A stretch of 64,000 bases of DNA, from assembly GCA_964016885.1 (NCBI GenBank), contig OZ024741.1:335792001-335856000 (forward strand), in the 5' to 3' direction. The notes beneath the pieces were generated by a model that worked only from the letters and a program-made list of their open reading frames with translations, had not been told where the DNA came from and ran no database searches. This document shows positions 1-64,000 of this stretch, in pieces (the first letter of the stretch is position 1; the number at the start of each line of letters is the position of its first letter). The position numbers and the translations under genes were made by a program. This DNA comes from Eledone cirrhosa (lineage: Eukaryota).

Positions 1-93
1 GTTATTCTATATTATATATGTATATACTTCTCTGAAAGAATAATTTTAGCTATCTTTTCATTGAGCTGTTTGTGTGTATCAGTGACTCTTTTC

Positions 94-100
<7 letters not shown>

Positions 101-154
<54 letters not shown>
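101..154. repeat. (TG)n microsatellite
   Basis: Pure TG run. Confidence 0.95.
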
Positions 155-156
<2 letters not shown>

Positions 157-498
157 GATGCATGGCTTAGTGGTTAGAGCATTGGGCTTGCAATCGGGAG
201 GTTGTGAATTCGATTCTCAGACCAGCTGATGCGTTGTGTTCTAGAGCATGACACTTTATTTCACATTGCTTCAGTTTACTCAGCTGTATAAATGAGTTGT
301 GATGTCACTGGTGCCAAGTTGTATCAGCCTTTGCCATTCTCTTGGACAACATCGTTGGCATAGAGAGAGGAGACTGATATGCATGGGTGACTGTTGGTCT
401 TCCACAAACACACCTTGCCCAGGCTTGTGCCTTGGTGGGGAACTTTCTAGGTACAAATCCCTAGGTCATTTGTGACTGAAGGGGCTCTTTACCCTTAC
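155..498 (+). mobile_element. tRNA-derived CORE-type SINE
   Basis: Pol III A box (tggcttagtgg) and B box (gaattcgattc), then a MIR/CORE-like segment (gtgttctagagcatgacactttatttcacattgcttcagtttactcagctgtataaatgag); related copies elsewhere in the window. Confidence 0.8.
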
Positions 499-1123
499 TA
501 TTTATATATATATATATATACTATTCATTTATTTATTTATGGCAATGATGCCAAACATGGTCAAGTTGAAATTCTGAAAATATTGTTTTATGCTGAAATA
601 TGAAATGAGACGGTTTTTCTTTTCTTTTTTTTCTATTTCTATATTCTGTTTTGAAAATTGTCTCTTCATTCAAATCTTATTTTATAGAAAATATGTGATT
701 TTAAATATCCTATGTGTAAATATACTTTTGAATATAATAAAAAATTTTATATAATGAATCTGTACTCCTGCCAATTATTATTTTTAAAAAATAAAGTTTG
801 CTGGGTTTCTTTTTGATTTTTTTTTCCTAACATTGATCATATAAAATATATATAACATCTTCTAAGGAGATCAATATCTCATAACTGATTGAGAAATTTG
901 AAATCAAATATATCAAAATAAAAATAAGCTAATTTCCTGTTAATTATAAAAACAAAAGTTATTTTTCAATAGATAATTATTCCCCTTCATTTCTTTCTTA
1001 CTCCCTCCCTCCGTCTTTCTTTCTTTGTCATTTTCTCAACCTCTCCCTCTCTCTCACTCTCTGTTAGTTCCTCTCTTTCCCCCTCCTTATCCCTGTCAGC
1101 TTCTCTCTCTCTCTCTCTCCGTC

Positions 1124-1190
1124 TGTTGTTATTTCTTTGAGGAACTGGAATCATATGATATGATTCCAGTTCCTCAGAGAAATAACAACA
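1124..1190. repeat. 33-bp-arm palindrome at the edge of a hammerhead-bearing unit
   Basis: tgttgttatttctttgaggaactggaatcatat-g-atatgattccagttcctcagagaaataacaaca, one mismatch. Confidence 0.9.
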
Positions 1191-1276
1191 CAACCAGGAG
1201 CTGGACATATCGATGTATTGACGGAGTAAAACACACTTCAACAACATGTGTACCTGTCTTTCCCACACAATTCGGA

Positions 1277-1329
1277 CTGCCTGAAGAGGTCACAGCCAAA
1301 GATGGCTGTCACCAAAATATATATAGCAG
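1277..1329 (+). ncRNA. Minimal type-I hammerhead ribozyme motif, degenerate (GAAA->AAAA)
   Basis: ctgc CTGAAGA ggtcacagcc-aaagat-ggctgtcacc AAAA tatata TA gcag; stems I, II and III all present. Confidence 0.7.
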
Positions 1330-1499
1330 CATATCTATAATTTATAATAAACGAAGCCAAATTTTACATATTTGACTTAATTATTTTACATTACTCCGGA
1401 GTAAACAAACCAGCCTGTGTACTTCGTCGAGTGCTCCAATCTGCATACTGAGGTGTCGGTAAACAACCAACATATACTCAAAATTTATATATATATCTT

Positions 1500-1531
<32 letters not shown>

Positions 1532-1540
1532 AATTAAGCA

Positions 1541-4140
1541 TGTTTTGCAGCATGAGGACCAAAGGCATGATCTGTTCAGGATTGCAAAGCAGTGTGTCAG
1601 TTGAAATTGTGATGTTGGTGGGGAGAAATGTGTCCAGCATGATAATGGCAAACTTGCCCACACCTATGCTGAAAGAAAGCAGCTGGGAAGTGCCTTTATG
1701 AAAGATTACTGAATGAGGAGAATGTATGGGACGAAAATAGTTTGCTCCATGACAACCCAACAGAGGGACCAGCAGTAGTATAGTAAGTAAGGCAATCAAG
1801 AATATGAAGTCAGGCAGGGCAGCTGGACCTTCAAGTATAGGTGCTAAGGTGCTGAAAGCATCAGGAATGGTGGGCCACACCATAGTCTTCTGTATTATAA
1901 ACCAAGTTATAGAACATGGTGTCACACCCAATGACTGGTGTAGCAGCATCATTGTCAACTGCTACAAGGGCAAAGGTGACGCTCTAGACAGAGAAAACTA
2001 TAGACGCATTAAGATGGTTGATCATGTTATGAAGGTCACAGAAAGAGTCATTGCACATCTGATTATGAATCAAGTTAACCTAGATGAGATGCAGTTTGGA
2101 TTTGTGTCAGGTAAAAGTACCACAGATGTCCTCTTCCTTGTTGGGCAACTGCAGAAGTACTAAAGGTAAACGCCTCTATTTGGCTTTTGTGGACCTGGAG
2201 AATGCTTTTGACAGAGACTCCTATTCCATTATCTGGTGGGCTCTTAGAAAACTAGGAGTAGATGAGTCGCTTGTGAGGGCACCACAAGCCATATGTAGAG
2301 GAACAGTCAGCAAGGTCAGAATTAACAATGACTATAATAAAGAATTTAAGGAGCAGGTTGGTATCTGTTATGGCTGAGTTCTAGCCCTCTCCTGTTTATT
2401 ATCATCCTGCAGGCTATAATGGAGGAGTTTAAGACTGACTGTCCATGGGAACTCCTGCAGAATTAGTGAAAAAATTCTAAATCTTCAAGCATGGTCTCGA
2501 ATCAAAAGGTCTTAAAGTTATCTTGTCAAAAAGTAAAGTCCTAGTATGTGGAAAAGATAACAGAGCCCAGATTCCTTCATGGAAATGGTCATGCTCAGTG
2601 TGCAGAAACGGTGTAGGTAGAAATTCCTTCCTATGTCCCAAATGCAAACTATGGTTACATAAAAGATGTAGTGGGATCACAGACAGCTATCAAAGAACAT
2701 AGGTTTTACATGTGGCTGATTCACATGTAAAAGCTCATGGATACAAGCTCCTTCAAATGCTCAGAGGGTTCTGAAGAAGTAGAAGATAGTTTCTGTTACC
2801 TGAGTGACCAAATTGTCGGTGGAGGAGGGTGTTCTGAAAGCACCGTAGCCAGAGTAAGAATGGATTGGAGAAAGTTCAGGGAGTTACTACCATTCCTAAC
2901 TACAAAAGGTTTTCCCCTCAAAATGAAGGGCAGATTGTATGATCCATGTATATGAACAGCAATGTTGCATGTTATTGAAACCTGGGCACTGTGTGCAGAG
3001 GACCTGCAAAAATTGGAAAGAAATGAAGCTTCCATGCTGTAATACTAATGTACATATGTAATACTAATGTACATGAGCTGCAAAACACAAATGAACTGAA
3101 AGAGAAATTGTGTATAAGAGGGATCAGATGCAGTGTGAAGGAGAGCAGATTGCAATGGTATGGATATGTGATGTGTATGAAGGATGACAGCTGTATAAAA
3201 AGGTGCAGGGCATTCAAAGTCGATGGAAGCTATGAAGTAGACCTAGGAAGACTTGGAATGAAGTGATAAAAGCTTATCTTGCACAATTGCACCTCTCAAA
3301 GACGATGACATAGGATCGAAATCTCTGGCGTTATGCAGTAATACACAAGAACCACCTTACCTTATGCAGAGGCTGAGGCACACATCTAGTGTGCACCACT
3401 TTTCCTTCTATCACCCCGCCCATACACCTCCCACACCGTAACATCCCATCCACATCCTAACACCCCACACCTATATCTACCCCCTCAATCCACACTATAA
3501 AGGAGTCATCTAGTTTCCATGACTATGAGGGCCTAGTCCCCACTGTAAAGTGGTCATGTAGGTGTCAACAAAAAGTATCCAGTCAACACAATAAAATGGT
3601 CAAGTAGGTCATCATCATCACCGTTTTACGTCCGTTCTTCCACGCTAGCATGGGTTAGATGATAATTGAAACCCAGACCAGGATCTTCACCGTCTCTAAC
3701 ACCTACCACATCAAGATTTAAAAAATAAATGTCCAGTCAACACAATAATTGTTTCTACTTTTGGCACAAGGCCAGCAATTATCCCAGTACATTACTGGTA
3801 CTTTATTTTATCGACCCCGTAAGGATGAAAGGCAAAGTTAACCTCGGCAGGAATTGAACTCAGATCGTAAAGGGACGTAACTATGCTGGAAAGCATGTCC
3901 GACCCTCTACCGATACTGCCAATTCACCCAACACAATAATGTGGTCATGTAGGTGTCAAGATAAAAAAACATCCAGTACTCACTGTAAATGTAGTTGCTG
4001 TTAGGAAGGCCATCCAACCATAGAAAGCAAGCCAAAATCAGTTTTTTGTGAGCAAAACGTGGTCATCCGACCTGGCTTGTCTCACAACAGGACAGCGTGT
4101 CTAATCTATGTTAGTGTGGAAAATGGATATAAAATGATAA
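1541..4140 (+). mobile_element. Decayed, 5'-truncated RTE-clade LINE
   Basis: Frameshifted ORF pieces 1804-3266 homologous to the RTE RT at 58065-59981, followed by a 3' UTR; interrupted by a reverse RTE tail (3610-3660) and a SINE. Confidence 0.9.
3745..3929 (-). mobile_element. tRNA-derived SINE with Meta-like central domain
   Basis: Minus strand reads GGTGAATTGGCAGTATCGGTAGAG...GAGTTCAATTCC...GCCTTTCATCCTTACGGGGTCGATAAAATAAAGTACCAG; TSD-like caacacaataat on both sides. Confidence 0.85.
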
Positions 4141-4315
4141 TTATTATTATATATAATTAATACTTATCATAACACACAGCTTTGTGTTGGAACTACTAGC
4201 ATGTTATCATTGCTGTTACAATCTACCTTCATTCCTTTCTATCCTCCCATCTTACTCTTTCTCCCTGTTCTGATATCTCCCTAAACTTCTACCGTTCTCC
4301 CTCTCTCAGTCTTTC

Positions 4316-4392
4316 TGTACTATATATGCACCTTTGATGAGTTGTAGTGCAACTGAGCACTGTACACAATAATTTTTATTATTATATTATAT
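4316..4392 (+). mobile_element. 3'-terminal fragment of the CR1-type LINE
   Basis: Matches 28172-28240 (cacctttgatgagttgtagtgca..tgagcactgtacacaataat) plus (ATT)n tail. Confidence 0.85.
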
Positions 4393-4784
4393 ATATTATG
4401 CCTCCTTCACATGTACTCATTTTCAGAGAAAAGTCTTCAGTGTTAGTATCCTGCACTTTTTCTACCTGTTGCTCTGTTGTTTTGGCCATAAGACTCTTTT
4501 TGCAGTTTTATTTTTAATGTTAAGTTTTGTTGTCATGTTTAGTTTATTTCGTTGTCAGTTGAAAGATATTTTGCTTGTTCACTGACATCCTGTTCTGTTC
4601 CTCTGTTTAATGTCTGTCCATCTACTGTGTTGTGTTGTGTTATCTTACATCTGTTCCAGATGATTGGGAATCTTTTCCACTGTCTTCTGACATATTTGGA
4701 TGTGACTGTTGTTGATACTATCATTAATTTAGTTGAAATCACAATGTGACTATTCCTGTTATGTATGTGTGGATATGTATGTGT

Positions 4785-6489
4785 CATCATCATCATCATC
4801 ATCATCACCGTTTTACGTCCGTTCTTCCACGCTAGCATGGGTTAGACGGGTTGTCCTGTTGTGGGCAGTGTCTGGTCGGCTGACCATGCCTTGCTCATAC
4901 AGGAACTGATTTGGCTTGATTTCTACAGCTGGATGCCCTTCCTAACACCAACCTCATTTACAGTGAGTGCTGGGTGCTTTTTCGTGGCGCCTACACGTCC
5001 ACTTTACAGTGTGGGCTGGGTGCTTTTTTGCCGTGGCACCTCCACGACCACCTTGCGGTGGGGGGGGGGGGGGGGGCATATTGTTTATATGCTTCAGCAT
5101 GTACCCATGGGAGGTCGGGTACCCTGTATTACTGCGTGACGCCAGAAGTCACGGTCGTGTGTCATTGACTTTGTGAGGTGTAGTTGGGTAAGGTCGGCTT
5201 TTATCACCTCATCCCAAGTCATCTTGGGTCTCCCCACTCCGCGGTTTCCATCAACTTCTAGTGCTCTGCACCTTTTTATGCAGCTGTCATCCTTCATACG
5301 CATCACATGTCCATACCAGCGTAACCGCCTCTCCTGCACGCAGCATTTGATTCCTCTTATGCTCAGTCTCTCTCTCAATTCATTTATGCTTTGTCGTTCA
5401 CGTATATTACTGTTACACATCCATCGGAGCATGCAGGCTTCGTTTCTCTCTAATCTACGTAAGTCTTCCACCTTCAGCGCCCAGGTCTCACTACCATGCA
5501 ACATCGCTGTTCGGATACACGCATCATACAGTCTGCCTTTCATTCTGAGGGAGAAGCCTTTTGCAGCTAGCAGTGGTAGTAGTTCCCTAAACTTCTTCCA
5601 TCCCGTTCTTACCCTAGTTATTGTACTTTCTGAGCACCCACCTCCGTTGCTAATTCGGTCACCTAGGTAGCAGAAGCTGTCTACTGTTTCTACAGGGCCC
5701 TCCCAGAGATTGGTGGTACTTGTTTCCTGTGGCTGTTTGCTTGCTGTTTCAGCACAGCTGCTGCATGTGAATCCTACATTCTTAATTAAGCTTCCTGAGA
5801 TCCCGCTACATCTCTTGTGTACCCATTGTTTGCATTTGGGGCAAAGAATGGAGTTCCTACCTACACCTTTCCTACATACTGAGCAAGGCCATTTCCCTGA
5901 GGGGATCTGGGTTCTGTTTTCTCGTCTACTTATAAAGACCTTAGTCTTTGTCATGTTGACTTTGAGGCCCTTTCTCTCTAGTCCCTGCTTCCAGGTTTGG
6001 AATTTATTCTCTAGTTCTACCATAGATTCAGCTATGAGTGCGAGGTCATCAGCATACAGGAGTTCCCATGGGCATCCGGTCTTAAACTCCTCCGTTATTG
6101 CCTGCAGGACTATGATGAACAGGAGAGGGCTAAGAACAGAGCCCTGGTGGACCCCAACCTGTACGCTAAATTCCTCGCTATACTCATTGCCAATCCTAAC
6201 TTTGCTGACTGCTCCCCTATACATGGCTTGTACCGCTTTCACAAGCCATTCATCTACTCCTAGTTTTCTAAGAGCCCACCAGATTACTGCACGTGGAACT
6301 CTGTCAAAGGCTTTCTCAAGGTCGACAAATGCCAAGTAGAGTGGCTTACTTTTAGCTAGGTACTTTTCCTGTAATTGCCTCACAAGGAAGAGCGCATCAG
6401 TGGTGCCTTTCCCTGGTACAAACCCAAATTGCATCTCGTCTATATTCACCCGGTCCCTAATCAGCTGTGCTATAACTCTTTCTGTTACT
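4785..6489 (-). mobile_element. RTE-clade LINE subfamily A, 5'-truncated, (GAT)n tail
   Basis: Intact RT ORF, 3' UTR with ~39-bp repeats, ends in GGACGTAAAACGGT(GAT)n. Confidence 0.95.
5094..6449 (-). CDS. RTE reverse transcriptase (partial ORF) with internal PHD-type finger
   Basis: QFGF, FVDLEKAFDRV, GVHQGSVLSP, YADD, FCYLG and RLRWYGHVMR motifs; CSVC..CPKC..WVHKRC..FTCSSC between YADD and FCYLG. Confidence 0.92.
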   Translation of the reverse strand: MNIDEMQFGFVPGKGTTDALFLVRQLQEKYLAKSKPLYLAFVDLEKAFDRVPRAVIWWALRKLGVDEWLVKAVQAMYRGAVSKVRIGNEYSEEFSVQVGVHQGSVLSPLLFIIVLQAITEEFKTGCPWELLYADDLALIAESMVELENKFQTWKQGLERKGLKVNMTKTKVFISRRENRTQIPSGKWPCSVCRKGVGRNSILCPKCKQWVHKRCSGISGSLIKNVGFTCSSCAETASKQPQETSTTNLWEGPVETVDSFCYLGDRISNGGGCSESTITRVRTGWKKFRELLPLLAAKGFSLRMKGRLYDACIRTAMLHGSETWALKVEDLRRLERNEACMLRWMCNSNIRERQSINELRERLSIRGIKCCVQERRLRWYGHVMRMKDDSCIKRCRALEVDGNRGVGRPKMTWDEVIKADLTQLHLTKSMTHDRDFWRHAVIQGTRPPMGTC

Positions 6490-6558
6490 TTCTGTTACTT
6501 TCGTGTGTGTGTGTATATATATATACATATGTATATATACACACACACATACATATAT

Positions 6559-6731
6559 GACTATAAATAAACAAGTGCTGCTAGTGCTGTGAAATCTTGC
6601 ATGCATTAGTTTCAACTCTCCTTAATAATAGCTTCATTATTTCTTTCAAGGAACTTTGCTGAAAAATAAACCTCATTTGGTCATTCCATGAGTAGCTTGA
6701 GCAGCCAATGAACTTTTTAGCCGACCCTCAT
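6559..6731 (-). mobile_element. Mariner-type MITE fragment
   Basis: Reverse match to 19617-19815. Confidence 0.6.
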
Positions 6732-6734
6732 ATA

Positions 6735-9435
6735 TCATCATCATCATCATCGTTTAACATCCATCTTCCACGGGAGTTGTCCCACTTGAGGCAAGGTTGG
6801 TCGGGTGACCATGTCTCGCTCATACAGGACTATCTGGCAGGTTTTCTACGGCTCGATGGCCTTCCTAACACCAACCACATTTACAGTGTGGAACTGGGAA
6901 CTTTTTACCGTGTTACCTACACGGCCACATTACAGTGTGGACTGTGTGTTTTTTTGTCGTGACACCTACACGATCTCATTTATTTTGGACTGGATGTTGT
7001 GGTACCAACATAACTTTACAGAGAAAGGGTGGTGTTGGTGGCAGTGGGGTAGGGTGGAGTAGGGGTAGTGGGATGGGGTATATATTTGGTTAAGAAATGC
7101 CTATTGACTGTAGGTTTTGCTTTGTACATAGGCAAGATGGTTCTTCTGTATTACTGCATAGCGCCAAAGATCTCGGTCCAGTGACATTGTCTTAGAGAAG
7201 TGCAAGTGTGTAAGGTCAGAATTTATCAGATCGTCAAGGTTTTTTCTGGGTCTACCTACTCCGTAACTACCATCAATTTTGATAGTCCTGCACTTTTTTA
7301 TGCAGCTGTCGTCTTTCATGCGCATCACGTGACCATACCAAAATAATCTTCTCTCAAGTAAACAGCATCTGATCCCTCTTATTCCTAATTTCTCAATTAG
7401 TTCATTTATGCTTTGTTGTTCACGTATATTACTATTACACATCCAACGGAGCATGCATGCTCCGTTCCTTTCCTGTCTGCGCAAGTCCTCTTCATATAAT
7501 GCCCATGTCTCACTGCCATGTAACATTGCTGTTTGTATACAGGCATCATACAATCTGCCTTTCATTTTTAGAGAGAAACCTTTTGTGGCCAACAGTGGTA
7601 TAAGCTCTCTGAACTTTTTCCATCCCGTTCTGACTCTGGCTACTGTACTTTCAGAACACCTTCCACCACTGCTGATTTCGTCACCCAGCTAACGGAAAAT
7701 GTCTACTATTTCTATAGAACCATCTGGGCAATAGAAGGAGCTAGTATCCTGTGGACACTTGCTACTTATTGCACCTGAGCATTGGCCACATATAAAGTCT
7801 ACGTTCTTAGATAGTTTACCTGTGATCTCACTACATCTTTTATATACCCATGCTTTGCATTTGGGACATAAAATGGAATTTCTGCCTACTCCTTTCCTAC
7901 ACACTGAGCATGGCCATTTCCCTGATGGCACCTGTGCCCTATTTTCCTTTCTACAAACTAGAACTTTAGTCTTAGACAAGTTAACTTTAAGGCCTTTTGA
8001 TTCTAGGCCATGCTTCCATGTTTGGAATTTCTTCTCTAGTTCAGCCATTGATTCAGCTATGAGCGTTAGATCATCTGCGTATAGGAGTTCCCATGGGCAG
8101 CCGATCTTGAACTCCTCTGTTATAGCCTGAAGGGCAATAATCAATAGGAGGGGGCTAAGGATAGAGCCTTGATGAACGCCTACGTTTACACTAAATTCTT
8201 CACAATATTCATTGTTAATTCTAACCTTATTGACTGGTTCATTATACATAGCTTGTATAGCTCTCACAAGCCATTCATCTACACCTAGTTTTCTAAGAGC
8301 CCACCAGATAGTGGAGCGGGGAACTCTGTCAAAGGCTTTCTCCAGGTCTACAAAAGCTAAGTAGAGGGGTTTACTTTTAGCTAGGTACTTCTCTTGCAGT
8401 TGTCGTACAAGGAAAAGAACGTCTGTGGTACTTTTACCTGACACAAACCCAGATCAATTCACTCTCTGATTAGTTGCGCTATAACTCTTTCTGTGACCTT
8501 CATGACCTGGTCAACTAACTTAATGCCTCTATAGTTTCCCCTATCTAGAGCAACCCCTTTACCCTTGTAGCAGTTAATGATGATGATGCTACGCCAGTCT
8601 TTCGGTATGACCTCATTCTGTATTACTTGGTTAACTATACGGGTGACCATAGTGTGTCCCACCATACCAGATGCCTTCAACATCTCAGCAACTATCTCCG
8701 AAGGCCCAGCTGCCTTGCCTGTCTTCATATCTTTGATTGCCTTACTTATTATACTACCTTTAACTTGCACCGCTGTTCCTTCTATTGGATCGATTTGGGG
8801 CAGACTATCTTTTTCCCATTTATTTTCTTCATTTAATAGTCTCTCGTAGTGACACTTCCAGGCTATCTTCTTATCAGTATCAGTGAGCGCAAGTACACCG
8901 TTATCATTACAGACACACTTCTCCCCGACAATATCACGGCTTTCCTTCACACATTGTCTAGCAATCCTGAACACCTCACGTTTTTGGTCCTCACGTTGTA
9001 GAACATGCTTGAACTTTCTATCCTCTGCTACCCTTTTTGCAAGATACACTTGTCTCCTAGCTTCTCTCCTGGCCACTTGATAGTCTTCTCTACTTCCCCC
9101 ATCCTGCAATACTTTCCAAGCCTGCTTTTTGGCCTTGATTGTCTCTTCCACCTTACTGTTCCACCACCAAGTTACTCTCCTCTTGCCAATAGGTCTGCTC
9201 CAGCCACAGATTTCATCCGTTGCTTTCAGCAGGTTCACTTTCAAGAATTGCCACTGTTCCTCTATATCGCACGTCTCTAATTGCTCTTCCATATTGTCAA
9301 AGGCATCAAGTAATAAGCTTTTAAATTTGTCACTGGCTATGGGGTCCTTCAACTTCTATATTCTTCTCCTGAAGGTAGGCCTCCTCTGTCGTCGAGTATG
9401 TCTATTCCTGACTAGGAGGTCACTAACTACTAGGC

Positions 9436-9437
<2 letters not shown>
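6735..9437 (-). mobile_element. RTE-clade LINE subfamily B, 5'-truncated, disrupted
   Basis: ORF pieces 8459-9352, 7689-8444 and 7101-7592 are collinear RTE ORF segments; (GAT)n tail at 6735. Confidence 0.95.
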
Positions 9438-9473
<36 letters not shown>

Positions 9474-9870
9474 TGTGTGTCTGTATACACATGTATATTT
9501 AATTTATTTTATATGAAGGCAGAACTTCTTGTGATAGGTTTTCTATTTATATACAGCGTTTATATATTTGAAATTTATAAACTTGTAAATAAGTTACCTC
9601 GACTATCTATTTTGATCATATTATAAAACTATTTTTGTGACTTTCTGCTTTATTGTATTAATATTTTTTGTTCTTAAATGCATTATATCTACAGTCTTTA
9701 ACCTACTTATATATTTCTTCCCAGCCTTAAGCCATCCTCTCTACTATCTGATATTGATTATCACATCTTTAAACTAATGATATTGTTTTCTCAACTTAAC
9801 AGACTCCTTTCCTTTTCTTACTATCTTCTTAACTTTCAATTTTAAATAATTTTCTTATCTATAATCTGTT

Positions 9871-10010
9871 AGGCTGTGAATTGGCTGTCATTAGGATGTC
9901 AGATAAAATGTTTTGTGATATTCGTTCCAGCTCTCTGCAGGATTTTGAGTTCAAATAACGCTGATATCAATTTTGCCTTTCATCTTTTGATAAAATACCA
10001 GTCAAATACT
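9871..10010 (+). mobile_element. Old Meta-like SINE
   Basis: ggctgtgaattggc...gagttcaaata...ttttgcctttcatc. Confidence 0.6.
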
Positions 10011-10085
10011 AAGTGCAATTCTTCCTATATATGTTTTTTTTCTTTCTTTCTATCTCCATGGCAGGGGGGGGGGGTCGGGTGGTTA

Positions 10086-10352
10086 TAAATCATTACAGGA
10101 TGTTAAGAGACAATACTGAAAATCTTCACAACAATATGTCCACTAGTAAAGATTCTATAATCATTTGTATTAAACCAGATTTTAGATATTTTCTGCTAAA
10201 ATATTACAGGATGTTCAGAGATATTACTACAAATTTTCACAATGATCTTTCCACTAGTAAATATATTATAAACATTTGAATTAACAAACCCATTTTGGGA
10301 TATTTTCTGCTAAATCATGACAGGTTGTGAAGAGTTAATACTACAAATTTCC
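10086..10352 (+). repeat. ~110-120-bp tandem repeat (same family as 21600-22212)
   Basis: Repeated tattttctgctaaatcattacaggatg...ccactagtaaa units. Confidence 0.75.
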
Positions 10353-10653
10353 ACTATTCTTCCTCAGTCAATATGAAATGTTTGATTTTTTAGCTGCTCA
10401 ATACTACAATGAGATTAACTATATTTTTAAAATCATAAATAATTTTAATTCATTATCTTCAAAATTTATAGCATTTTTGTTATTTCATATATATATATAT
10501 ATGTGTATGTACGTGTATATATATGTGTCATCATCATCATCATCAACGTTTAACGTCCGTGTTCCACGCTTGATATATGTGTGTGTGTGTACGTGCATAT
10601 ATATGTGTATATATATGTATATATATATGTATATATATATATGTATATATATA

Positions 10654-11327
10654 TCATCATCATCATCATCATCATCGTTTAACGTCCGTGTTCCACGCTT
10701 GCATGGGTTTGGACGGGGGTTTTCCCACTTGAGGCAAGAGTGATTGTCTTGCTCGCATAGGACTGTCTGGCGGGTTTTCTACAGCTGGATGCCCTTCCTA
10801 ACACCAACCACATTTACAGTGTGGGGCTGGGAGGTTTTTACCGTGTTGCCTACACGGCCATATTACAGCGTGGACTATCTGGCGGGTTTTCTACAGCTGG
10901 ATGCCCTTCCTAACACCAACCACATTTACAGTGTGGGGCTGGGAGGTTTTTACCATGTTGCCTACACGGTCACATTACAGCGTGGACTGTGTGTTTTTTG
11001 TCGTGACACCTACACGATCTCATTTGTTTCGGCCTGGATGTTGTGGCACCAACATAACTTTACATTGAAAGGGGCGGTGTAGATGGGGTGGGGTGGTGGG
11101 ACGGGGGTGTATTTTGTTAGAGATGCCTCCTGACTGTAGTAGGTTTTACTTTGTATTTAGGTAAGGCGGGTCTTCTCTATTACTGAGTACCGCCAAAGGT
11201 CTCGGTCCAGTGACATTGTCTTGGAGAGGTGTAAGTGTGTGAGGTCGGAATTTATCAGCTCGTCCCAGGTTTTTCTGGGTCTGCCTACTCCGTAGCTACC
11301 GACTATCTTTATTGCCCTGCACTTTGT
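10654..11327 (-). mobile_element. RTE subfamily B 3' fragment
   Basis: KCRAIKIVGSYGVGRPRKTWDELINSDL..; 3' UTR with an ~83-bp internal duplication; (GAT)n tail; a 45-bp tail-only copy at 10527-10571. Confidence 0.9.
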
Positions 11328-11429
11328 TATATATATATGTATATATATATATGTGTATATATATATGTATGTATATATATATGTATGTATATATATGTGT
11401 ATATATATGTGTATATACATGTATATATA

Positions 11430-11875
11430 TCTAAGGCGGATAAAATTCCCGAGATCCATGGACGAGCTCTCTCCAGCGGTCTCTGTCCCTCATTATCGCT
11501 GCCATATCCTGTATCTCCAACAGACGAGTGTCTGTCCTTAGGGCATCAACATATGTTAACCTTGGTCTTCCTCTTCTAGTGTGTCCATGTAGGGGCTCCC
11601 AAAGGAGCACTGAGTGCAATGTCAACTCTGGATGTCTCCTCTGGATGTCTCCTCTGTGTCACTTTTGAGCTGACTTTTGGGATGCTCCCATACAGCTCTG
11701 AGTTTTTCATCCTCAGTGTATACTGATTAATGTTCAGAGCCATCCTCAGCATTCTCGTGTAGCACCCATCCACCATCTGAGTGAGTTTCTTGGTCAGTGT
11801 CCAAGTCTCAGACCCATACAGCAGCACAGACTCCACTACAGCAATGAAGAGGCGGATTTTCAGGTCTCTACGAAT
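11430..11875 (-). mobile_element. 3' fragment of a distinct RTE-like LINE lineage embedded in (TA)n
   Basis: [35 protein letters not shown] and RRGRPRLTYVD..DRDRWR, frameshifted. Confidence 0.85.
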
Positions 11876-11886
11876 ATGTATATACA

Positions 11887-11919
<33 letters not shown>

Positions 11920-12048
11920 ATATATATATGTATATATGTATATGTATATATGTATATATATATATGTATATATGTATATATGTATATATGTATATATATA
12001 TATGTATATATGTATATGTATATATGTATATATATATATGTATATATG

Positions 12049-12082
<34 letters not shown>

Positions 12083-12302
12083 ATTAAGTTAAAAATGTAC
12101 ATCCACATATGTATACTGAAATACTAGTATGCATATGAATACACACACGTATACATATGTAGATGTACCGATTTTTTCACTGGTCACTTTACTGTGAGTG
12201 TCCAGCTATTCTGTATGTAAACATACAGACAAACCGGTTTTTAGAGTCATACTGGTTTTTGAGGAAACACCTTTCCTCTATTCTCCAGAAAGCCAGACAA
12301 GG

Positions 12303-12347
12303 AATATTGAACTAGTTTCGATGTTGTTACATCTCATCAGCAATATT
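12303..12347 (-). ncRNA. Intact minimal type-I hammerhead ribozyme
   Basis: Minus strand: aatattg CTGATGA gatgt-aaca-acatc GAAA ctag TT caatatt; perfect 7-bp stem I and 5-bp stem II, palindromic stem III (ACTAGT), GUU cleavage triplet. Confidence 0.88.
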
Positions 12348-12549
12348 TACCTATCTTCCGGCCTTTCTAGAGAATCGTAAAAGCACATATCGTTATATGC
12401 TTTTTCTATGAAAATTAGTAGTGGGCAGACTAATTTGCATAGAGCGTGAGTAAGTACGTACCGGTTCAACGGAGACGATAAAAACAAATAACGAAACGAA
12501 ATTAAATTTCGTTTCGTTTGTAACTCACTTTTGTATGACTTACAAACGA

Positions 12550-13243
12550 AACGAATATAGTGAAGAGTTTAGCGTAAAAGTTGGCGTCCATCAGGGCTCT
12601 GTTCTCAGCCCCCTACTATTTATTATTGCCCTTCAGGCTATAACAGAGGAGTTCAAGACCGGCTGCCCATGGGAACTCCTATACGCAGACGACCTGACAC
12701 TCATAGCGGAATCAATGGCCGAGCTAGAGAAGAAATTCCAAACATGGAAGCACGGCCTAGAATCAAAAGGCCTTAAAATTAACCTGGCTAAGACTAAAGT
12801 TCTAGTTTGTAGGAAAGAAAATAAGGCGGCGGTCCCTTCTGGGAAATGGTCGTGCTCGGTGTGTAGGAAAGGCGTAGGTAGAAACTCCATTTTATGTCCT
12901 AAATGCAAAGTATGGGTGCATAAAAGATGTAGTGGGATCACAGGTAAGCTAACTAAGAACATAGATTTTACATGTGGCAGGTACTCTGGTGCAATAAGTA
13001 GCAGCAAGTGCCCACAAAATTCTAGCTCTTTCAATTGCGCAGAGGTTCTATAGAAATAGTGGACAGTTTCCGTTACCTGGGTGATAAAATCAGCAGTGGG
13101 GGAGGGTGCTCTGAAAGTACAGTAGCTAGAGTCAGAACTGGTTGGAAAAAGTTCAGAGAGCTTATACCACTATTAGCTGCTAAAGGGTTCTCCCTAAAAG
13201 TGGAACACGGACGTTAAACGTTGATGATGATGATGATGATGAT
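12550..13243 (+). mobile_element. RTE subfamily B, 5'-truncated and internally deleted
   Basis: RT from NEYSEEF to KGFSLK, then jumps directly to the terminal tggaacacggacgttaaacgtt(gat)n at 13201. Confidence 0.9.
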
Positions 13244-14005
13244 ATATATGTATATATATATATGTATGTATATATATATATATATATGTTATCTCTTTCT
13301 CTTAATTTTGAGTATATTTTTTTGACCGGCCACGTTCCTGGTGGCAAGGTTGTAAAAGAAAAGAAATTGTCATCCCTTGAATCGCAAGAATGTTTTGCAA
13401 ATTTTGAAGGTGCCAGCTATCGCAGCCATTTGTAGACTATGAATTAGGGAGCTGCGCTTTGAAAATGACAATAATTTTATACCAGATGTGAAAATGATGA
13501 TGATGGTGATGATGATAACAATGGTTATTTTACAACCAGATGCCCTTCTAATGCCAATCCTTTTAGTCACTGCTAACAAACAATATACAGGGTTAGGATG
13601 TACCTATTTTAAACCAGATGTAAAAATATTGATGATGATTATGATGATAACATTGGCTATTTTACAGTTCAGTTGTAAATTAGTGAGACAATAGTGAATT
13701 AAACTTTGGTTATTTCATGAATCAACTGCAGCTTACATTTTGGCCACGATATCCCATAAATAATTTCTTTTTAACTCACATGTTCAGACTTAAGATATAT
13801 ATTTTTACTATATTTTATTCAGGTATTGATTTTCATTTTGATGTAGTCATAATGCACAAGATACTAAATTTGAAGCACATAGTCTACAGTTCATGACATT
13901 GTTATAAATTTTTTATCTCTCAACTTAGTTTGATGTACAGTAACAGTCAAAAATACTAAAATACAATGCTTTCTCCTATAAAATTGTCTATATTTATCAT
14001 CATTG

Positions 14006-14042
<37 letters not shown>

Positions 14043-14374
14043 TGGATTGGTTGTAAGTCAATTTCTGCGTGTGGGTAATCCATGAAGCGGTGGTCGGAAG
14101 AGGAGAGATGTGGGGTGCGCGCGCAACAGGAAGTGGTCAGCAGTGGGAGTGCTGTGGTCTGTTAGTGCTGGGAGGTGGTTAAGTAAGTAAGTAAAAATTA
14201 AAAAAAAAAATTTTTTTTAAAAGATTTTCTTATTTTACGTCTTTTATATTATTGTTCTGCATCCTCCTGCATTGAACCACCTAGGTACTATGACATAACC
14301 TGTGTATTTGCTGGCATAGGCGTGCATCTGTGCGCTTATGTTAGTTGATATATTAAATTATCTATATATATATA

Positions 14375-14472
14375 CAGTGTCCCCAAAAATATATACAGAC
14401 TTCAATAGCATTCTAATAAATATTGTCTGAACAGGTAATCAAAATGTATATCCATTTTTTGGGGACACCCTG
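14375..14472. mobile_element. Tc1/mariner-type MITE
   Basis: TA-cagtgtccccaaaaa...ttttttggggacaccctg-TA terminal inverted repeats. Confidence 0.8.
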
Positions 14473-14875
14473 TATATATAATCATCGTTGTTTAACGTCC
14501 ATTTTCCATGCTAGCATGGGTAGGATGGGCAGTCCCTTAGTGAGAGATAATCTCAGAGGACCTTGATACATATATGTATATATATATATTCTTAGCATGG
14601 GTTAGACAAGACGTTTTGCAAAAGGTTCTTCCTTATGGCCATATGCCCCTCCTAACACCAACTTATTTTAAGTTTGGTATATATCCCATTGCCATTTCTT
14701 GAACGCTCAGAACTTAATGTTTATTGGGGAGAGGTGGACCAATAACAAAACTACTTCAGTTTATAATCCGTGTTGATACAATGATTGTGGAAATTGGCAC
14801 ACACATATTTCTCTCACTATTTCTCTCCCCCTCTCCCTCCTCTCCCCTTGCTCTCTCTCCCTCACTCTATATATA

Positions 14876-15062
14876 ATAATTGTTTCTATTTTAGGCACAA
14901 GGCCAGCAAATTACCCAGTACATTACTGGTACTTTATTTTATTGACCCCGTAAGGATGAAAGGCAAAGTTAATCTCGGCGGGATTTGAACACAGAATGGC
15001 AAGGGCCGCAACTCTATGCGTCAAAGCATGGCGCCCGACCCTCTACCGATACTGCCAATCCA
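14876..15062 (-). mobile_element. Meta-like SINE
   Basis: Same family as 3745-3929. Confidence 0.85.
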
Positions 15063-15063
15063 C

Positions 15064-15315
15064 ATAACATTAAGAAAGACGCTGACGTTACATATATCGT
15101 TTATTCAATATAATTATTTCAACGGTTCTCCCATGCAATCAAGATGTAATTCATGCATTTGATGTTGTTATGAGAACGGTATCCTCAGATGAAATTTGAT
15201 TTTGCGATATGCCGCCGGCAGGAAAAACACGTTCTTCTGCTCATGTGGGAGAACTGTTGAAATAATTATAATGAATAAACGATTTATGTAACATCAGCAT
15301 CTTTCTTAATGTTAT
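15064..15315. mobile_element. Internally deleted copy of the long-TIR element at 55975-57730
   Basis: ~70-bp inverted ends (ataacattaagaaagacgctgacgttac / gtaacatcagcatctttcttaatgttat); interior matches 55975-56140. Confidence 0.75.
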
Positions 15316-15329
15316 TATTATACTGAATC

Positions 15330-15513
15330 AAGGGCGGTGAATTGGCAGTATCAGTAGAGGGTCGGACATGCTTTCCAGCATAGTTACGTCCCTTTACAAT
15401 CTGAGTTCAAATCCAGCTGATGTTATCTTTGTCTTTCATCATTATGGGGTCGATAAAATAAAGTACCAGTAATACACTGGGATAATTGCTGGCCTTGTGC
15501 CAAAGGTAGAAAC
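15330..15513 (+). mobile_element. Meta-like SINE with target-site duplication
   Basis: Flanked by attattatactgaatc on both sides. Confidence 0.9.
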
Positions 15514-15639
15514 AATTATTATACTGAATCTCCATCGTAACTACAAACTACGAATGTTGAGAGCTTTCTCTTGCTTGCTCCTTTTTTAACCAAAACAATC
15601 TCTTCCAAACCTATATATATACATATATATATAAGAAGA

Positions 15640-15868
15640 GAGACAAGATCCCAGACCTCATTTGCTTAACGAGTGAGGTGGAGCTCGTCAAATTAGACCG
15701 AGGAAACAATGTTTCCATTGGTCTTTCCAATTGCTAATACTATCTGTCGATTGCAACTCCAGGTAGAAGTGTCCTGCTCAAGGACATAACGCATCATCTG
15801 GTCCAGAAATCAAACTCACAACCACTCGATTGTGAATCCAATTCTTTAACCACTCTGCCACACGCCTT
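15640..15868 (-). mobile_element. CORE-like tRNA SINE (related copies 16466-16714, 23558-23785)
   Basis: Minus strand: ggcgtgtggcagagtggttaaag...gagtttgatttc...ccttgagcaggacac. Confidence 0.7.
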
Positions 15869-16023
15869 AATATATATATATATCATCTTCTACAGTCAGC
15901 TCTACTCCTACCCCCAACTGCACTACCATCCTGTCGAGTCTATCTTAATTCCCCTTCTTCAATTATCCCCCCGCCTGCCTGAGACTACTGTTATTCATAC
16001 TGTGTCTGCTATTGAATTTTAGT

Positions 16024-16073
16024 TCTTGTCTGATGACCCTATGATAAACAAGTGAAATTCCAGAATAACAAGA
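16024..16073 (+). ncRNA. Hammerhead ribozyme motif with decayed stem II
   Basis: tcttgt CTGATGA ccctatgataaacaagt GAAA ttc-ca-gaa TA acaaga; stems I and III pair, stem II poorly. Confidence 0.65.
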
Positions 16074-16764
16074 CTCACTTTTCAGCCTTTATAAAATGAA
16101 TATTTAAACCCTACTTCTGTATTGAGTACTTGTTTCTCTCAGCTGTCAACTACATACAGATATATGCATATATATTGACTTTCACACAGTTTTGTTCAAC
16201 AATATTTTCTCAGAAAGTATTGGTAGACCCATGGCTACAGTCTAAAATAGTTGCTCTTGATGCCACACAATTGGACTGATCTGGAAAGTTCCTTGGTTGC
16301 AACACAAACTTGATTATACAGCCATGTCTGCATATTCTTTATATCTTTTACTTATTTATTTTCCTCTTTTCTAAAATTTATATTAACAAAACTATCTCCT
16401 GTTGTTTATTGTATTAGAGCAATTTAAAACACTATTGCTTATTTCCATGAAATATGACAGTTGATTGACAAGATCCCAGAACTCACTCGCTTAACAAGTG
16501 GGGTGGAGCTCATCAAATTGGACTGAGGAAACAATGTTTCTATTGGTCTTTTCACCTGTTAATACTATCTACCGGTTACAAATCCAGGCAGAAGGAGTAA
16601 TGTGAAATAAAGTGTCATGATGAAGGACATAACACATCACCCAGTCTGGGAATCGAAATCACAACCTCACAATTTTGAATCCAATTCTCTAACCACTCAG
16701 TCATGTGTCTTCACAAATATCTGACTTCAATGTTTACTTAAGTTATTGTACATCAACGTATGCT

Positions 16765-17052
16765 GATCTGGCACCATAACAAAAGTAACCAGTCAACACT
16801 GTAAGGTGGTCATGCTGGTGACAACAAACACATACCCAGTCCACCCTGTAAAGTAGTTGTGTTGGTCACATATCAAAAAGTACTCTGTTCAACCTGTAAG
16901 TTTGTTGGTGTTAGGAAGTGCATCCAGCTGTAGAAACCAAGTCAAAATACAGATCAGTATGAACAAGACGTGGTTTCTGGACTGGACCTGATTACAATGT
17001 AACAACCTGTCTAACCCATGCAAGTACGCAAAACGAATGTTAAATAATGATA
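16765..17052 (+). mobile_element. Non-coding element made of the RTE 3'-UTR repeat plus RTE terminus
   Basis: Repeated cactgtaaagtggt units, then gttaggaag.gcatccagctgtagaaacc and an RTE-like end; similar elements at 18690-19180, 36915-37355, 45350-45620, 47635-47790, 50915-51322. Confidence 0.7.
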
Positions 17053-17380
17053 ATTGTTTCTACTTCTGGCACAAGGCCAGCAATTATCCCAGTGTATTAC
17101 TGGTACTTTATTTTATCGACCCCGTAAGGATGAAAGGCAAAGCTAACCTTGGCAGGATTTGAACTCAGACCATAAAGGACTGTAACTCTTTGCTACAAAG
17201 CATGGCGTCCGACCCTCTACCGATACTGCCAATTCACCACCTTTGTTAAATAATGATAATTGTTTCTACATTTGGCACAAGGCCAGCAATTATCCTAGTA
17301 CATTACTGGCACTTTATTTTATCGACCCCGTAAAGATGAAAGGCAAAGTCAACCTCGGCAGGATTTGAACTCAGATCAGA
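17050..17380 (-). mobile_element. Two tandem Meta-like SINEs
   Basis: Each preceded by tgttaaataatgataattg. Confidence 0.85.
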
Positions 17381-18345
17381 AAGCAGCAAGCATTTTAGGG
17401 CCATTTTCCTGGCTAAAGTAAGAATTAGCCTTGCAGGCCTCATGACAATTGTCATATTTATCACAAATCCTTTTCAACATAATGGGTTGCAGCTGGTTTC
17501 CCTTTCTCTTGCTAAGGTTTCTAGTCCCCTCCTATGACATGCAGAAGTTATTAAGTGTTAGTATAATAAGAAATATATCAATTTATGAATCATTATTGAC
17601 TCTTAACACTTTCATTACCGTATTTCTATGTAAATTTCCTGAGTAGGCTGTTCTAATATAATTGGAACACTCAATCTTCTCAGAACCAACAGAGGCCAAC
17701 ACACACACACCGACTGACACACAGACATGCACAGAGTGATAGATACATGGAGAAAGAGAGAGAGAGAACTAACAGAGGGCCAACAGAGAGACACACACAC
17801 ACACATATAGAGGGAGAGAGAGAGAGTCAACCAGTCTGTCTGTAACAAGCAGGCCAACCAATGGTGGTATGGAAAATTAGGCGTAAAATGATGATTTAGT
17901 GGTTACCTAGTAAAAACCGTCCTGTGGTGTAGGTTTGGGAATTAATATATAAAGCAATTAGTTTACGAGGCAATTAGTGTGGAAGGCTGGGAATCTGTTC
18001 TTAGAAAGTATCCATTAATTCATGTGATCCAAAGTGTCTTCTTATATAATTTCAACACACATTAAGTACTAAATCTATATTATCCAATAATTTATTCAAA
18101 GATATCATCTCTTTCTCTCTCATACACACAGACAGACACACAAACTCACTCTCATACACATACTTACAAACACAAACATTCAGTCACACACACACACACA
18201 CACACAAACATGCACATACACACATACATACACTCACATACATTCACTCCCACACACTGACATCCACACACGTACACATGCACACACTAACAGACACATG
18301 CACACACACACTAACACTCACACACCCACACGCTCACTCACAAAC

Positions 18346-18379
<34 letters not shown>

Positions 18380-18429
18380 CCATATATACATCCTGCTTTA
18401 TCCATGGCAAATTTCAACCATAATTTTCA

Positions 18430-18655
18430 ATATGGTAGAAACCACTGACTTTAGTGCTTTGGAGTTGAAGACTTACACAAACATACAAACAAACAATGGG
18501 CTTCCACTGAGTCCCTGTCTACTAAATTTCCCCATAAGGTATTGGCTTAATTGAGGTAATAGTAGAAAACACCTGCACAAGGTACCAACCAGAGGGACAA
18601 CTCAGAACTACATACTTTGCAAGCAAACTTCTAAAACACACAGCCGTGACTGGTC
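18430..18655 (-). mobile_element. tRNA-derived SINE, third family (related copy 16170-16330)
   Basis: gggcttccac..gtctactaaatt..cataaggtattgg..agtagaaaacacctgcacaagg shared with 16176-16330. Confidence 0.55.
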
Positions 18656-19616
18656 TACACACGCACACATAATTATATATATATACACTGCTGTAAAGTT
18701 TTTGTGTTGGTGACATGACAAAAAACATTCAGTCCACCCTGTAAAGTATCCATGTTGGTGACATGACAAAAAGCACCCGGTCCACCTTGTAAAGTAGTCA
18801 TGTTGGTGACATGACAAAAAGTGCCCAGTACACATTGTAAAGTAGTCATGTTGGTGACATAACAAAAAGCGGCCAGTCCACCTTGTAAAGTGGTTGTGCT
18901 GGTGACATGACAAAAAGTACCCAGTCCACATCATAAAGTAGTCATGTTGGAGACATGTTGAAAAAGTACCCAGTCCAATCTCAGTTGGTTGTTTTGATGC
19001 CATGATAAAAGCACCCAGTTCATGTGGTTGATGTTAGGAAGGGCATACAGCCATAGAAATGAGGCCAGAAACAATTCTGTATGAACAAGAAAATTTCCTC
19101 TGATCGAACTTGTCTCACAATGGGACAACTCATCCATGCTAGAATGGAAAAATGGACGGTAAATGGTGATGATGATGATAGTGAAGTCTTGTGGTTTTGT
19201 AGTCAGGGAGCTTAGCTCACAATCATAAGATTGTGAGTTTAATTTCTGGTGGCATGTTGTATCCTTGAGCAACACACTTTATTTCATGCTGCTCCTGTCC
19301 ACTCAAGTTTTCTATGGCTGGTTCCTATTAATACAAATATACATATATATATAATTATAAACAAAGAAAAAGATAGAATCTAGTTCTAGACTCGTTTAAC
19401 ACTTTACAATTGTTTCAGCAATGCCATGGATCACAGTTAGTGAAAAGGATAAATTTGTGTATAAGATGTGTAAAGAAAAATAAAGAAAGCGAAAACATGG
19501 CATTATCTCCTCTGAAGCAAAACAACTATAAAAATAAAACAAAATACACTGAAGTCAAACCCTCTAGGGCAAGGTACAGCCAGTGGAGATTTACATCTCA
19601 ATATGTTGCACTTATT

Positions 19617-19815
19617 ATGAGAGTCAGCTGAAAAGTTCATAGACTGACCAAGATACTCTCATGGAATGACCAAATGAGGTTTATTTTTCAACATAGTTCC
19701 TGTAAAGAAACAATGCAGTTATTAAGAAGAAGAGTTGAAATTAATGCATGTAAGATTTCACAGCCTAGCATCGACACTTTCATAGTCAGCCTATGAACTT
19801 TTCAGCTCACCTTTT
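19617..19815. mobile_element. Mariner-type MITE
   Basis: TIRs gagtcagctgaaaagttcatagactgac / gtcagcctatgaacttttcagctc, TA-flanked; partial copy at 20760-20934. Confidence 0.75.
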
Positions 19816-20123
19816 TATATATATATATATATAATATAAAGTATATATCTTTTGTTTATTACTATTATTATTATTATTACGGGGTCGATAAAATAAAGTA
19901 CCAGTAATGCACTGGGTATTTGCTGGCCTTGTGCCTAAATTAGAAACAATTATTATTATTATATACATATATAGCTTTGGCCTAGCTGTATTCATATATG
20001 TTTCATATATGTAAAGATATATGGTGTGTTTAATAAATAAACATTTTGAAAACCCAGCTATGAATATTGAAAGCCTGATGGGCAGCACTATCTAGTGGAT
20101 TCCAGCAGAAGCAGCTAGGGACA

Positions 20124-20168
20124 ACTGTATAATGCACATTTCAAACTAATGGCTCTCATCAGAACAGT
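20124..20168 (-). ncRNA. Degenerate hammerhead ribozyme motif
   Basis: Minus strand: actgtt CTGATGA gagc-catta-gttt GAAA tgtgca TT atacagt; one bulge in stem I. Confidence 0.55.
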
Positions 20169-20202
20169 GCTTATATATGTATTTATAAATTTTATATGGA
20201 AT

Positions 20203-20385
20203 AATAATTGTTTCTACTTTTGGCACAAGGCCGGCAATTACCCAGTTTATTACTGGTACTTTATTTTATCGACCCCGTAAGGATGAGAGGCAAAGTTAAC
20301 CTCGACGGGATTTGAACTTAGACCATAAAGGGAAACAACTATGCTAGAAAGCATGGCGTCCAACCCTCTACTGATACTGCCAATT
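20203..20385 (-). mobile_element. Meta-like SINE
   Basis: Family match. Confidence 0.85.
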
Positions 20386-21179
20386 GTTTCTGCAATTGGC
20401 ACAAAGCCTCATTACGCTATGTTGCAAGCAAACAGCCTCATTACGCTATGTTGTTTTTTTTATGACCACCGTCATCCATTTGTTCTAGCAGTGGTATCAA
20501 GAAACAGTCAACATGTTTCTGGGTTATTGCCCTTTGTCAAGACTGTTTACCTCTCTGCCATTCACTTGAACTGTTGAAAATATATAATGTTATCTAAAAT
20601 AAAGTATACATCAGCTGATTATCCTCATTTGCATACTGAGCGATTTTATGGTTGGCTTTGCCAAAAATTACTATCAAAATTAGAATTTGATTTCTATGAA
20701 TGGAATATTATTATTATTTGATATAAAACCCATAAATACATTTATGTAACCCACTATGTGAGACCAAGATTCTCTCATGGAATGATGAGATGAGGTTTAC
20801 TTTGCAACATAGACCCTGGAGAGAAACAATGTAATTTTTAATAAAAAGTGTTGAAATTAATGCATGCAAGATTTCACAGCTCTAGCATCACGCCTTCATA
20901 GTCAGTCTATGAACTTTTCAGCTGACTCTTGTATATTAATTTAATGATAAGGAATGAAGATGTTTGAAAATAAAAGGACAAATAATTGTCCGAAATAGAG
21001 ATAACGCCGAAATCAATTATTTCTGTGGTTGACAATTTATTTTGTAGATTTTATGTTGTCTTGCTTATTAAATTACATTTTAATTATCTGATCTATTCTC
21101 TGACAATAAAATTTGTAAGGTTTTAATAATTTTTTCCAAATTATAGCTAGGAATTATCTTTATTCAATGCTTTCATATG

Positions 21180-21452
21180 GAAATGCATGGTCAAGTGGTA
21201 AGGTTGTTAGACTCAGCGTCTAATGACATGGGTTTGATTACTGGACTGAGTTGTGTGTTGTGTTCTTGAGCAAAGCACTTCATTTCACATTGCTCCAGTA
21301 TACTCAGTTGAAAATGAGTATCAGAAATAGCTGGGGTTTAACACTGCGATTTACTGCCGTCCTTTCCAGGGGCAAATCTTGTACTTAACGCCACAAAACC
21401 AGGATAACCACTGGCCTCACAAACTTTCTGCTCAAGACAAATTTTAGACTTT
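21180..21452 (+). mobile_element. CORE-type tRNA SINE
   Basis: tggtcaagtgg A box, ggtttgatta B box, cttgagcaaagcacttcatttcac CORE-like segment. Confidence 0.7.
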
Positions 21453-21599
21453 TAGAATGCTTTCATAGTTTTCTATATAAATAGTGTTTATTTTTCTTCT
21501 GATTGAGCTGTCTCTGTTGAATAACACAACATCCTGTAATGCATGAAACTGCATCAGCAAAACATTCTTGATAATTTAAAACTAGCACTATAATATTGA

Positions 21600-22212
21600 A
21601 AATTAAAGTCTAGTTTACTGCAAATTTTCGCTAGATGATGATCTCACTACTAGTAATGATATTATAAACATTTGAATTTACAAACTTGTTTTTAGATATT
21701 TTCTGCTAAATCATTCCCGGATTTTAATAGAAAATACTGCAAATTGTTCACAATAATATCCACACTTGTAAAGTTCCTATAAACATGAATTAACAAACCT
21801 ATTTTATGATAGATAGTTTTTGTTAAATCATTGCAAATTTTTCACAAGTCTTCACACTAGTAAAGCTACTATAAACCTTTGAACAAACCTGTTTTTAGAT
21901 ATTATAAGCGATATTACTGAGAATGTTCACTACAATCTGTCCACCAGTAAAGCTACTATGAACATTTGAATTAACTACTTTTGGGATATTTTTGGCTAAA
22001 TCATTATAGGATGTTAGGGGATAATATTATAAATTTTCACAACAATCTGTCCACCAGTAAAGCTACTATAAATATTTGAGTTAACAAACATGTTTTTAGA
22101 CATTTTCTGCTACATCATTATAGGATGTTATGATATAATACTGCAAATTTTCACAATCTTCACACTAGTAAAGACACTACAAACATTTGAATTAACAAAC
22201 CTGTTTTTAGAT
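21600..22212 (+). repeat. ~110-120-bp tandem repeat array (about 5 diverged units)
   Basis: Recurrent agtaaagctactataaacatttgaattaacaaacctgtttttagatattttctgctaaatcatt. Confidence 0.8.
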
Positions 22213-22592
22213 GTATTATTATTATATATTTTATTTATTATATATATTTTTTACCCTATTAATGTAGTATTACGTTTTTTTCCGAAGAGTTGTTCTTTCT
22301 TTCTTTTTTTTATAAATTAAACTGTCTTTAACATGACTTTTAGAAGCTGCCCTGAAATTGCCCCTATTTTACAATTCAAAGCTGGTTATTTTAACATGCT
22401 TATACATACCAAAAAAACACTCTATCATGATATTACATTAAAACTCTTTGTTATTTTCAAAATTATTTGAAAGTCATAAGCTTTGTCTTTCATTAGAAAT
22501 ATTGTAATGAAAGGTTTAAAGTGTTTATATTATCTAAAAACCTTCTACGATAATTCAATGTAAGAAACCTTATGTTCCAAATAACAGCTTAA

Positions 22593-23049
22593 CCCTTTAG
22601 AATTTACATTACTTTATATTTACTATTGTATTTACACAGCAATTATCTCACATAATATCGAATCTATGAAATTATCTCACATAATATTGAATCTATGAGA
22701 TTTTGATGATATTTATTTTGAAAACAATACCTTAACGTTAGTATGAGTGGCCAGTTACAGCCAGTTTGAACAGAAAGAGGTGGGAGAATTCTGGCCGGAT
22801 ACAGCCGGTTTAACCCTTTAGCATTTACATTACTCTATATTTACTATTGTATTTTCACTGTAAACACTTTATTTCACATAATTATCTCACATAATATCGA
22901 ATCTATGAAATTTTGATATTATTTATTTTGAGAACAATACCTTAACATAAGTATGAGTGGCCTGTTACAGCCAGTTTGAGCAGAAAGAGGTGAGAGAATT
23001 CTGGCCGGATACAGCCGGTTTAAATGCTAAAAGGTTAAATGCTAAAGGG
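22593..23049. mobile_element. piggyBac-type MITE with a second copy (22814-23034) nested in its right TIR
   Basis: TTAA|CCCTTTAG...CTAAAGGG|TTAA outer ends; inner copy bounded by TTAA at 22810 and 23035. Confidence 0.9.
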
Positions 23050-23127
23050 TTAATAATAAAAAATGTTATATAACTAAATTTTTAATTAGAAATATGGTAA
23101 TGAAAGGCTTAAATAGCAAATATATAA

Positions 23128-23298
23128 TTATTTCTACTTTTGGCACAGTGTATTACTGGTACTTTATTTTATCGACCCCGTAAGGATGAAAGGCAAGTTA
23201 ACCTCGGCGGGATTTGAACTCAGAATGGCAAGGGCCGTAACTCAATGCGTCAAAGCATGGCGTCCGACCCTCTACCGATACTGCCAATCTACCGCCCT
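23128..23298 (-). mobile_element. Meta-like SINE
   Basis: Family match; TSD-like aaata.caaatatataat. Confidence 0.85.
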
Positions 23299-23384
23299 TA
23301 AATAACAAATATATAATAATATATATTTTGGTTGTTTGTATATGATAATTAACTTATAATCTACAATATAGCATGCCTGGTTCG

Positions 23385-23925
23385 GTAATACACTGGGATA
23401 ATTGCTGGCCTTGTGCCAAAGGTAGAAACAAATATTATACTGAATCTCCATCGTAACTACAAACTACGAATGTTGAGAGCTTTCTCTTGCTTGCTCCTTT
23501 TTTAACCAAAACAATCTCTTCCAAACCTATATATATACATATATATATAAGAAGAGAGACAAGATCCCAGACCTCATTTGCTTAACGAGTGAGGTGGAGC
23601 TCGTCAAATTAGACCGAGGAAACAATGTTTCCATTGGTCTTTCCAATTGCTAATACTATCTGTCGATTGCAACTCCAGGTAGAAGTGTCCTGCTCAAGGA
23701 CATAACGCATCATCTGGTCCAGAAATCAAACTCACAACCACTCGATTGTGAATCCAATTCTTTAACCACTCTGCCACACGCCTTAATATATATATATATC
23801 ATCTTCTACAGTCAGCTCTACTCCTACCCCCAACTGCACTACCATCCTGTCGAGTCTATCTTAATTCCCCTTCTTCAATTATCCCCCCGCCTGCCTGAGA
23901 CTACTGTTATTCATACTGTGTCTGC
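23385..23925 (+). repeat. 541-bp direct duplicate of 15469-16009
   Basis: Near-identical base by base; I found one substitution. Confidence 0.92.
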
Positions 23926-24350
23926 AGACACCAATACTTTTGTATAAATCATAATTTGAGTTGTTTTAAGTTTCAACATATATATACACTATTTCTATTA
24001 TAGTGCTCTAATGTAATTAAACCTATATATATATATATATACAAACTTACACACATATACATATACAAATTTTGTTTGTGAGTGTTTATATATATGTATT
24101 GTGTGTGTGTATATATATGTGTGTGTGTGTGTATGTATGTTTATATGAAAGTATATGCGTATATATATATGTATAAGTATGTAATTAAGTATATATATAT
24201 TTATACTTATCATCATCATCATCACTATTTTACGTCTATTCTTCCACACTAGCATGGTTTATATATGTGTGTGTGTGTGTACGTGTACATATGTATATTT
24301 ATATGAAAGTATATATATATATATTTGTGTATAAGTATGTAATTATATAT

Positions 24351-24432
<82 letters not shown>

Positions 24433-25040
24433 GTTATAATGTTCTGTTGTGTGTGTTAATGTACTGACAAAGCATTATGTTGTAATAATATACACCATAT
24501 ACCATATTCACTGTAGGAAATAGCATTTCCAACATTTCCAACAGTTTCCTGTCGCAAGTTTGGTGTATCAGTGCATCAGAGTACATCAATAAATAATAAT
24601 TAAATGAAGACTAGGAGTTGATACCAAAACAATCTCTTTCCTCAACTTCATTAAATAAACATCCTGTAACTGGAGGAAATATCACAAATCAATTATTATT
24701 TTAATCAATATGTATAGTTGTACTGGCTGGTTATCATTAAACACTGTATTTAACTTATTTTAAATCTATTTTTAATTAAAAACAAACTTGTGTATATATA
24801 TTGGGTTTATATGTGTGTATCTATATATATATGTACTATACATTGTTTGTGCGTATGTCTGTGTATATATATATATAATTTATTAATATATATATATATA
24901 TAAGAAAAAGGGATATGCAATTTGTTGGTAATTCAACAAATATAAATGTTTATAACTGATTCAGATCACTTGACAGGTTTTCTGGAGTATAATATTCAAT
25001 GGTATTAAATAAATGGAAACTATATTTATAAAACCATATT

Positions 25041-25101
25041 TATTCTATTATATATATTTCAAGGATACCAAAACTTTGGTATGCTTTCATCAGATAAAAT
25101 A
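25041..25101 (-). ncRNA. Intact minimal type-I hammerhead ribozyme (family H-A)
   Basis: Minus strand: tattttat CTGATGA aagcatacca-aagttt-tggtatcctt GAAA tatata TA atagaata. Confidence 0.85.
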
Positions 25102-25178
25102 CGAAGTGTGTTTTATAAATGTTGACATAACCAAGAAAAATATACCTTAACGGTTCAAGTTTTCCTTGGATATATATA

Positions 25179-28100
25179 CTATGTAAAAACTGCTACAACT
25201 CTGGGAAACTAAACCAGAACAACCTGCCACCCTCTACACACCATCATAAACTGCGAGCAGGGTACAAATTGTTGTCCTTAAATGCTCGCAGTTTATGCAA
25301 CAAGATACATCTGTTCGAATCCTACGTCAGAAGCATCGACCCTGACTTCATCACAGTCACGGAAACATGGGCACATTCCTTACTCTGTGATGGGGTTTTC
25401 ACCATTACTGGGTACAACCTTTTCCGCAAGGACCGCATTAACCGCCGTGGTGGTGGTGTGATGGTCTACGTTCGTTCAAACTTTTCGGTAATTCCTTGCG
25501 TTGATTTGAACGAATCACAGGAAGAAGTTTTTTTCTGTGACATACGTATGACCATGTCAACACTTCTGCTTGGTGTTGTTTATCGCCCCCCAAACTACCA
25601 TCAGGACACACAGCTTTGCGATATCCTCAGAGTTGCTGCCAAGAAAACAGCCACTTATGTGTTTATTGCAGGTGACTTCAATCATCCTGAGATCGATTGG
25701 GAAACCTTTCGTTGGCCACAGGGTGCAAACGATTTCCTTGAACTAGTGCTGGACTCAAACTGGTCACAAGTAGTCACCTCTCCAACAAGAGGTGACAACA
25801 CTTTGGACCTGATCTTCACCACTACTCCTGAAGTGGTTATCAGTTGTACTACTGAGGAACCTCTAGGCGACTCTGATCATGCTATGATCATTGCCAATCT
25901 GGCACTTGAGGGCAGCAACAAAAACCAGAGCCATCTCCAATCTGCTTGCTTTGATTGGAAGAGGGCAGATTGGAACTTGTACTGCACTGAGCTACAGCGC
26001 CCAAACTGGCATGAGATGTATAACTCTGGAGATGTGAACTCTATACTCCAGAGCATCCTGGACTCAATATGGATAGCGTGTGCAGCATCAGTGCGACGGA
26101 AGCGGAAAAATAACCACCCCAAAAGTGCAATCTGGGAAACTTCAGCAGTCCGACTTGCCAGGAAAGAACGTCGGAACGCTGAACGGGAATATAAACTGCA
26201 TAGATCAGATGCCAACAGAAAAAAGCGGAATAAATCTTCTAACCATCTCAAGCAAGTGACAAAGAAGGCAGTGCTTGAATTTGAACAGTGCATCGCAACC
26301 AATCCCGACAGTAAGGTGTTCTGGAAATATGTTCATTCAAAGCAGAGACCTCACTCTCCAGTTGGTCCTCTTCGCAATCCCCATACAAGCCAGATCACTG
26401 ACGATCCCAAGGAATGCGCAGAACTCATTGCTGAGTGCTATGCAAGTATTTTTACTGTTGAAAACCAGAATGTACCATCTCCACCATCTCTAACATCAAA
26501 TTCCATAACAACTATGGAATTTACACCTGCAATGTTGCGACGTCACCTTTTGCGGGGATTTCCTTTTGCGCCAGCTTTCTTTTTTCTTTCAATACTGTCT
26601 CAGCAATGGTGCTACTCCAGAGCAGTGGAAAACTGCCAGTGTCATTCCCCTGTTCAAAAAGGGCAACCGCATGTCACCTGTCAACTATCGTCCAGTCAGT
26701 CTTACTAGCTGTATGGCCAAACTGATGGAATCCTGTGTCAGAGAAACACTTTGGAACTTCTGGAGCTCTCACAGCCTCATCCGGCCCTCACAGTTTGGAT
26801 TTATCCCTAACTCCAGCTGCTGTGATCAGCTTATCGAGTTCCTTGAGGACATCACCCGGATCACTGACAGCGGCTCATGGGTGGATGTTGTTTACCTTGA
26901 CTTTGCTAAGGCTTTTAATTCTGTGCCACACAAAAGACTTATGGCAAAACTCTCTGCAATGGGTGTGAGGGATGATCTTTTCGACTGGCTGAAATCCTTC
27001 ATTCTCAGCCGAAAGGAAGTAGTCACAGTTCTAGGACAGCATTCTTCACCATATGAGATGTCATCTGGTGTACCACAGGGATCTGTTCTTGGTCCTCTTT
27101 TGTTTGTGGCATATATTAATGACATAGATGCCAACTTACAGAATGCCACGGTACTAAAATATGCAGATGACATCAAGCTGTACCTTGAAATCAAAAGGAC
27201 TGATCCTGAAATTTACAACTCTTTCCTACAATCAGACCTGGACACAATGCAGCAATGGATCACAGACTGGCAACTGAAGCTGGCTGTGGACAAGTGTACC
27301 ACCATGCATTTTGGAAGGAAAAATCCAGCGTCCACATACTCCCTCCACAACACTGACATCAAAAAGTCCTCTTGTGAACGTGACCTGGGCATTACTGTCA
27401 GCAACGATTTGCGTTGGACAAAGCATGTCTCTAAGATTGTCAAGAAGGCCGAGGGTGTCTTGGCATCACTCAGCAAGACCTTTGTTAGCCGCTCTCCAGC
27501 CATCTATTTAAAACTGTATACAGCTATGGTGCGACCACACTTGGAATTCGCATCATCAGTCTGGAACCCCTATCTTGCTCGGAACATTGACCTCCTGGAA
27601 ACTGTTCAGAGACGTGCAACCAAGCGCATACCCTCCATCAGACACCTACCATACTCTGAACGCCTTGCTTCCCTGGGCATGAATTCATTGAAGCTCCGAC
27701 GTCTGGCAGTGGACTTGGTGAATACCCACAAAGTTTTTAACCATCTCGCCAACTGCAACCCTGAGCGCCTCTTTGATCTCCATGTATCTAACACACGTGG
27801 ACATGCCTACAAGATAAGAAAACAGCACAGCTCCCATGACTTTCGCAGACATTTTTTCACGCTCAGAGTTGCTGAAACATGGAACAAACTGCCTGCGTCA
27901 ATTGTTAGCTGCCGAGACACTGCATCCTTTAAGACACTCATGCTTCCCGAAATACGCCAAAACTACACCTGATGTGCCCCTTCCATACACATGCACACAT
28001 GTGTGCACTGTTCATTTTACTGATGTTTGTGCATTGCCCTATGTACTGTACATGCACTTTTTTGATGGGTTGTGGTGCACCTGGGCACTGTGCACAATAT

Positions 28101-28245
28101 TTCATTATTGTTATTGTTATTATATCATGACTCATACACTGTTTATTTTCCTGACATTTGTACATTATTCTATGTACTATACATGCACCTTTGATGAGTT
28201 GTAGTGCACCTGAGCACTGTACACAATAATTTCATTATATTATAT
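25179..28245 (+). mobile_element. CR1-group LINE with near-complete ORF2 (APE endonuclease + RT)
   Basis: ORF pieces 25269-26708 and 26566-27972, 3' UTR, ATT-type tail. Confidence 0.95.
25269..27972 (+). pseudogene. CR1 ORF2 (APE + RT) disrupted by a deletion/frameshift near 26550-26570
   Basis: APE motifs LNARSL, VTETW, GDFNHP, SDH; RT motifs NYRPVSLT, QFGF, LDFAKAF, GVPQGSVLGP, YADD, ERDLG, VRPHLE, TRGH; the usual KSPGPDG segment is missing at the frame break. Confidence 0.9.
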
Positions 28246-28723
28246 TATAATAGAATAAATATCGTTTTATAAAGATAGTTTCCATTTATTTAATATCGTT
28301 GTATATATATATATATGTGTGTGTATATATATAATTGTATTAATGTATATATATATATATATATATATATATTTCTTCTCACTTTCTGTTGCTTAAACCA
28401 TAATGTTTGTTCACCCTAGCGTCCCCTTTATTTACGTGCCCCAACAACTTTTTTTAGCCGTTGTTCACACCAACCTGAGGTATATGGCCCTTAATGCGAT
28501 GAAATGCCTAGGACGGTTGGAAGGCCACTAATGAAGGACTTACTTTTTCATATATATATAAGGTTAAACAAAGTTCGATGAATAAATCAAAGAATTAGTT
28601 TTACAATAGATTGGAAGCACTCAACAGTTATGGTTTTTCGGAGTTATTAATAATCTTTCAAGATATGGTAGTCATGACTGGATCTTAACCATCTACTATG
28701 TCAGGGTATGTGATGCATCATCT

Positions 28724-28790
28724 TATTTTATCTGATGAGGACGTACTGTTGAAGTTAACTCAGTACCTCTGAAATATGTATAATAAAATA
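28724..28790 (+). ncRNA. Intact minimal type-I hammerhead ribozyme (H-A-related)
   Basis: tattttat CTGATGA ggacgtactg-ttgaagttaact-cagtacctct GAAA tatgta TA ataaaata; perfect 8-bp stem I. Confidence 0.82.
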
Positions 28791-28848
28791 TACTTGATCA
28801 CAATGAAGTTCTATTTTTGTTAATATCTTGAAAGAATATATATATATA

Positions 28849-29092
28849 TTGTGATGTGCATGGAGGATGACCGGTGGGTAAAGAAGTGCCAAGAAATCCC
28901 AGTAGAAGGAAGACGCAGTAGAGGTAGACCACGAAAAACATAGGTGGAGGTGGTGAGAGCAGACCTCAGATCGCTGAAACTCACGGAGGAGATGACGAAG
29001 GACCGTGACAAGTGGAGAGATGCTGTGCTGAATAGGACCCGTCCAACCCTTGAAAGCAGAGAAAAGCAGACGTAAAATGATGATGATGATGT
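28849..29092 (+). mobile_element. 3' fragment of a further RTE lineage (C)
   Basis: VMCMEDDRWVKKCQEIPVEGRRSRGRPRKT..DRDKWRDAV, then ccgtccaacccttg..gacgtaaa(atg)n. Confidence 0.85.
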
Positions 29093-29136
29093 GTTTATAT
29101 GTGTGCATATATATATTATTTGCATTAAATGTGTGC

Positions 29137-29188
<52 letters not shown>

Positions 29189-29386
29189 TTGTATGTATGT
29201 TATATATTGTTTGTATGAGTGTGTATATGTATTATTTGTACGTGTGTGTGTATATATATATTGTTTGTAGGTCTGATTTTATATGTGTGTGTGTTTATAC
29301 ATATATGTTATATTTGTTTGTATGTATGTGTGTTTCATCATTACCGTCACCATACTGCATCTACTTTCCATACCATTAAATATATG

Positions 29387-29429
<43 letters not shown>

Positions 29430-29625
29430 GAGTGTATATCTGTGAGTATGTATTTATATATATAAGCATGTATGCTTATATATATATCCATGTATGCATG
29501 TATACATCCACATAGATGCATACAAACATACCTACATATGTATACACAAACACATATATATATATGCACACATACGTTATATATATGCACTCACACAAAC
29601 ACACACACACACATATATATATATA

Positions 29626-31058
29626 TAATAAAGAAATTATTGTGTACAGTGCTCAGGTGCACTACACTTCATCAAAGGTGTATGTATAGTACATAGAATA
29701 ATGTACAAATGTCAGGAAAGTGTATTGTGTATGAGTCATGATATACATGTGTGCATATGTATGGAGGGGGAATATCAGGTGTAGTGTTGGCGAATTTCAG
29801 GAAGCATGGAGTTTTTAAAGGATGCTGTGTCCCGGCAACTAACAACTGATGCTGGCAGTTTGTTCCATGCTTCAGCAACTCTGAGCATGAAAAAATGTTT
29901 CCAAAAGTCATGGGAGCTGTGCTGTTTTCTGACTTTGTAGGCATGCCCACAGGTGTTACACACATGGAATTAAAAAAGGTGCTCAGGGTTGTTGTTGGCA
30001 AGATGGTTAATAATTTTGTGGGTGTCTACCAAGTCAGTTGCCAGACATCGGAGCTTTAATGTATCCACACTTTGGGAAACAAGGCATTCAGAGTATGGTA
30101 GATGCCTGATAGAGGGTATTCGCTTGGTTGCACATCTCTGAACAGTTTCCAGGAGGTCAATGTTCTGAGCAAGATAGGGGTTCCAGACTGGTGATGCAAA
30201 TTCTAAGTGTGGCCAGACCATAGTTATATACAACTTTAAATAGATAGCTGGAGAGTGACTGACAAAGGTCTTGCTGAGTGATGCCTTCTTGACAATTTTA
30301 GAGAGAGAGGTGCTTTGTCTAATGCAAATCGCTACTGATAGTAATGCACAGGTCATGTTCACAAGAAGACTTCTTGATATTAGTGTTGTGGAGGGAGTAT
30401 GTGGATGCTGGGCTTTCCTCCCAAAATGCATGGTGGTACACTTGTCCACAGCCAGCTTGAGTTGTCAGTCTGTGATCCGTTGCTGCATTGTGTCCAGGTC
30501 TGATTGTATGAAAGATCTATAGCGTTCAGGATCTGCCCTTTTTATCTCAAGGTATAGCTTGATGTCATCTACATAATTCAGCAATGTGACATTGTTTAAG
30601 TTGTCATCTATGTTATTAATATATGCTAAAACAAAAGGAGACCAAGAACAGATTCCTGTGGTACACCAGATGACATCTCATAGGGTGAAAAATGCTGCTG
30701 TCCTTGAACCGTGACTATCACTTTTCGATTGAGAATGAAGGACTTCAACCAGTTAAAAAGATCATCTCTCACACCCATTGCAGAGAGTTTTGTCATAAGT
30801 CTTTTGTGTGGCACAGAATTGAAAGCTTTAGCAAAGTCAAGGTAAACAACATCCACCCATGAGCTGTCATCAGTGATCCGGGTGATGTCTTCAAGAAACT
30901 CGATAAGTTGATCACAGCAGCTGGAGTTAGGGATAAATCCGAATTGCGAGGGCCGGATAAGGCTGTGAGAATTCCAGAAGTTCCAGAGTGTATCTCTGAC
31001 ATAGGATTCTATTGGTTTGGCAATGCAGCTAATAAGACTGACTGGACGATAGTTGACA
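29626..31058 (-). mobile_element. Decayed 5'-truncated CR1-type LINE, inverted relative to 25179-28245
   Basis: ORF pieces 30626-31090, 29970-30449 and 29775-29963 match the RT of the plus-strand copy. Confidence 0.92.
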
Positions 31059-32142
31059 GTGTATATATGCACACATATACATACTTTCATATATATACAT
31101 ACATGAGGTCAGTAGCCCCGCATCAATACTAACTAGGTCCATGTAGACCCGTCCAACCCTTGCTTGAAGGGAGAGCGAACAATGATGATTTAACAAATGA
31201 TATATATATTTGTGTTATTTTAATATAATTTAATTATAAGAATTCTGTTATAGAAATTATATCAGGATGGGAAATGGGCAAGGAGGTCAGAATTGAATTA
31301 AACTGTATTTCAAAATATCTTGCTTATGAGGGTAAAAAATACCTTATTTAGTCATTCTATGAGAGTATCTTGGTCAGCCCATAAACTTTTCAGCTGACAC
31401 TTGTATTTCAAAAAAGTCACTAAGACAATCTGTCCTACCATATTAGATATAATCATCATCATCACTACTATCAGTTTGATCTTGGATTGGTAGGCTGGTG
31501 TAATGAAGAAGTCCAGAGCCAGTACCTTGGTATATAGTCCCCTCTCCTCCCTAATCTCTTGGCATAGAGGAGTGGGGGTCCAGAGCCTGTATCTTAGTAT
31601 TTAGTCCTCCCTGATGTGTTGGAGTGGTCTGGTGGTTCCAGAGCCAGTGTCTTATAGTATAGCTCTTTCCCCTCCCCTCCCTGATATCTTGGAATGGTGT
31701 GGGGTTCCAGAACCAGAGTCTTGGTATATAGTCTCCTCCTCTTCTTGATGACTTGGAGTGGGGTGTGGTGGGTCTAGAACCAATATCTTGGTATACAGTC
31801 CAATCCCCTCCCTGATGACTTGGAGTGGTGGGGAGGTCCAGAGCCAGTGTTTTAACCCCTCCCTTCCTCCTTCTATATGTGTTCATCTTCTCCCAGTTAT
31901 ATACCCCATTCTCCAAAATAAAGATAACTTTAGACTACAGTTTGGTAAGCTGTTGACTCTAGTTTTTGATACTAATGGAAGAAAGAGTGTAAAATACTTC
32001 ACATTTTTGTGATACTAAACCATCTAAAACTTCCCCTGGTTCTCTGATACAAAACTACTAATTTTAAAATGTTTGTATTTATCTAAAAACCTTCCATCTT
32101 AACTTTATGTAAGAACATTTGTTATGTTCGAAACACCAAATT

Positions 32143-32985
32143 AATAATTGTTTTTACTTTAGGCACAAGGCCAGCAATTCACAGTGCATTACTGGTACTT
32201 TATTTTATCGACCCCGTAAGGATGAAAGGCAAAGTGAACCTCGGCGGGATTTGAACTCAGAATTAATTTGAACACCAAATTAATAATGAGAAAGTTATAT
32301 TATTAAATCCCTCCAAATTTTTGATTATTTTCAAAATTATTTGAAAATCATTAGCATTATCTTTCATTAGAAATATAAGGAAAATGTTAAAGTGTTTATA
32401 ATTATCTAAAAATCTTTCACCATAAATCTATGTAAGAACCTTTGTAATGTTATGTTCCAAACAACAGCTTAATAATTAAAAAGTTATATTACTTAATCCC
32501 TCTAAATTATTGCATGTTTTCTCGGTATTTCATTTGAAATACAGTAACAAAAGTTTTAACACAATAATCCCCACACTTAACTATCTGTTCTATATACAGA
32601 ATGCATCCCTGGGAAACCCCCACTCCATTTCAAGTTGTGTGTGTATAGATGAGGTCAGTGTGTATGTGTGTGTATGTGTAGATAAGGTGAGTGTGTTTGA
32701 GTCGCTATGCATTTTTATGTGTGCACTTCTGTGTCTGTGTGTCTGTGACTGCAACCATAAGTTATATAGTTGTAGGCTTTCTACAAATTGATGAAAATAT
32801 TCATACAAGAGTTATTTCCCTTGAAACATATTTCTCATTTGATCGAATAATAATTGTTTCTACTTTTGGCACAAGGCCATCAAATTACCTAGTACATTAC
32901 TGGTACTTTATTTTATCGACCCCGTAAGGATGAAAGGCAAAGTTAACCTCGACGGGATTAGAACTCAAACCGTAAAGGGACGCGA
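32143..32985 (-). mobile_element. Two 5'-truncated Meta-like SINEs (32143-32262, 32848-32985)
   Basis: Family match. Confidence 0.8.
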
Positions 32986-33309
32986 ATAATAATGATTTCA
33001 TTTATAGATTTTCAGACGAATTTTTTTTATTTTTACCTTTTTAACAAACATTACTATCTTATGTATAAATAAATTGATTAGCAATTACTGTAATATCGAT
33101 CTGATTTTATTTTATTATAGTTTCTTAAGTGTTCAACTCAATTTTTTTCTATATTTTCCTGATGCAAACGATAGAATTATGAGAATGGGGCATCTTAATA
33201 TGTGTATGTGAACAGAGTCGTCTGTCTTGAAGCTGTTCATAGTGTAACGTCATGGTAGAGTTACTTTCTGTCTGACATTTTATATTAATGAAGCCTAAAG
33301 TCTGAATGT

Positions 33310-33545
33310 ATGTGTGTTGAGCAAGACACTTTATTTCACATTGCTCCAGTTCACTCAGTTGTAAAAATGAGTTCTGACATCACTAGTGCCAAGCTATATC
33401 GGCCGTTGCCTCTCCTTTGGACAACATTAGTGGCATTGAGAAGAGAGACTTGTATGCATGGGTGACTGCTGGTCTTCCACAAACACATCTTACCCAAGCT
33501 TGTGCCTCGGAAAGGACCTTCCCAGGTGCAAAACCATGGTCGACC
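33310..33545 (+). mobile_element. Headless CORE-type SINE
   Basis: Matches 235-470. Confidence 0.7.
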
Positions 33546-35145
33546 ATGCTGGGGCACCACCATGATTTCGTTAGTTCTATCAACCCCAATATATATGTTT
33601 TCTTGTTTGGTACTTATTTTATTAATCCATTTTTGCCGAACTGCTAAGTTACAGGACATAAACTACAAACACACATAGTATATAAATTTATATATATATA
33701 TGTGGGGGCGTGTGTTAGTCACTAGGAAGAGTGGTTAACATTTTCATACTTTAGGTTTATTAAATAACAACATTTATACACATTTCAGAGGCATTAGACA
33801 ACTATTACATGGGTCTAACATATTGTCAGACAGGAGTTAATAATGTATGTGTTAGGCAGATTATGGGACATGAACTGATAATGGTCCAAGATTTGACCAT
33901 TGAAATATGTATAGTGTTTTTTGCAACATTAAAACTTTAAAAGGGATATTTCCAGTCTGGATTTCTGTTGTTTTAAATAAGTAAATAAATAAATACACAC
34001 ACACACATATGCACACATACATATATACATATGGAGAATGGGGTATATAACTGGGAGAAGATGAACACATATAGAGGGAGGAAGGGAGGGGTTAAATACT
34101 AAAACACTGGCTCTGGACCTCCCCACCACTCCAAGTCATCAGGGAGAGGATTGGACTGTATACCAAGATATTGGTTCTAGACCCACCACACCCCACTCCA
34201 AGTCATCAAGAAGAGGAGGAGACTATATACCAAGACTCTGGTTCTGGAACCCCACACCATTCCAAGATATCAGGGAGGGGAGGGGAAAGAGCTATACTAT
34301 AAGACACTGGCTCTGGAACCACCAGACCACTCCAACACATCAGGGAGGACTAAATACTAAGACACAGGCTCTGGACCCCCACTCCTCTATGCCAAGAGAT
34401 TAGGGAGGAGAGGGGACTATATACCAAGGTACTGGCTCTGGACTCCTTCATTACACCAGCCTACCAATCCAAGATCAAACTGATAGTAGTGATGATGATG
34501 ATTATATCTAATATGGTAGGACAGATTGTCTTAGTGACTTTTTTGAAATACAAGTGTCAGCTGAAAAGTTTATGGGCTGACCAAGATACTCTCATAGAAT
34601 GACTAAATGAGGTATTTTTTACCCTCATAAGCAAGATATTTTGAAATACAGTTTACTTCAATTCTGACCTCCTTGCCCATTTCCTATCCTGATATAATTT
34701 CTATAACTGAATTCTTATAATTAAATTATATTAAAATAACATACATACACAGAGCAGCAGCATTTCTTGTACTGAGAAGGACTCATGCAAGCATGGAACA
34801 ACAGACATTAAAGTGATGATGATGACACACCACACATACATATATGTTTATCACATGTAACATGCCAATATGTCTGTAAAGCTAAAGTGGGGAGATGTAG
34901 GAAGAAGCAATAATATAAATCGAAATGTTGGCCTCAATTATTGTTGTACATGATTAATAAGAATTCTTTGTTAGTCTATCACTGAAAAATACCATTTTTT
35001 CTTGCCTTGAAACAATTATCCTGGGAAATATATACCATTATCACCTTTTCAGTTTCCATTAGTAATTAGAGCTTCCATTGTGGTTCAAGTGGTTTACATC
35101 TTGGGGGCATTGCTGTCGAATGTCTCTTGTATATACTTATTTCAC

Positions 35146-35215
<70 letters not shown>

Positions 35216-35332
35216 TCATACATAAATACATACATACATAAATTTATATATATATATTTTTTTTCCACACTCACAGATGTATATACATGCACACATATAT
35301 ATGTATATGTACACACACACAAATATACATGC

Positions 35333-35375
<43 letters not shown>

Positions 35376-37451
35376 CATACACACACAAATATACATGTAT
35401 ATATATTTATATATTCATCTCTATTGATTATTTGTACACTTAAATGCCTCTTAAATGTCTGAAATCACGAAAATCAATGCCTGTTATTATTTTTATTTTT
35501 TTAAGTTAATTTTAAAGTAGATATAAACAAAATGTTAATGAATATTGAAAAATGAAAAACTAAAACTAAAAATTTATTCTAATTATTATAATTACGTATA
35601 AAATTCTATTTAGAGTCAGTTTTTGTGTGTTTGATACTGCTTAGCTGAACATTTCAGTTTTACTTCAAAAGACCCTGATTAGTGTGAGAAAATGTATTTA
35701 GAAATTATTTGAAGCCTAATAAATACAGCTTTATTAGGCATATTTTACTTTACTTTCGTTACACTTAACAGAAATTAATTCTGGTTGCTAACAAATAGTC
35801 ATTACTGTCGGTTCATTTTCTTCTTGCTTTTATTATTTTTTCTAACTGCTTGTTTTTCAGCTTTTATTATTTCTTGTTTCAAAATTAAACATTTTTTTAA
35901 TTTTTTATAAATAACATAGGGTTGGGAGGATTCTTCAACCATGTCAAAGACATGCCATTCTGCCAGCCGGGACTGTAAGGTGTACTGACCCTTAAGTTTC
36001 AATAATGGTGGTGGTATGTAGAATAGATTTACTTTCTTAAACATGAGTAGGTTGAGAAACGAAACATGATTCAGATGTGAAACCAGAAAAATAATTTTTA
36101 ATTTAATAATTGACTGAATGGAAACCATTATAGATTTTTACCTCCCTAGTGCTGGGGGCAATGATAAAATGCATTCAATGGAGAATGAAATGTATGTAAG
36201 GAAGATGCAGGACCCCAGACCATCTGAGAGGTCAGTAGTGCCATTTAATTACTGACTCAGTCTGTGACAATTCATCCAACCCTAGCGATCAGGAAAGACA
36301 GATGTTAAATGATGATGATGATGACGATGATAAAAATATATCTTGCTTGTACTAAATGATCTTTTAATTTCTCTGTTGACCAATCATCATATTTCTATAG
36401 ATCAGTTTGGAGTAGGTACACCTGTGTGTAGATCCAATCAGAATAGATATATATATATAACTGTGTAGATCCAATCAGAATAAGTACACATATCACTGTA
36501 AAAAAATGGTAAAATATTGTCTCAAAAAGGTCACCATGAAGAATATGAAGCCTGTTATGAGGTCTGAAAAAACAACCCTGCCTTACAAATTGCTGGCATT
36601 GTGCCTAATTCAGAAATCATTATGTTGAGCAAGAGAAAAATCTCCATGTCTTTTATTTGTACATTTCCAGTATTAGAACTCACAAAATCTTGTTCACTTA
36701 TTGTAAATCTATGGAACTTCACATCAAATGTGATGTCCCCATGCTAGTCATAATATCTCCATACATATCAAGTATCTATAAGATAATGATATTGATACAC
36801 CAATTTAGATTATTTATACTGTTATACATAGTTTCTATTTAGATATTCATGAAAGTTAATACAAGCAAGCTTATGGTTTTAAACATATGTATTCCCCTCA
36901 TATATATATATATATGCTGGTGCCACAATAAAATGCACCTAACTCACACTGTAAAATGGTAGTGCTGGTACCACAATAAAATGCACCTGGGTGACACTAT
37001 AAAGTGGTAGTGCTGGGGTCACAATAAAATGCACTCAGACCACATTGTAAAGTGGGGGTGCTGCTACAACAATAAAATGCATCCAGTCTATTCTGTAAAG
37101 TGGTAGTTCTGGTGCCACAATAAAGAGCTCTCAGTCCATTTTATCAAGTGGCAGTGATAGAGTCATGAAAAATTGCACCTGGTACACACTGTAAAATATT
37201 TGGCATTAGAAAGGGCATTCAACCATAGAAGCTATGCCAGAATGGAATCTCTGAGCAAGACATAATCAACTGACCTGCCTAGCCTCAGAAGATGATAGCT
37301 GGTCTAACTCATGTAAGCACTGAAAATAGACTTAAAACTATGCTAATAACGATAATATGATTATATATACACACACATATAGTAATAATAATTACAAAGA
37401 CCAAATAAGGATAAATAAAATAAATAAATATATATATATATAATGAAGGAA

Positions 37452-37539
37452 GTGTGGTAAGGAACCAGGTGGACCATAACGCACCAAAGTACTCAATACT
37501 CAAGAGTCCAGATTTGGTCCACCTGGTAGTTTACCACAC
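37452..37539. mobile_element. Small hairpin/MITE-like element
   Basis: gtgtggtaa..accaggtggacca / tggtccacctggt..ttaccacac, near TA repeats. Confidence 0.55.
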
Positions 37540-38679
37540 CCTATCTGATATATATATGTATGTGTTTGTATGTGTCCTGAACTCTTTGTGGGGTCATAAC
37601 AATATTGACAAAGGCCTGCTTTGGGCATTTTAATCCTAGCAGAGCTCATCCTGTTCTAAGTCGGATCACAGCCAATCAACCCCAGTACTCTACTAGTACT
37701 TTATCAACCTTGAAAGGATAACAAAGTTGATCATGGCAGGTTTTGAACTCTGTATTCAGAAAACTTAAACAAATACCAACCTTCTAATGACTTTTCCAAT
37801 ATGCTTTATATATGTGCACTTATGTATACATATACATAGGTGTATCTGTGTCTTTCTGTGTATATATGGATATTTTCTTCTTCTTAAACCTGTAACTTCT
37901 GAGGGAGTTGTAGGGTGCCACATTGACATATGCCATTTCTAGGACATTTTTAAACCAGGCGAGGCCCCACTCCTCTCCAGATTTGAATACAGCAGATTTC
38001 TTCCAGAGAAGGATAGTGAATGAGAGAATGGAAGTTAGACTGGTACTTTTTTCATTGACGTTGAATTGATGAAAGGCAAAGTTGACCTCGGCAGGATTTG
38101 AACTGAGCATTCAGAAAACTTAAACAAATACCAACATTCTAATGACTGTAATTTCCCTTATATGCTTGCAGGTGTGTGTGTATGTATACATATATATATA
38201 TATAGGTTCGTGTGTGTGTATATGTATATACTGATACATAAATATACACATATACAAGAGCCATAATATACATATAATAATTTTGTGGCTTACAAAATAG
38301 ACTGAATGTATTTTAAAGTCTTACATTTTGTTATTAATTTTAAGTAATTAAAATCTAGCAAGATCAATATCAATATCAATTTAAATCCTAAATATTATAT
38401 CACTTGTATTGATTAATATGGTGATAATTAATAAGTCAAAATCAAAGAAAATAGCTATATTTTTTATTGGAAATATTTCAGTAACTAGAACATTTTCGAA
38501 AAATGCAAATGGCCATAAAACATTTGTCTCTATTGCAGCAGACCATATCATTTAAACATTCAGATAATGTTGTTAATTTTTGTTTTATTTTAGATGGTAT
38601 GACACATTATTCAATACTTTTCAGTTGCCTGTTGCTAAATAATCTTTCTCCTCGACTTGCCATGCTGCTTGGGGAAAGC

Positions 38680-39287
38680 ACAAGACAAGGGCCAGTAACA
38701 TAAGACAAGGGTCAGTAACATAAGACAAGGGCCAGTAACATAAGTCAAGGGTCAATAACATAAGACAGGGGTCAATAACATAAGACAAGGGCCAGTAACA
38801 TAAGACAAGGGTCAATAACATAAGACAAAGACCAATAGCATAAGACAAGGGTCAGTAACATAAGACAAGAGCCAGTAGCATAAGCCAAGGTCCAGTAACA
38901 TAAGACAAGGGCCAATAACATAAGACAAGGGCCAATAACATAAGACAAGGGCCAATAACATAAGACAAGGGCCAATAACATAAGACAAGGGCCAGTAAGA
39001 AGACAAAGGTTAGTAACATAAGACAAGAGCCAATAACATAAGACAAGGGCCAGTAACATAAGACAAGGGCCAATAACATAAGACAAAGACCAATAACATA
39101 AGACAAGGGCCAGTAACATAAGAGAAAGACCAGTAACATAAGAAAAAGACCAATAACATAAGACAAAGACCAGTAACATAAGACAAAGGTCAATAACCTA
39201 AGACAAAGACCAGTAACATAAGACAAAGACCAATAACATAAGACAAAGACCAATAACATAAGACAAAGACCAGTAACATAAGACAAT
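38680..39287. repeat. 20-bp minisatellite (cataagacaagggccagtaa)n
   Basis: About 30 tandem units with variant drift along the array. Confidence 0.95.
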
Positions 39288-39807
39288 AATATAAAGCAAG
39301 TGATGGTAAGGTAATGCAATTGTCAATAAATAACCTAATGTGAGTATGAATATTATAAGGCAAGTATGAATATTGTAAGGCAAGTCAATACAAGGCATAT
39401 ATTTTTTCATGAACATTCACTTATGCTGTAAAGACAGACACATGATACTAATACTCTATAGAAATGGTCTCAGATATACCTTAGTAGAAGGAAATATTAT
39501 TAAAAAATTATTGGAAAATATATTTTCAAGGAGATAGACGTGATTGCTTGTTTTCACACAATAAGATGGGTGACAGGTTGTGTTTCTTTGTTGCACCAGC
39601 ATTGCCACTTTACGGGATGTTTCTGAGTGTGTTCTTTTATTCTTTCACTTGTTTCATTCATTAGACTGCAACCATGATGGGGCAACACCTTCAAGATATT
39701 TTAGATAATAATATTGATTGGTACTTGTTACATTAATCTCTTGCTGGTCAGACCACTAAGTAACAGAACATAAACACAGATGCACACACACACACACAAA
39801 TGTATAT

Positions 39808-39837
<30 letters not shown>

Positions 39838-39839
<2 letters not shown>

Positions 39840-40108
39840 CATCATCACCGTTTAACGTCCATTTTTTCACGCTAGCATGGGTTAGACGACTTGTTCGGTT
39901 GTGAGAAATGCCAGCTCAGAACTAAGTCTTGCTTATACAGAACTGATTTGGGCTTGGTTTCTACAGCTGGATGATCTTCCTAATGCTAACCACATTTACA
40001 GTGAGTACTGGATGCTTTTTGTTTCACCTATATGACTTCTTTACAGTGTGGGCTGGGGGGCTTCATTAGATGTATGCTTCAGCCTGTGCCCATGGAAAGG
40101 TGGGTCTT
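39838..40108 (-). mobile_element. RTE 3'-UTR fragment
   Basis: Homologous to 4785-5125. Confidence 0.8.
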
Positions 40109-40281
40109 ATATATATATATATATATATATGCACATATAAACAATAAGTTATATGGTTTGTTGATTATCATTCAACAAAGTTAATTTTATAACAGATTTG
40201 AAGTACTCTACAGTATTTATCTGGAGTATTATTAATATTAACAATATTAATAAATGGAAAATATCTTTATAATACCATATT

Positions 40282-40341
40282 TATTTTATTATACGTATTT
40301 CAAGGACACAAAATTTTAGTGTGCTTCCATCAGATAAAATA
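40282..40341 (-). ncRNA. Hammerhead ribozyme motif (family H-A; CTGATGA->CTGATGG)
   Basis: Minus strand: tattttat CTGATGG aagcacac..gtgtcctt GAAA tacgta TA ataaaata. Confidence 0.75.
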
Positions 40342-40659
40342 TAATATTTGGTGTTAAGATATTGACATACCTTAGCGTAGACTTAATAGTATAAGTTCGC
40401 TAACGGCAGTGAGGTAAACATTCAAAATCACAAGGGATATAAGTTAACAAGGATACATTAAAACAGAAAAGGACCGTTATTATAAATGCTAGATACATTT
40501 TGAAAAATAGTGTATTTATATTGGTCGTGTGGCTGTCGTTAGAGGGTGAAATATTAATGCAGAATTATGCATATATATATATATATATACATATACGCAC
40601 ACACTTATATACATACACACACATATATATATACACACATATATATATATATATATTGA

Positions 40660-41994
40660 TATATACATGTATGAGAATTATGTAACTATAGATATATATT
40701 TTAACATATATTTTAAGAATGTGAATCTAATTATATTGGTTATATAAAAAATGTATTGTAGTGTAGTAAATTATAAGCTACTAATGTATATGGTTGAGTA
40801 AATATATAACGTATTTGTTATTTTAACTATGTAAACAAACTTTATAGAGATTATGAAAAGTGTCACAACTAATTTGGTCTTTAAAAGACAATAACACTAA
40901 TTATTCAATCTCTTGGAATAAAATCAGGACGCTCCCGCATACCAAAATTCTTCAATTTCCAAAATTTGTCAAATTTGTACTGAAGAAATCTTTCATATAA
41001 TTACTAATCCTGGTAATAATATTATTAACAAAAAGAAAGAGATATTTAATTCTTGTTTGCATAAATTTTCCAATACTTTTCATAATCTTAACTATAATTG
41101 TTTCTACTTTTGGCACAATGCCAGCAAATCCAGTACATTACTGGTACTTTATTTTATCGACCCCGTAAGGATGAAAGGCAAAGTTAACCTCGGCGGGATT
41201 TGAACTCAGAATGGCAAGGGCCGTATGAATATTACATAATTTATGTGCTATATTTTACAGCTTATTTAAAGATCTTTAAAATTCACTTCTTTAAAATGTT
41301 CAAATGTCACACTTCCGGTTAGCGGCTGTTATATTATAAAACATATTAAAATATCGCATATATTTCCGTCGCTAATTTTCTCCTAATGCAGTTTATATAT
41401 AATATCGTCTTTTTTTTAAATGTATCATGGATTACATTACTGATTACAGAAGACAGTGTGGCATAGACTTCGTTCAATTTCTGTGTATATTGTCAATTGC
41501 GATTTTATTTGATGTATCATATCTACATGTATATATATTTGTGCATAATATCAATATACACACCTCACAAGCTAACAGAAAACCACCCGTGGGGTGGTTT
41601 TCCTACTAGTCTCTATATAGGCTCTTTAACCATATAACCATTTATATGGTGCTCTAAAATCTTATCTAAGTTGTTTATTTACAATATAAATAATAATAAT
41701 AATAATTATAGAACCTAATAGATCGAAGTATATCTTATTCAATGTTTATCGTAAACATACCTTGAATACAATACTTGTAATCGTATATAATTTAGAGTTG
41801 TTTCCCCATTGTTTGTTTACATAGTTAAAATAACAAATACGTTATATATTTATTCACATGATTATTATAATTAACCATATACATTAGTAGCTTATAATTT
41901 ACTACACTACAATACATTTTTATACAACCAATATAATTCACATTCTTAAAATATATATCTATAGTTACATGATTCTCCTATGCTCATGTATATA
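40660..41994. repeat. Inner ~180-bp inverted repeat pair (40660-40841 / 41811-41994)
   Basis: gtaactatagatatatatttt..aactatgtaaacaaac versus its reverse complement. Confidence 0.85.
41086..41609 (+). mobile_element. Non-autonomous Helitron containing a SINE (41096-41225)
   Basis: A|TCTTAACTATAAT start, 3' hairpin gaaaaccaccc-gtg-gggtggttttc, CTAG|T end; homologous to 56710-57586. Confidence 0.8.
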
Positions 41995-42680
41995 CTAGCT
42001 AAACTATCCGGTTCAAGTAGCTTTCGATGTAGCTCATTAAACTAAACAAAGTAAATTTGAATACATAGAAGAAAAACGTACTTTATGTAAACATGAAAAC
42101 CTTAGGCACTATTCCAGCGAAATAATTAATATGTGAGCTCGGTGTCTTTTTTGACAACAGTAAAAGCGCATCATGAAATAGAGAAGTGAAGTGAATAATA
42201 GACACTATTATGTACAAAGCATAATATTGTAAAAGTTATGACATCACTTAATGTATGAACATCAAGCTTGAAACGATAAATTATACAATGTCAAATCTAT
42301 AACTTAACTTAGTAATCTGTTAGAAATTGCTGGTTGTGAAATATACAAAATGATATTGTTAGTCTCAAGGAAGCATACCTTTTGTTTCAAGTACAATTAG
42401 TAAATTAAAATCCGAATGAGCCGAATTACGAAAGATAACTCTTGTCTTACTTAATCACGAAAATTCACATAAATAACCGAAACTTTTTTAATGTCTCCAA
42501 AGACCCCAATATCGATCTTTGAAAGCCTTTGTAGATCATGTACAGGTTTTGTGCAAGGAGAAGCTCTGTAAAAAAAATTCAAAGAAATCGCATGAATGGT
42601 TTAGAATATATGAACCCTCATTAAAAATTGTCCACGCACACACATACAGAAAACTTCGTCTTTATATATATATATACAGA
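41995..42680 (-). mobile_element. Non-autonomous Helitron (second family)
   Basis: Minus strand begins A|TCTGTATATATATATATAAAGACGAAG and ends CTAG|T; 3' hairpin not clearly preserved. Confidence 0.6.
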
Positions 42681-42695
42681 TATATATATATATAT

Positions 42696-43030
42696 CGTCA
42701 TCATCATTTTTATGTCCGCTTTTCCCTGCTTGCAAGGGTGGGACGGGAACTGATTCTGGCTTGATTTCTACAGCTGGATGCCCTTCTTAACACCAACCTC
42801 ATTGAGAGTGAGTGCTGGGTGCTTTTTTTGCCGTGGCACCTCCACGACTACTTTGCAGTGGAATAATATGGACCCCAGTCCCTATCATCTCATTTCTACA
42901 GCTGAGTAAACTGGAGCAATGTGAAATAAAGTGTCTTGCTCAAGGAAACAACACATCACCCGGTCTGAGAATTCAACTTACAACCTTTCGATTGCAAGTC
43001 CAATGCTCTAACGACTAAGCCATGTGCCTT
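42696..43030 (-). mobile_element. CORE-type SINE with chimeric RTE tail
   Basis: Reverse copy of 50334-50708. Confidence 0.85.
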
Positions 43031-43171
43031 CATGGCTTAGTGGTTAGAGCATTGGCCTTGCAATCCATGTGTGTATATATATGTGTGTGTGTATGATTAT
43101 ATATATATAGATAGATATATGCATAATTCTACACTAATATTTCACCCTCTAACGATAGCCACACGACCAAT

Positions 43172-44391
43172 ATCATCATCATCATCGTTTAACGTCCATG
43201 TTCCACGCTTGCATCGGTTTGGATGGGAGTTTTCCCACTTGAGGCAAGAGTGGTTGTCTTGCTCGCATAGGACTGTCTGGCAGGTTTTCTACAGCTGGAT
43301 GCCCTTCCTAACACCAACCACATTTACAATGTGGGACTGGGAAGTTTTTACCGTGTTGCCTACACGGCCACATTACAGCGTGGACTGTGTGTTTTTTTGT
43401 CGTGACACCTATACGATCTCATTTGTTTCGGCCTGGATGTTGTGGCACCAACGTAACTTTACATTGAAAGGGGCGGTGTGGATGGGGTGGGGGTGGTGTG
43501 ACGGGGGCGTATTTTGTTAGAGATGCCTCCTGACTGTAGTAGGTTTACTTTGTATTTAGGCAAGGCGGGTCTTCTCTATTACTGAGTACCGCCAAAGATC
43601 TCGGTCCAGTGACATTGTCTTGGAGAGGTGTAAGTGTGTGAGGTCAGAATTTATCAGGTCGTCCCAGGTTTTTCTGGGTCTGCCTACTCCGTGGCTACCG
43701 TCTATCTTTATTGCCCTGCACTTTTTTATACAGCTGTCGTCTTTCATGCGCATCACGTGACCATACCAACGTAGCCTTCTCTCGAGTAAACAACATCTGA
43801 TCCCTCTTATTTCTAATTTTTCCCTTAGTTCGTTTATGCTTTGCCGTTCACGTATATTACTATTACACATCCAGCGGAGCATGCAAGCTTTGTTCCTCTC
43901 TAGTCTGCATATATCCTCTGCACACAATGCCCAGGTCTCACTGCCATGCAACATTGCTGTTCGTATGCAGGCATCATACAACCTGCCTTTCATTTTTAGG
44001 GAGAACCCTTTAGCGGCTAATAGTGGTATAAGCTCTCTGAACTTTTTCCATCCAGTTCTGACTCTAGCTACTGTACTTTCAGAGCACCCTCCACCACTGC
44101 TGATTTTGTCACCCAGGTAACGGAAGCTGTCCACTATTTCTATAGAACCCTCTGCGCAATTGAAAGAGCTAGTATTTTATGGGCACTTGTTGCTACTTAT
44201 TGCACCAGAGCACCGGCCACATGTGAAATCTATATTGTTAATTAGCTTACCAGTGATCCCACTACATCTTTTATACACCCATACTTTGCATTTGGGACAT
44301 AAAATGGAGTTTCTACCTATGCCTTTCCTACACACTGAGCATGGCCATTTCCCGGAAGGGACCGGCGCCTTATTTTCTTTCCTACAAACTA
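43172..44391 (-). mobile_element. RTE subfamily B, 5'-truncated
   Basis: ORF 43556-44134 plus PHD region to 44390; (GAT)n tail. Confidence 0.93.
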
Positions 44392-44563
44392 TAAATACGC
44401 TATTTTAAAAAGTTTATCTAGTGTCTATAATAACGGTCCTTTTCTGTTTTAATGTATCCCTGTTAACTTATATCGCCTGTGATTTTGAATTTATACCTCA
44501 CTGCCGTTAGCGAGCTTATACTATTAAATCTACGCTAAGGTATGTCAATATCTTAACACCAAA

Positions 44564-44619
44564 TATTTTGATGAAAGCACACTAAAATTGTGTGTCCTTG
44601 AAATACGTATACTAAAATA
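44564..44619 (+). ncRNA. Degenerate hammerhead (family H-A), inverted partner of 40282
   Basis: tattt-TGATGA aagcacac..gtgtcctt GAAA tacgta TA ctaaaata; a small deletion removes C3. Confidence 0.65.
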
Positions 44620-44662
44620 AATATGCTATTATAATGATATTTTCCATTTATTAATATTGTTA

Positions 44663-44693
<31 letters not shown>

Positions 44694-44784
44694 TATATGT
44701 AAAAAGTAAACAGAAATAACAAAACAAACAACACAGTACAATGAAGAAATATATTAGTTTAACACTTCAAATAATAGGAAAAGA

Positions 44785-44822
44785 ATCTTGATGTTTCAGA
44801 CATTAATTCTTCATCAGAAGAT
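44785..44822 (-). ncRNA. Minimal hammerhead ribozyme motif (very short stem III)
   Basis: Minus strand: atctt CTGATGA aga-attaatg-tct GAAA ca TC aagat. Confidence 0.7.
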
Positions 44823-44930
44823 AGAATGAGGAATAGAGGATGAAATTGAAAGTTAGAGAATGAGATGAGGAAGGAACAGAAAAAAAATTGAGGAAAAACT
44901 TCACATGCATATTCAGTCAGCCATTTTGGT

Positions 44931-45343
44931 ATCATCATCATCATCATCATCAGGTTTAGCGTCCGTGTTCCACGCTTGCATGGGTTTGGACGGGGGTTTT
45001 CCCACTTGAGGCAAGAGTGGTTGTCTTGCTCGCATAGGACTGTCTGGCGGGTTTTCTACAGTTGGATGCCCTTCCTAACACCAACCACATTTACAGTGTG
45101 GGGCTGGGAGGTTTTTACCGTGTTGCCTACACAGCCACATTACAGCGTGGACTGTCTGGCGGGTTTTCTACAGCTGGATGCCCTTCCTAACACCAACCAC
45201 ATTTACAGTGTGGGGCTGGGAGGTTTTTACCGTGTTGCCTACACGGCCACATTTACAGCGTGGACTGTGTGTTTTTTTGTCGTGACACCTACACGATCTC
45301 ATTTGTTTCGGCATGGATGTTGTGGGACCAACATAACTTTACA
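44931..45343 (-). mobile_element. RTE subfamily B 3' UTR with ~83-bp duplication
   Basis: Near-identical to 10654-11065. Confidence 0.9.
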
Positions 45344-48300
45344 TATACATATGATAAAACACACCCACTACACACTAAATAGCTTCTCTAGTGTTGATGC
45401 CATGATAAAATGCACCTAATATACCTTGTAAAGTAGATGCCAAGATAAAATGCATCTAGTATGCTCTGCAAAGTGTTTGGCATTAAGAAGGGTATCCAGT
45501 CATAGAAACCATATCAAAACATAGAACATGAACAAAATGAGGTTCTGTGTCTCGTTTAGTCTTGGACCATGACAACTTGTTCTATCCCTGTCAATAAGAA
45601 AAGCAGGCATAAAATGATAATTGTAATGTTGATGTTGGTGATATCTCCAGGTATTATAAATCACATGATTTTTAATCAAAATAAAGATAAAAAAATTATG
45701 ATTTAATTTTTAATAATTACCTTCTTTTTTCTTGAAATAATATTTGATAAATTTTCATTTTCCGTTTTCTTAAAAAAAGAAAAAGAAAAAATGAATAGCA
45801 AAGAAAGGAAACTAATCCAATTGAAAGGAGCTTAATTAAAGTCTTAGGTAACGAGTAGGTAACGAGAGGAAGAAGTTAGAAAAAAGCAATGACAATGAAT
45901 TTTAAGCATTTTTCTTATAGCAAACTAATTTTTCATTTCCTTATTCCTTGCTGTTGCAAGTAATTATAGCATAAAATCAACACCATTCTGGTAATCAGCA
46001 GGACATCTACCTACTACCTACTCCTCTACCACTAATTAAATGCTTCATCAGCCTGGAAAATATACAGAAATAAGATTCACAAGACTAAAATCCCAATGGA
46101 ATTTCTTTGATAACTTTTTTTCTGTCTGAAAATTTATGTCAGTGAATATATAAGACTATAAGAATGCTCATTAAAACATAGATTTGTGGCAACAGAAATG
46201 TCTTCAATGTATTTTTAATGCATCTTTTAGCTTGACAGTATTTTCCTAATATTTTTTACTAGAGCAGATTATCATTATTGGACCTCCATCAGTTCCAAAG
46301 ATGACTGTTCCAGTTGATTTGATCAAAGGAACAACCTGCTCATGAAATTAATGCACAAGAGGCTAAACATTCCACAGACATGTGTATCCTTAATATAGAT
46401 CTCATGGGGATTGTGGGGCTGGGGCCCTTGCTGGAAGTATAAGGGTCTGTGATGTCAAAGGGCTTGAGGGCCTTGCTGGAAGTAGAAGGGGAGTGATGTT
46501 ACATAAAGGGACATATGAAGTGGCAGGAGTATGGTATGCATCTGTTTATACATTCTGGCCAGAGGTTTGGCAGGTAGGGTACTCACAGATATATCCCATT
46601 CTTCCTGTTATGTGCCTCATCTCCCAAATAAAATAATTTCAATTTACAGGTTGGCAAACTGACAAACCAAGTCCTGGGAATGTCTTGACCACACTAAGAA
46701 ATTGACTAAGTCTGCAACTTTACTACAGTTCACACTCACACAAAATATTGTGATAGGTTATAATACCATATAAGCCCCTCTGCCCCTTTGGATATAGCCA
46801 CAGTACTGCTACAGAACAAAGTTGTTTAACAGTTAATTTATTAAAGAAGCATTGTGGGATATGTAATAAATGACTGATAAGTTTCAGAAAGCTGGTACAA
46901 TGTAGTAGATATATATAAAGGGCAAATGATGACTATAATGGCTCTGTATATTCCAGACATGTAGACCAGTTAGGGAAGAACACAGCGATCATTTTTGTTT
47001 TGAACCATTTCTGTTTCGCATTTGAAAAGAGGGTTTTAGCCCTGAAATATGCTGGGTAAAACATTACTTTGTTTTGTTTTATTTGTACTGTCTTTTTGAA
47101 AGTCCTCAGTCATTAATTAATATATTAATTACAGGAAATTATATATCTAATGTAATTATGCAAATTTGTAGAAAATTTTGATCCTTTAAGTTTCAGTAAA
47201 ACACCCTTCTGTTGTCTGCAACCTCAGCAACATGGTCATAACCCTTCCTTTATCATATTTCTAGTGAAACACACTGTCTCTGAATTTCAAATAATTTTGT
47301 AAATAATCAATAATTTGGAGGGATTTAGTAAAATAATTAACATTATGAAGCTGGTGTTTGGAGCATAACATAGCAAAGATTTTTACATAAAATTATGATA
47401 GGTTTTTAGATAAATATAAACACTTTAAAACAAGCAGTTTTAATTATAGAACCAAGCAAGGTTTCAGGCAGTTTGGTTTTAAAAAGTTTAATGGTAACTC
47501 TAGCCCTGCCTGTGTCATGACTGATAAGAAATCGATTGGTTTTTGAAAACAGTAAATATTTTAGTTTTCATGACTAGAAAACACCAAGTTCACCCTGAAA
47601 ATGGTAGTGGTGTTGTAATTTAAAAAAAAAGTTCCCAGTACACACAGTAATGTGGTTGGCATTAAGAAGGGCATCCAACTATAGAAAACAGATTGTATTT
47701 GCTAGACATAGTCATCTGATCTGTCTAACCTCAGAATATGACAACCCATCTAACCCATGGAAAATGGACAAACAGTAATGACGATGATCAAATGAAAAGA
47801 AACTGCTTCACTGAAAAGGAGTGTGGTAGGGGTAGTGGTAGAAACACACCCTTCACATTTCAGATTCATGTTTGTTGATCTTTGGCAAATTATTTTTCTT
47901 TTCATAATTGTTGTCTAAAAGCATAAAATAATTGATTAGCAAAACATTATAATTAGTATAGATAGATTTCCTTTCCTTCCTGAAACTGCTTCATAATACC
48001 ATGGAAAATTATATACTATTAATTTTTTTTCACATGACTGTCTCTCTCTACACACACATATATGCGTACATACATATATATATGTGTGTTTGTGTATTCC
48101 CTGTAAATCACACGGGCTTGGCTTACCTCCTCTTTAATGTGACATCACACATCACAGTAAGTTAAGTATTACTACTACATAACTTGTGTCCTCCAACATG
48201 GGGTACTAGCTAGCCATATGGAACTTTCCAGTCCAAGGAGGTGAACTCCCACTGATGACGCAGTTCCTGCCTAATTACGTAATGTATACTAGCATTACCT

Positions 48301-48404
48301 AATTCTGCACATGGTGGTTCCATTCGGACCACCATCTGGGAGATAATAATTATAGAAACTGCTGCATCGATTTGGGTAACACAGATCTCTTACCCACATG
48401 AAGT

Positions 48405-48705
48405 CGTCATGAATGACCATGGAATTTTGCACAAAGAATGTTCCCCACCAATGCACAAGTCCGGGTAAGGTTGTTTGTGAAGACCAGTAGTCGTTCATGC
48501 ATGCCAGTCTCCCATCTCCATGCCACCTATGTTGTCCAAGGGAAAGGCAAAAGCCAATACAGCTTGGTATAGCAACTCATTTCTATGGCTGAGTGAACTT
48601 GAACAACATGAACTAAAGTGTCTTGCTCAAGAACACAATGCAAAGCTGATCTGAGAATTGAACTCAAAACTTCACATTTGTAAACCCGACACTCTAACCA
48701 ATAAG
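48405..48705 (-). mobile_element. CORE-type tRNA SINE
   Basis: Reverse homolog of 155-498. Confidence 0.75.
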
Positions 48706-48714
48706 CCTATATAT

Positions 48715-50099
48715 ATATAGTGAGGAATTTAGCGTACAGGTTGGTGTCCACCAGGGCTCTGTTCTTAGCCCTCTCCTGTTCATCATAGTCCTGCAGGCAA
48801 TAATGGAGGAGTTTAAGACCGGATGCCCATGGGAACTCCTGTATGCTGATGACCTCGCACTTATAGCTGAATCTATGGTAGAACTAGAGAAGAAATTCCA
48901 AACTTGGAAGCAAGGACTAGAAAGAAAGGGTCTCAAAGTCAACATGACAAAGACTAAGGTCCTTGTAAGTAGACGAGAAAACAGAACCCAGATCCCCTCA
49001 GGGACATGGCCTTGCTCAGTATGTAGGAAAGGTGTAGGTAGGAACTCCATTCTCTGCCCCAAATGCAAACAATGGGTACACAAGAGATGTAGCGGGATCT
49101 CAGGAAGCTTAATTAAGAATGTAGGCTTCACATGCAGCAGCTGTACTGGGACAGCAAGCAGCAAACAGCCACAGGAAACAAGTACCACCAATCTCTGGGA
49201 GGGCTCTGTCGAGACAGTAGACAGCTTCTGCTACCTAGGTGACCGAATTAGCAGCAGAGGTGGGTGTTCAGAAAGTACAATAACTAGGGGAAGAAGTTCA
49301 GGGAACTACTGCCACTGCTAGCTGCAAAAGGCTTCTCCCTCAAAATGAAAGGCAGACTGTATGATGCGTGTATCCGAACAGCAATGTTACATGGTAGTGA
49401 GACCTGGGCGCTGAAGGTGGAAGACTTACGTAGATTAGAGAGAAACGAAGCCTGCATGCTCCGATGGATGTGTAATAGTAATATACGTGACTGACAAAGC
49501 ATAAATGAATTGAGAGAGAGACTGAGCATAAGAGGAATCAAATGCTGTGTGCAGGAGAGGCGGTTGCATTGGTATGGACATGTGATGTGTATGAAGGATG
49601 ACAGCTGCATAAAAAGGTGCAGAGCACTAGAAGTCAATGGAAACTACGGAGTGGGGAGACCCAAGATGACCTGGGATGAGGTGATAAAAGCCGACCTTAC
49701 CCAATTACACCTCTCCAAGGCGATGGCACACGACCGTGACCTCTGGCGTCACGCAGTAATACAGAGTACCCGACCTCCCATGGGTACAAGCTGAAGCATA
49801 TAGACAATATGCCCCCACACCCTCCCACTGCAAGGTGGTTGTGGAGGTGCCACGGCAAAAAAGCACCCAGCCCACACTGTAAAGTGGACGTGTAGGCGCC
49901 ACGAAAAAGCACCCAGCACTCACTGTAAATGAGGTTGGTGTTAGGAAGGGCATCCAGCTGTAGAAATCAAGTCAAATCAGTTCCTGTATGAGCAAGGCAT
50001 GGTCAGCCGACCAGACACTATCACAACAGGACAACCTCTCTAACCCATGCTAGCGTGGAAGAACGGACGTAAAACGGTGATGATGATGATGATGATGAT
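48715..50099 (+). mobile_element. RTE subfamily A, 5'-truncated
   Basis: ORF pieces 48803-49321 and 49510-49794, highly similar to 4785-6185; (GAT)n tail. Confidence 0.95.
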
Positions 50100-50184
50100 A
50101 TATATATAGTGTCTACAGTGCTAAGCAATGAAAGACCACTAAAGTAGTACTCGATGCATAATGGGATTCAGAGTTGGTATATGT

Positions 50185-50302
50185 AGAGGAAAATATTTGA
50201 CCGTGAGCTCCTACTATTTCTGCTTGTGAATTCCTGAAGACAATCGTCTGTGTGAAGTTACAAGCAGAAACCCTAGGAGCTCAAGTTTGAATATTTTCTT
50301 CT
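50185..50302. mobile_element. Small MITE-like inverted repeat
   Basis: agaggaaaatatt..gagctccta..tttctgcttgt / acaagcagaaa..taggagctc..aatattttcttct. Confidence 0.6.
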
Positions 50303-50333
50303 TAAAAAAAAAAAAATATATATATATATATGC

Positions 50334-50708
50334 ACATGGCTTAGTGGTTAGAGCATTGGGCTTGCAATCGAAAGGTTGTGAGTTCAATTCTTAGACCAGG
50401 TGATGTGTTATTTCCTTGAGCAAGACACTTTATTTCACATTGCTCCAGTTTACTCAGCTGTAGAAATGAGATGATAGGACTGGGGACCCTATCATTCCAC
50501 TGCAAAGTGGTCGTAGAGGTGCTACTGCAAAAAAGCACCCAGCCCACACTGTAAAGTGGACGTGTAGGCGTCACGAAAAAAAAAAGCACCCAGCACTCAC
50601 TGTAAGTGAGGTTGGTGTTAGGAAGGGCATCCAGCTGTAGAAATCAAACCAGAATCAGTTTCCGTCCCACCCTTGTAAGCAGGGAAAAATGGACATAAAA
50701 TGATGATA
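50334..50708 (+). mobile_element. tRNA-CORE SINE with tail built from RTE-A 3' UTR plus RTE-C terminus
   Basis: A/B boxes, CORE-like segment, 50497-50660 matches 49825-49983, last ~45 nt match 29038-29085. Confidence 0.85.
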
Positions 50709-50748
50709 TATATACAAAGTAATGATATATATATATATATATGCACAT

Positions 50749-50784
<36 letters not shown>

Positions 50785-52256
50785 TATGTAATAGAGTATG
50801 CACCAACTTCACTTCCACCCTTTTCCATTTACCTCCACATCCTAACATTCCACCCCTCACACATGCCCAAATACCCACCTCCCCAATCCTCACACACCTC
50901 CCCTACCAATGTCCCCAGTCCACACTGTAAAGTGGTCGTGGGGGAGACACAACAACAAAAGAAAAACTGGGCTTACACTGTAAAGTGGTTGTGTGTCACA
51001 ACAAAAAGCATCCAGCCCACTCTGTAAAGTGGTCATATAGGTGTCACAACAAAAAGCATCCAGCCCACTCTGTAAAGTGGTCATATAGGTGTTATGACAA
51101 AAACATCTAGCCCACACTGTAAAGTGGTTGTGTAGGTGTCATGACAAAAAGCACTGTAAATGTGGTTGCTGTGAAGAAGGGCATCCAGCTGTAGAAACCA
51201 AGCCAAAAGCAGTTTTGTATGAGCAATGCATGGTTACCTGACCTAACATTGCCCAACACAGGACAATTCGTCTAACCCATGCCAGTGTGGAAAAATGGAC
51301 ATAAAATGGTGATGATGATGATATATATATATATGTGTAAATATAATATATTATATGTATTTATGTACATATATTTCACCTTTTTAATTAATATTATCCC
51401 TATGACAAATATTCTAATTTGTCTAAATTATATCATTTCTTAGAAATATTCAGTATTCAAAGGTCATTTCTAGTAAAGTATTTAATTATTTCCAATATTC
51501 TATTGAACTACTCATAGTATAATATTCAATTATTCCTAATATTTTATGTTCTTTTCTCATACTCTGCATTGTTGCAATGATTTCATATACATCCTGATGT
51601 AATTATTGAAAATTGCCTCCTCATCTTCTCTACTCAATTCTGATTGTACACACTTCCCTTGCATACATTATATTCTATATTCTCTCCCCAACAAATTATT
51701 AATTCTAGTAAATATATCTCATTTTCTCTTTATACTCTCTAAAATCCGTCTAAATATTCCCTTATTTACAACCAGCGGTATCAATATTAGTTAATATTCT
51801 TTAATTACCATCTAAAGAATTTGCAGTTATAAGTATTTAATAATTTCTCTGCAAAACTCTTTCATCTCATCGAGTGTCTGTAATTTAATTATTGGAAATG
51901 CATTGATCTGACCTTGCAACCTCATATCCTTATTCGAGCTTTAGATCCGGTACAGATTGCTAGATAGGATATCACATTCCAACCAGCCTCTTGTCAGCTT
52001 TTTCATTCATCAAATTAGTTTTTCAACTTTTATTCAAAAGCAATAGAGGATAACCCTTTCTAGATATTCCACTGTATACTACACTCACTACAGATTGAAA
52101 AGGAAGGGGGGCAAGCAGAAGAGAGGGAGAGGGCATGGGAGAGAAAGAGAGAGAGAGAGAGAAAGGAGTGGTAGGGGGAAGGGTTGTATAGTATTTATTT
52201 TCTCAGGAGTTGTAATGTATTAAGCTTCATACTTGTACACCACTTTAATCTTTCAG

Positions 52257-52531
52257 GTGAGAAAGCATGTTCACTTGAAAAGTTCCGTGATACTGATCAA
52301 AAATCCCTGCCTCGGACACCACCCAGCCAATCAAAGAACATGAATGACTCAAGCAGATGTTCCTATCAATGTAAAAACATGCCAAATCCAAGCTACAATG
52401 ATGTCCAAAAGTCGAATATATTAAACAGTAGCAATTACAATCTACCTCTCCAATTTTGGCAACTACCTACAAGAAACAGTTTCAATTTCTCTAAGCCACT
52501 ACCAGCTTTACCGAAACTTCCAGATTCTTAA
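52257..52531 (+). CDS. Candidate terminal coding exon of an unidentified host gene
   Basis: Acceptor ctttaatctttcAG|G, ~91 open codons of non-repetitive sequence ending KPLPALPKLPDS-stop; no upstream exons identified. Confidence 0.35.
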
Positions 52532-52729
52532 CTAAATTCTTCAACTGTGAATGGCTTCTTAGATTTTTTTTTTCATATCATTTGAGTCAATGAAAATATT
52601 GTTTATTGATAAAATATGGTACTTCTGCAAAATTAATTTTGTAGAGTATAATAACTTGTAGACTCTCATCATGTGGTGTCAATGGCATTGAATTTAAAAC
52701 TGTTCTTTCCTTCCTGCTCTAAAAACTGG

Positions 52730-53625
<896 letters not shown>

Positions 53626-53676
53626 AGAGAGAGATAAATAAATATACATGGGTGTGTATGATTGTGTATGGAAGAT

Positions 53677-53859
53677 TATATTAATAAAAGGAATTCCAAC
53701 TTTGTCTGATTTACTCGTTTTATTTACAATCCTTTAAAATTATAATGATATTATAATGAAATAGTATGGTACTATTTCATTATAATATCATTATACTTTT
53801 AAAGGATTGTAAATAAAACGAGTAAATCAAACAAAGTTGGAATTCCTTTTATTAATATA
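53677..53859. repeat. 183-bp near-perfect palindrome
   Basis: 90-bp arms, 3-nt loop (tgg) at 53767-53769, about 2 mismatches. Confidence 0.95.
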
Positions 53860-54333
53860 TATTTATATATATATATATACACACATATACATTTATGTGT
53901 GTGTGTGTATATTTATATGTGTATATAATCATCGTCATCGGTTAACACTGTTTTCGATGATTAAAATAGTCTTTAAAATCTGCTTTCATATGAATAGAAA
54001 TTACAAAAACAAAAAGAAAAAGAAAAACCACAAAAACAAGAAGTAAAATAGAAAATTAAATATTTTATACAAGTCTTTCAAAACTTGAACATCTTTATAA
54101 TTTTGAACTCTTGAAATATTCCAGAAACATGTTGCAAGGTAATTCTTTCAAATTAATTACTTTATAAATTTCTTTTGTGTTTCCTTCCATTCTCTGATTC
54201 CAGTGTTGTCTAATGTTAGGCCAGGTGTTTTAATGTATTTGTAACGTTTTAAGGACAGCAGCTGTTTATTCTTCATAACTAATTTCTTCTTTTAAATAAC
54301 ACCTATGTTTAACTCCATATAATTGGAATAGAG

Positions 54334-54880
54334 AAGGTGCATGGTTTAGTGGTTAGGGGCTTTCAGTTCAATATCATAAGGTCATGAGTTTGATTACTGA
54401 TGGCATGTTGTGTTCTGGAGTAAGACAATTTATCTGCTGCTGTTCCAGACCACTCAGCTGACAAAACTAAAGTGTACCTGTAATTCGAAAGTCCAGCCAT
54501 GTCCCACACATAGTCATGCTGTTTTTCCCTGAATACAACATTAAACCATTAGTATTTACATTACTCTATATATATACTATTATATTTTAACAGTAAAGGC
54601 TTTACCTCACATAATTATCTCACATAATAATGAATCTATGAGATGACGATATTATTTATTTTGATAACAATGCCTTAACATCAATATAAGTGGCCAGTTA
54701 CAGCCAGTTTGAATAGAAAGAGGTGAGAGAGTTCTGGCCGGATATGACTGGTTTAAATGCTAAAGAGTTAAAGGTGCTCATGTTCGTGGGAATACTTAAC
54801 CATATGCATTTTAATTTCATGAGCAGGTTTTCCCTTTGACCAAATCGTTGACTGGAACAAATTTCAACAGAACTGATGAA
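54334..54880 (+). mobile_element. CORE-type SINE interrupted by a piggyBac-type MITE (54545-54767)
   Basis: tggtttagtgg head; TTAA-flanked copy of the 22814-23034 element. Confidence 0.75.
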
Positions 54881-54959
54881 GGTCCCCCCCCCCCCCCCTC
54901 CTGCACATAGAGGAGTGGTTTTCTAGATTTTTTTTTTATTCTCATAATTCCTGAGGGAG

Positions 54960-55260
54960 TTATAGGGGCACTGCATTGACATACAAGGGTATTTTTAAAC
55001 TTGGAGGAACCCATCTCCTCTCCAAGTCTGAATACAGCTGATTTCTTCCAGCAAAGGAGAGAGTGAGGGAATGGAAGTGAGAGAAAGATATAGAGAGAAA
55101 ATCGACCCCAGTACTAGACTGGTAATTATATTATCGACCACGATAGGACAAAAGGCAGAGTTGACCTCAACAGGATTTGAACTTAAAGAGTGGAGAGCCA
55201 AAACCAATATTGCAAAGCATTCTATTCAATGTTCTAATGACTGCCATTTCACTGCCTTGG
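54960..55260 (-). mobile_element. Older Meta-like SINE variant (related copies 37580-37810, 37900-38160)
   Basis: aaaggcagagttgacctcaacaggatttgaact shared core. Confidence 0.6.
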
Positions 55261-55664
55261 AGTTCTACATACTAACATTGAAATAACCATTTCAATACAA
55301 CAGTTACTACTATGCCTATAACAAAACAAAACAAAACAACAACAACGTGTTTTAAAGCCATTTTCAACTAGAATTATCCTAGCTGAGTCCTATGATAGGT
55401 TTCATTATAACCGCAGTGTCCTTTGTGAAGCAGTAGTTTGCACTAAGATGCTATTTATTGTGCCAACAGTTTTAGTTACCTCTTATGACAACAGGAATAT
55501 GGTTTACCAATTCTAGACCTCATACAGACACATACACAAAGCTGATACCTATATGTAGTGTTATTTTGGTTGACCTTACAAATAAAACTCATTTAATTTT
55601 GCTCTCTTTTTACAACAAACTTCTATAATGTCATGTCCATTAATAGATTTGCTCAGCATTGCTA

Positions 55665-55789
<125 letters not shown>

Positions 55790-55974
55790 GAGAGTGAGAG
55801 AAAGTGTACTTGGAAATAGCATGGAAAATATATTTAAAGAAACTGTTTTACTTTTTTTCTTCTTTGATCCGTCAAAGTGATATTATTGAAAAAATGAGAA
55901 GAGCAAGACAATTAAAAAATTATTTTTAATTGTAATATTCCATCTCAACTGGAGCTAGCAGGCCTAGACCGTGG

Positions 55975-57730
55975 AGATGCTGATTTTACATAAATCGTTT
56001 ATTCATTATAATTATTTCAATGGTTCTCCTATGCAATCAAGATGTAATTCATGCATTTGTTGTTGTTATGACAATGATATCCTCAGATGAAATTTGATTT
56101 TGTGATATGCTGCCACCAGGAAAAACACGTCCTTCTGCTTGTGCCTCTGGCAGACATATGAGTTCCTAAAACGGTCTCTCAGCCATCGTGTTTGCTGGAG
56201 TAAAATGCTATCCATGTGTCAATTAGTGTAATCAGGATTCATGCACCCCCCTCAGAATTAGGGTTGTAAACCAACAAAAGGGTAACTTGTCAAGTGTGTT
56301 GTGTTAATCTGTACCAAACGATAGTCTATGCGTAGCTAGAATCCAGCAGATAATGGAAGCAATAAACGGAACTCTGAGGGAGGGTGAGGTATATATTTTG
56401 TTGACAGCCACATTCAAAACAACAGCTACAACAACAGCGACTAAAATAGCAAACATCAACTAACATTGCCTACACTGGCCGTTATAGTCGACCCTAATTC
56501 CGTGGGGGGTGCGTGAATCCTGATTTCGCTAAATGACACATGGATAGCATTTTACTCCAGCAAACACAATGGCTGAGAGACCCTTTTAGGAACTTATATG
56601 TCTGCCAGGTGCACGAGCAGAAGGATGTGTTTTTCCCGCCGGTGGCATATCACAAAATCAAATTTCATCTGAGGATACCCTTTTTGATTGCATGGGAGAA
56701 CTGTTGAAATCTAAACTATAATAAAGTAAGGAGTGCGGGACTGCGTACAGTTTATTTCTTTTAATCCAGTTAGTAAAATAAGTTGGATTACTTTGAATAA
56801 ATAATTGTTTCTATTTTAGGCACAAGGCCAGCAATTACCCAGTACAATACTGGTACTTTATTTTATCGACCCCGTAAGGATGAAAGGCAAAGTTAACCTC
56901 GGCGGGATTTGAACTTAGATCATAAAGGGACGTAACTCTGCATCGAATCATGGTGTCCGACTCTCTACCGATACTGCCAATCCACCATTACTTTGAATAA
57001 ATAATTGTTTCTATTTTAGGCACAAGGCCAGCAATTACCCAGTTCATTACTGGTACTTTATTTTATCGACCCCGTAAGGATGAAAGGCGAAGTCAACCTC
57101 GGCGGGATTTGAACTCAGATCGTAAAGGGACGTAACTATGCTGGAAAGCATGGCGTCCGACCCTCCACCGATACTGCCAATCCACTGCCTTTGAATAAAT
57201 AATGAATGAATATTACATAATTTATCTACTAAATTTTGTAGCTGTTGATTAAATATATTTTATTGCTTATTTAAAGATTCAGTTCTTTTAAATTTTCAAA
57301 TGTCACTTCCGGTTAGTTATTGCTTAAATAAACATTCAAATAGTTCCGTCATTAATTTACTCCTAATGCAGTTTATATATAATATCGTCTTTTTTTAATG
57401 TATCATGGATTACATTACTGATTACAGAAGAGAGTGTAATGCAGTCTTTGTTCAATTTTTGTGTATATTGTCAATTATGATTTTATTTGATGTATCATAT
57501 CTACATGTATATATACTTGCGTATAATATCACTATGCACACTACACATGCTAGCAGAAACAACCCAAAGGGTGGTTTTTCTGCTAGTAATTATAATGAAT
57601 AAACGATTTATGTAACATCAGCATCTTTATTAATGTTATTATTATAGTTAATCTCCATCGTAACTACAAACTACAAATGTTGAGAGCTTTCTCTTCCTTG
57701 CTCCTGTTTTAACCAAAACAATCTCTTTGG
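55975..57730. mobile_element. Long-TIR non-autonomous element, right arm split by a Helitron
   Basis: Left arm 55975-56250 is the reverse complement of 56504-56709 plus 57587-57626. Confidence 0.8.
56710..57586 (+). mobile_element. Non-autonomous Helitron carrying two tandem SINEs (56800-57190)
   Basis: Inserted at ttgaaA|Taattataatg without TSD; 5' TC; 3' hairpin ctagcagaaacaaccc-aaa-gggtggtttttctgctag ending in CTAG. Confidence 0.9.
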
Positions 57731-57927
57731 ATCAAATATATATATATAAATATATATATAATGGAACCCACTCAACTAATTTATGAAGCATGCTTCATCT
57801 GTCCACTGTAACTTCATCTGTCCACTATATCTTCATATGACCACTATAACTTCATCTGTCCACTATACCTTCATCTGTTCACTGTAGATTCATCTGTTCA
57901 CTATACCTTCATATGTCCACAATATAT

Positions 57928-60352
57928 GATGCTTTTGATAGTAAGGAAGAGCAATTAAAGTCGTACAATAGAGAGGAACAGTGGGAATTCCTGAAAGCTA
58001 ACCTGCTGAAGGCAACAGATGAAATCTGTGGCTGGAGCAGACCTATAGGCAGGAGGAGAGTAACTTGGTGGTGGAGGAGTCAATCAAGCCAAAAATCAGG
58101 CTTGGAAAGCATGGCAGGATGGGGGAAGTAGAGAAGACTATCAAGTGGCCAGGAGGGAAGTTAGGAGACAAGTGTACTTCGCCAGAAGGGAAGCAGAGGA
58201 AAGAAAGTTCAAGCATGTTCTACAACGAGAGGACCAAAAACGTGAGGTGTTCAGGATTGCTAGGCAATGTGTCAAGGAAAACCGTGATATTGTCAGGGAG
58301 AAGTGTGTCCCAAATCAATCCAATAGAGGGACCAGCAGTGCAAGTTGAAGGTAGTATAATAAGTAAGGTGGTTAAAGATATGAAGACAGGCAAGGCGGCT
58401 GGGTCTTCGGAAATAGTTGCTGGAATGGTGGGACACACTATAGTCACCCGGATAGTAAACCAAGTCATACAGAATGGGGTCGTTCCGAAGGACTGGCATA
58501 GCAGCATCATCATTAACTGCTACAAGAGTAAAGGAGATGCCCTAGATAGGGGAAACTATAGAGGCATTAAATTAATTGACCAGGTCATGAAGGTCACAGA
58601 AAAAGTAATAGCGCAACTAATCAGAGAGCGAATTGATCTAGATGAAATGCAGTTCGGGTTTGTGTCAGGTAAAAGTACAACAGACGCTCTTTTCATTGTA
58701 CGACAACTACAGGAGAAGTACCTACCTAAAAGTAAACCCCTATACTTAGCTTTTGTCAAGTGTGAGAAAGCCTTTGACAGAGTACCCCGCTCCATTATCT
58801 GGTGGGCTCTTAAAAAACTAGGTGTAGATGAATGGCTTGTGAGAGCTATACAAGCCATGTATAAAGAAACAGTCAGCAAGGTTAGAATTAACAACGAATA
58901 TAGTGAAGAGTTTAGCGTAAAAGTTGGTGTTCATCAGGGCTCCGTCCTTAACCCCCTACTATTTATTATTGCCCTTCAGGCTATAACAGAGGAGTTCAAG
59001 ACCGGCTGCCCATGGGAACTCCTATACGCAGATGATCTAACGCTCATAGCTGAATCAATGGCTGAACTAGAGAAGAAATTCCAAACATGGAAGTATGGCC
59101 TAGAATCAAAAGGCCTTAAAATTAACCTGTCTAAGACTAAAGTTCTAGTTTGTAGGAAGGAAAATAAGGCACTGGTCCCATCTGGGAAATGGCCATACTC
59201 AGTGTGTAGGAAAGGAGTAGGCAGAAACTCAATTTTATGTCCCAAATGCAAAGTATGGGTGCATAAAAGATGTAGTGGGATCACAGGTAAGCTAACTAAG
59301 AATATAGATTTTATATGTGGCTGGTGCTCAGGTGCAATAAGTAGCAGCAAGTGCCCACAGAATACTAGCTCATTCCATTGCACAGATGGTTCTATAGAAA
59401 TAGTGGACACCTTCCGTTACCTGGGTGACAAAATCAGAAGTGGTGGAGGATGCTCTGAAAGTACAGTAGCTAGAGTCAGAACGGGATGGAAAAAGTTCAG
59501 AGAGCTTATACCACTATTGGCCGCTAAAGGGTTCTCTCTAAAAATGAAAGGCTGGCTGTATGATGCCTGCATACGAACAGCAATGTTACGAGGCAGTGAG
59601 ACCTGGGCATTGTGTGCAGAGGATATACGCAGACTGGAGAGGAACGAAGCTTGCATGCTCCGTTGGATGTGTAATAGTAATATACGTGAACGGCAAAGCA
59701 TAAATGAACTAAGGGAGAAATTAGGAATAAGAGGAATCAGATGTTGTTTACTCGAGAGAAGACTACGTTGGTATGGTCACGTGATGCGCATGAAAGACGA
59801 CAGCTGTATAAAAAAGTGCAGGGTGATCAAAATAGACGGTAGCCACGGAGTAGGCAGACCCAGAAAAACCTGGGACGACTTGATAAATTCCGACCTCACA
59901 CACTTACACCTCTCCAAGACAAAGTCACTGGACCGAGATCTTTGGCGTTACACAGTAATACAGAAGACCCGCCTTGCCTAAGTACAAAGCGAAACCTACA
60001 TTCAGTAGGCACCTCTTAACAAAAATACATCCTATCCACACGACCTCTTTCGATGTAAAGTTATGTTGGTACCACAACATCCAGTCCGAAATAAATGAGG
60101 TCATGTAGGTGTCACAACAAAAAACACACAGTCCACGCTGTAATGTGGCCGTGTAGGTAACATGGTAAAAACCTATCAGTCCACACTGTAAACGTGGTTG
60201 GTGTTAGGAAGGGCATCCAGCCGTAGAAAACCCACCAGACAGTCCTATACGAGCAAGACAACCAATCTTGCCTCAAGTGGGAAAATTCCAGTCCAAACCC
60301 ATGCAAAGGTAGAAGATGGACGTTAAACGATGATGATGATGATGATGATGAT
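57928..60352 (+). mobile_element. RTE subfamily B, 5'-truncated, inserted in the 19-bp satellite
   Basis: Long RT ORF, (GAT)n tail, TSD cacaatatat at 57918-57927 and 60356-60365. Confidence 0.95.
58065..59981 (+). CDS. RTE reverse transcriptase ORF (true frame from ~58310; N-terminus is an off-frame artefact of a deletion)
   Basis: NYRGIKL, QFGF, GVHQGSVL, YADD, FRYLG, RLRWYGHVMR, GRPRKTW. Confidence 0.88.
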   Translation: MVVEESIKPKIRLGKHGRMGEVEKTIKWPGGKLGDKCTSPEGKQRKESSSMFYNERTKNVRCSGLLGNVSRKTVILSGRSVSQINPIEGPAVQVEGSIISKVVKDMKTGKAAGSSEIVAGMVGHTIVTRIVNQVIQNGVVPKDWHSSIIINCYKSKGDALDRGNYRGIKLIDQVMKVTEKVIAQLIRERIDLDEMQFGFVSGKSTTDALFIVRQLQEKYLPKSKPLYLAFVKCEKAFDRVPRSIIWWALKKLGVDEWLVRAIQAMYKETVSKVRINNEYSEEFSVKVGVHQGSVLNPLLFIIALQAITEEFKTGCPWELLYADDLTLIAESMAELEKKFQTWKYGLESKGLKINLSKTKVLVCRKENKALVPSGKWPYSVCRKGVGRNSILCPKCKVWVHKRCSGITGKLTKNIDFICGWCSGAISSSKCPQNTSSFHCTDGSIEIVDTFRYLGDKIRSGGGCSESTVARVRTGWKKFRELIPLLAAKGFSLKMKGWLYDACIRTAMLRGSETWALCAEDIRRLERNEACMLRWMCNSNIRERQSINELREKLGIRGIRCCLLERRLRWYGHVMRMKDDSCIKKCRVIKIDGSHGVGRPRKTWDDLINSDLTHLHLSKTKSLDRDLWRYTVIQKTRLA

Positions 60353-60353
60353 G

Positions 60354-63300
60354 TTCACAATATATTCCTCTGTCCACTATACTTTCATCTGACCACTATA
60401 TCTTCATATCTCCACTATACTTTCATCTGTCCACTATACCTTCATCTCTCCACTGTAGATTCATCTGTCCACTATACCTTCATATGTCCACTATACTTTT
60501 ATCTGTCCACTATATCTTCATATGTCCACTATACCTTCATGTGTCCACTATACCTTCATCTGTCCACTATACTTTCATCTGTCCACTATACCTTCATCTG
60601 TCCACTATACCTTCATCTGTCCACTATACCTTCATCTGTCCACTATATCTTAATATGTCCACTATACCTTCATCTGTCCACTATATCTTCATATGTCCAC
60701 TATACCTTCATCTGTCCACTATACCTTCAACTGTCCACTATACTTTCATCTGTCCACTATACCTTCATCTGTCCACTATACCTTCATCTGTCCACTATAC
60801 CTTCATCTGTCCACTATATCTTCATATGTCCACTATACCTTCATCTGTCCACTATATCTTCATCTGTCCACTATACCTTCATATGTCCACTGTACCTTCA
60901 TCTGTCCACTGTAGATTCCTCTGTCCACTGTACCTTCATATGTCCACTATACCTTCATCTGTCCACTATATCTTCATCTGTCCACTATACCTTCATATGT
61001 CCACTATATCTTCATCTGTCCACTATACCTTCATCTGTCCACTATATCTTCATCTGTCCACTATACCTTCATCTCTCCACTATATCTTCATATGTCCACT
61101 ATACCTTCATCTGTCCACTATATCTTCATATGTCCACTATATCTTCATATGTCCACTATACCTTCATCTGTCCACTATATCTTCATATGTCCACTATATC
61201 TTCATATGTCCACTATATCTTCATATGTCCACTATACCTTCATCTGTCCACTATATCTTCATATGTCCACTATATCTTCATATGTCCACTATACCTTCAT
61301 CTGTCCACTATATCTTCATATGTCCACTATATCTTCATATGTCCACTATACCTTCATCTGTCCACTATATCTTCATATGTCCACTATATCTTCATATGTC
61401 CACTATACCTTCATATGTCCACTATATCTTCATATGTCCACTATACCTTCATCTGTCCACTATATCTTCATATGTCCACTGTACCTTCATCTGTCCACTA
61501 TACCTTCATCTATATTCACAATATATTCCTCTGTCCACTATACTTTCATCTGACCACTATATCTTCATATGTCCACTATACTTTCATCTGTCCACTATAC
61601 TTTCATCTGTCCACTATACCTTCATCTGTCCACTATACCTTCATATGTCCACTCTACTTTCATCTGTCCACTATATCTTCATATGTCCACTATACCTTCA
61701 TATGTCCACTATACCTTCATTATGTCCACTATACCTTCATATGTCCACTATACCTTCATCTGTCCACTATATCTTCATATGTCCACTATACCTTCATCTG
61801 TCCACTGTACCTTCATATGTCCACTGTACCTTCATATGTCCACTGTAGATTCATCTGTCCACTATACCTTCATATGTCCACTATACCTTCATATGTCCAC
61901 TGTAGATTCATCTGTCCACTATATCTTCATATGTCCACTATACCTTCATCTGTCCACTATACCTTCATCTGTCCACTGTAGATTCATCTGTCCACTATAC
62001 CTTCATATGTCCACTATACCTTCATATGTCCACTCTACTTTCATCTGTCCACTGTAGATTCCTCTGTCCACTATACCTTCATATGTCCACTATATCTTCA
62101 TATGTCCACTATACCTTCATCTGTCCACTATACCTTCCTCTGTCCACTATATCTTCATCTGTCCACTATATCTTCATCTGTCCACTATATCTTCATCTGT
62201 CCACTATATCTTCATATGTCCACTATACCTTCATCTGTCCACTATACCTTCATCTGTCCACTATACCTTCATCTGTCCACTATATCTTCATCTGTCCACT
62301 ATATCTTCATCTGTCCACTATATCTTCATATGTCCACTATACCTTCATCTGTCCACTATACCTTCATCTGTCCACTATACCTTCATCTGTCCACTATATC
62401 TTCATCTGTCCACTATATCTTCATCTGTCCACTATATCTTCATATGTCCACTATACCTTCATCTGTCCACTATACCTTCCTCTGTCCACTATATCTTCAT
62501 CTGTCCACTATATCTTCATCTGTCCACTATACTTTCACATGTCCACTATACCTTCATCTGTCCACTATACTTTCATATGTCCACTATATCTTCATCTGTC
62601 CACTATATCTTCATCTGTCCACTATACTTTCATCTGTCCACTATACCTTCATCTGTCCACTATACCTTCATCTGTCCACTATACCTTCATCTGTCCACTA
62701 TATCTTCATCTGTCCACTATATCTTCATCTGTCCACTATATCTTCATATGTCCACTATACCTTCATCTGTCCACTATACCATCATCTGTCCACTATACCT
62801 TCATCTGTCCACTATACCTTCATATGTCCACTATACCTTCATATGTCCACTATACCTTCATCTGTCCACTATACCTTCATATGTCCACTATACCTTCCTC
62901 TGTCCACTATATCTTCATCTGTCCACTATATCTTCATATGTCCACTATACCTTCATCTGTCCACTATATCTTAATCTGTCCACTATACTTTCATCTGTCC
63001 ACTATACCTTCATCTGTCCACTATACCTTCATCTGTCCACTATATCTTCATATGTCCACTATATCTTCATATGTCCACTATACCTTCATCTGTCCACTAT
63101 ATCTTCATATGTCCACTGTACCTTCATCTGTCCACTATACCTTCATCTATATTCACAATATATTCCTCTGTCCACTATACTTTCATCTGACCACTATATC
63201 TTCATATGTCCACTATACTTTCATCTGTCCACTATACTTTCATCTGTCCACTATACCTTCATCTGTCCACTATACCTTCATATGTCCACTCTACTTTCAT

Positions 63301-64000
63301 CTGTCCACTATATCTTCATATGTCCACTATACCTTCATATGTCCACTATACCTTCATTATGTCCACTATACCTTCATATGTCCACTATACCTTCATCTGT
63401 CCACTATATCTTCATATGTCCACTATACCTTCATCTGTCCACTGTACCTTCATATGTCCACTGTACCTTCATCTGTCCACTATACCTTCATCTGTCCACT
63501 GTAGATTCATCTGTCCACTATACCTTCATATGTCCACTATACCTTCATATGTCCACTCTACTTTCATCTGTCCACTGTAGATTCCTCTGTCCACTATACC
63601 TTCATATGTCCACTATATCTTCATATGTCCACTATACCTTCATCTGTCCACTATATCTTCATCTGTCCACTATATCTTCATCTGTCCACTATATCTTCAT
63701 ATGTCCACTATACCTTCATCTGTCCACTATACCTTCCTCTGTCCACTATACCTTCATCTGTCCACTATATCTTCATCTGACCACTGTACCTTCATCTGTC
63801 CACTATACCTTCATCTGTCCACTATACCTTCATCTGTCCACTATATCTTCATCTGTCCACTATATCTTCATCTGTCCACTATATCTTCATATGTCCACTA
63901 TACCTTCATCTGTCCACTATACCTTCCTCTGTCCACTATATCTTCATCTGTCCACTATATCTTCATCTGTCCACTATACTTTCACATGTCCACTATACCT
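60354..64000. repeat. 19-bp satellite (ctgtccactataccttcat)n; short leading block at 57790-57927
   Basis: About 190 tandem units running off the window end. Confidence 0.97.

Follow-up and report, generated by a model that had tools for sequence, protein, structure and literature searches.

The 64,000-nucleotide stretch of the Eledone cirrhosa genome analysed here (the window) had been read from its letters alone as holding nine hammerhead-ribozyme motifs in short, non-autonomous units whose helpers would act in trans. This raises the question of whether the nine motifs, named below by their positions, are real, and of which elements carry them. Taken together, we consider it highly probable that five sites are truncated ends of Penelope-like elements (PLEs) of the Hydra clade and that two are retrozymes copied in trans, with insertion as modelled below.

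Nine hammerhead-like sites and their repeat families

Inspection of the window revealed hammerhead-like sequence at all nine sites (Table 1). A strict descriptor, comprising the exact core and stems I to III, was passed by four of them (core C at 12340, 25093, 28732 and 44817), while a full motif appeared in none of 60 shuffles (dinucleotide-preserving, 1-kb blocks); the count of nine stands for hammerhead sequence, and for complete motifs only four remain. With one core change permitted, seven sites passed, compared to a shuffle mean of 0.48 and a maximum of 2. The changes were GAAA to AAAA at 1277 (G12 to A), CTGATGG at 40282 (A9 to G) and the loss of C3 through a stem I deletion at 44564. 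Site 16024 failed because its stem II is unpaired, and site 20124 because its cleavage site and a stem I base have decayed; in both families, better-kept copies show the full fold. Loop III was palindromic at 1277, 12303, 25041, 40282 and 44564, as had been noted for several copies, and at 28724 only if G-U pairs are allowed. An Rfam search of the whole window recovered site 12303 as HH9 (E 1.4e-5), at 36.5 bits where the gathering score is 52, and matched none of the other eight sites; hits to mir-297 and similar families were discarded as TA/CA microsatellites. Folding of the isolated strands gave a clear gain over shuffles at 1277 (z -3.0) and at 12303 (z -4.95), and no clear gain at the other seven.

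Table 1. Predicted elements and hammerhead motifs in the window (positions relative to its first letter).
Feature	Position	Strand	Remarks
Putative Hydra-clade PLE 3' end, long-tail end	1158..1485	+	96.7% to L219
Hammerhead of 1158..1485 element	1277-1329		G12 changed to A
Bulged hairpin of 1158..1485 element	at +113		
Short inverted stub beside 1158..1485 element	1124-1158		
Putative 466-bp tandem retrozyme, monomer-length copy	12082..12543	-	ends at short site (+259) against (TA)n
Canonical type-I hammerhead of 466-bp retrozyme copy	12303-12347		intact; GUU site
Old hammerhead-bearing unit	15881..16175	+	motif 16024-16073; stem II decayed
Putative 338-bp tandem retrozyme, older, 5'-truncated copy	19969..20172	-	decayed hammerhead 20124-20168
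Putative Hydra-clade PLE 3' end, long-tail end	24899..25171	-	intact hammerhead 25041-25101
Putative Hydra-clade PLE 3' end, short end	28673..28839	+	intact hammerhead 28724-28790
Arm A of putative two-armed Hydra-clade PLE insertion, long-tail end	40120..40841	-	
Arm A hammerhead	40282-40341		A9 changed to G; bulged hairpin at +107
Arm B piece 1, GIY-YIG endonuclease C-terminus	40861..41102	+	frameshifted; 92% to L062 and L061
Arm B piece 2, 3' UTR	41607..41994	+	
Arm B piece 3, 3' UTR	43063..43179	+	
Arm B last piece, short end	44390..44666	+	broken hammerhead ~44564-44617
~240-bp monomeric element, fixed 5' start	44693..44929	-	minimal hammerhead 44785-44822

Genome-wide, a hammerhead search gave 19,928 matches (control, 0), and one hammerhead architecture was matched at least 77,916 times (control, 68). 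Every site belongs to a family of hundreds to thousands of candidate copies, the better of which keep the whole fold. In 80 distinct stem II interiors, located through their flanking anchors alone, 6.4 of the initial 8 positions are paired, versus 3.2 in 500 shuffles (maximum 3.7); these sequences are related, so that no probability is attached to the difference. The interiors also show pair exchanges (G-C/A-T and T-A/C-G). Pairing above the shuffled level, together with these exchanges, argues for selection on structure. All nine sites are members of genome-wide hammerhead repeat families, and a TA/CA run lies at or close to the 3' end of each site's element. Family searches agree with the earlier proposal of several type-I families of PLEs and retrozymes inserted in (TA)n. 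The sites represent several element kinds, not one, and most of the window motifs are dead ends left by ordinary insertions.

Truncated ends of probable Hydra-clade PLEs

Sites 1277, 25041, 28724, 40282 and 44564 are assigned by sequence as the 3' ends of 5'-truncated, protein-coding Hydra-clade PLEs, because longer copies of their families continue into an in-sense endonuclease frame. In the 1277 family, 14 of 25 long copies have the end of this frame within 1.6 kb on the upstream side; in the 28724 family, 9 of 30 long copies have it upstream at 1.6-1.85 kb; and five longer copies of the 25041 family reach the frame after about 1.1-1.2 kb. The distance between hammerhead and frame is specific to each family (those of 1277, 25041, 28724 and 40282/44564). 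At L061 and L066, an arrangement of hammerhead followed by frame was considered as a tandem junction and rejected, as a TA run in between marks the downstream frames as separate insertions; these frames were left out of the counts.

Sites 40282 and 44564 are interpreted as belonging to opposite arms of a single insertion that encloses an endonuclease fragment, the last piece of arm B being 89.5% identical to arm A over 286 bases. The first piece of arm B holds the CxxC..E and N..CxH region, and the remark that no GIY-YIG frame was visible needs correcting in light of the frameshifted C-terminus at 40861-41092. Reading 40861-41092 as a 5' inversion was dropped in favour of the two arms. The TA/CA run that terminates arm B adjoins the element at 44693..44929.

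The autonomous element of this genome is a 3.9-kb unit with one 800-codon frame for reverse transcriptase (RT) and GIY-YIG endonuclease and a 1.4-kb spacer; its hammerhead lies about 100-190 bases from its 3' ends. A young relative family has intact 800-codon frames at 22 of 30 loci, and the genome holds many intact Hydra-clade elements that are 99% identical. The protein carries RT motifs at 261, 323 and 357, and the endonuclease was recognized by motif only (LIYEC at 678, TYFGST at 692). DKG is replaced by DKT (HSDKTNN at 121), the linker is CxCx5C (CNCRIKNNC at 659, a form shared by the 1277 and 40282 families), and a CxxC is found at 759 (CNLCLNE); reading by eye added a CLH (CxH) close to the C-terminus and showed that the GIY-YIG core has a single cysteine. 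These motifs place the protein, as a prediction, in the Hydra clade. The Neptune clade was rejected, since it needs a CX2-5CxxC linker and CCHH, and CCHH is absent here. The N-terminal RWK position is RWT in the intact protein and RWR in the L066 family; among 26 homologues it is RWK in 9 and RWR in 5. Pfam, PDB phmmer and PDB profile searches with the 800-residue protein returned nothing meaningful. Its predicted fold (pLDDT 83.8) best matched telomerase RT in the PDB, with low Foldseek TM-scores (0.27-0.33) for the whole fold.

This PLE shows (TA)n insertion, a canonical hammerhead near the 3' end, and tandem and inverted copies. Insertions often consist of two diverging arms whose inner (5') ends are scattered and whose outer (3') ends lie at two fixed sites, one per arm. 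Six of seven two-armed insertions of the intact family follow this two-end rule, the exception, L295, having two short ends; the arms at 40282 and 44564 in the window also obey it. The intact tandem element has a bulged hairpin at +106 and another at +196, and 62 of 98 long-tailed copies carry the hairpin, versus 0.5 expected.

Two of the remaining sites are less clear in kind. The 16024 unit has a pyrimidine-rich 5' part resembling a PLE 3' UTR, and at one of 50 family loci (L317/L367) an in-sense RT fragment lies about 0.9 kb upstream, with no endonuclease part between; this site may be a non-autonomous ribozyme element. Site 44785, a short monomer with a fixed 5' start, is probably non-autonomous, no frame having been found upstream in 50 loci and seven extended stretches of its family.

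Protein-less retrozymes and a model of insertion

Sites 12303 and 20124 are assigned as protein-less tandem retrozymes with units of 466 and 338 bp. The 466-bp family (period 466-470) forms head-to-tail arrays of up to 31 units with a type-I hammerhead in each, and its core occurs 4,034 times genome-wide (control, 0). The unit has a GC content of 35% (below the 45% limit for such retrozymes), a longest stop-free frame of 60 codons and a predicted circular fold of -156.9 kcal/mol (z -11.8 versus 60 shuffles). It showed no similarity to the PLE UTRs of the compared loci, and the Hydra hairpin descriptor matched neither retrozyme. Contigs of this unit were present in four sequencing runs of unrecorded kind (DNA or RNA), a result with no bearing on expression, and none of the runs listed is recorded as RNA. 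In the 338-bp family, the unit end runs into the unit start at 19 of 24 loci, copies are 82-91% alike, and long arrays were not seen among the loci inspected.

In all 17 two-armed cases among the first 26 insertions of the 466-bp family listed on C1, one arm stops at +259-265 and its partner at +331-333, both against (TA)n, while the inner ends are scattered. Four of four further picked two-armed insertions obey the same rule, and nine of nine with one arm or a stub arm end at either fixed site. L286 and L287 are structurally alike and may be one duplicated event, which would leave 16 independent cases. Arm 5' ends showed no evident enrichment at the cleavage site (+32), a comparison biased against such ends since arms were found via the core. 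Units are all alike across both arms in L153 (14 units) and L156 (8 units; known with a GUC variant), and only 7 of the 17 insertions have cross-arm units that are closer to each other than to any unit of the nearest insertion elsewhere. The long arrays L158 and L271 carry recurring unit variants, so a single monomer circle fails to explain both. At distinct insertion-fixed sites, A>G and T>C changes numbered 5 and 5 in one subfamily and 2 and 3 in another (30 insertions, a small sample), showing no sign of A-to-G editing scars.

The two-end layout of the 466-bp family suggests the "tail" footprint of Penelope, and its mirror-image arms with two fixed ends suggest a borrowed Penelope-type enzyme. 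From these sequence features, the retrozymes are likely to be copied in trans by a PLE enzyme. Such an enzyme, probably as a dimer, would cut both strands in (TA)n, and each DNA end would prime reverse transcription at one of two internal RNA start sites. The two cDNAs would stop at random and then be joined, so that most copies would retain only the hammerhead-bearing end. The start sites of Hydra elements (predicted at +101 and +190) may be marked by the bulged hairpin, which lies 4-6 bases beyond each end; the 466-bp retrozyme would offer two start sites 70-75 bases apart and be copied many times through its own cleavage site. The template could be a religated circle, marginally the favoured form, or an uncut multimeric transcript. 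As the literature leads us to expect, the hammerhead would cut multimeric transcripts into units mostly via loop-III-paired dimers and would be dispensable for insertion. For one Poseidon PLE, PMC11167929 shows that initiation is internal and uses two sites, that both strands are cut and that hammerhead cleavage is not required, and gives a predicted dimer. We propose tentatively, as a joint statement, that a PLE dimer uses two internal start signals on one RNA to prime both ends of a DNA break, one arm per signal; that running round a 466-nt circle makes the mirror arrays footprints of rolling-circle target-primed reverse transcription; and that the twin bulged hairpin is the Hydra start signal.

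Array growth at the DNA level, discussed in 10.64898/2026.07.22.740005, would start from a monomer inserted or left by a PLE, with local tandem amplification and fold-back then giving the arrays and mirror arms. Arrays of up to 31 units are compatible with local duplication, as are the recurring variants in L158 (units 0 and 4, 3 and 8) and L271. A folded-back arm would, however, carry a copy of the same end, and this route is opposed by the different outer ends, one per arm in 17 of 17 insertions with scattered inner ends. Homogeneity across both arms of L153 and L156 and the same layout in a protein-coding element also speak against this route, which is unlikely; as the main one it is further opposed by L156, L272, L274, L275, L286 and L291, which are short and young, with more than one unit in both arms and different outer ends. 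Movement of the retrozymes by a LINE of the RTE or CR1/L2 type is more doubtful still. LINE RT frames abound throughout the window, and LINEs are named as possible helpers in PMC7229834, but the retrozyme ends lack poly(A) or a LINE-like 3' tail and lie inside the tandem unit at two fixed positions, matching PLE insertions.

Equally improbable is the reading in which every one of the nine sites is a non-autonomous ribozyme element served by helpers in trans. Most copies of each family are short and frameless within 1.5 kb, and this part of the sequence-only reading survives for 12303 and 20124, probably for 44785 and possibly for 16024. It is refuted for 1277, 25041, 28724, 40282 and 44564 by the continuity of their families with the endonuclease frame, and is opposed by their variable 5' and fixed 3' ends. 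Chance matches in AT-rich repeat DNA would account for seven of nine isolated strands folding no better than shuffles and five failing the strict descriptor; the absence of full motifs from shuffles and the large families with intact folds make this explanation scarcely credible.

Relation to known systems

The entry of animal retrozymes into genomes has been proposed rather than shown; PMC7229834 and 10.64898/2026.07.22.740005 both consider PLEs the likely helpers because the two occur together and are related in sequence. A protein-less retrozyme with a PLE integration footprint would be structural evidence for this route, and a rule of one start site per arm would constrain PLE integration in general. 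The Hydra clade is known from few families, and the many intact, 99% identical elements make in vitro tests practical here. Hammerheads are described in PMC4209133 and PMC7229834 as cleaving best as dimers. Eight of nine predicted Xenopus retrozyme dimers failed to cleave, so the motif alone is no proof of activity.

Hydra-clade PLEs with a C-terminal endonuclease (EN+) include Hydra-1_Obim of Octopus bimaculoides (Craig et al. 2021, PMC8557442). The elements described here share with them the single RT and C-terminal GIY-YIG frame, DKT, the CxCx5C linker, CxxC and CxH, as well as (TA)n targets, a canonical hammerhead near the 3' end, tandem or inverted copies and a tail at one end. They differ in unit length (3.9 kb, versus generally below 3 kb in PMC8557442), in RWT replacing RWK in the intact family and in their tails, of 70-75 bases (retrozyme) and about 90 bases (PLE) versus 30-40 bp in print. 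Unlike the hammerhead listed for Hydra-1_oBim in the PMC8557442 supplement, those found here have a long stem II with a constant unpaired pyrimidine pair at the fourth position and a palindromic 6-base loop III. Copies here number in the tens of thousands and many frames are intact, in contrast to the one octopus family, with "no pLTR", listed in PMC8557442. As with the PLE pseudo-LTR hammerheads of Cervera and de la Pena (2014, PMC4209133), there are thousands of solo motifs from truncated PLEs, opposite-strand pairs 100-700 bp apart, palindromic helix III and many families per genome; however, only 44785 of the nine is of minimal type, and the count of at least 77,916 motifs of one architecture exceeds the 4,000 given for coelacanth and the 9,000 for Xenopus.

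Like Poseidon_Ac (Frangieh et al. 2024, PMC11167929), the elements here have an AT-rich target and, as predictions for Eledone, two RT start sites defining the tail, both strands cut and extended and uncut RNA as a substrate. Poseidon_Ac belongs to another clade and its start sites lie in the frame, whereas here they would lie 70-170 bases ahead of the start codon; a rule of one site per arm in genomic copies is not stated in the text consulted.

Literature searches found no paper on cephalopod retrozymes or two-armed retrozyme insertions, and the two-armed fixed-end layout is not described for retrozymes in the text consulted of PMC7229834 and 10.64898/2026.07.22.740005. Metazoan non-LTR retrozymes are the subject of both (Cervera and de la Pena 2020; Li, Clavereau and Pollet 2026), where their expression is shown, while those here are predicted from sequence. 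Common to both sets are tandem units, non-coding and of low GC, that each hold one type-I hammerhead, a strongly self-paired predicted circle and PLEs in the same genome; the 466-bp unit with its GUU site and a layout of two diverging arms whose outer ends are fixed at two positions set the Eledone family apart. The elements described here add to kinds already known (PMC4209133, PMC8557442, PMC7229834).

Hammerhead motifs in the window and across the genome

Hammerhead-like sequence was found at all nine coordinates where the sequence-only reading had placed ribozymes, but a strict descriptor (exact core and stems I-III) accepted only four of them as complete (12303, 25041, 28724 and 44785). 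The window has a GC content of 37% and is rich in TA microsatellites and LINE fragments (assembly 3.0 Gb). Sixty local dinucleotide shuffles of the window served as a control and gave no strict match, so shuffled sequence does not yield equally many motifs. When one core change was tolerated, 7/9 sites passed, compared to a shuffle mean of 0.48; sites 1277, 40282 and 44564 each carry such a change. The stems of sites 16024 and 20124 have decayed, the full fold being kept in better-preserved copies of their families. An Rfam scan recovered site 12303 (hammerhead model HH9, under threshold), but left the other eight unmatched.

First-look searches returned 184 to 3,640 genome candidates for the family of each site. 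A pattern combining the core with a six-base loop III matched 77,916 genome places versus 68 for the reversed control, and these are a mixture of several families. Eighty different stem II interiors, located through flanking sequence only, had 6.4 of the first 8 positions paired versus 3.2 in shuffles, with compensatory exchanges; covariation among genomic copies, whose absence the sequence-only reading would have counted against the motifs, was present. On this sequence evidence, we consider the window motifs to be real hammerheads. PLE hammerheads reportedly cleave as dimers (Lunse et al. 2017). The fourth stem II position was unpaired in all 80 interiors while its flanking positions covary, and it could possibly make a tertiary or protein contact. 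Window features are collected in the table.

Features located in the window
Feature	Window position	Strand	Basis or remark
Two-armed PLE insertion, first arm	40120-40841	minus	comparison with longer family copies
Two-armed PLE insertion, second arm, four consecutive pieces	40861-41102, 41607-41994, 43063-43179, 44390-44666	plus	longer family copies
Hydra-type stem II	25067-25086, 28739-28770, 40309-40326, 1288-1313		fourth position an unpaired pyrimidine pair, mostly C-C
Fixed start of the 240-bp family of site 44785, CCAAAATGGC	44905-44929	minus	32/47 copies
541-bp duplication	15469-16009, 23385-23925		99.8% identity
LINE in two pieces, carrying frames for RT and an apurinic endonuclease	25131-27972		abuts 5' end of the 25041 unit
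LINE fragments with PHD-like finger after RT, presumably RTE-like	5094-6494, 7101-9355, 12454-13053, 43556-44390, 48698-49321, 58023-59981		
19-bp tandem satellite	60365-64000; short copy 57793-57924		at least 191 copies, continuing past window end
20-bp tandem repeat	38682-39286		30 copies
Weak tRNA-like matches, probably SINE heads	50337-50394, 42965-43022		below threshold

Ends of coding Penelope-like elements

Copies within the Penelope-like element (PLE) families have their 3' end in common, fixed at (TA)n, and differ at the 5' end. Checking longer copies for linked Penelope/GIY-YIG frames revealed an in-sense endonuclease frame in the families of five sites. It was reached at about 650-840 bases in the family of 40282 and 44564 (loci L061, L062 and L023) and at about 1.1-1.2 kb in that of 25041 (five loci). 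Continuity with such a frame was seen in 14/25 long copies for family 1277, and the frame lay at 1.6-1.85 kb in 9/30 for family 28724, fractions that are not family-wide rates because loci were selected for long matches. These copies identify sites 1277, 25041, 28724, 40282 and 44564, as judged by alignment, as ends of coding PLEs. The proposal that the families are non-autonomous thus fails for these five and holds for the protein-less 12303 and 20124. The window motifs are mostly dead ends of PLE insertions.

Sites 40282 and 44564 are the two diverging arms of a single insertion. Their outer ends lie at about +205 (first arm) and about +97 (second arm); the second arm, interrupted by three later insertions, starts inside the endonuclease frame. 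End positions were two-peaked, near +95-105 and +190-205, in the families of 1277, 25041, 28724 and 40282.

The family of site 44785 is a 240-bp monomer with a common 5' start in 32/47 copies and no upstream reading frame in the loci examined, the likeliest reading being a short non-autonomous PLE derivative. Its start has a putative YY1-like site, comparable to the one with which L1 begins. At site 16024 the upstream part is pyrimidine-rich and PLE-UTR-like, with a single, ambiguous candidate link to a frame. The 541-bp duplication takes in the 5' part of this unit and stops about 20 bases short of the hammerhead.

A young related PLE family, made of 3.9-kb tandem units and sharing the hammerhead architecture of the five coding-end sites, kept the 800-codon frame intact at 22 of the 30 best-scoring loci, with a mean difference of 0.7% and 16/231 pairs identical. 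Sequence-library searches did not recognise the protein, whose sole named homologue, from Argonauta, points to a probable cephalopod host; its predicted fold (pLDDT 83.8) matched telomerase RT best, with low TM-scores. The family fits the Hydra clade as defined in the consulted text of PMC8557442, because its DKT, CxCx5C, CxxC and CxH motifs and (TA)n target match that definition; the clade's RWK motif reads RWT here. The portion of that paper's supplement available to us holds one octopus family, Hydra-1_Obim, whose hammerhead differs from that found here. Recently active Penelope-like families have been described in Octopus vulgaris (PMC13282606), ribozymes going unmentioned in the parts of the main text seen.

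Retrozymes with two-armed, two-ended insertions

The copy at site 12303 has the length of one monomer of a 466-bp unit that does not code for protein: its longest open frame spans 60 codons, and the circle predicted for it scores z -11.8. Exact cores of this unit number 4,034 genome-wide, and its arrays contain as many as 31 units. The unit at site 20124 is older and 338 bp long; in 19/24 loci it is arranged head to tail, with ends clustering near +170 and +205. Both units are retrozymes, protein-less tandem repeats with a hammerhead. Among the first 26 466-bp insertions listed on one contig, 17 had two diverging arms (two possibly being one duplicated event), and in each of these 17 the outer (3') ends occupied two positions, +259-265 on one arm and +331-333 on the opposite one; inner ends were scattered. 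The remaining nine, single arms or short stubs, end at one or other of these positions. The same rule was met in 4/4 hand-picked two-armed loci and, at +98-107 and +190-192, in 6/7 two-armed insertions of the intact PLE family. No A-to-G editing signal was detected in sampled retrozyme insertions.

A sister family resembles the 466-bp unit at about 70% (L019:2230-2800, L229:1380-2220, L053, L071, L298 and L305). Its core reads CUGACGA, its site is GUA and its stem I is compensated; it occurs as tandem and inverted pieces. The two-armed insertion L156:3273-6431 carries a GUC cleavage site in 8/8 hammerheads versus GUU in most sampled 466-bp family members. Divergent RT/endonuclease fragments of other PLE types (L067:252-911, L068:2-670, L156:7315-8331 and L363:2323-3196) are candidates for a retrozyme helper.

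Insertion model and relation to known elements

For a Poseidon PLE, the in vitro work in the available text of PMC11167929 showed that both target strands are cut and extended, that reverse transcription begins at a pair of internal positions delimiting the genomic tail, and that insertion can proceed without hammerhead cleavage. The layouts observed here are consistent with two primed cDNAs per insertion, each from its own start site, which would be joined where each stopped at random. A bulged hairpin lies 4-6 bases beyond each end in the intact PLE (+106 and +196), near +105 in 62/98 long-tailed copies versus 0.5 in shuffles, and at window sites 1277 and 40282; the descriptor did not detect it in either retrozyme. 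Multi-unit retrozyme arms run through the cleavage site, and therefore the template was circular or uncut. Either a monomer circle or a uniform multimer is compatible with the identical units found across both arms of L153 and L156, and the recurring unit variants of L158 and L271 are compatible with a mixed multimer or with later duplication at the locus.

In the portions consulted, PMC4209133 describes hammerheads of PLE pseudo-LTRs, both singly and in opposite-strand pairs, PMC7229834 and 10.64898/2026.07.22.740005 describe animal retrozymes and propose PLE-driven movement for them, and PMC8557442 describes PLE insertions that carry a tail at one end. We did not find the two-armed, two-ended retrozyme layout in those portions or through literature searches, a point on which the supplements may bear. 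The window elements are additional members of two already known kinds. What they add is the PLE integration footprint on a protein-less retrozyme, together with a young intact Hydra family, the existence of which makes the mechanism testable.

Follow-up and report, generated by a model that had tools for sequence, protein, structure and literature searches.

Canonical type I hammerhead ribozymes of animals have helices of 6 and 4 bp with a contact between their loops, and a helix III of 1-2 bp closed by a palindromic loop; with so short a palindromic helix III, a second copy is required (PMC4209133). Among the repeats that carry such ribozymes, retrozymes have been described with repeats of 150-450 bp and RNAs of 170-400 nt (PMC7229834), and a repeat range of 51-972 bp has also been given, together with the view that solo monomer retrozymes are offspring unable to transpose (10.64898/2026.07.22.740005). 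A (TA)n target and an inverted 5′ piece are hallmarks of Penelope insertions (10.1101/2021.04.23.441226). The purified Penelope protein of the anole cleaves AT-rich DNA and starts priming within its RNA, and its insertion in vitro does not need hammerhead cleavage (PMC11167929). In the giant squid genome, 235 hammerhead matches have been reported (PMC6962438).

Here we analysed a 64-kb stretch of DNA, referred to as the window, in which a hammerhead had been noted. We consider it likely that positions 12082-12540 are a solo, circularly permuted copy of a young, many-copy, non-coding repeat of about 470 nt with a full-length type I hammerhead, and that this repeat represents a new family of animal non-LTR retrozymes, probably moved by a Penelope-like element; the solo copy itself is predicted to be a poor cutter. 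Searches of the literature on octopus and cephalopod hammerheads and on metazoan retrozymes did not find the family; the supplements of PMC7229834 and 10.64898/2026.07.22.740005 may list related repeats.

The hammerhead and its full-length form

The minus strand at 12347-12303, read directly from the sequence, is a complete type I hammerhead (Table 1). All seven pairs of stem I and all five of stem II are Watson-Crick, and the canonical core is present (C3-A9, G12-A14, A15.1-U16.1, and an H17 that is U). A strict type I descriptor (stem I of at least 6 pairs, stem II of at least 4, no mismatches) found this motif as its sole match in the window, and none of 200 dinucleotide shuffles matched; a relaxed descriptor gave two further matches (28732 on the plus and 25093 on the minus strand) against a shuffle mean of 0.045. 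The motif is thus a genuine type I hammerhead and the most intact one in the window, the two relaxed matches being minimal-type relics. The preliminary description of a complete core and of perfect stems of 7 and 5 bp was borne out, and the predicted cut between 12310 and 12309 is numbered correctly. Folded in isolation, the 45-mer is no better than its shuffles (z -1.5).

Table 1. Positions in the window of the hammerhead, the repeat unit and the surrounding insertion
Feature	Positions	Strand	Basis
Full-length canonical type I hammerhead	12296-12355	-	alignment to Rfam RF02275 HH9
Distal 5-bp helix	12355-12351/12300-12296	-	HH9 alignment
4-by-3 internal loop 1	12350-12347 with 12303-12301	-	HH9 alignment
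Minimal hammerhead	12303-12347	-	sequence; strict descriptor scan with 200 shuffles
Stem I, 5′ and 3′ strands	12347-12341, 12309-12303	-	
Core C3-A9	12340-12334	-	
Stem II	12333-12329/12324-12320	-	
G12-A15.1	12319-12316	-	
Four-letter palindromic insert	12315-12312	-	
U16.1	12311	-	
U17	12310	-	
Predicted cut, U17/C1.1	12310/12309	-	
8-nt palindrome, A14 to U17; inner 6 nt predicted as shared stem III of a double hammerhead	12310-12317	-	sequence; dimer co-fold
96-nt rod with the hammerhead at its tip, helix I prolonged into the rod	12280-12375	-	-35.3 kcal/mol, z -5.4, 0/200 shuffles
Solo, circularly permuted repeat copy, 459 of about 470 nt	12082-12540	-	junction in X5/X4 contigs, unit arithmetic, fold, Pfam scan
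(TA)n/(TATG)n microsatellite, likely target site, on the side from which cDNA synthesis would begin	11874-12082	.	sequence; 5 X1 contigs with (AT)n
15-nt fold-back, exact reverse complement of 12508-12522	12541-12555	+	sequence
Internal fragment of RTE-like LINE (RT and PHD finger), opposite strand, outside the element	12550-13205	+	Pfam scan, sequence, run contigs

The Rfam scan of the whole window found no family at its gathering score. The best match of the hammerhead was to RF02275 Hammerhead_HH9, the amniote intronic hammerhead, with 36.5 bits (E 1.1e-7) against a gathering cut-off of 52, and the full-length motif accordingly stays under the gathering threshold for hammerhead clan CL00010. 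The HH9 alignment gives a helix I of 6 bp, a helix II of 4 bp and a loop 2 of 6 nt, the seventh pair of stem I and the fifth of stem II being loop 1 and loop 2 positions in that model, and helix III is a single pair capped by the palindromic tetraloop. The partners of the tertiary contact are present, namely U1.7 in loop 1 (12303) and the last A of loop 2 (12324). The size of 45 nt first proposed is too small, its boundary dropping the loop 1 partner of this contact. U1.7 may be partly engaged with A2.7 (pairing P 0.63 in the fold prediction), and pairing of that sort gave an approximately twofold lower rate in an engineered ribozyme (PMC11875169).

A14 and U17 are complementary, so that the palindrome, earlier taken as 6 nt, is 8 nt long; the earlier suggestion of a dimer-type motif is supported. 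In minimal hammerheads U17 is slower than C17, and GUU is slower than GUC. In the literature on hammerhead cleavage, we found no paper with rates for U17 versus C17. The GUU cut triplet conforms to the NUH rule (PMC3884650; PMC3138052).

Two minimal Penelope-type hammerhead relics (28724-28790 on the plus strand and 25041-25101 on the minus strand) have an extra base after A9, a long stem II, an AU-rich 8-bp stem I and A17; their similarity is 71% over 70 nt and does not extend to the flanks. Decayed hammerhead-like cores were also seen at 16030 (+) and 20162 (-), with core and GAAA but partial stems; both fail the relaxed descriptor and give no hammerhead fold. A 657-bp inverted duplication (31198-31854 and 34100-34756, 98%) contains a 67-bp tandem with a CTGATGA heptamer, without a downstream GAAA core. 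Other repeats of the window are a 19-bp satellite of 191 copies with strong strand skew (60365-64000, running past the window end, and 57793-57924) and two related tandem repeats of 110-111 bp (10086-10354 and 21910-22211).

The repeat unit, its copies and its insertion

The unit that carries the hammerhead has a G + C content of 35% and folds on the minus strand into a branched multi-hairpin structure of -161.7 kcal/mol (z -12.4). The z score of its plus strand is -8.1 (30 shuffles per strand), and those of 13 control stretches of unit length range from -4.0 to +4.0. The CpG observed/expected ratio is 1.15 in the unit versus 0.40 for the window, and a ratio of at least 1.15 was reached in 3 of 260 overlapping 458-nt windows. 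The preliminary description had placed a relatively CpG-rich host unit at about 12130-12550; the CpG richness was confirmed there (1.24), and the bounds are corrected to 12082-12540. No second copy of the unit was found in the 64-kb window, no ORF of the unit matched Pfam, the tRNA scan found no tRNA, and no hammerhead core occurs on the plus strand of the unit. The unit has a perfect 13-bp hairpin of its own (12490-12518), which precedes a U-rich run on the minus strand and may act in binding or in termination.

No match was obtained in metagenome_contigs from either of two exact-pattern scans. Two loci in viral_contigs were rejected as relatives; they have only core and stem II letters in common with the unit, and their flanks are unrelated. 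A phage contig (L001, 3001-3028, minus strand) carries a hammerhead-core-like string with a stem II, unrelated to the unit.

Parts of the unit were found in 20 of the 24 public sequencing runs listed, under 17 organism labels and from 16 studies. No RNA run was listed among the holders, which bears neither way on expression; X12, which has the label of X1 and 88 million letters, might be a transcriptome. Contigs from runs X1, X4 and X5 were aligned to 12095-12640, which covers nearly all of the unit and a 90-nt part of the adjoining LINE, and the evidence on copies is drawn from these three. In a fourth run, X22 (raw Hi-C reads labelled organism B, sampled at about 1 in 100), 0 reads aligned, a result given no weight. 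X1 gave 2012 contigs on this interval, those on the LINE part counted in, of which 650 were at least 99% identical, 645 were 95-99%, 457 were 90-95% and 260 were below. Summed depth in X1 was 2e5-7e5 along the unit and about 1e6 on the LINE, a measure that is not a copy number. These data suggest that the family is young and numbers thousands of copies or more, and the youth proposed earlier for the host family is in keeping with the contig identities.

Closure of the unit was seen in X5, where a 497-nt contig (record 17) spans 12095-12540, continues for 24 letters and then re-enters the unit. A contig of X4 ends in 24 letters identical to this 12540-to-12095 junction. The 459 nt of the copy plus the 11 missing give, after indel correction for X5, a unit of 467 nt, equal to 497 minus 30. 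The end-to-start junction was thus present in X4 and X5, and it was not among the X1 loose ends listed (88 more are unlisted). Because the X5 contig re-enters itself at 467 nt, the element is, as judged from the contigs, periodic or circular and has no room for an ORF. The closure could be explained by tandem arrays, by RNA circles or by overlapping permuted monomers; even with no other form present, dispersed monomers that are permuted could yield a circular assembly graph.

Thirty-three variant sites were found on 12095-12640; the 11 that fall in the LINE part were excluded, which leaves 22 for the unit. At the stem II pair 10.2-11.2, A-U is replaced by U-A on both sides, in 52.0% and 53.1% of X1 depth; both changes are in the single X4 contig that covers the site and neither is in X5. 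This double change counts as one event, and hairpin correction at the DNA level could cause the same. Relative to the predicted fold, the 22 unit variants comprise 9 at unpaired positions, 6 one-sided changes that keep the pair, 3 rescued by the partner and 4 that break a pair, where about 9.3 breaks are expected (P(<=4) = 0.01 with rescue counted); with rescue uncounted, 7 of the 22 break pairs (P = 0.20). The variants are not independent, and the support from such structure-compatible variation is moderate. None of the 22 falls on the 16 core and palindrome positions besides N17, a weak result with about 0.8 expected. At the cut site itself, U17 makes up 84% of X1 depth and C17 the other 16%; C17 is in both X5 contigs that cover the site and in none of X4. 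The earlier label of a textbook hammerhead is not supported as worded, the cut triplet being GUU in a family that also has GUC.

Read along the plus strand, the copy starts at the end of the (TA)n tract and spans one lap less 11 nt (Table 1). A second start point is marked by five X1 contigs with (AT)n loose ends before 12478. At the other end, the last 6 nt of the fold-back are common to the start of the LINE fragment (microhomology), and in X1, X4 and X5 the loose ends before 12550 carry the usual upstream sequence of the LINE. No target-site duplication was recognisable around the insertion. Pfam scanning of 150 ORFs of at least 70 aa (low-complexity ORFs and the region beyond 60200 excluded) found no Penelope RT/GIY-YIG ORF; it found LINE domains only and no clear host exon. 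Taking the cDNA as made from left to right, the template would have been the hammerhead strand. Since the copy ends about 230 nt from the predicted cut site, the template was presumably a circle or a multimer rather than a linear monomer with two cleaved ends.

The RTE-like LINE, with its PHD finger directly after the RT, is abundant in the window (5097-6494, 7692-8453, 12550-13205, 48698-49318 and 58023-59978), and the best named relatives of its protein are from Hydractinia (58%) and Branchiostoma (49-53%), which points to no more than a marine invertebrate; the repeats of the window may be octopus-like. A second, near-intact LINE on the plus strand (25131-27972) encodes an AP endonuclease and an RT in two overlapping frames and has an inverted partial copy near 29745-31108.

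Predicted cleavage and the origin of the copy

In the predicted monomer fold, C3, U4 and G5 are paired with the palindrome (P 0.92-0.93, 0.93 and 0.73) and the A15.1-U16.1 pair does not form (P 0.00), in all four contexts. When the whole unit is folded, stems I and II are predicted for the linear and the circular form alike. Two copies are predicted to co-fold into a classical double hammerhead, with stem I strands swapped and the core free. The dimer gains 3.4 kcal/mol over two monomers, but with A14 paired to U17 in that fold; in the catalytic register the gain is 1.6 kcal/mol, all of these being secondary-structure predictions without tertiary energy. With its short helix III and palindromic loop, the motif is of the kind predicted to depend on a dimer. 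These folds suggest that the monomer would misfold and need a second copy, and that the solo locus would cut poorly.

An axolotl hammerhead with the same type of stem III gave 6% cleavage in an hour as a monomer and cleaved far better as a dimer (PMC7229834), and one of nine predicted dimers from Xenopus was cleaved (10.64898/2026.07.22.740005). From the fold predictions and these cleavage results, tandem copies of the family are probably active, and the solo locus probably shows little activity. As the solo monomer is predicted to be off and the axolotl monomer reached 6%, a negative assay of the 45-mer would not count against activity of the family. The motif had been put forward as the best candidate for activity, and it is indeed the most intact one in the window and of the dimer type; the expectation of activity at this very locus is not supported, with a solo copy, a misfolded monomer (C3, U4 and G5 paired with the palindrome at P 0.93, 0.93 and 0.73) and a dimer gain of only 1.6-3.4 kcal/mol.

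We propose that head-to-tail copies elsewhere would be transcribed on the minus strand, as in the known pathway. Neighbouring hammerheads would exchange the strands of stem I and form a common stem III by way of the palindrome, and the resulting double hammerhead would cut after position 17 to give unit-length RNA, which a host RtcB-type ligase would close into a circle. In a lone hammerhead, pairing of the core CUG with the palindrome would give an off state that protects the circle. A Penelope-type RT/endonuclease would then nick a (TA)n tract and prime inside the RNA. At 12082-12540, one lap less 11 nt would have been copied, and the cDNA end would have folded back over 15 nt and been joined to LINE DNA via the six shared letters.

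Several observations argue for a retrozyme. The motif is beyond chance (0 of 200 shuffles) and has canonical loop sizes in the HH9 alignment; the fold of the hammerhead strand reaches z -12.4, against -4.0 to +4.0 in controls; the X5 contig and X4 junction give a periodicity of 467 nt, and X1 has many young copies; and stem II shows a compensatory change, with few variants that break pairs. To these are added the (TA)n target and inverted 5′ piece, with Penelope priming at AT-rich cuts, the predicted dimer in the form of a classical double hammerhead, and the second, minimal Penelope-type hammerhead family in the same window. Counting against it are the single copy in the window, with no head-to-tail array seen directly, the U17 majority (84%), the dimer gain of 1.6 kcal/mol, the cleavage of one in nine Xenopus dimers, the lack of a Penelope ORF and of a target-site duplication, and a unit of 467-470 nt, longer than the repeats and RNAs described in PMC7229834.

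A bolder version, which we regard as doubtful, takes the copy as the direct footprint of one reverse-transcription lap round a 470-nt RNA circle, primed at TA, stopped 11 nt short and folded back; the palindrome, lengthened to 8 nt by U17, and its pairing with the core would be a tuned lock that keeps circles while tandem transcripts still cut. If this were true, single-lap copies with scattered starts would offer a population-scale test of the circRNA-template step. Its boldest extension would have the same circle moving between many animal species.

The TA target and the fold-back would also suit a unit that served as pseudo-LTR in an autonomous Penelope-like element and was left here as a truncated solo end, and most Penelope insertions are 5′-truncated single termini, with retrozymes related to pLTRs (10.64898/2026.07.22.740005). 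We consider this unlikely: the unit closes at 467 nt with no space for an ORF, no PLE ORF was found in the window, and animal pLTR hammerheads are of the minimal type (helix II of 7-8 bp and an extra base after A9; PMC4209133), where the present one is canonical. The family could also by now be a satellite or dispersed repeat that spreads at the DNA level without ribozyme action, its hammerhead, with U17 in the majority, being a largely silenced relic. U17 holds 84% of X1 depth and is able to pair with A14, the predicted dimer gain is marginal, eight of nine Xenopus dimers were inactive (10.64898/2026.07.22.740005), and the anole Penelope protein inserts in vitro independently of hammerhead cleavage (PMC11167929). 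However, U17 fits the NUH rule (PMC3884650), stem II carries a compensatory change amid structure-compatible variation, and the absence of variants from the core and palindrome positions besides N17 (0 of 22 at 16 positions, about 0.8 expected) points weakly the same way, and we judge such a relic improbable.

It is very unlikely that the unit represents a viroid-like circular RNA which spreads horizontally and has entered many animal genomes. Its parts do occur in 20 of the 24 runs listed, with 17 labels and 16 studies, and the variant mix of X5 (C17 in 2 of 2 contigs) is unlike that of X1. Yet the host LINE with identical loose ends is also in X4 and X5 (2 of 16 other labels), the depths of unit and LINE are similar (188 vs 329-444 in X4, 11-15 vs 25-28 in X5, about 5e5 vs 1e6 in X1), and there is no opposite-strand ribozyme; an RNA of two polarities was rejected on the absence of a plus-strand core from the unit. 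The 17 labels are more simply explained by host DNA traces or related species, and the variant mix of X5 is compatible with a related species. As to a chance motif, a domesticated intronic ribozyme of the HH9 kind or a 5′ ribozyme belonging to the neighbouring LINE, HH9 is indeed the top Rfam match and the LINE does abut the unit, but we find these readings hardly credible and rejected each of them. Chance is opposed by the 0 of 200 shuffles, domestication by the young, high-copy repeat and an HH9 score of 36.5, below 52, and the LINE lies on the other strand, begins mid-RT and has other copies that extend upstream without the unit. The reading as a solo retrozyme copy remains the one we prefer.

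Comparison with known ribozyme-bearing repeats

HH9 resembles the full-length motif in its helix I of 6 bp, 4x3 loop 1, helix II of 4 bp and 6-nt loop 2; the motif differs in its score (36.5 versus 52), in a stem III that is 5 nt shorter than the model and in belonging to a young repeat. The minimal hammerheads of Penelope pLTRs share with it the type I order, the palindromic helix III, the dependence on a dimer and the Penelope-type insertion marks. They have, however, a long helix II (7-8 bp) and one base more after A9 (PMC4209133), as well as a short helix I with a poor loop 1. None of these is seen at 12296-12355, whereas the relics at 28732 and 25093 have them. An extra base after A9, a helix II of 7-8 bp and an adjacent RT/GIY-YIG ORF are all absent here.

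The solo 'monomer' retrozymes of Li, Clavereau and Pollet 2026 (10.64898/2026.07.22.740005) are dispersed single full units from tandem families, and the present copy resembles them. For an 'active' retrozyme locus Li et al. 2026 ask for two units, and one copy is present here. Their survey is mainly of vertebrates, and permuted single-lap fold-back copies such as the present one are not described in its available part. Near-unit permuted solo copies would test the copying of circles by Penelope, which is proposed but undemonstrated in the literature as available.

The closest systems are the metazoan non-LTR retrozymes (PMC7229834), especially axolotl HHR_Amex1/Rtz331, which likewise has a canonical type I hammerhead with a single-pair helix III and a palindromic tetraloop. 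The element bears most testable marks of these retrozymes: a low-GC (35%), non-coding unit that carries a canonical type I hammerhead, many copies, and a unit RNA predicted to be highly self-paired (z -12.4) with the hammerhead arms free to form. The retrozymes of PMC7229834 are similarly low-GC, non-coding and of many copies, with a highly self-paired RNA and co-occurring minimal Penelope hammerheads. The unit differs from them in its U17 majority and in its length of 467-470 nt, which is above the range of 150-450 bp and inside that of 51-972 bp. Invertebrate retrozyme motifs usually have a more stable helix III of 2 bp and cleave as monomers (PMC7229834), whereas the type found here, in an apparent marine invertebrate, is the dimer-dependent stem III of amphibians. 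The natural U17/C17 polymorphism offers a way to examine whether a slower ribozyme is better at spreading. The repeat would add one family, at the long end of the size range, to the known ribozyme-bearing repeats of animals.
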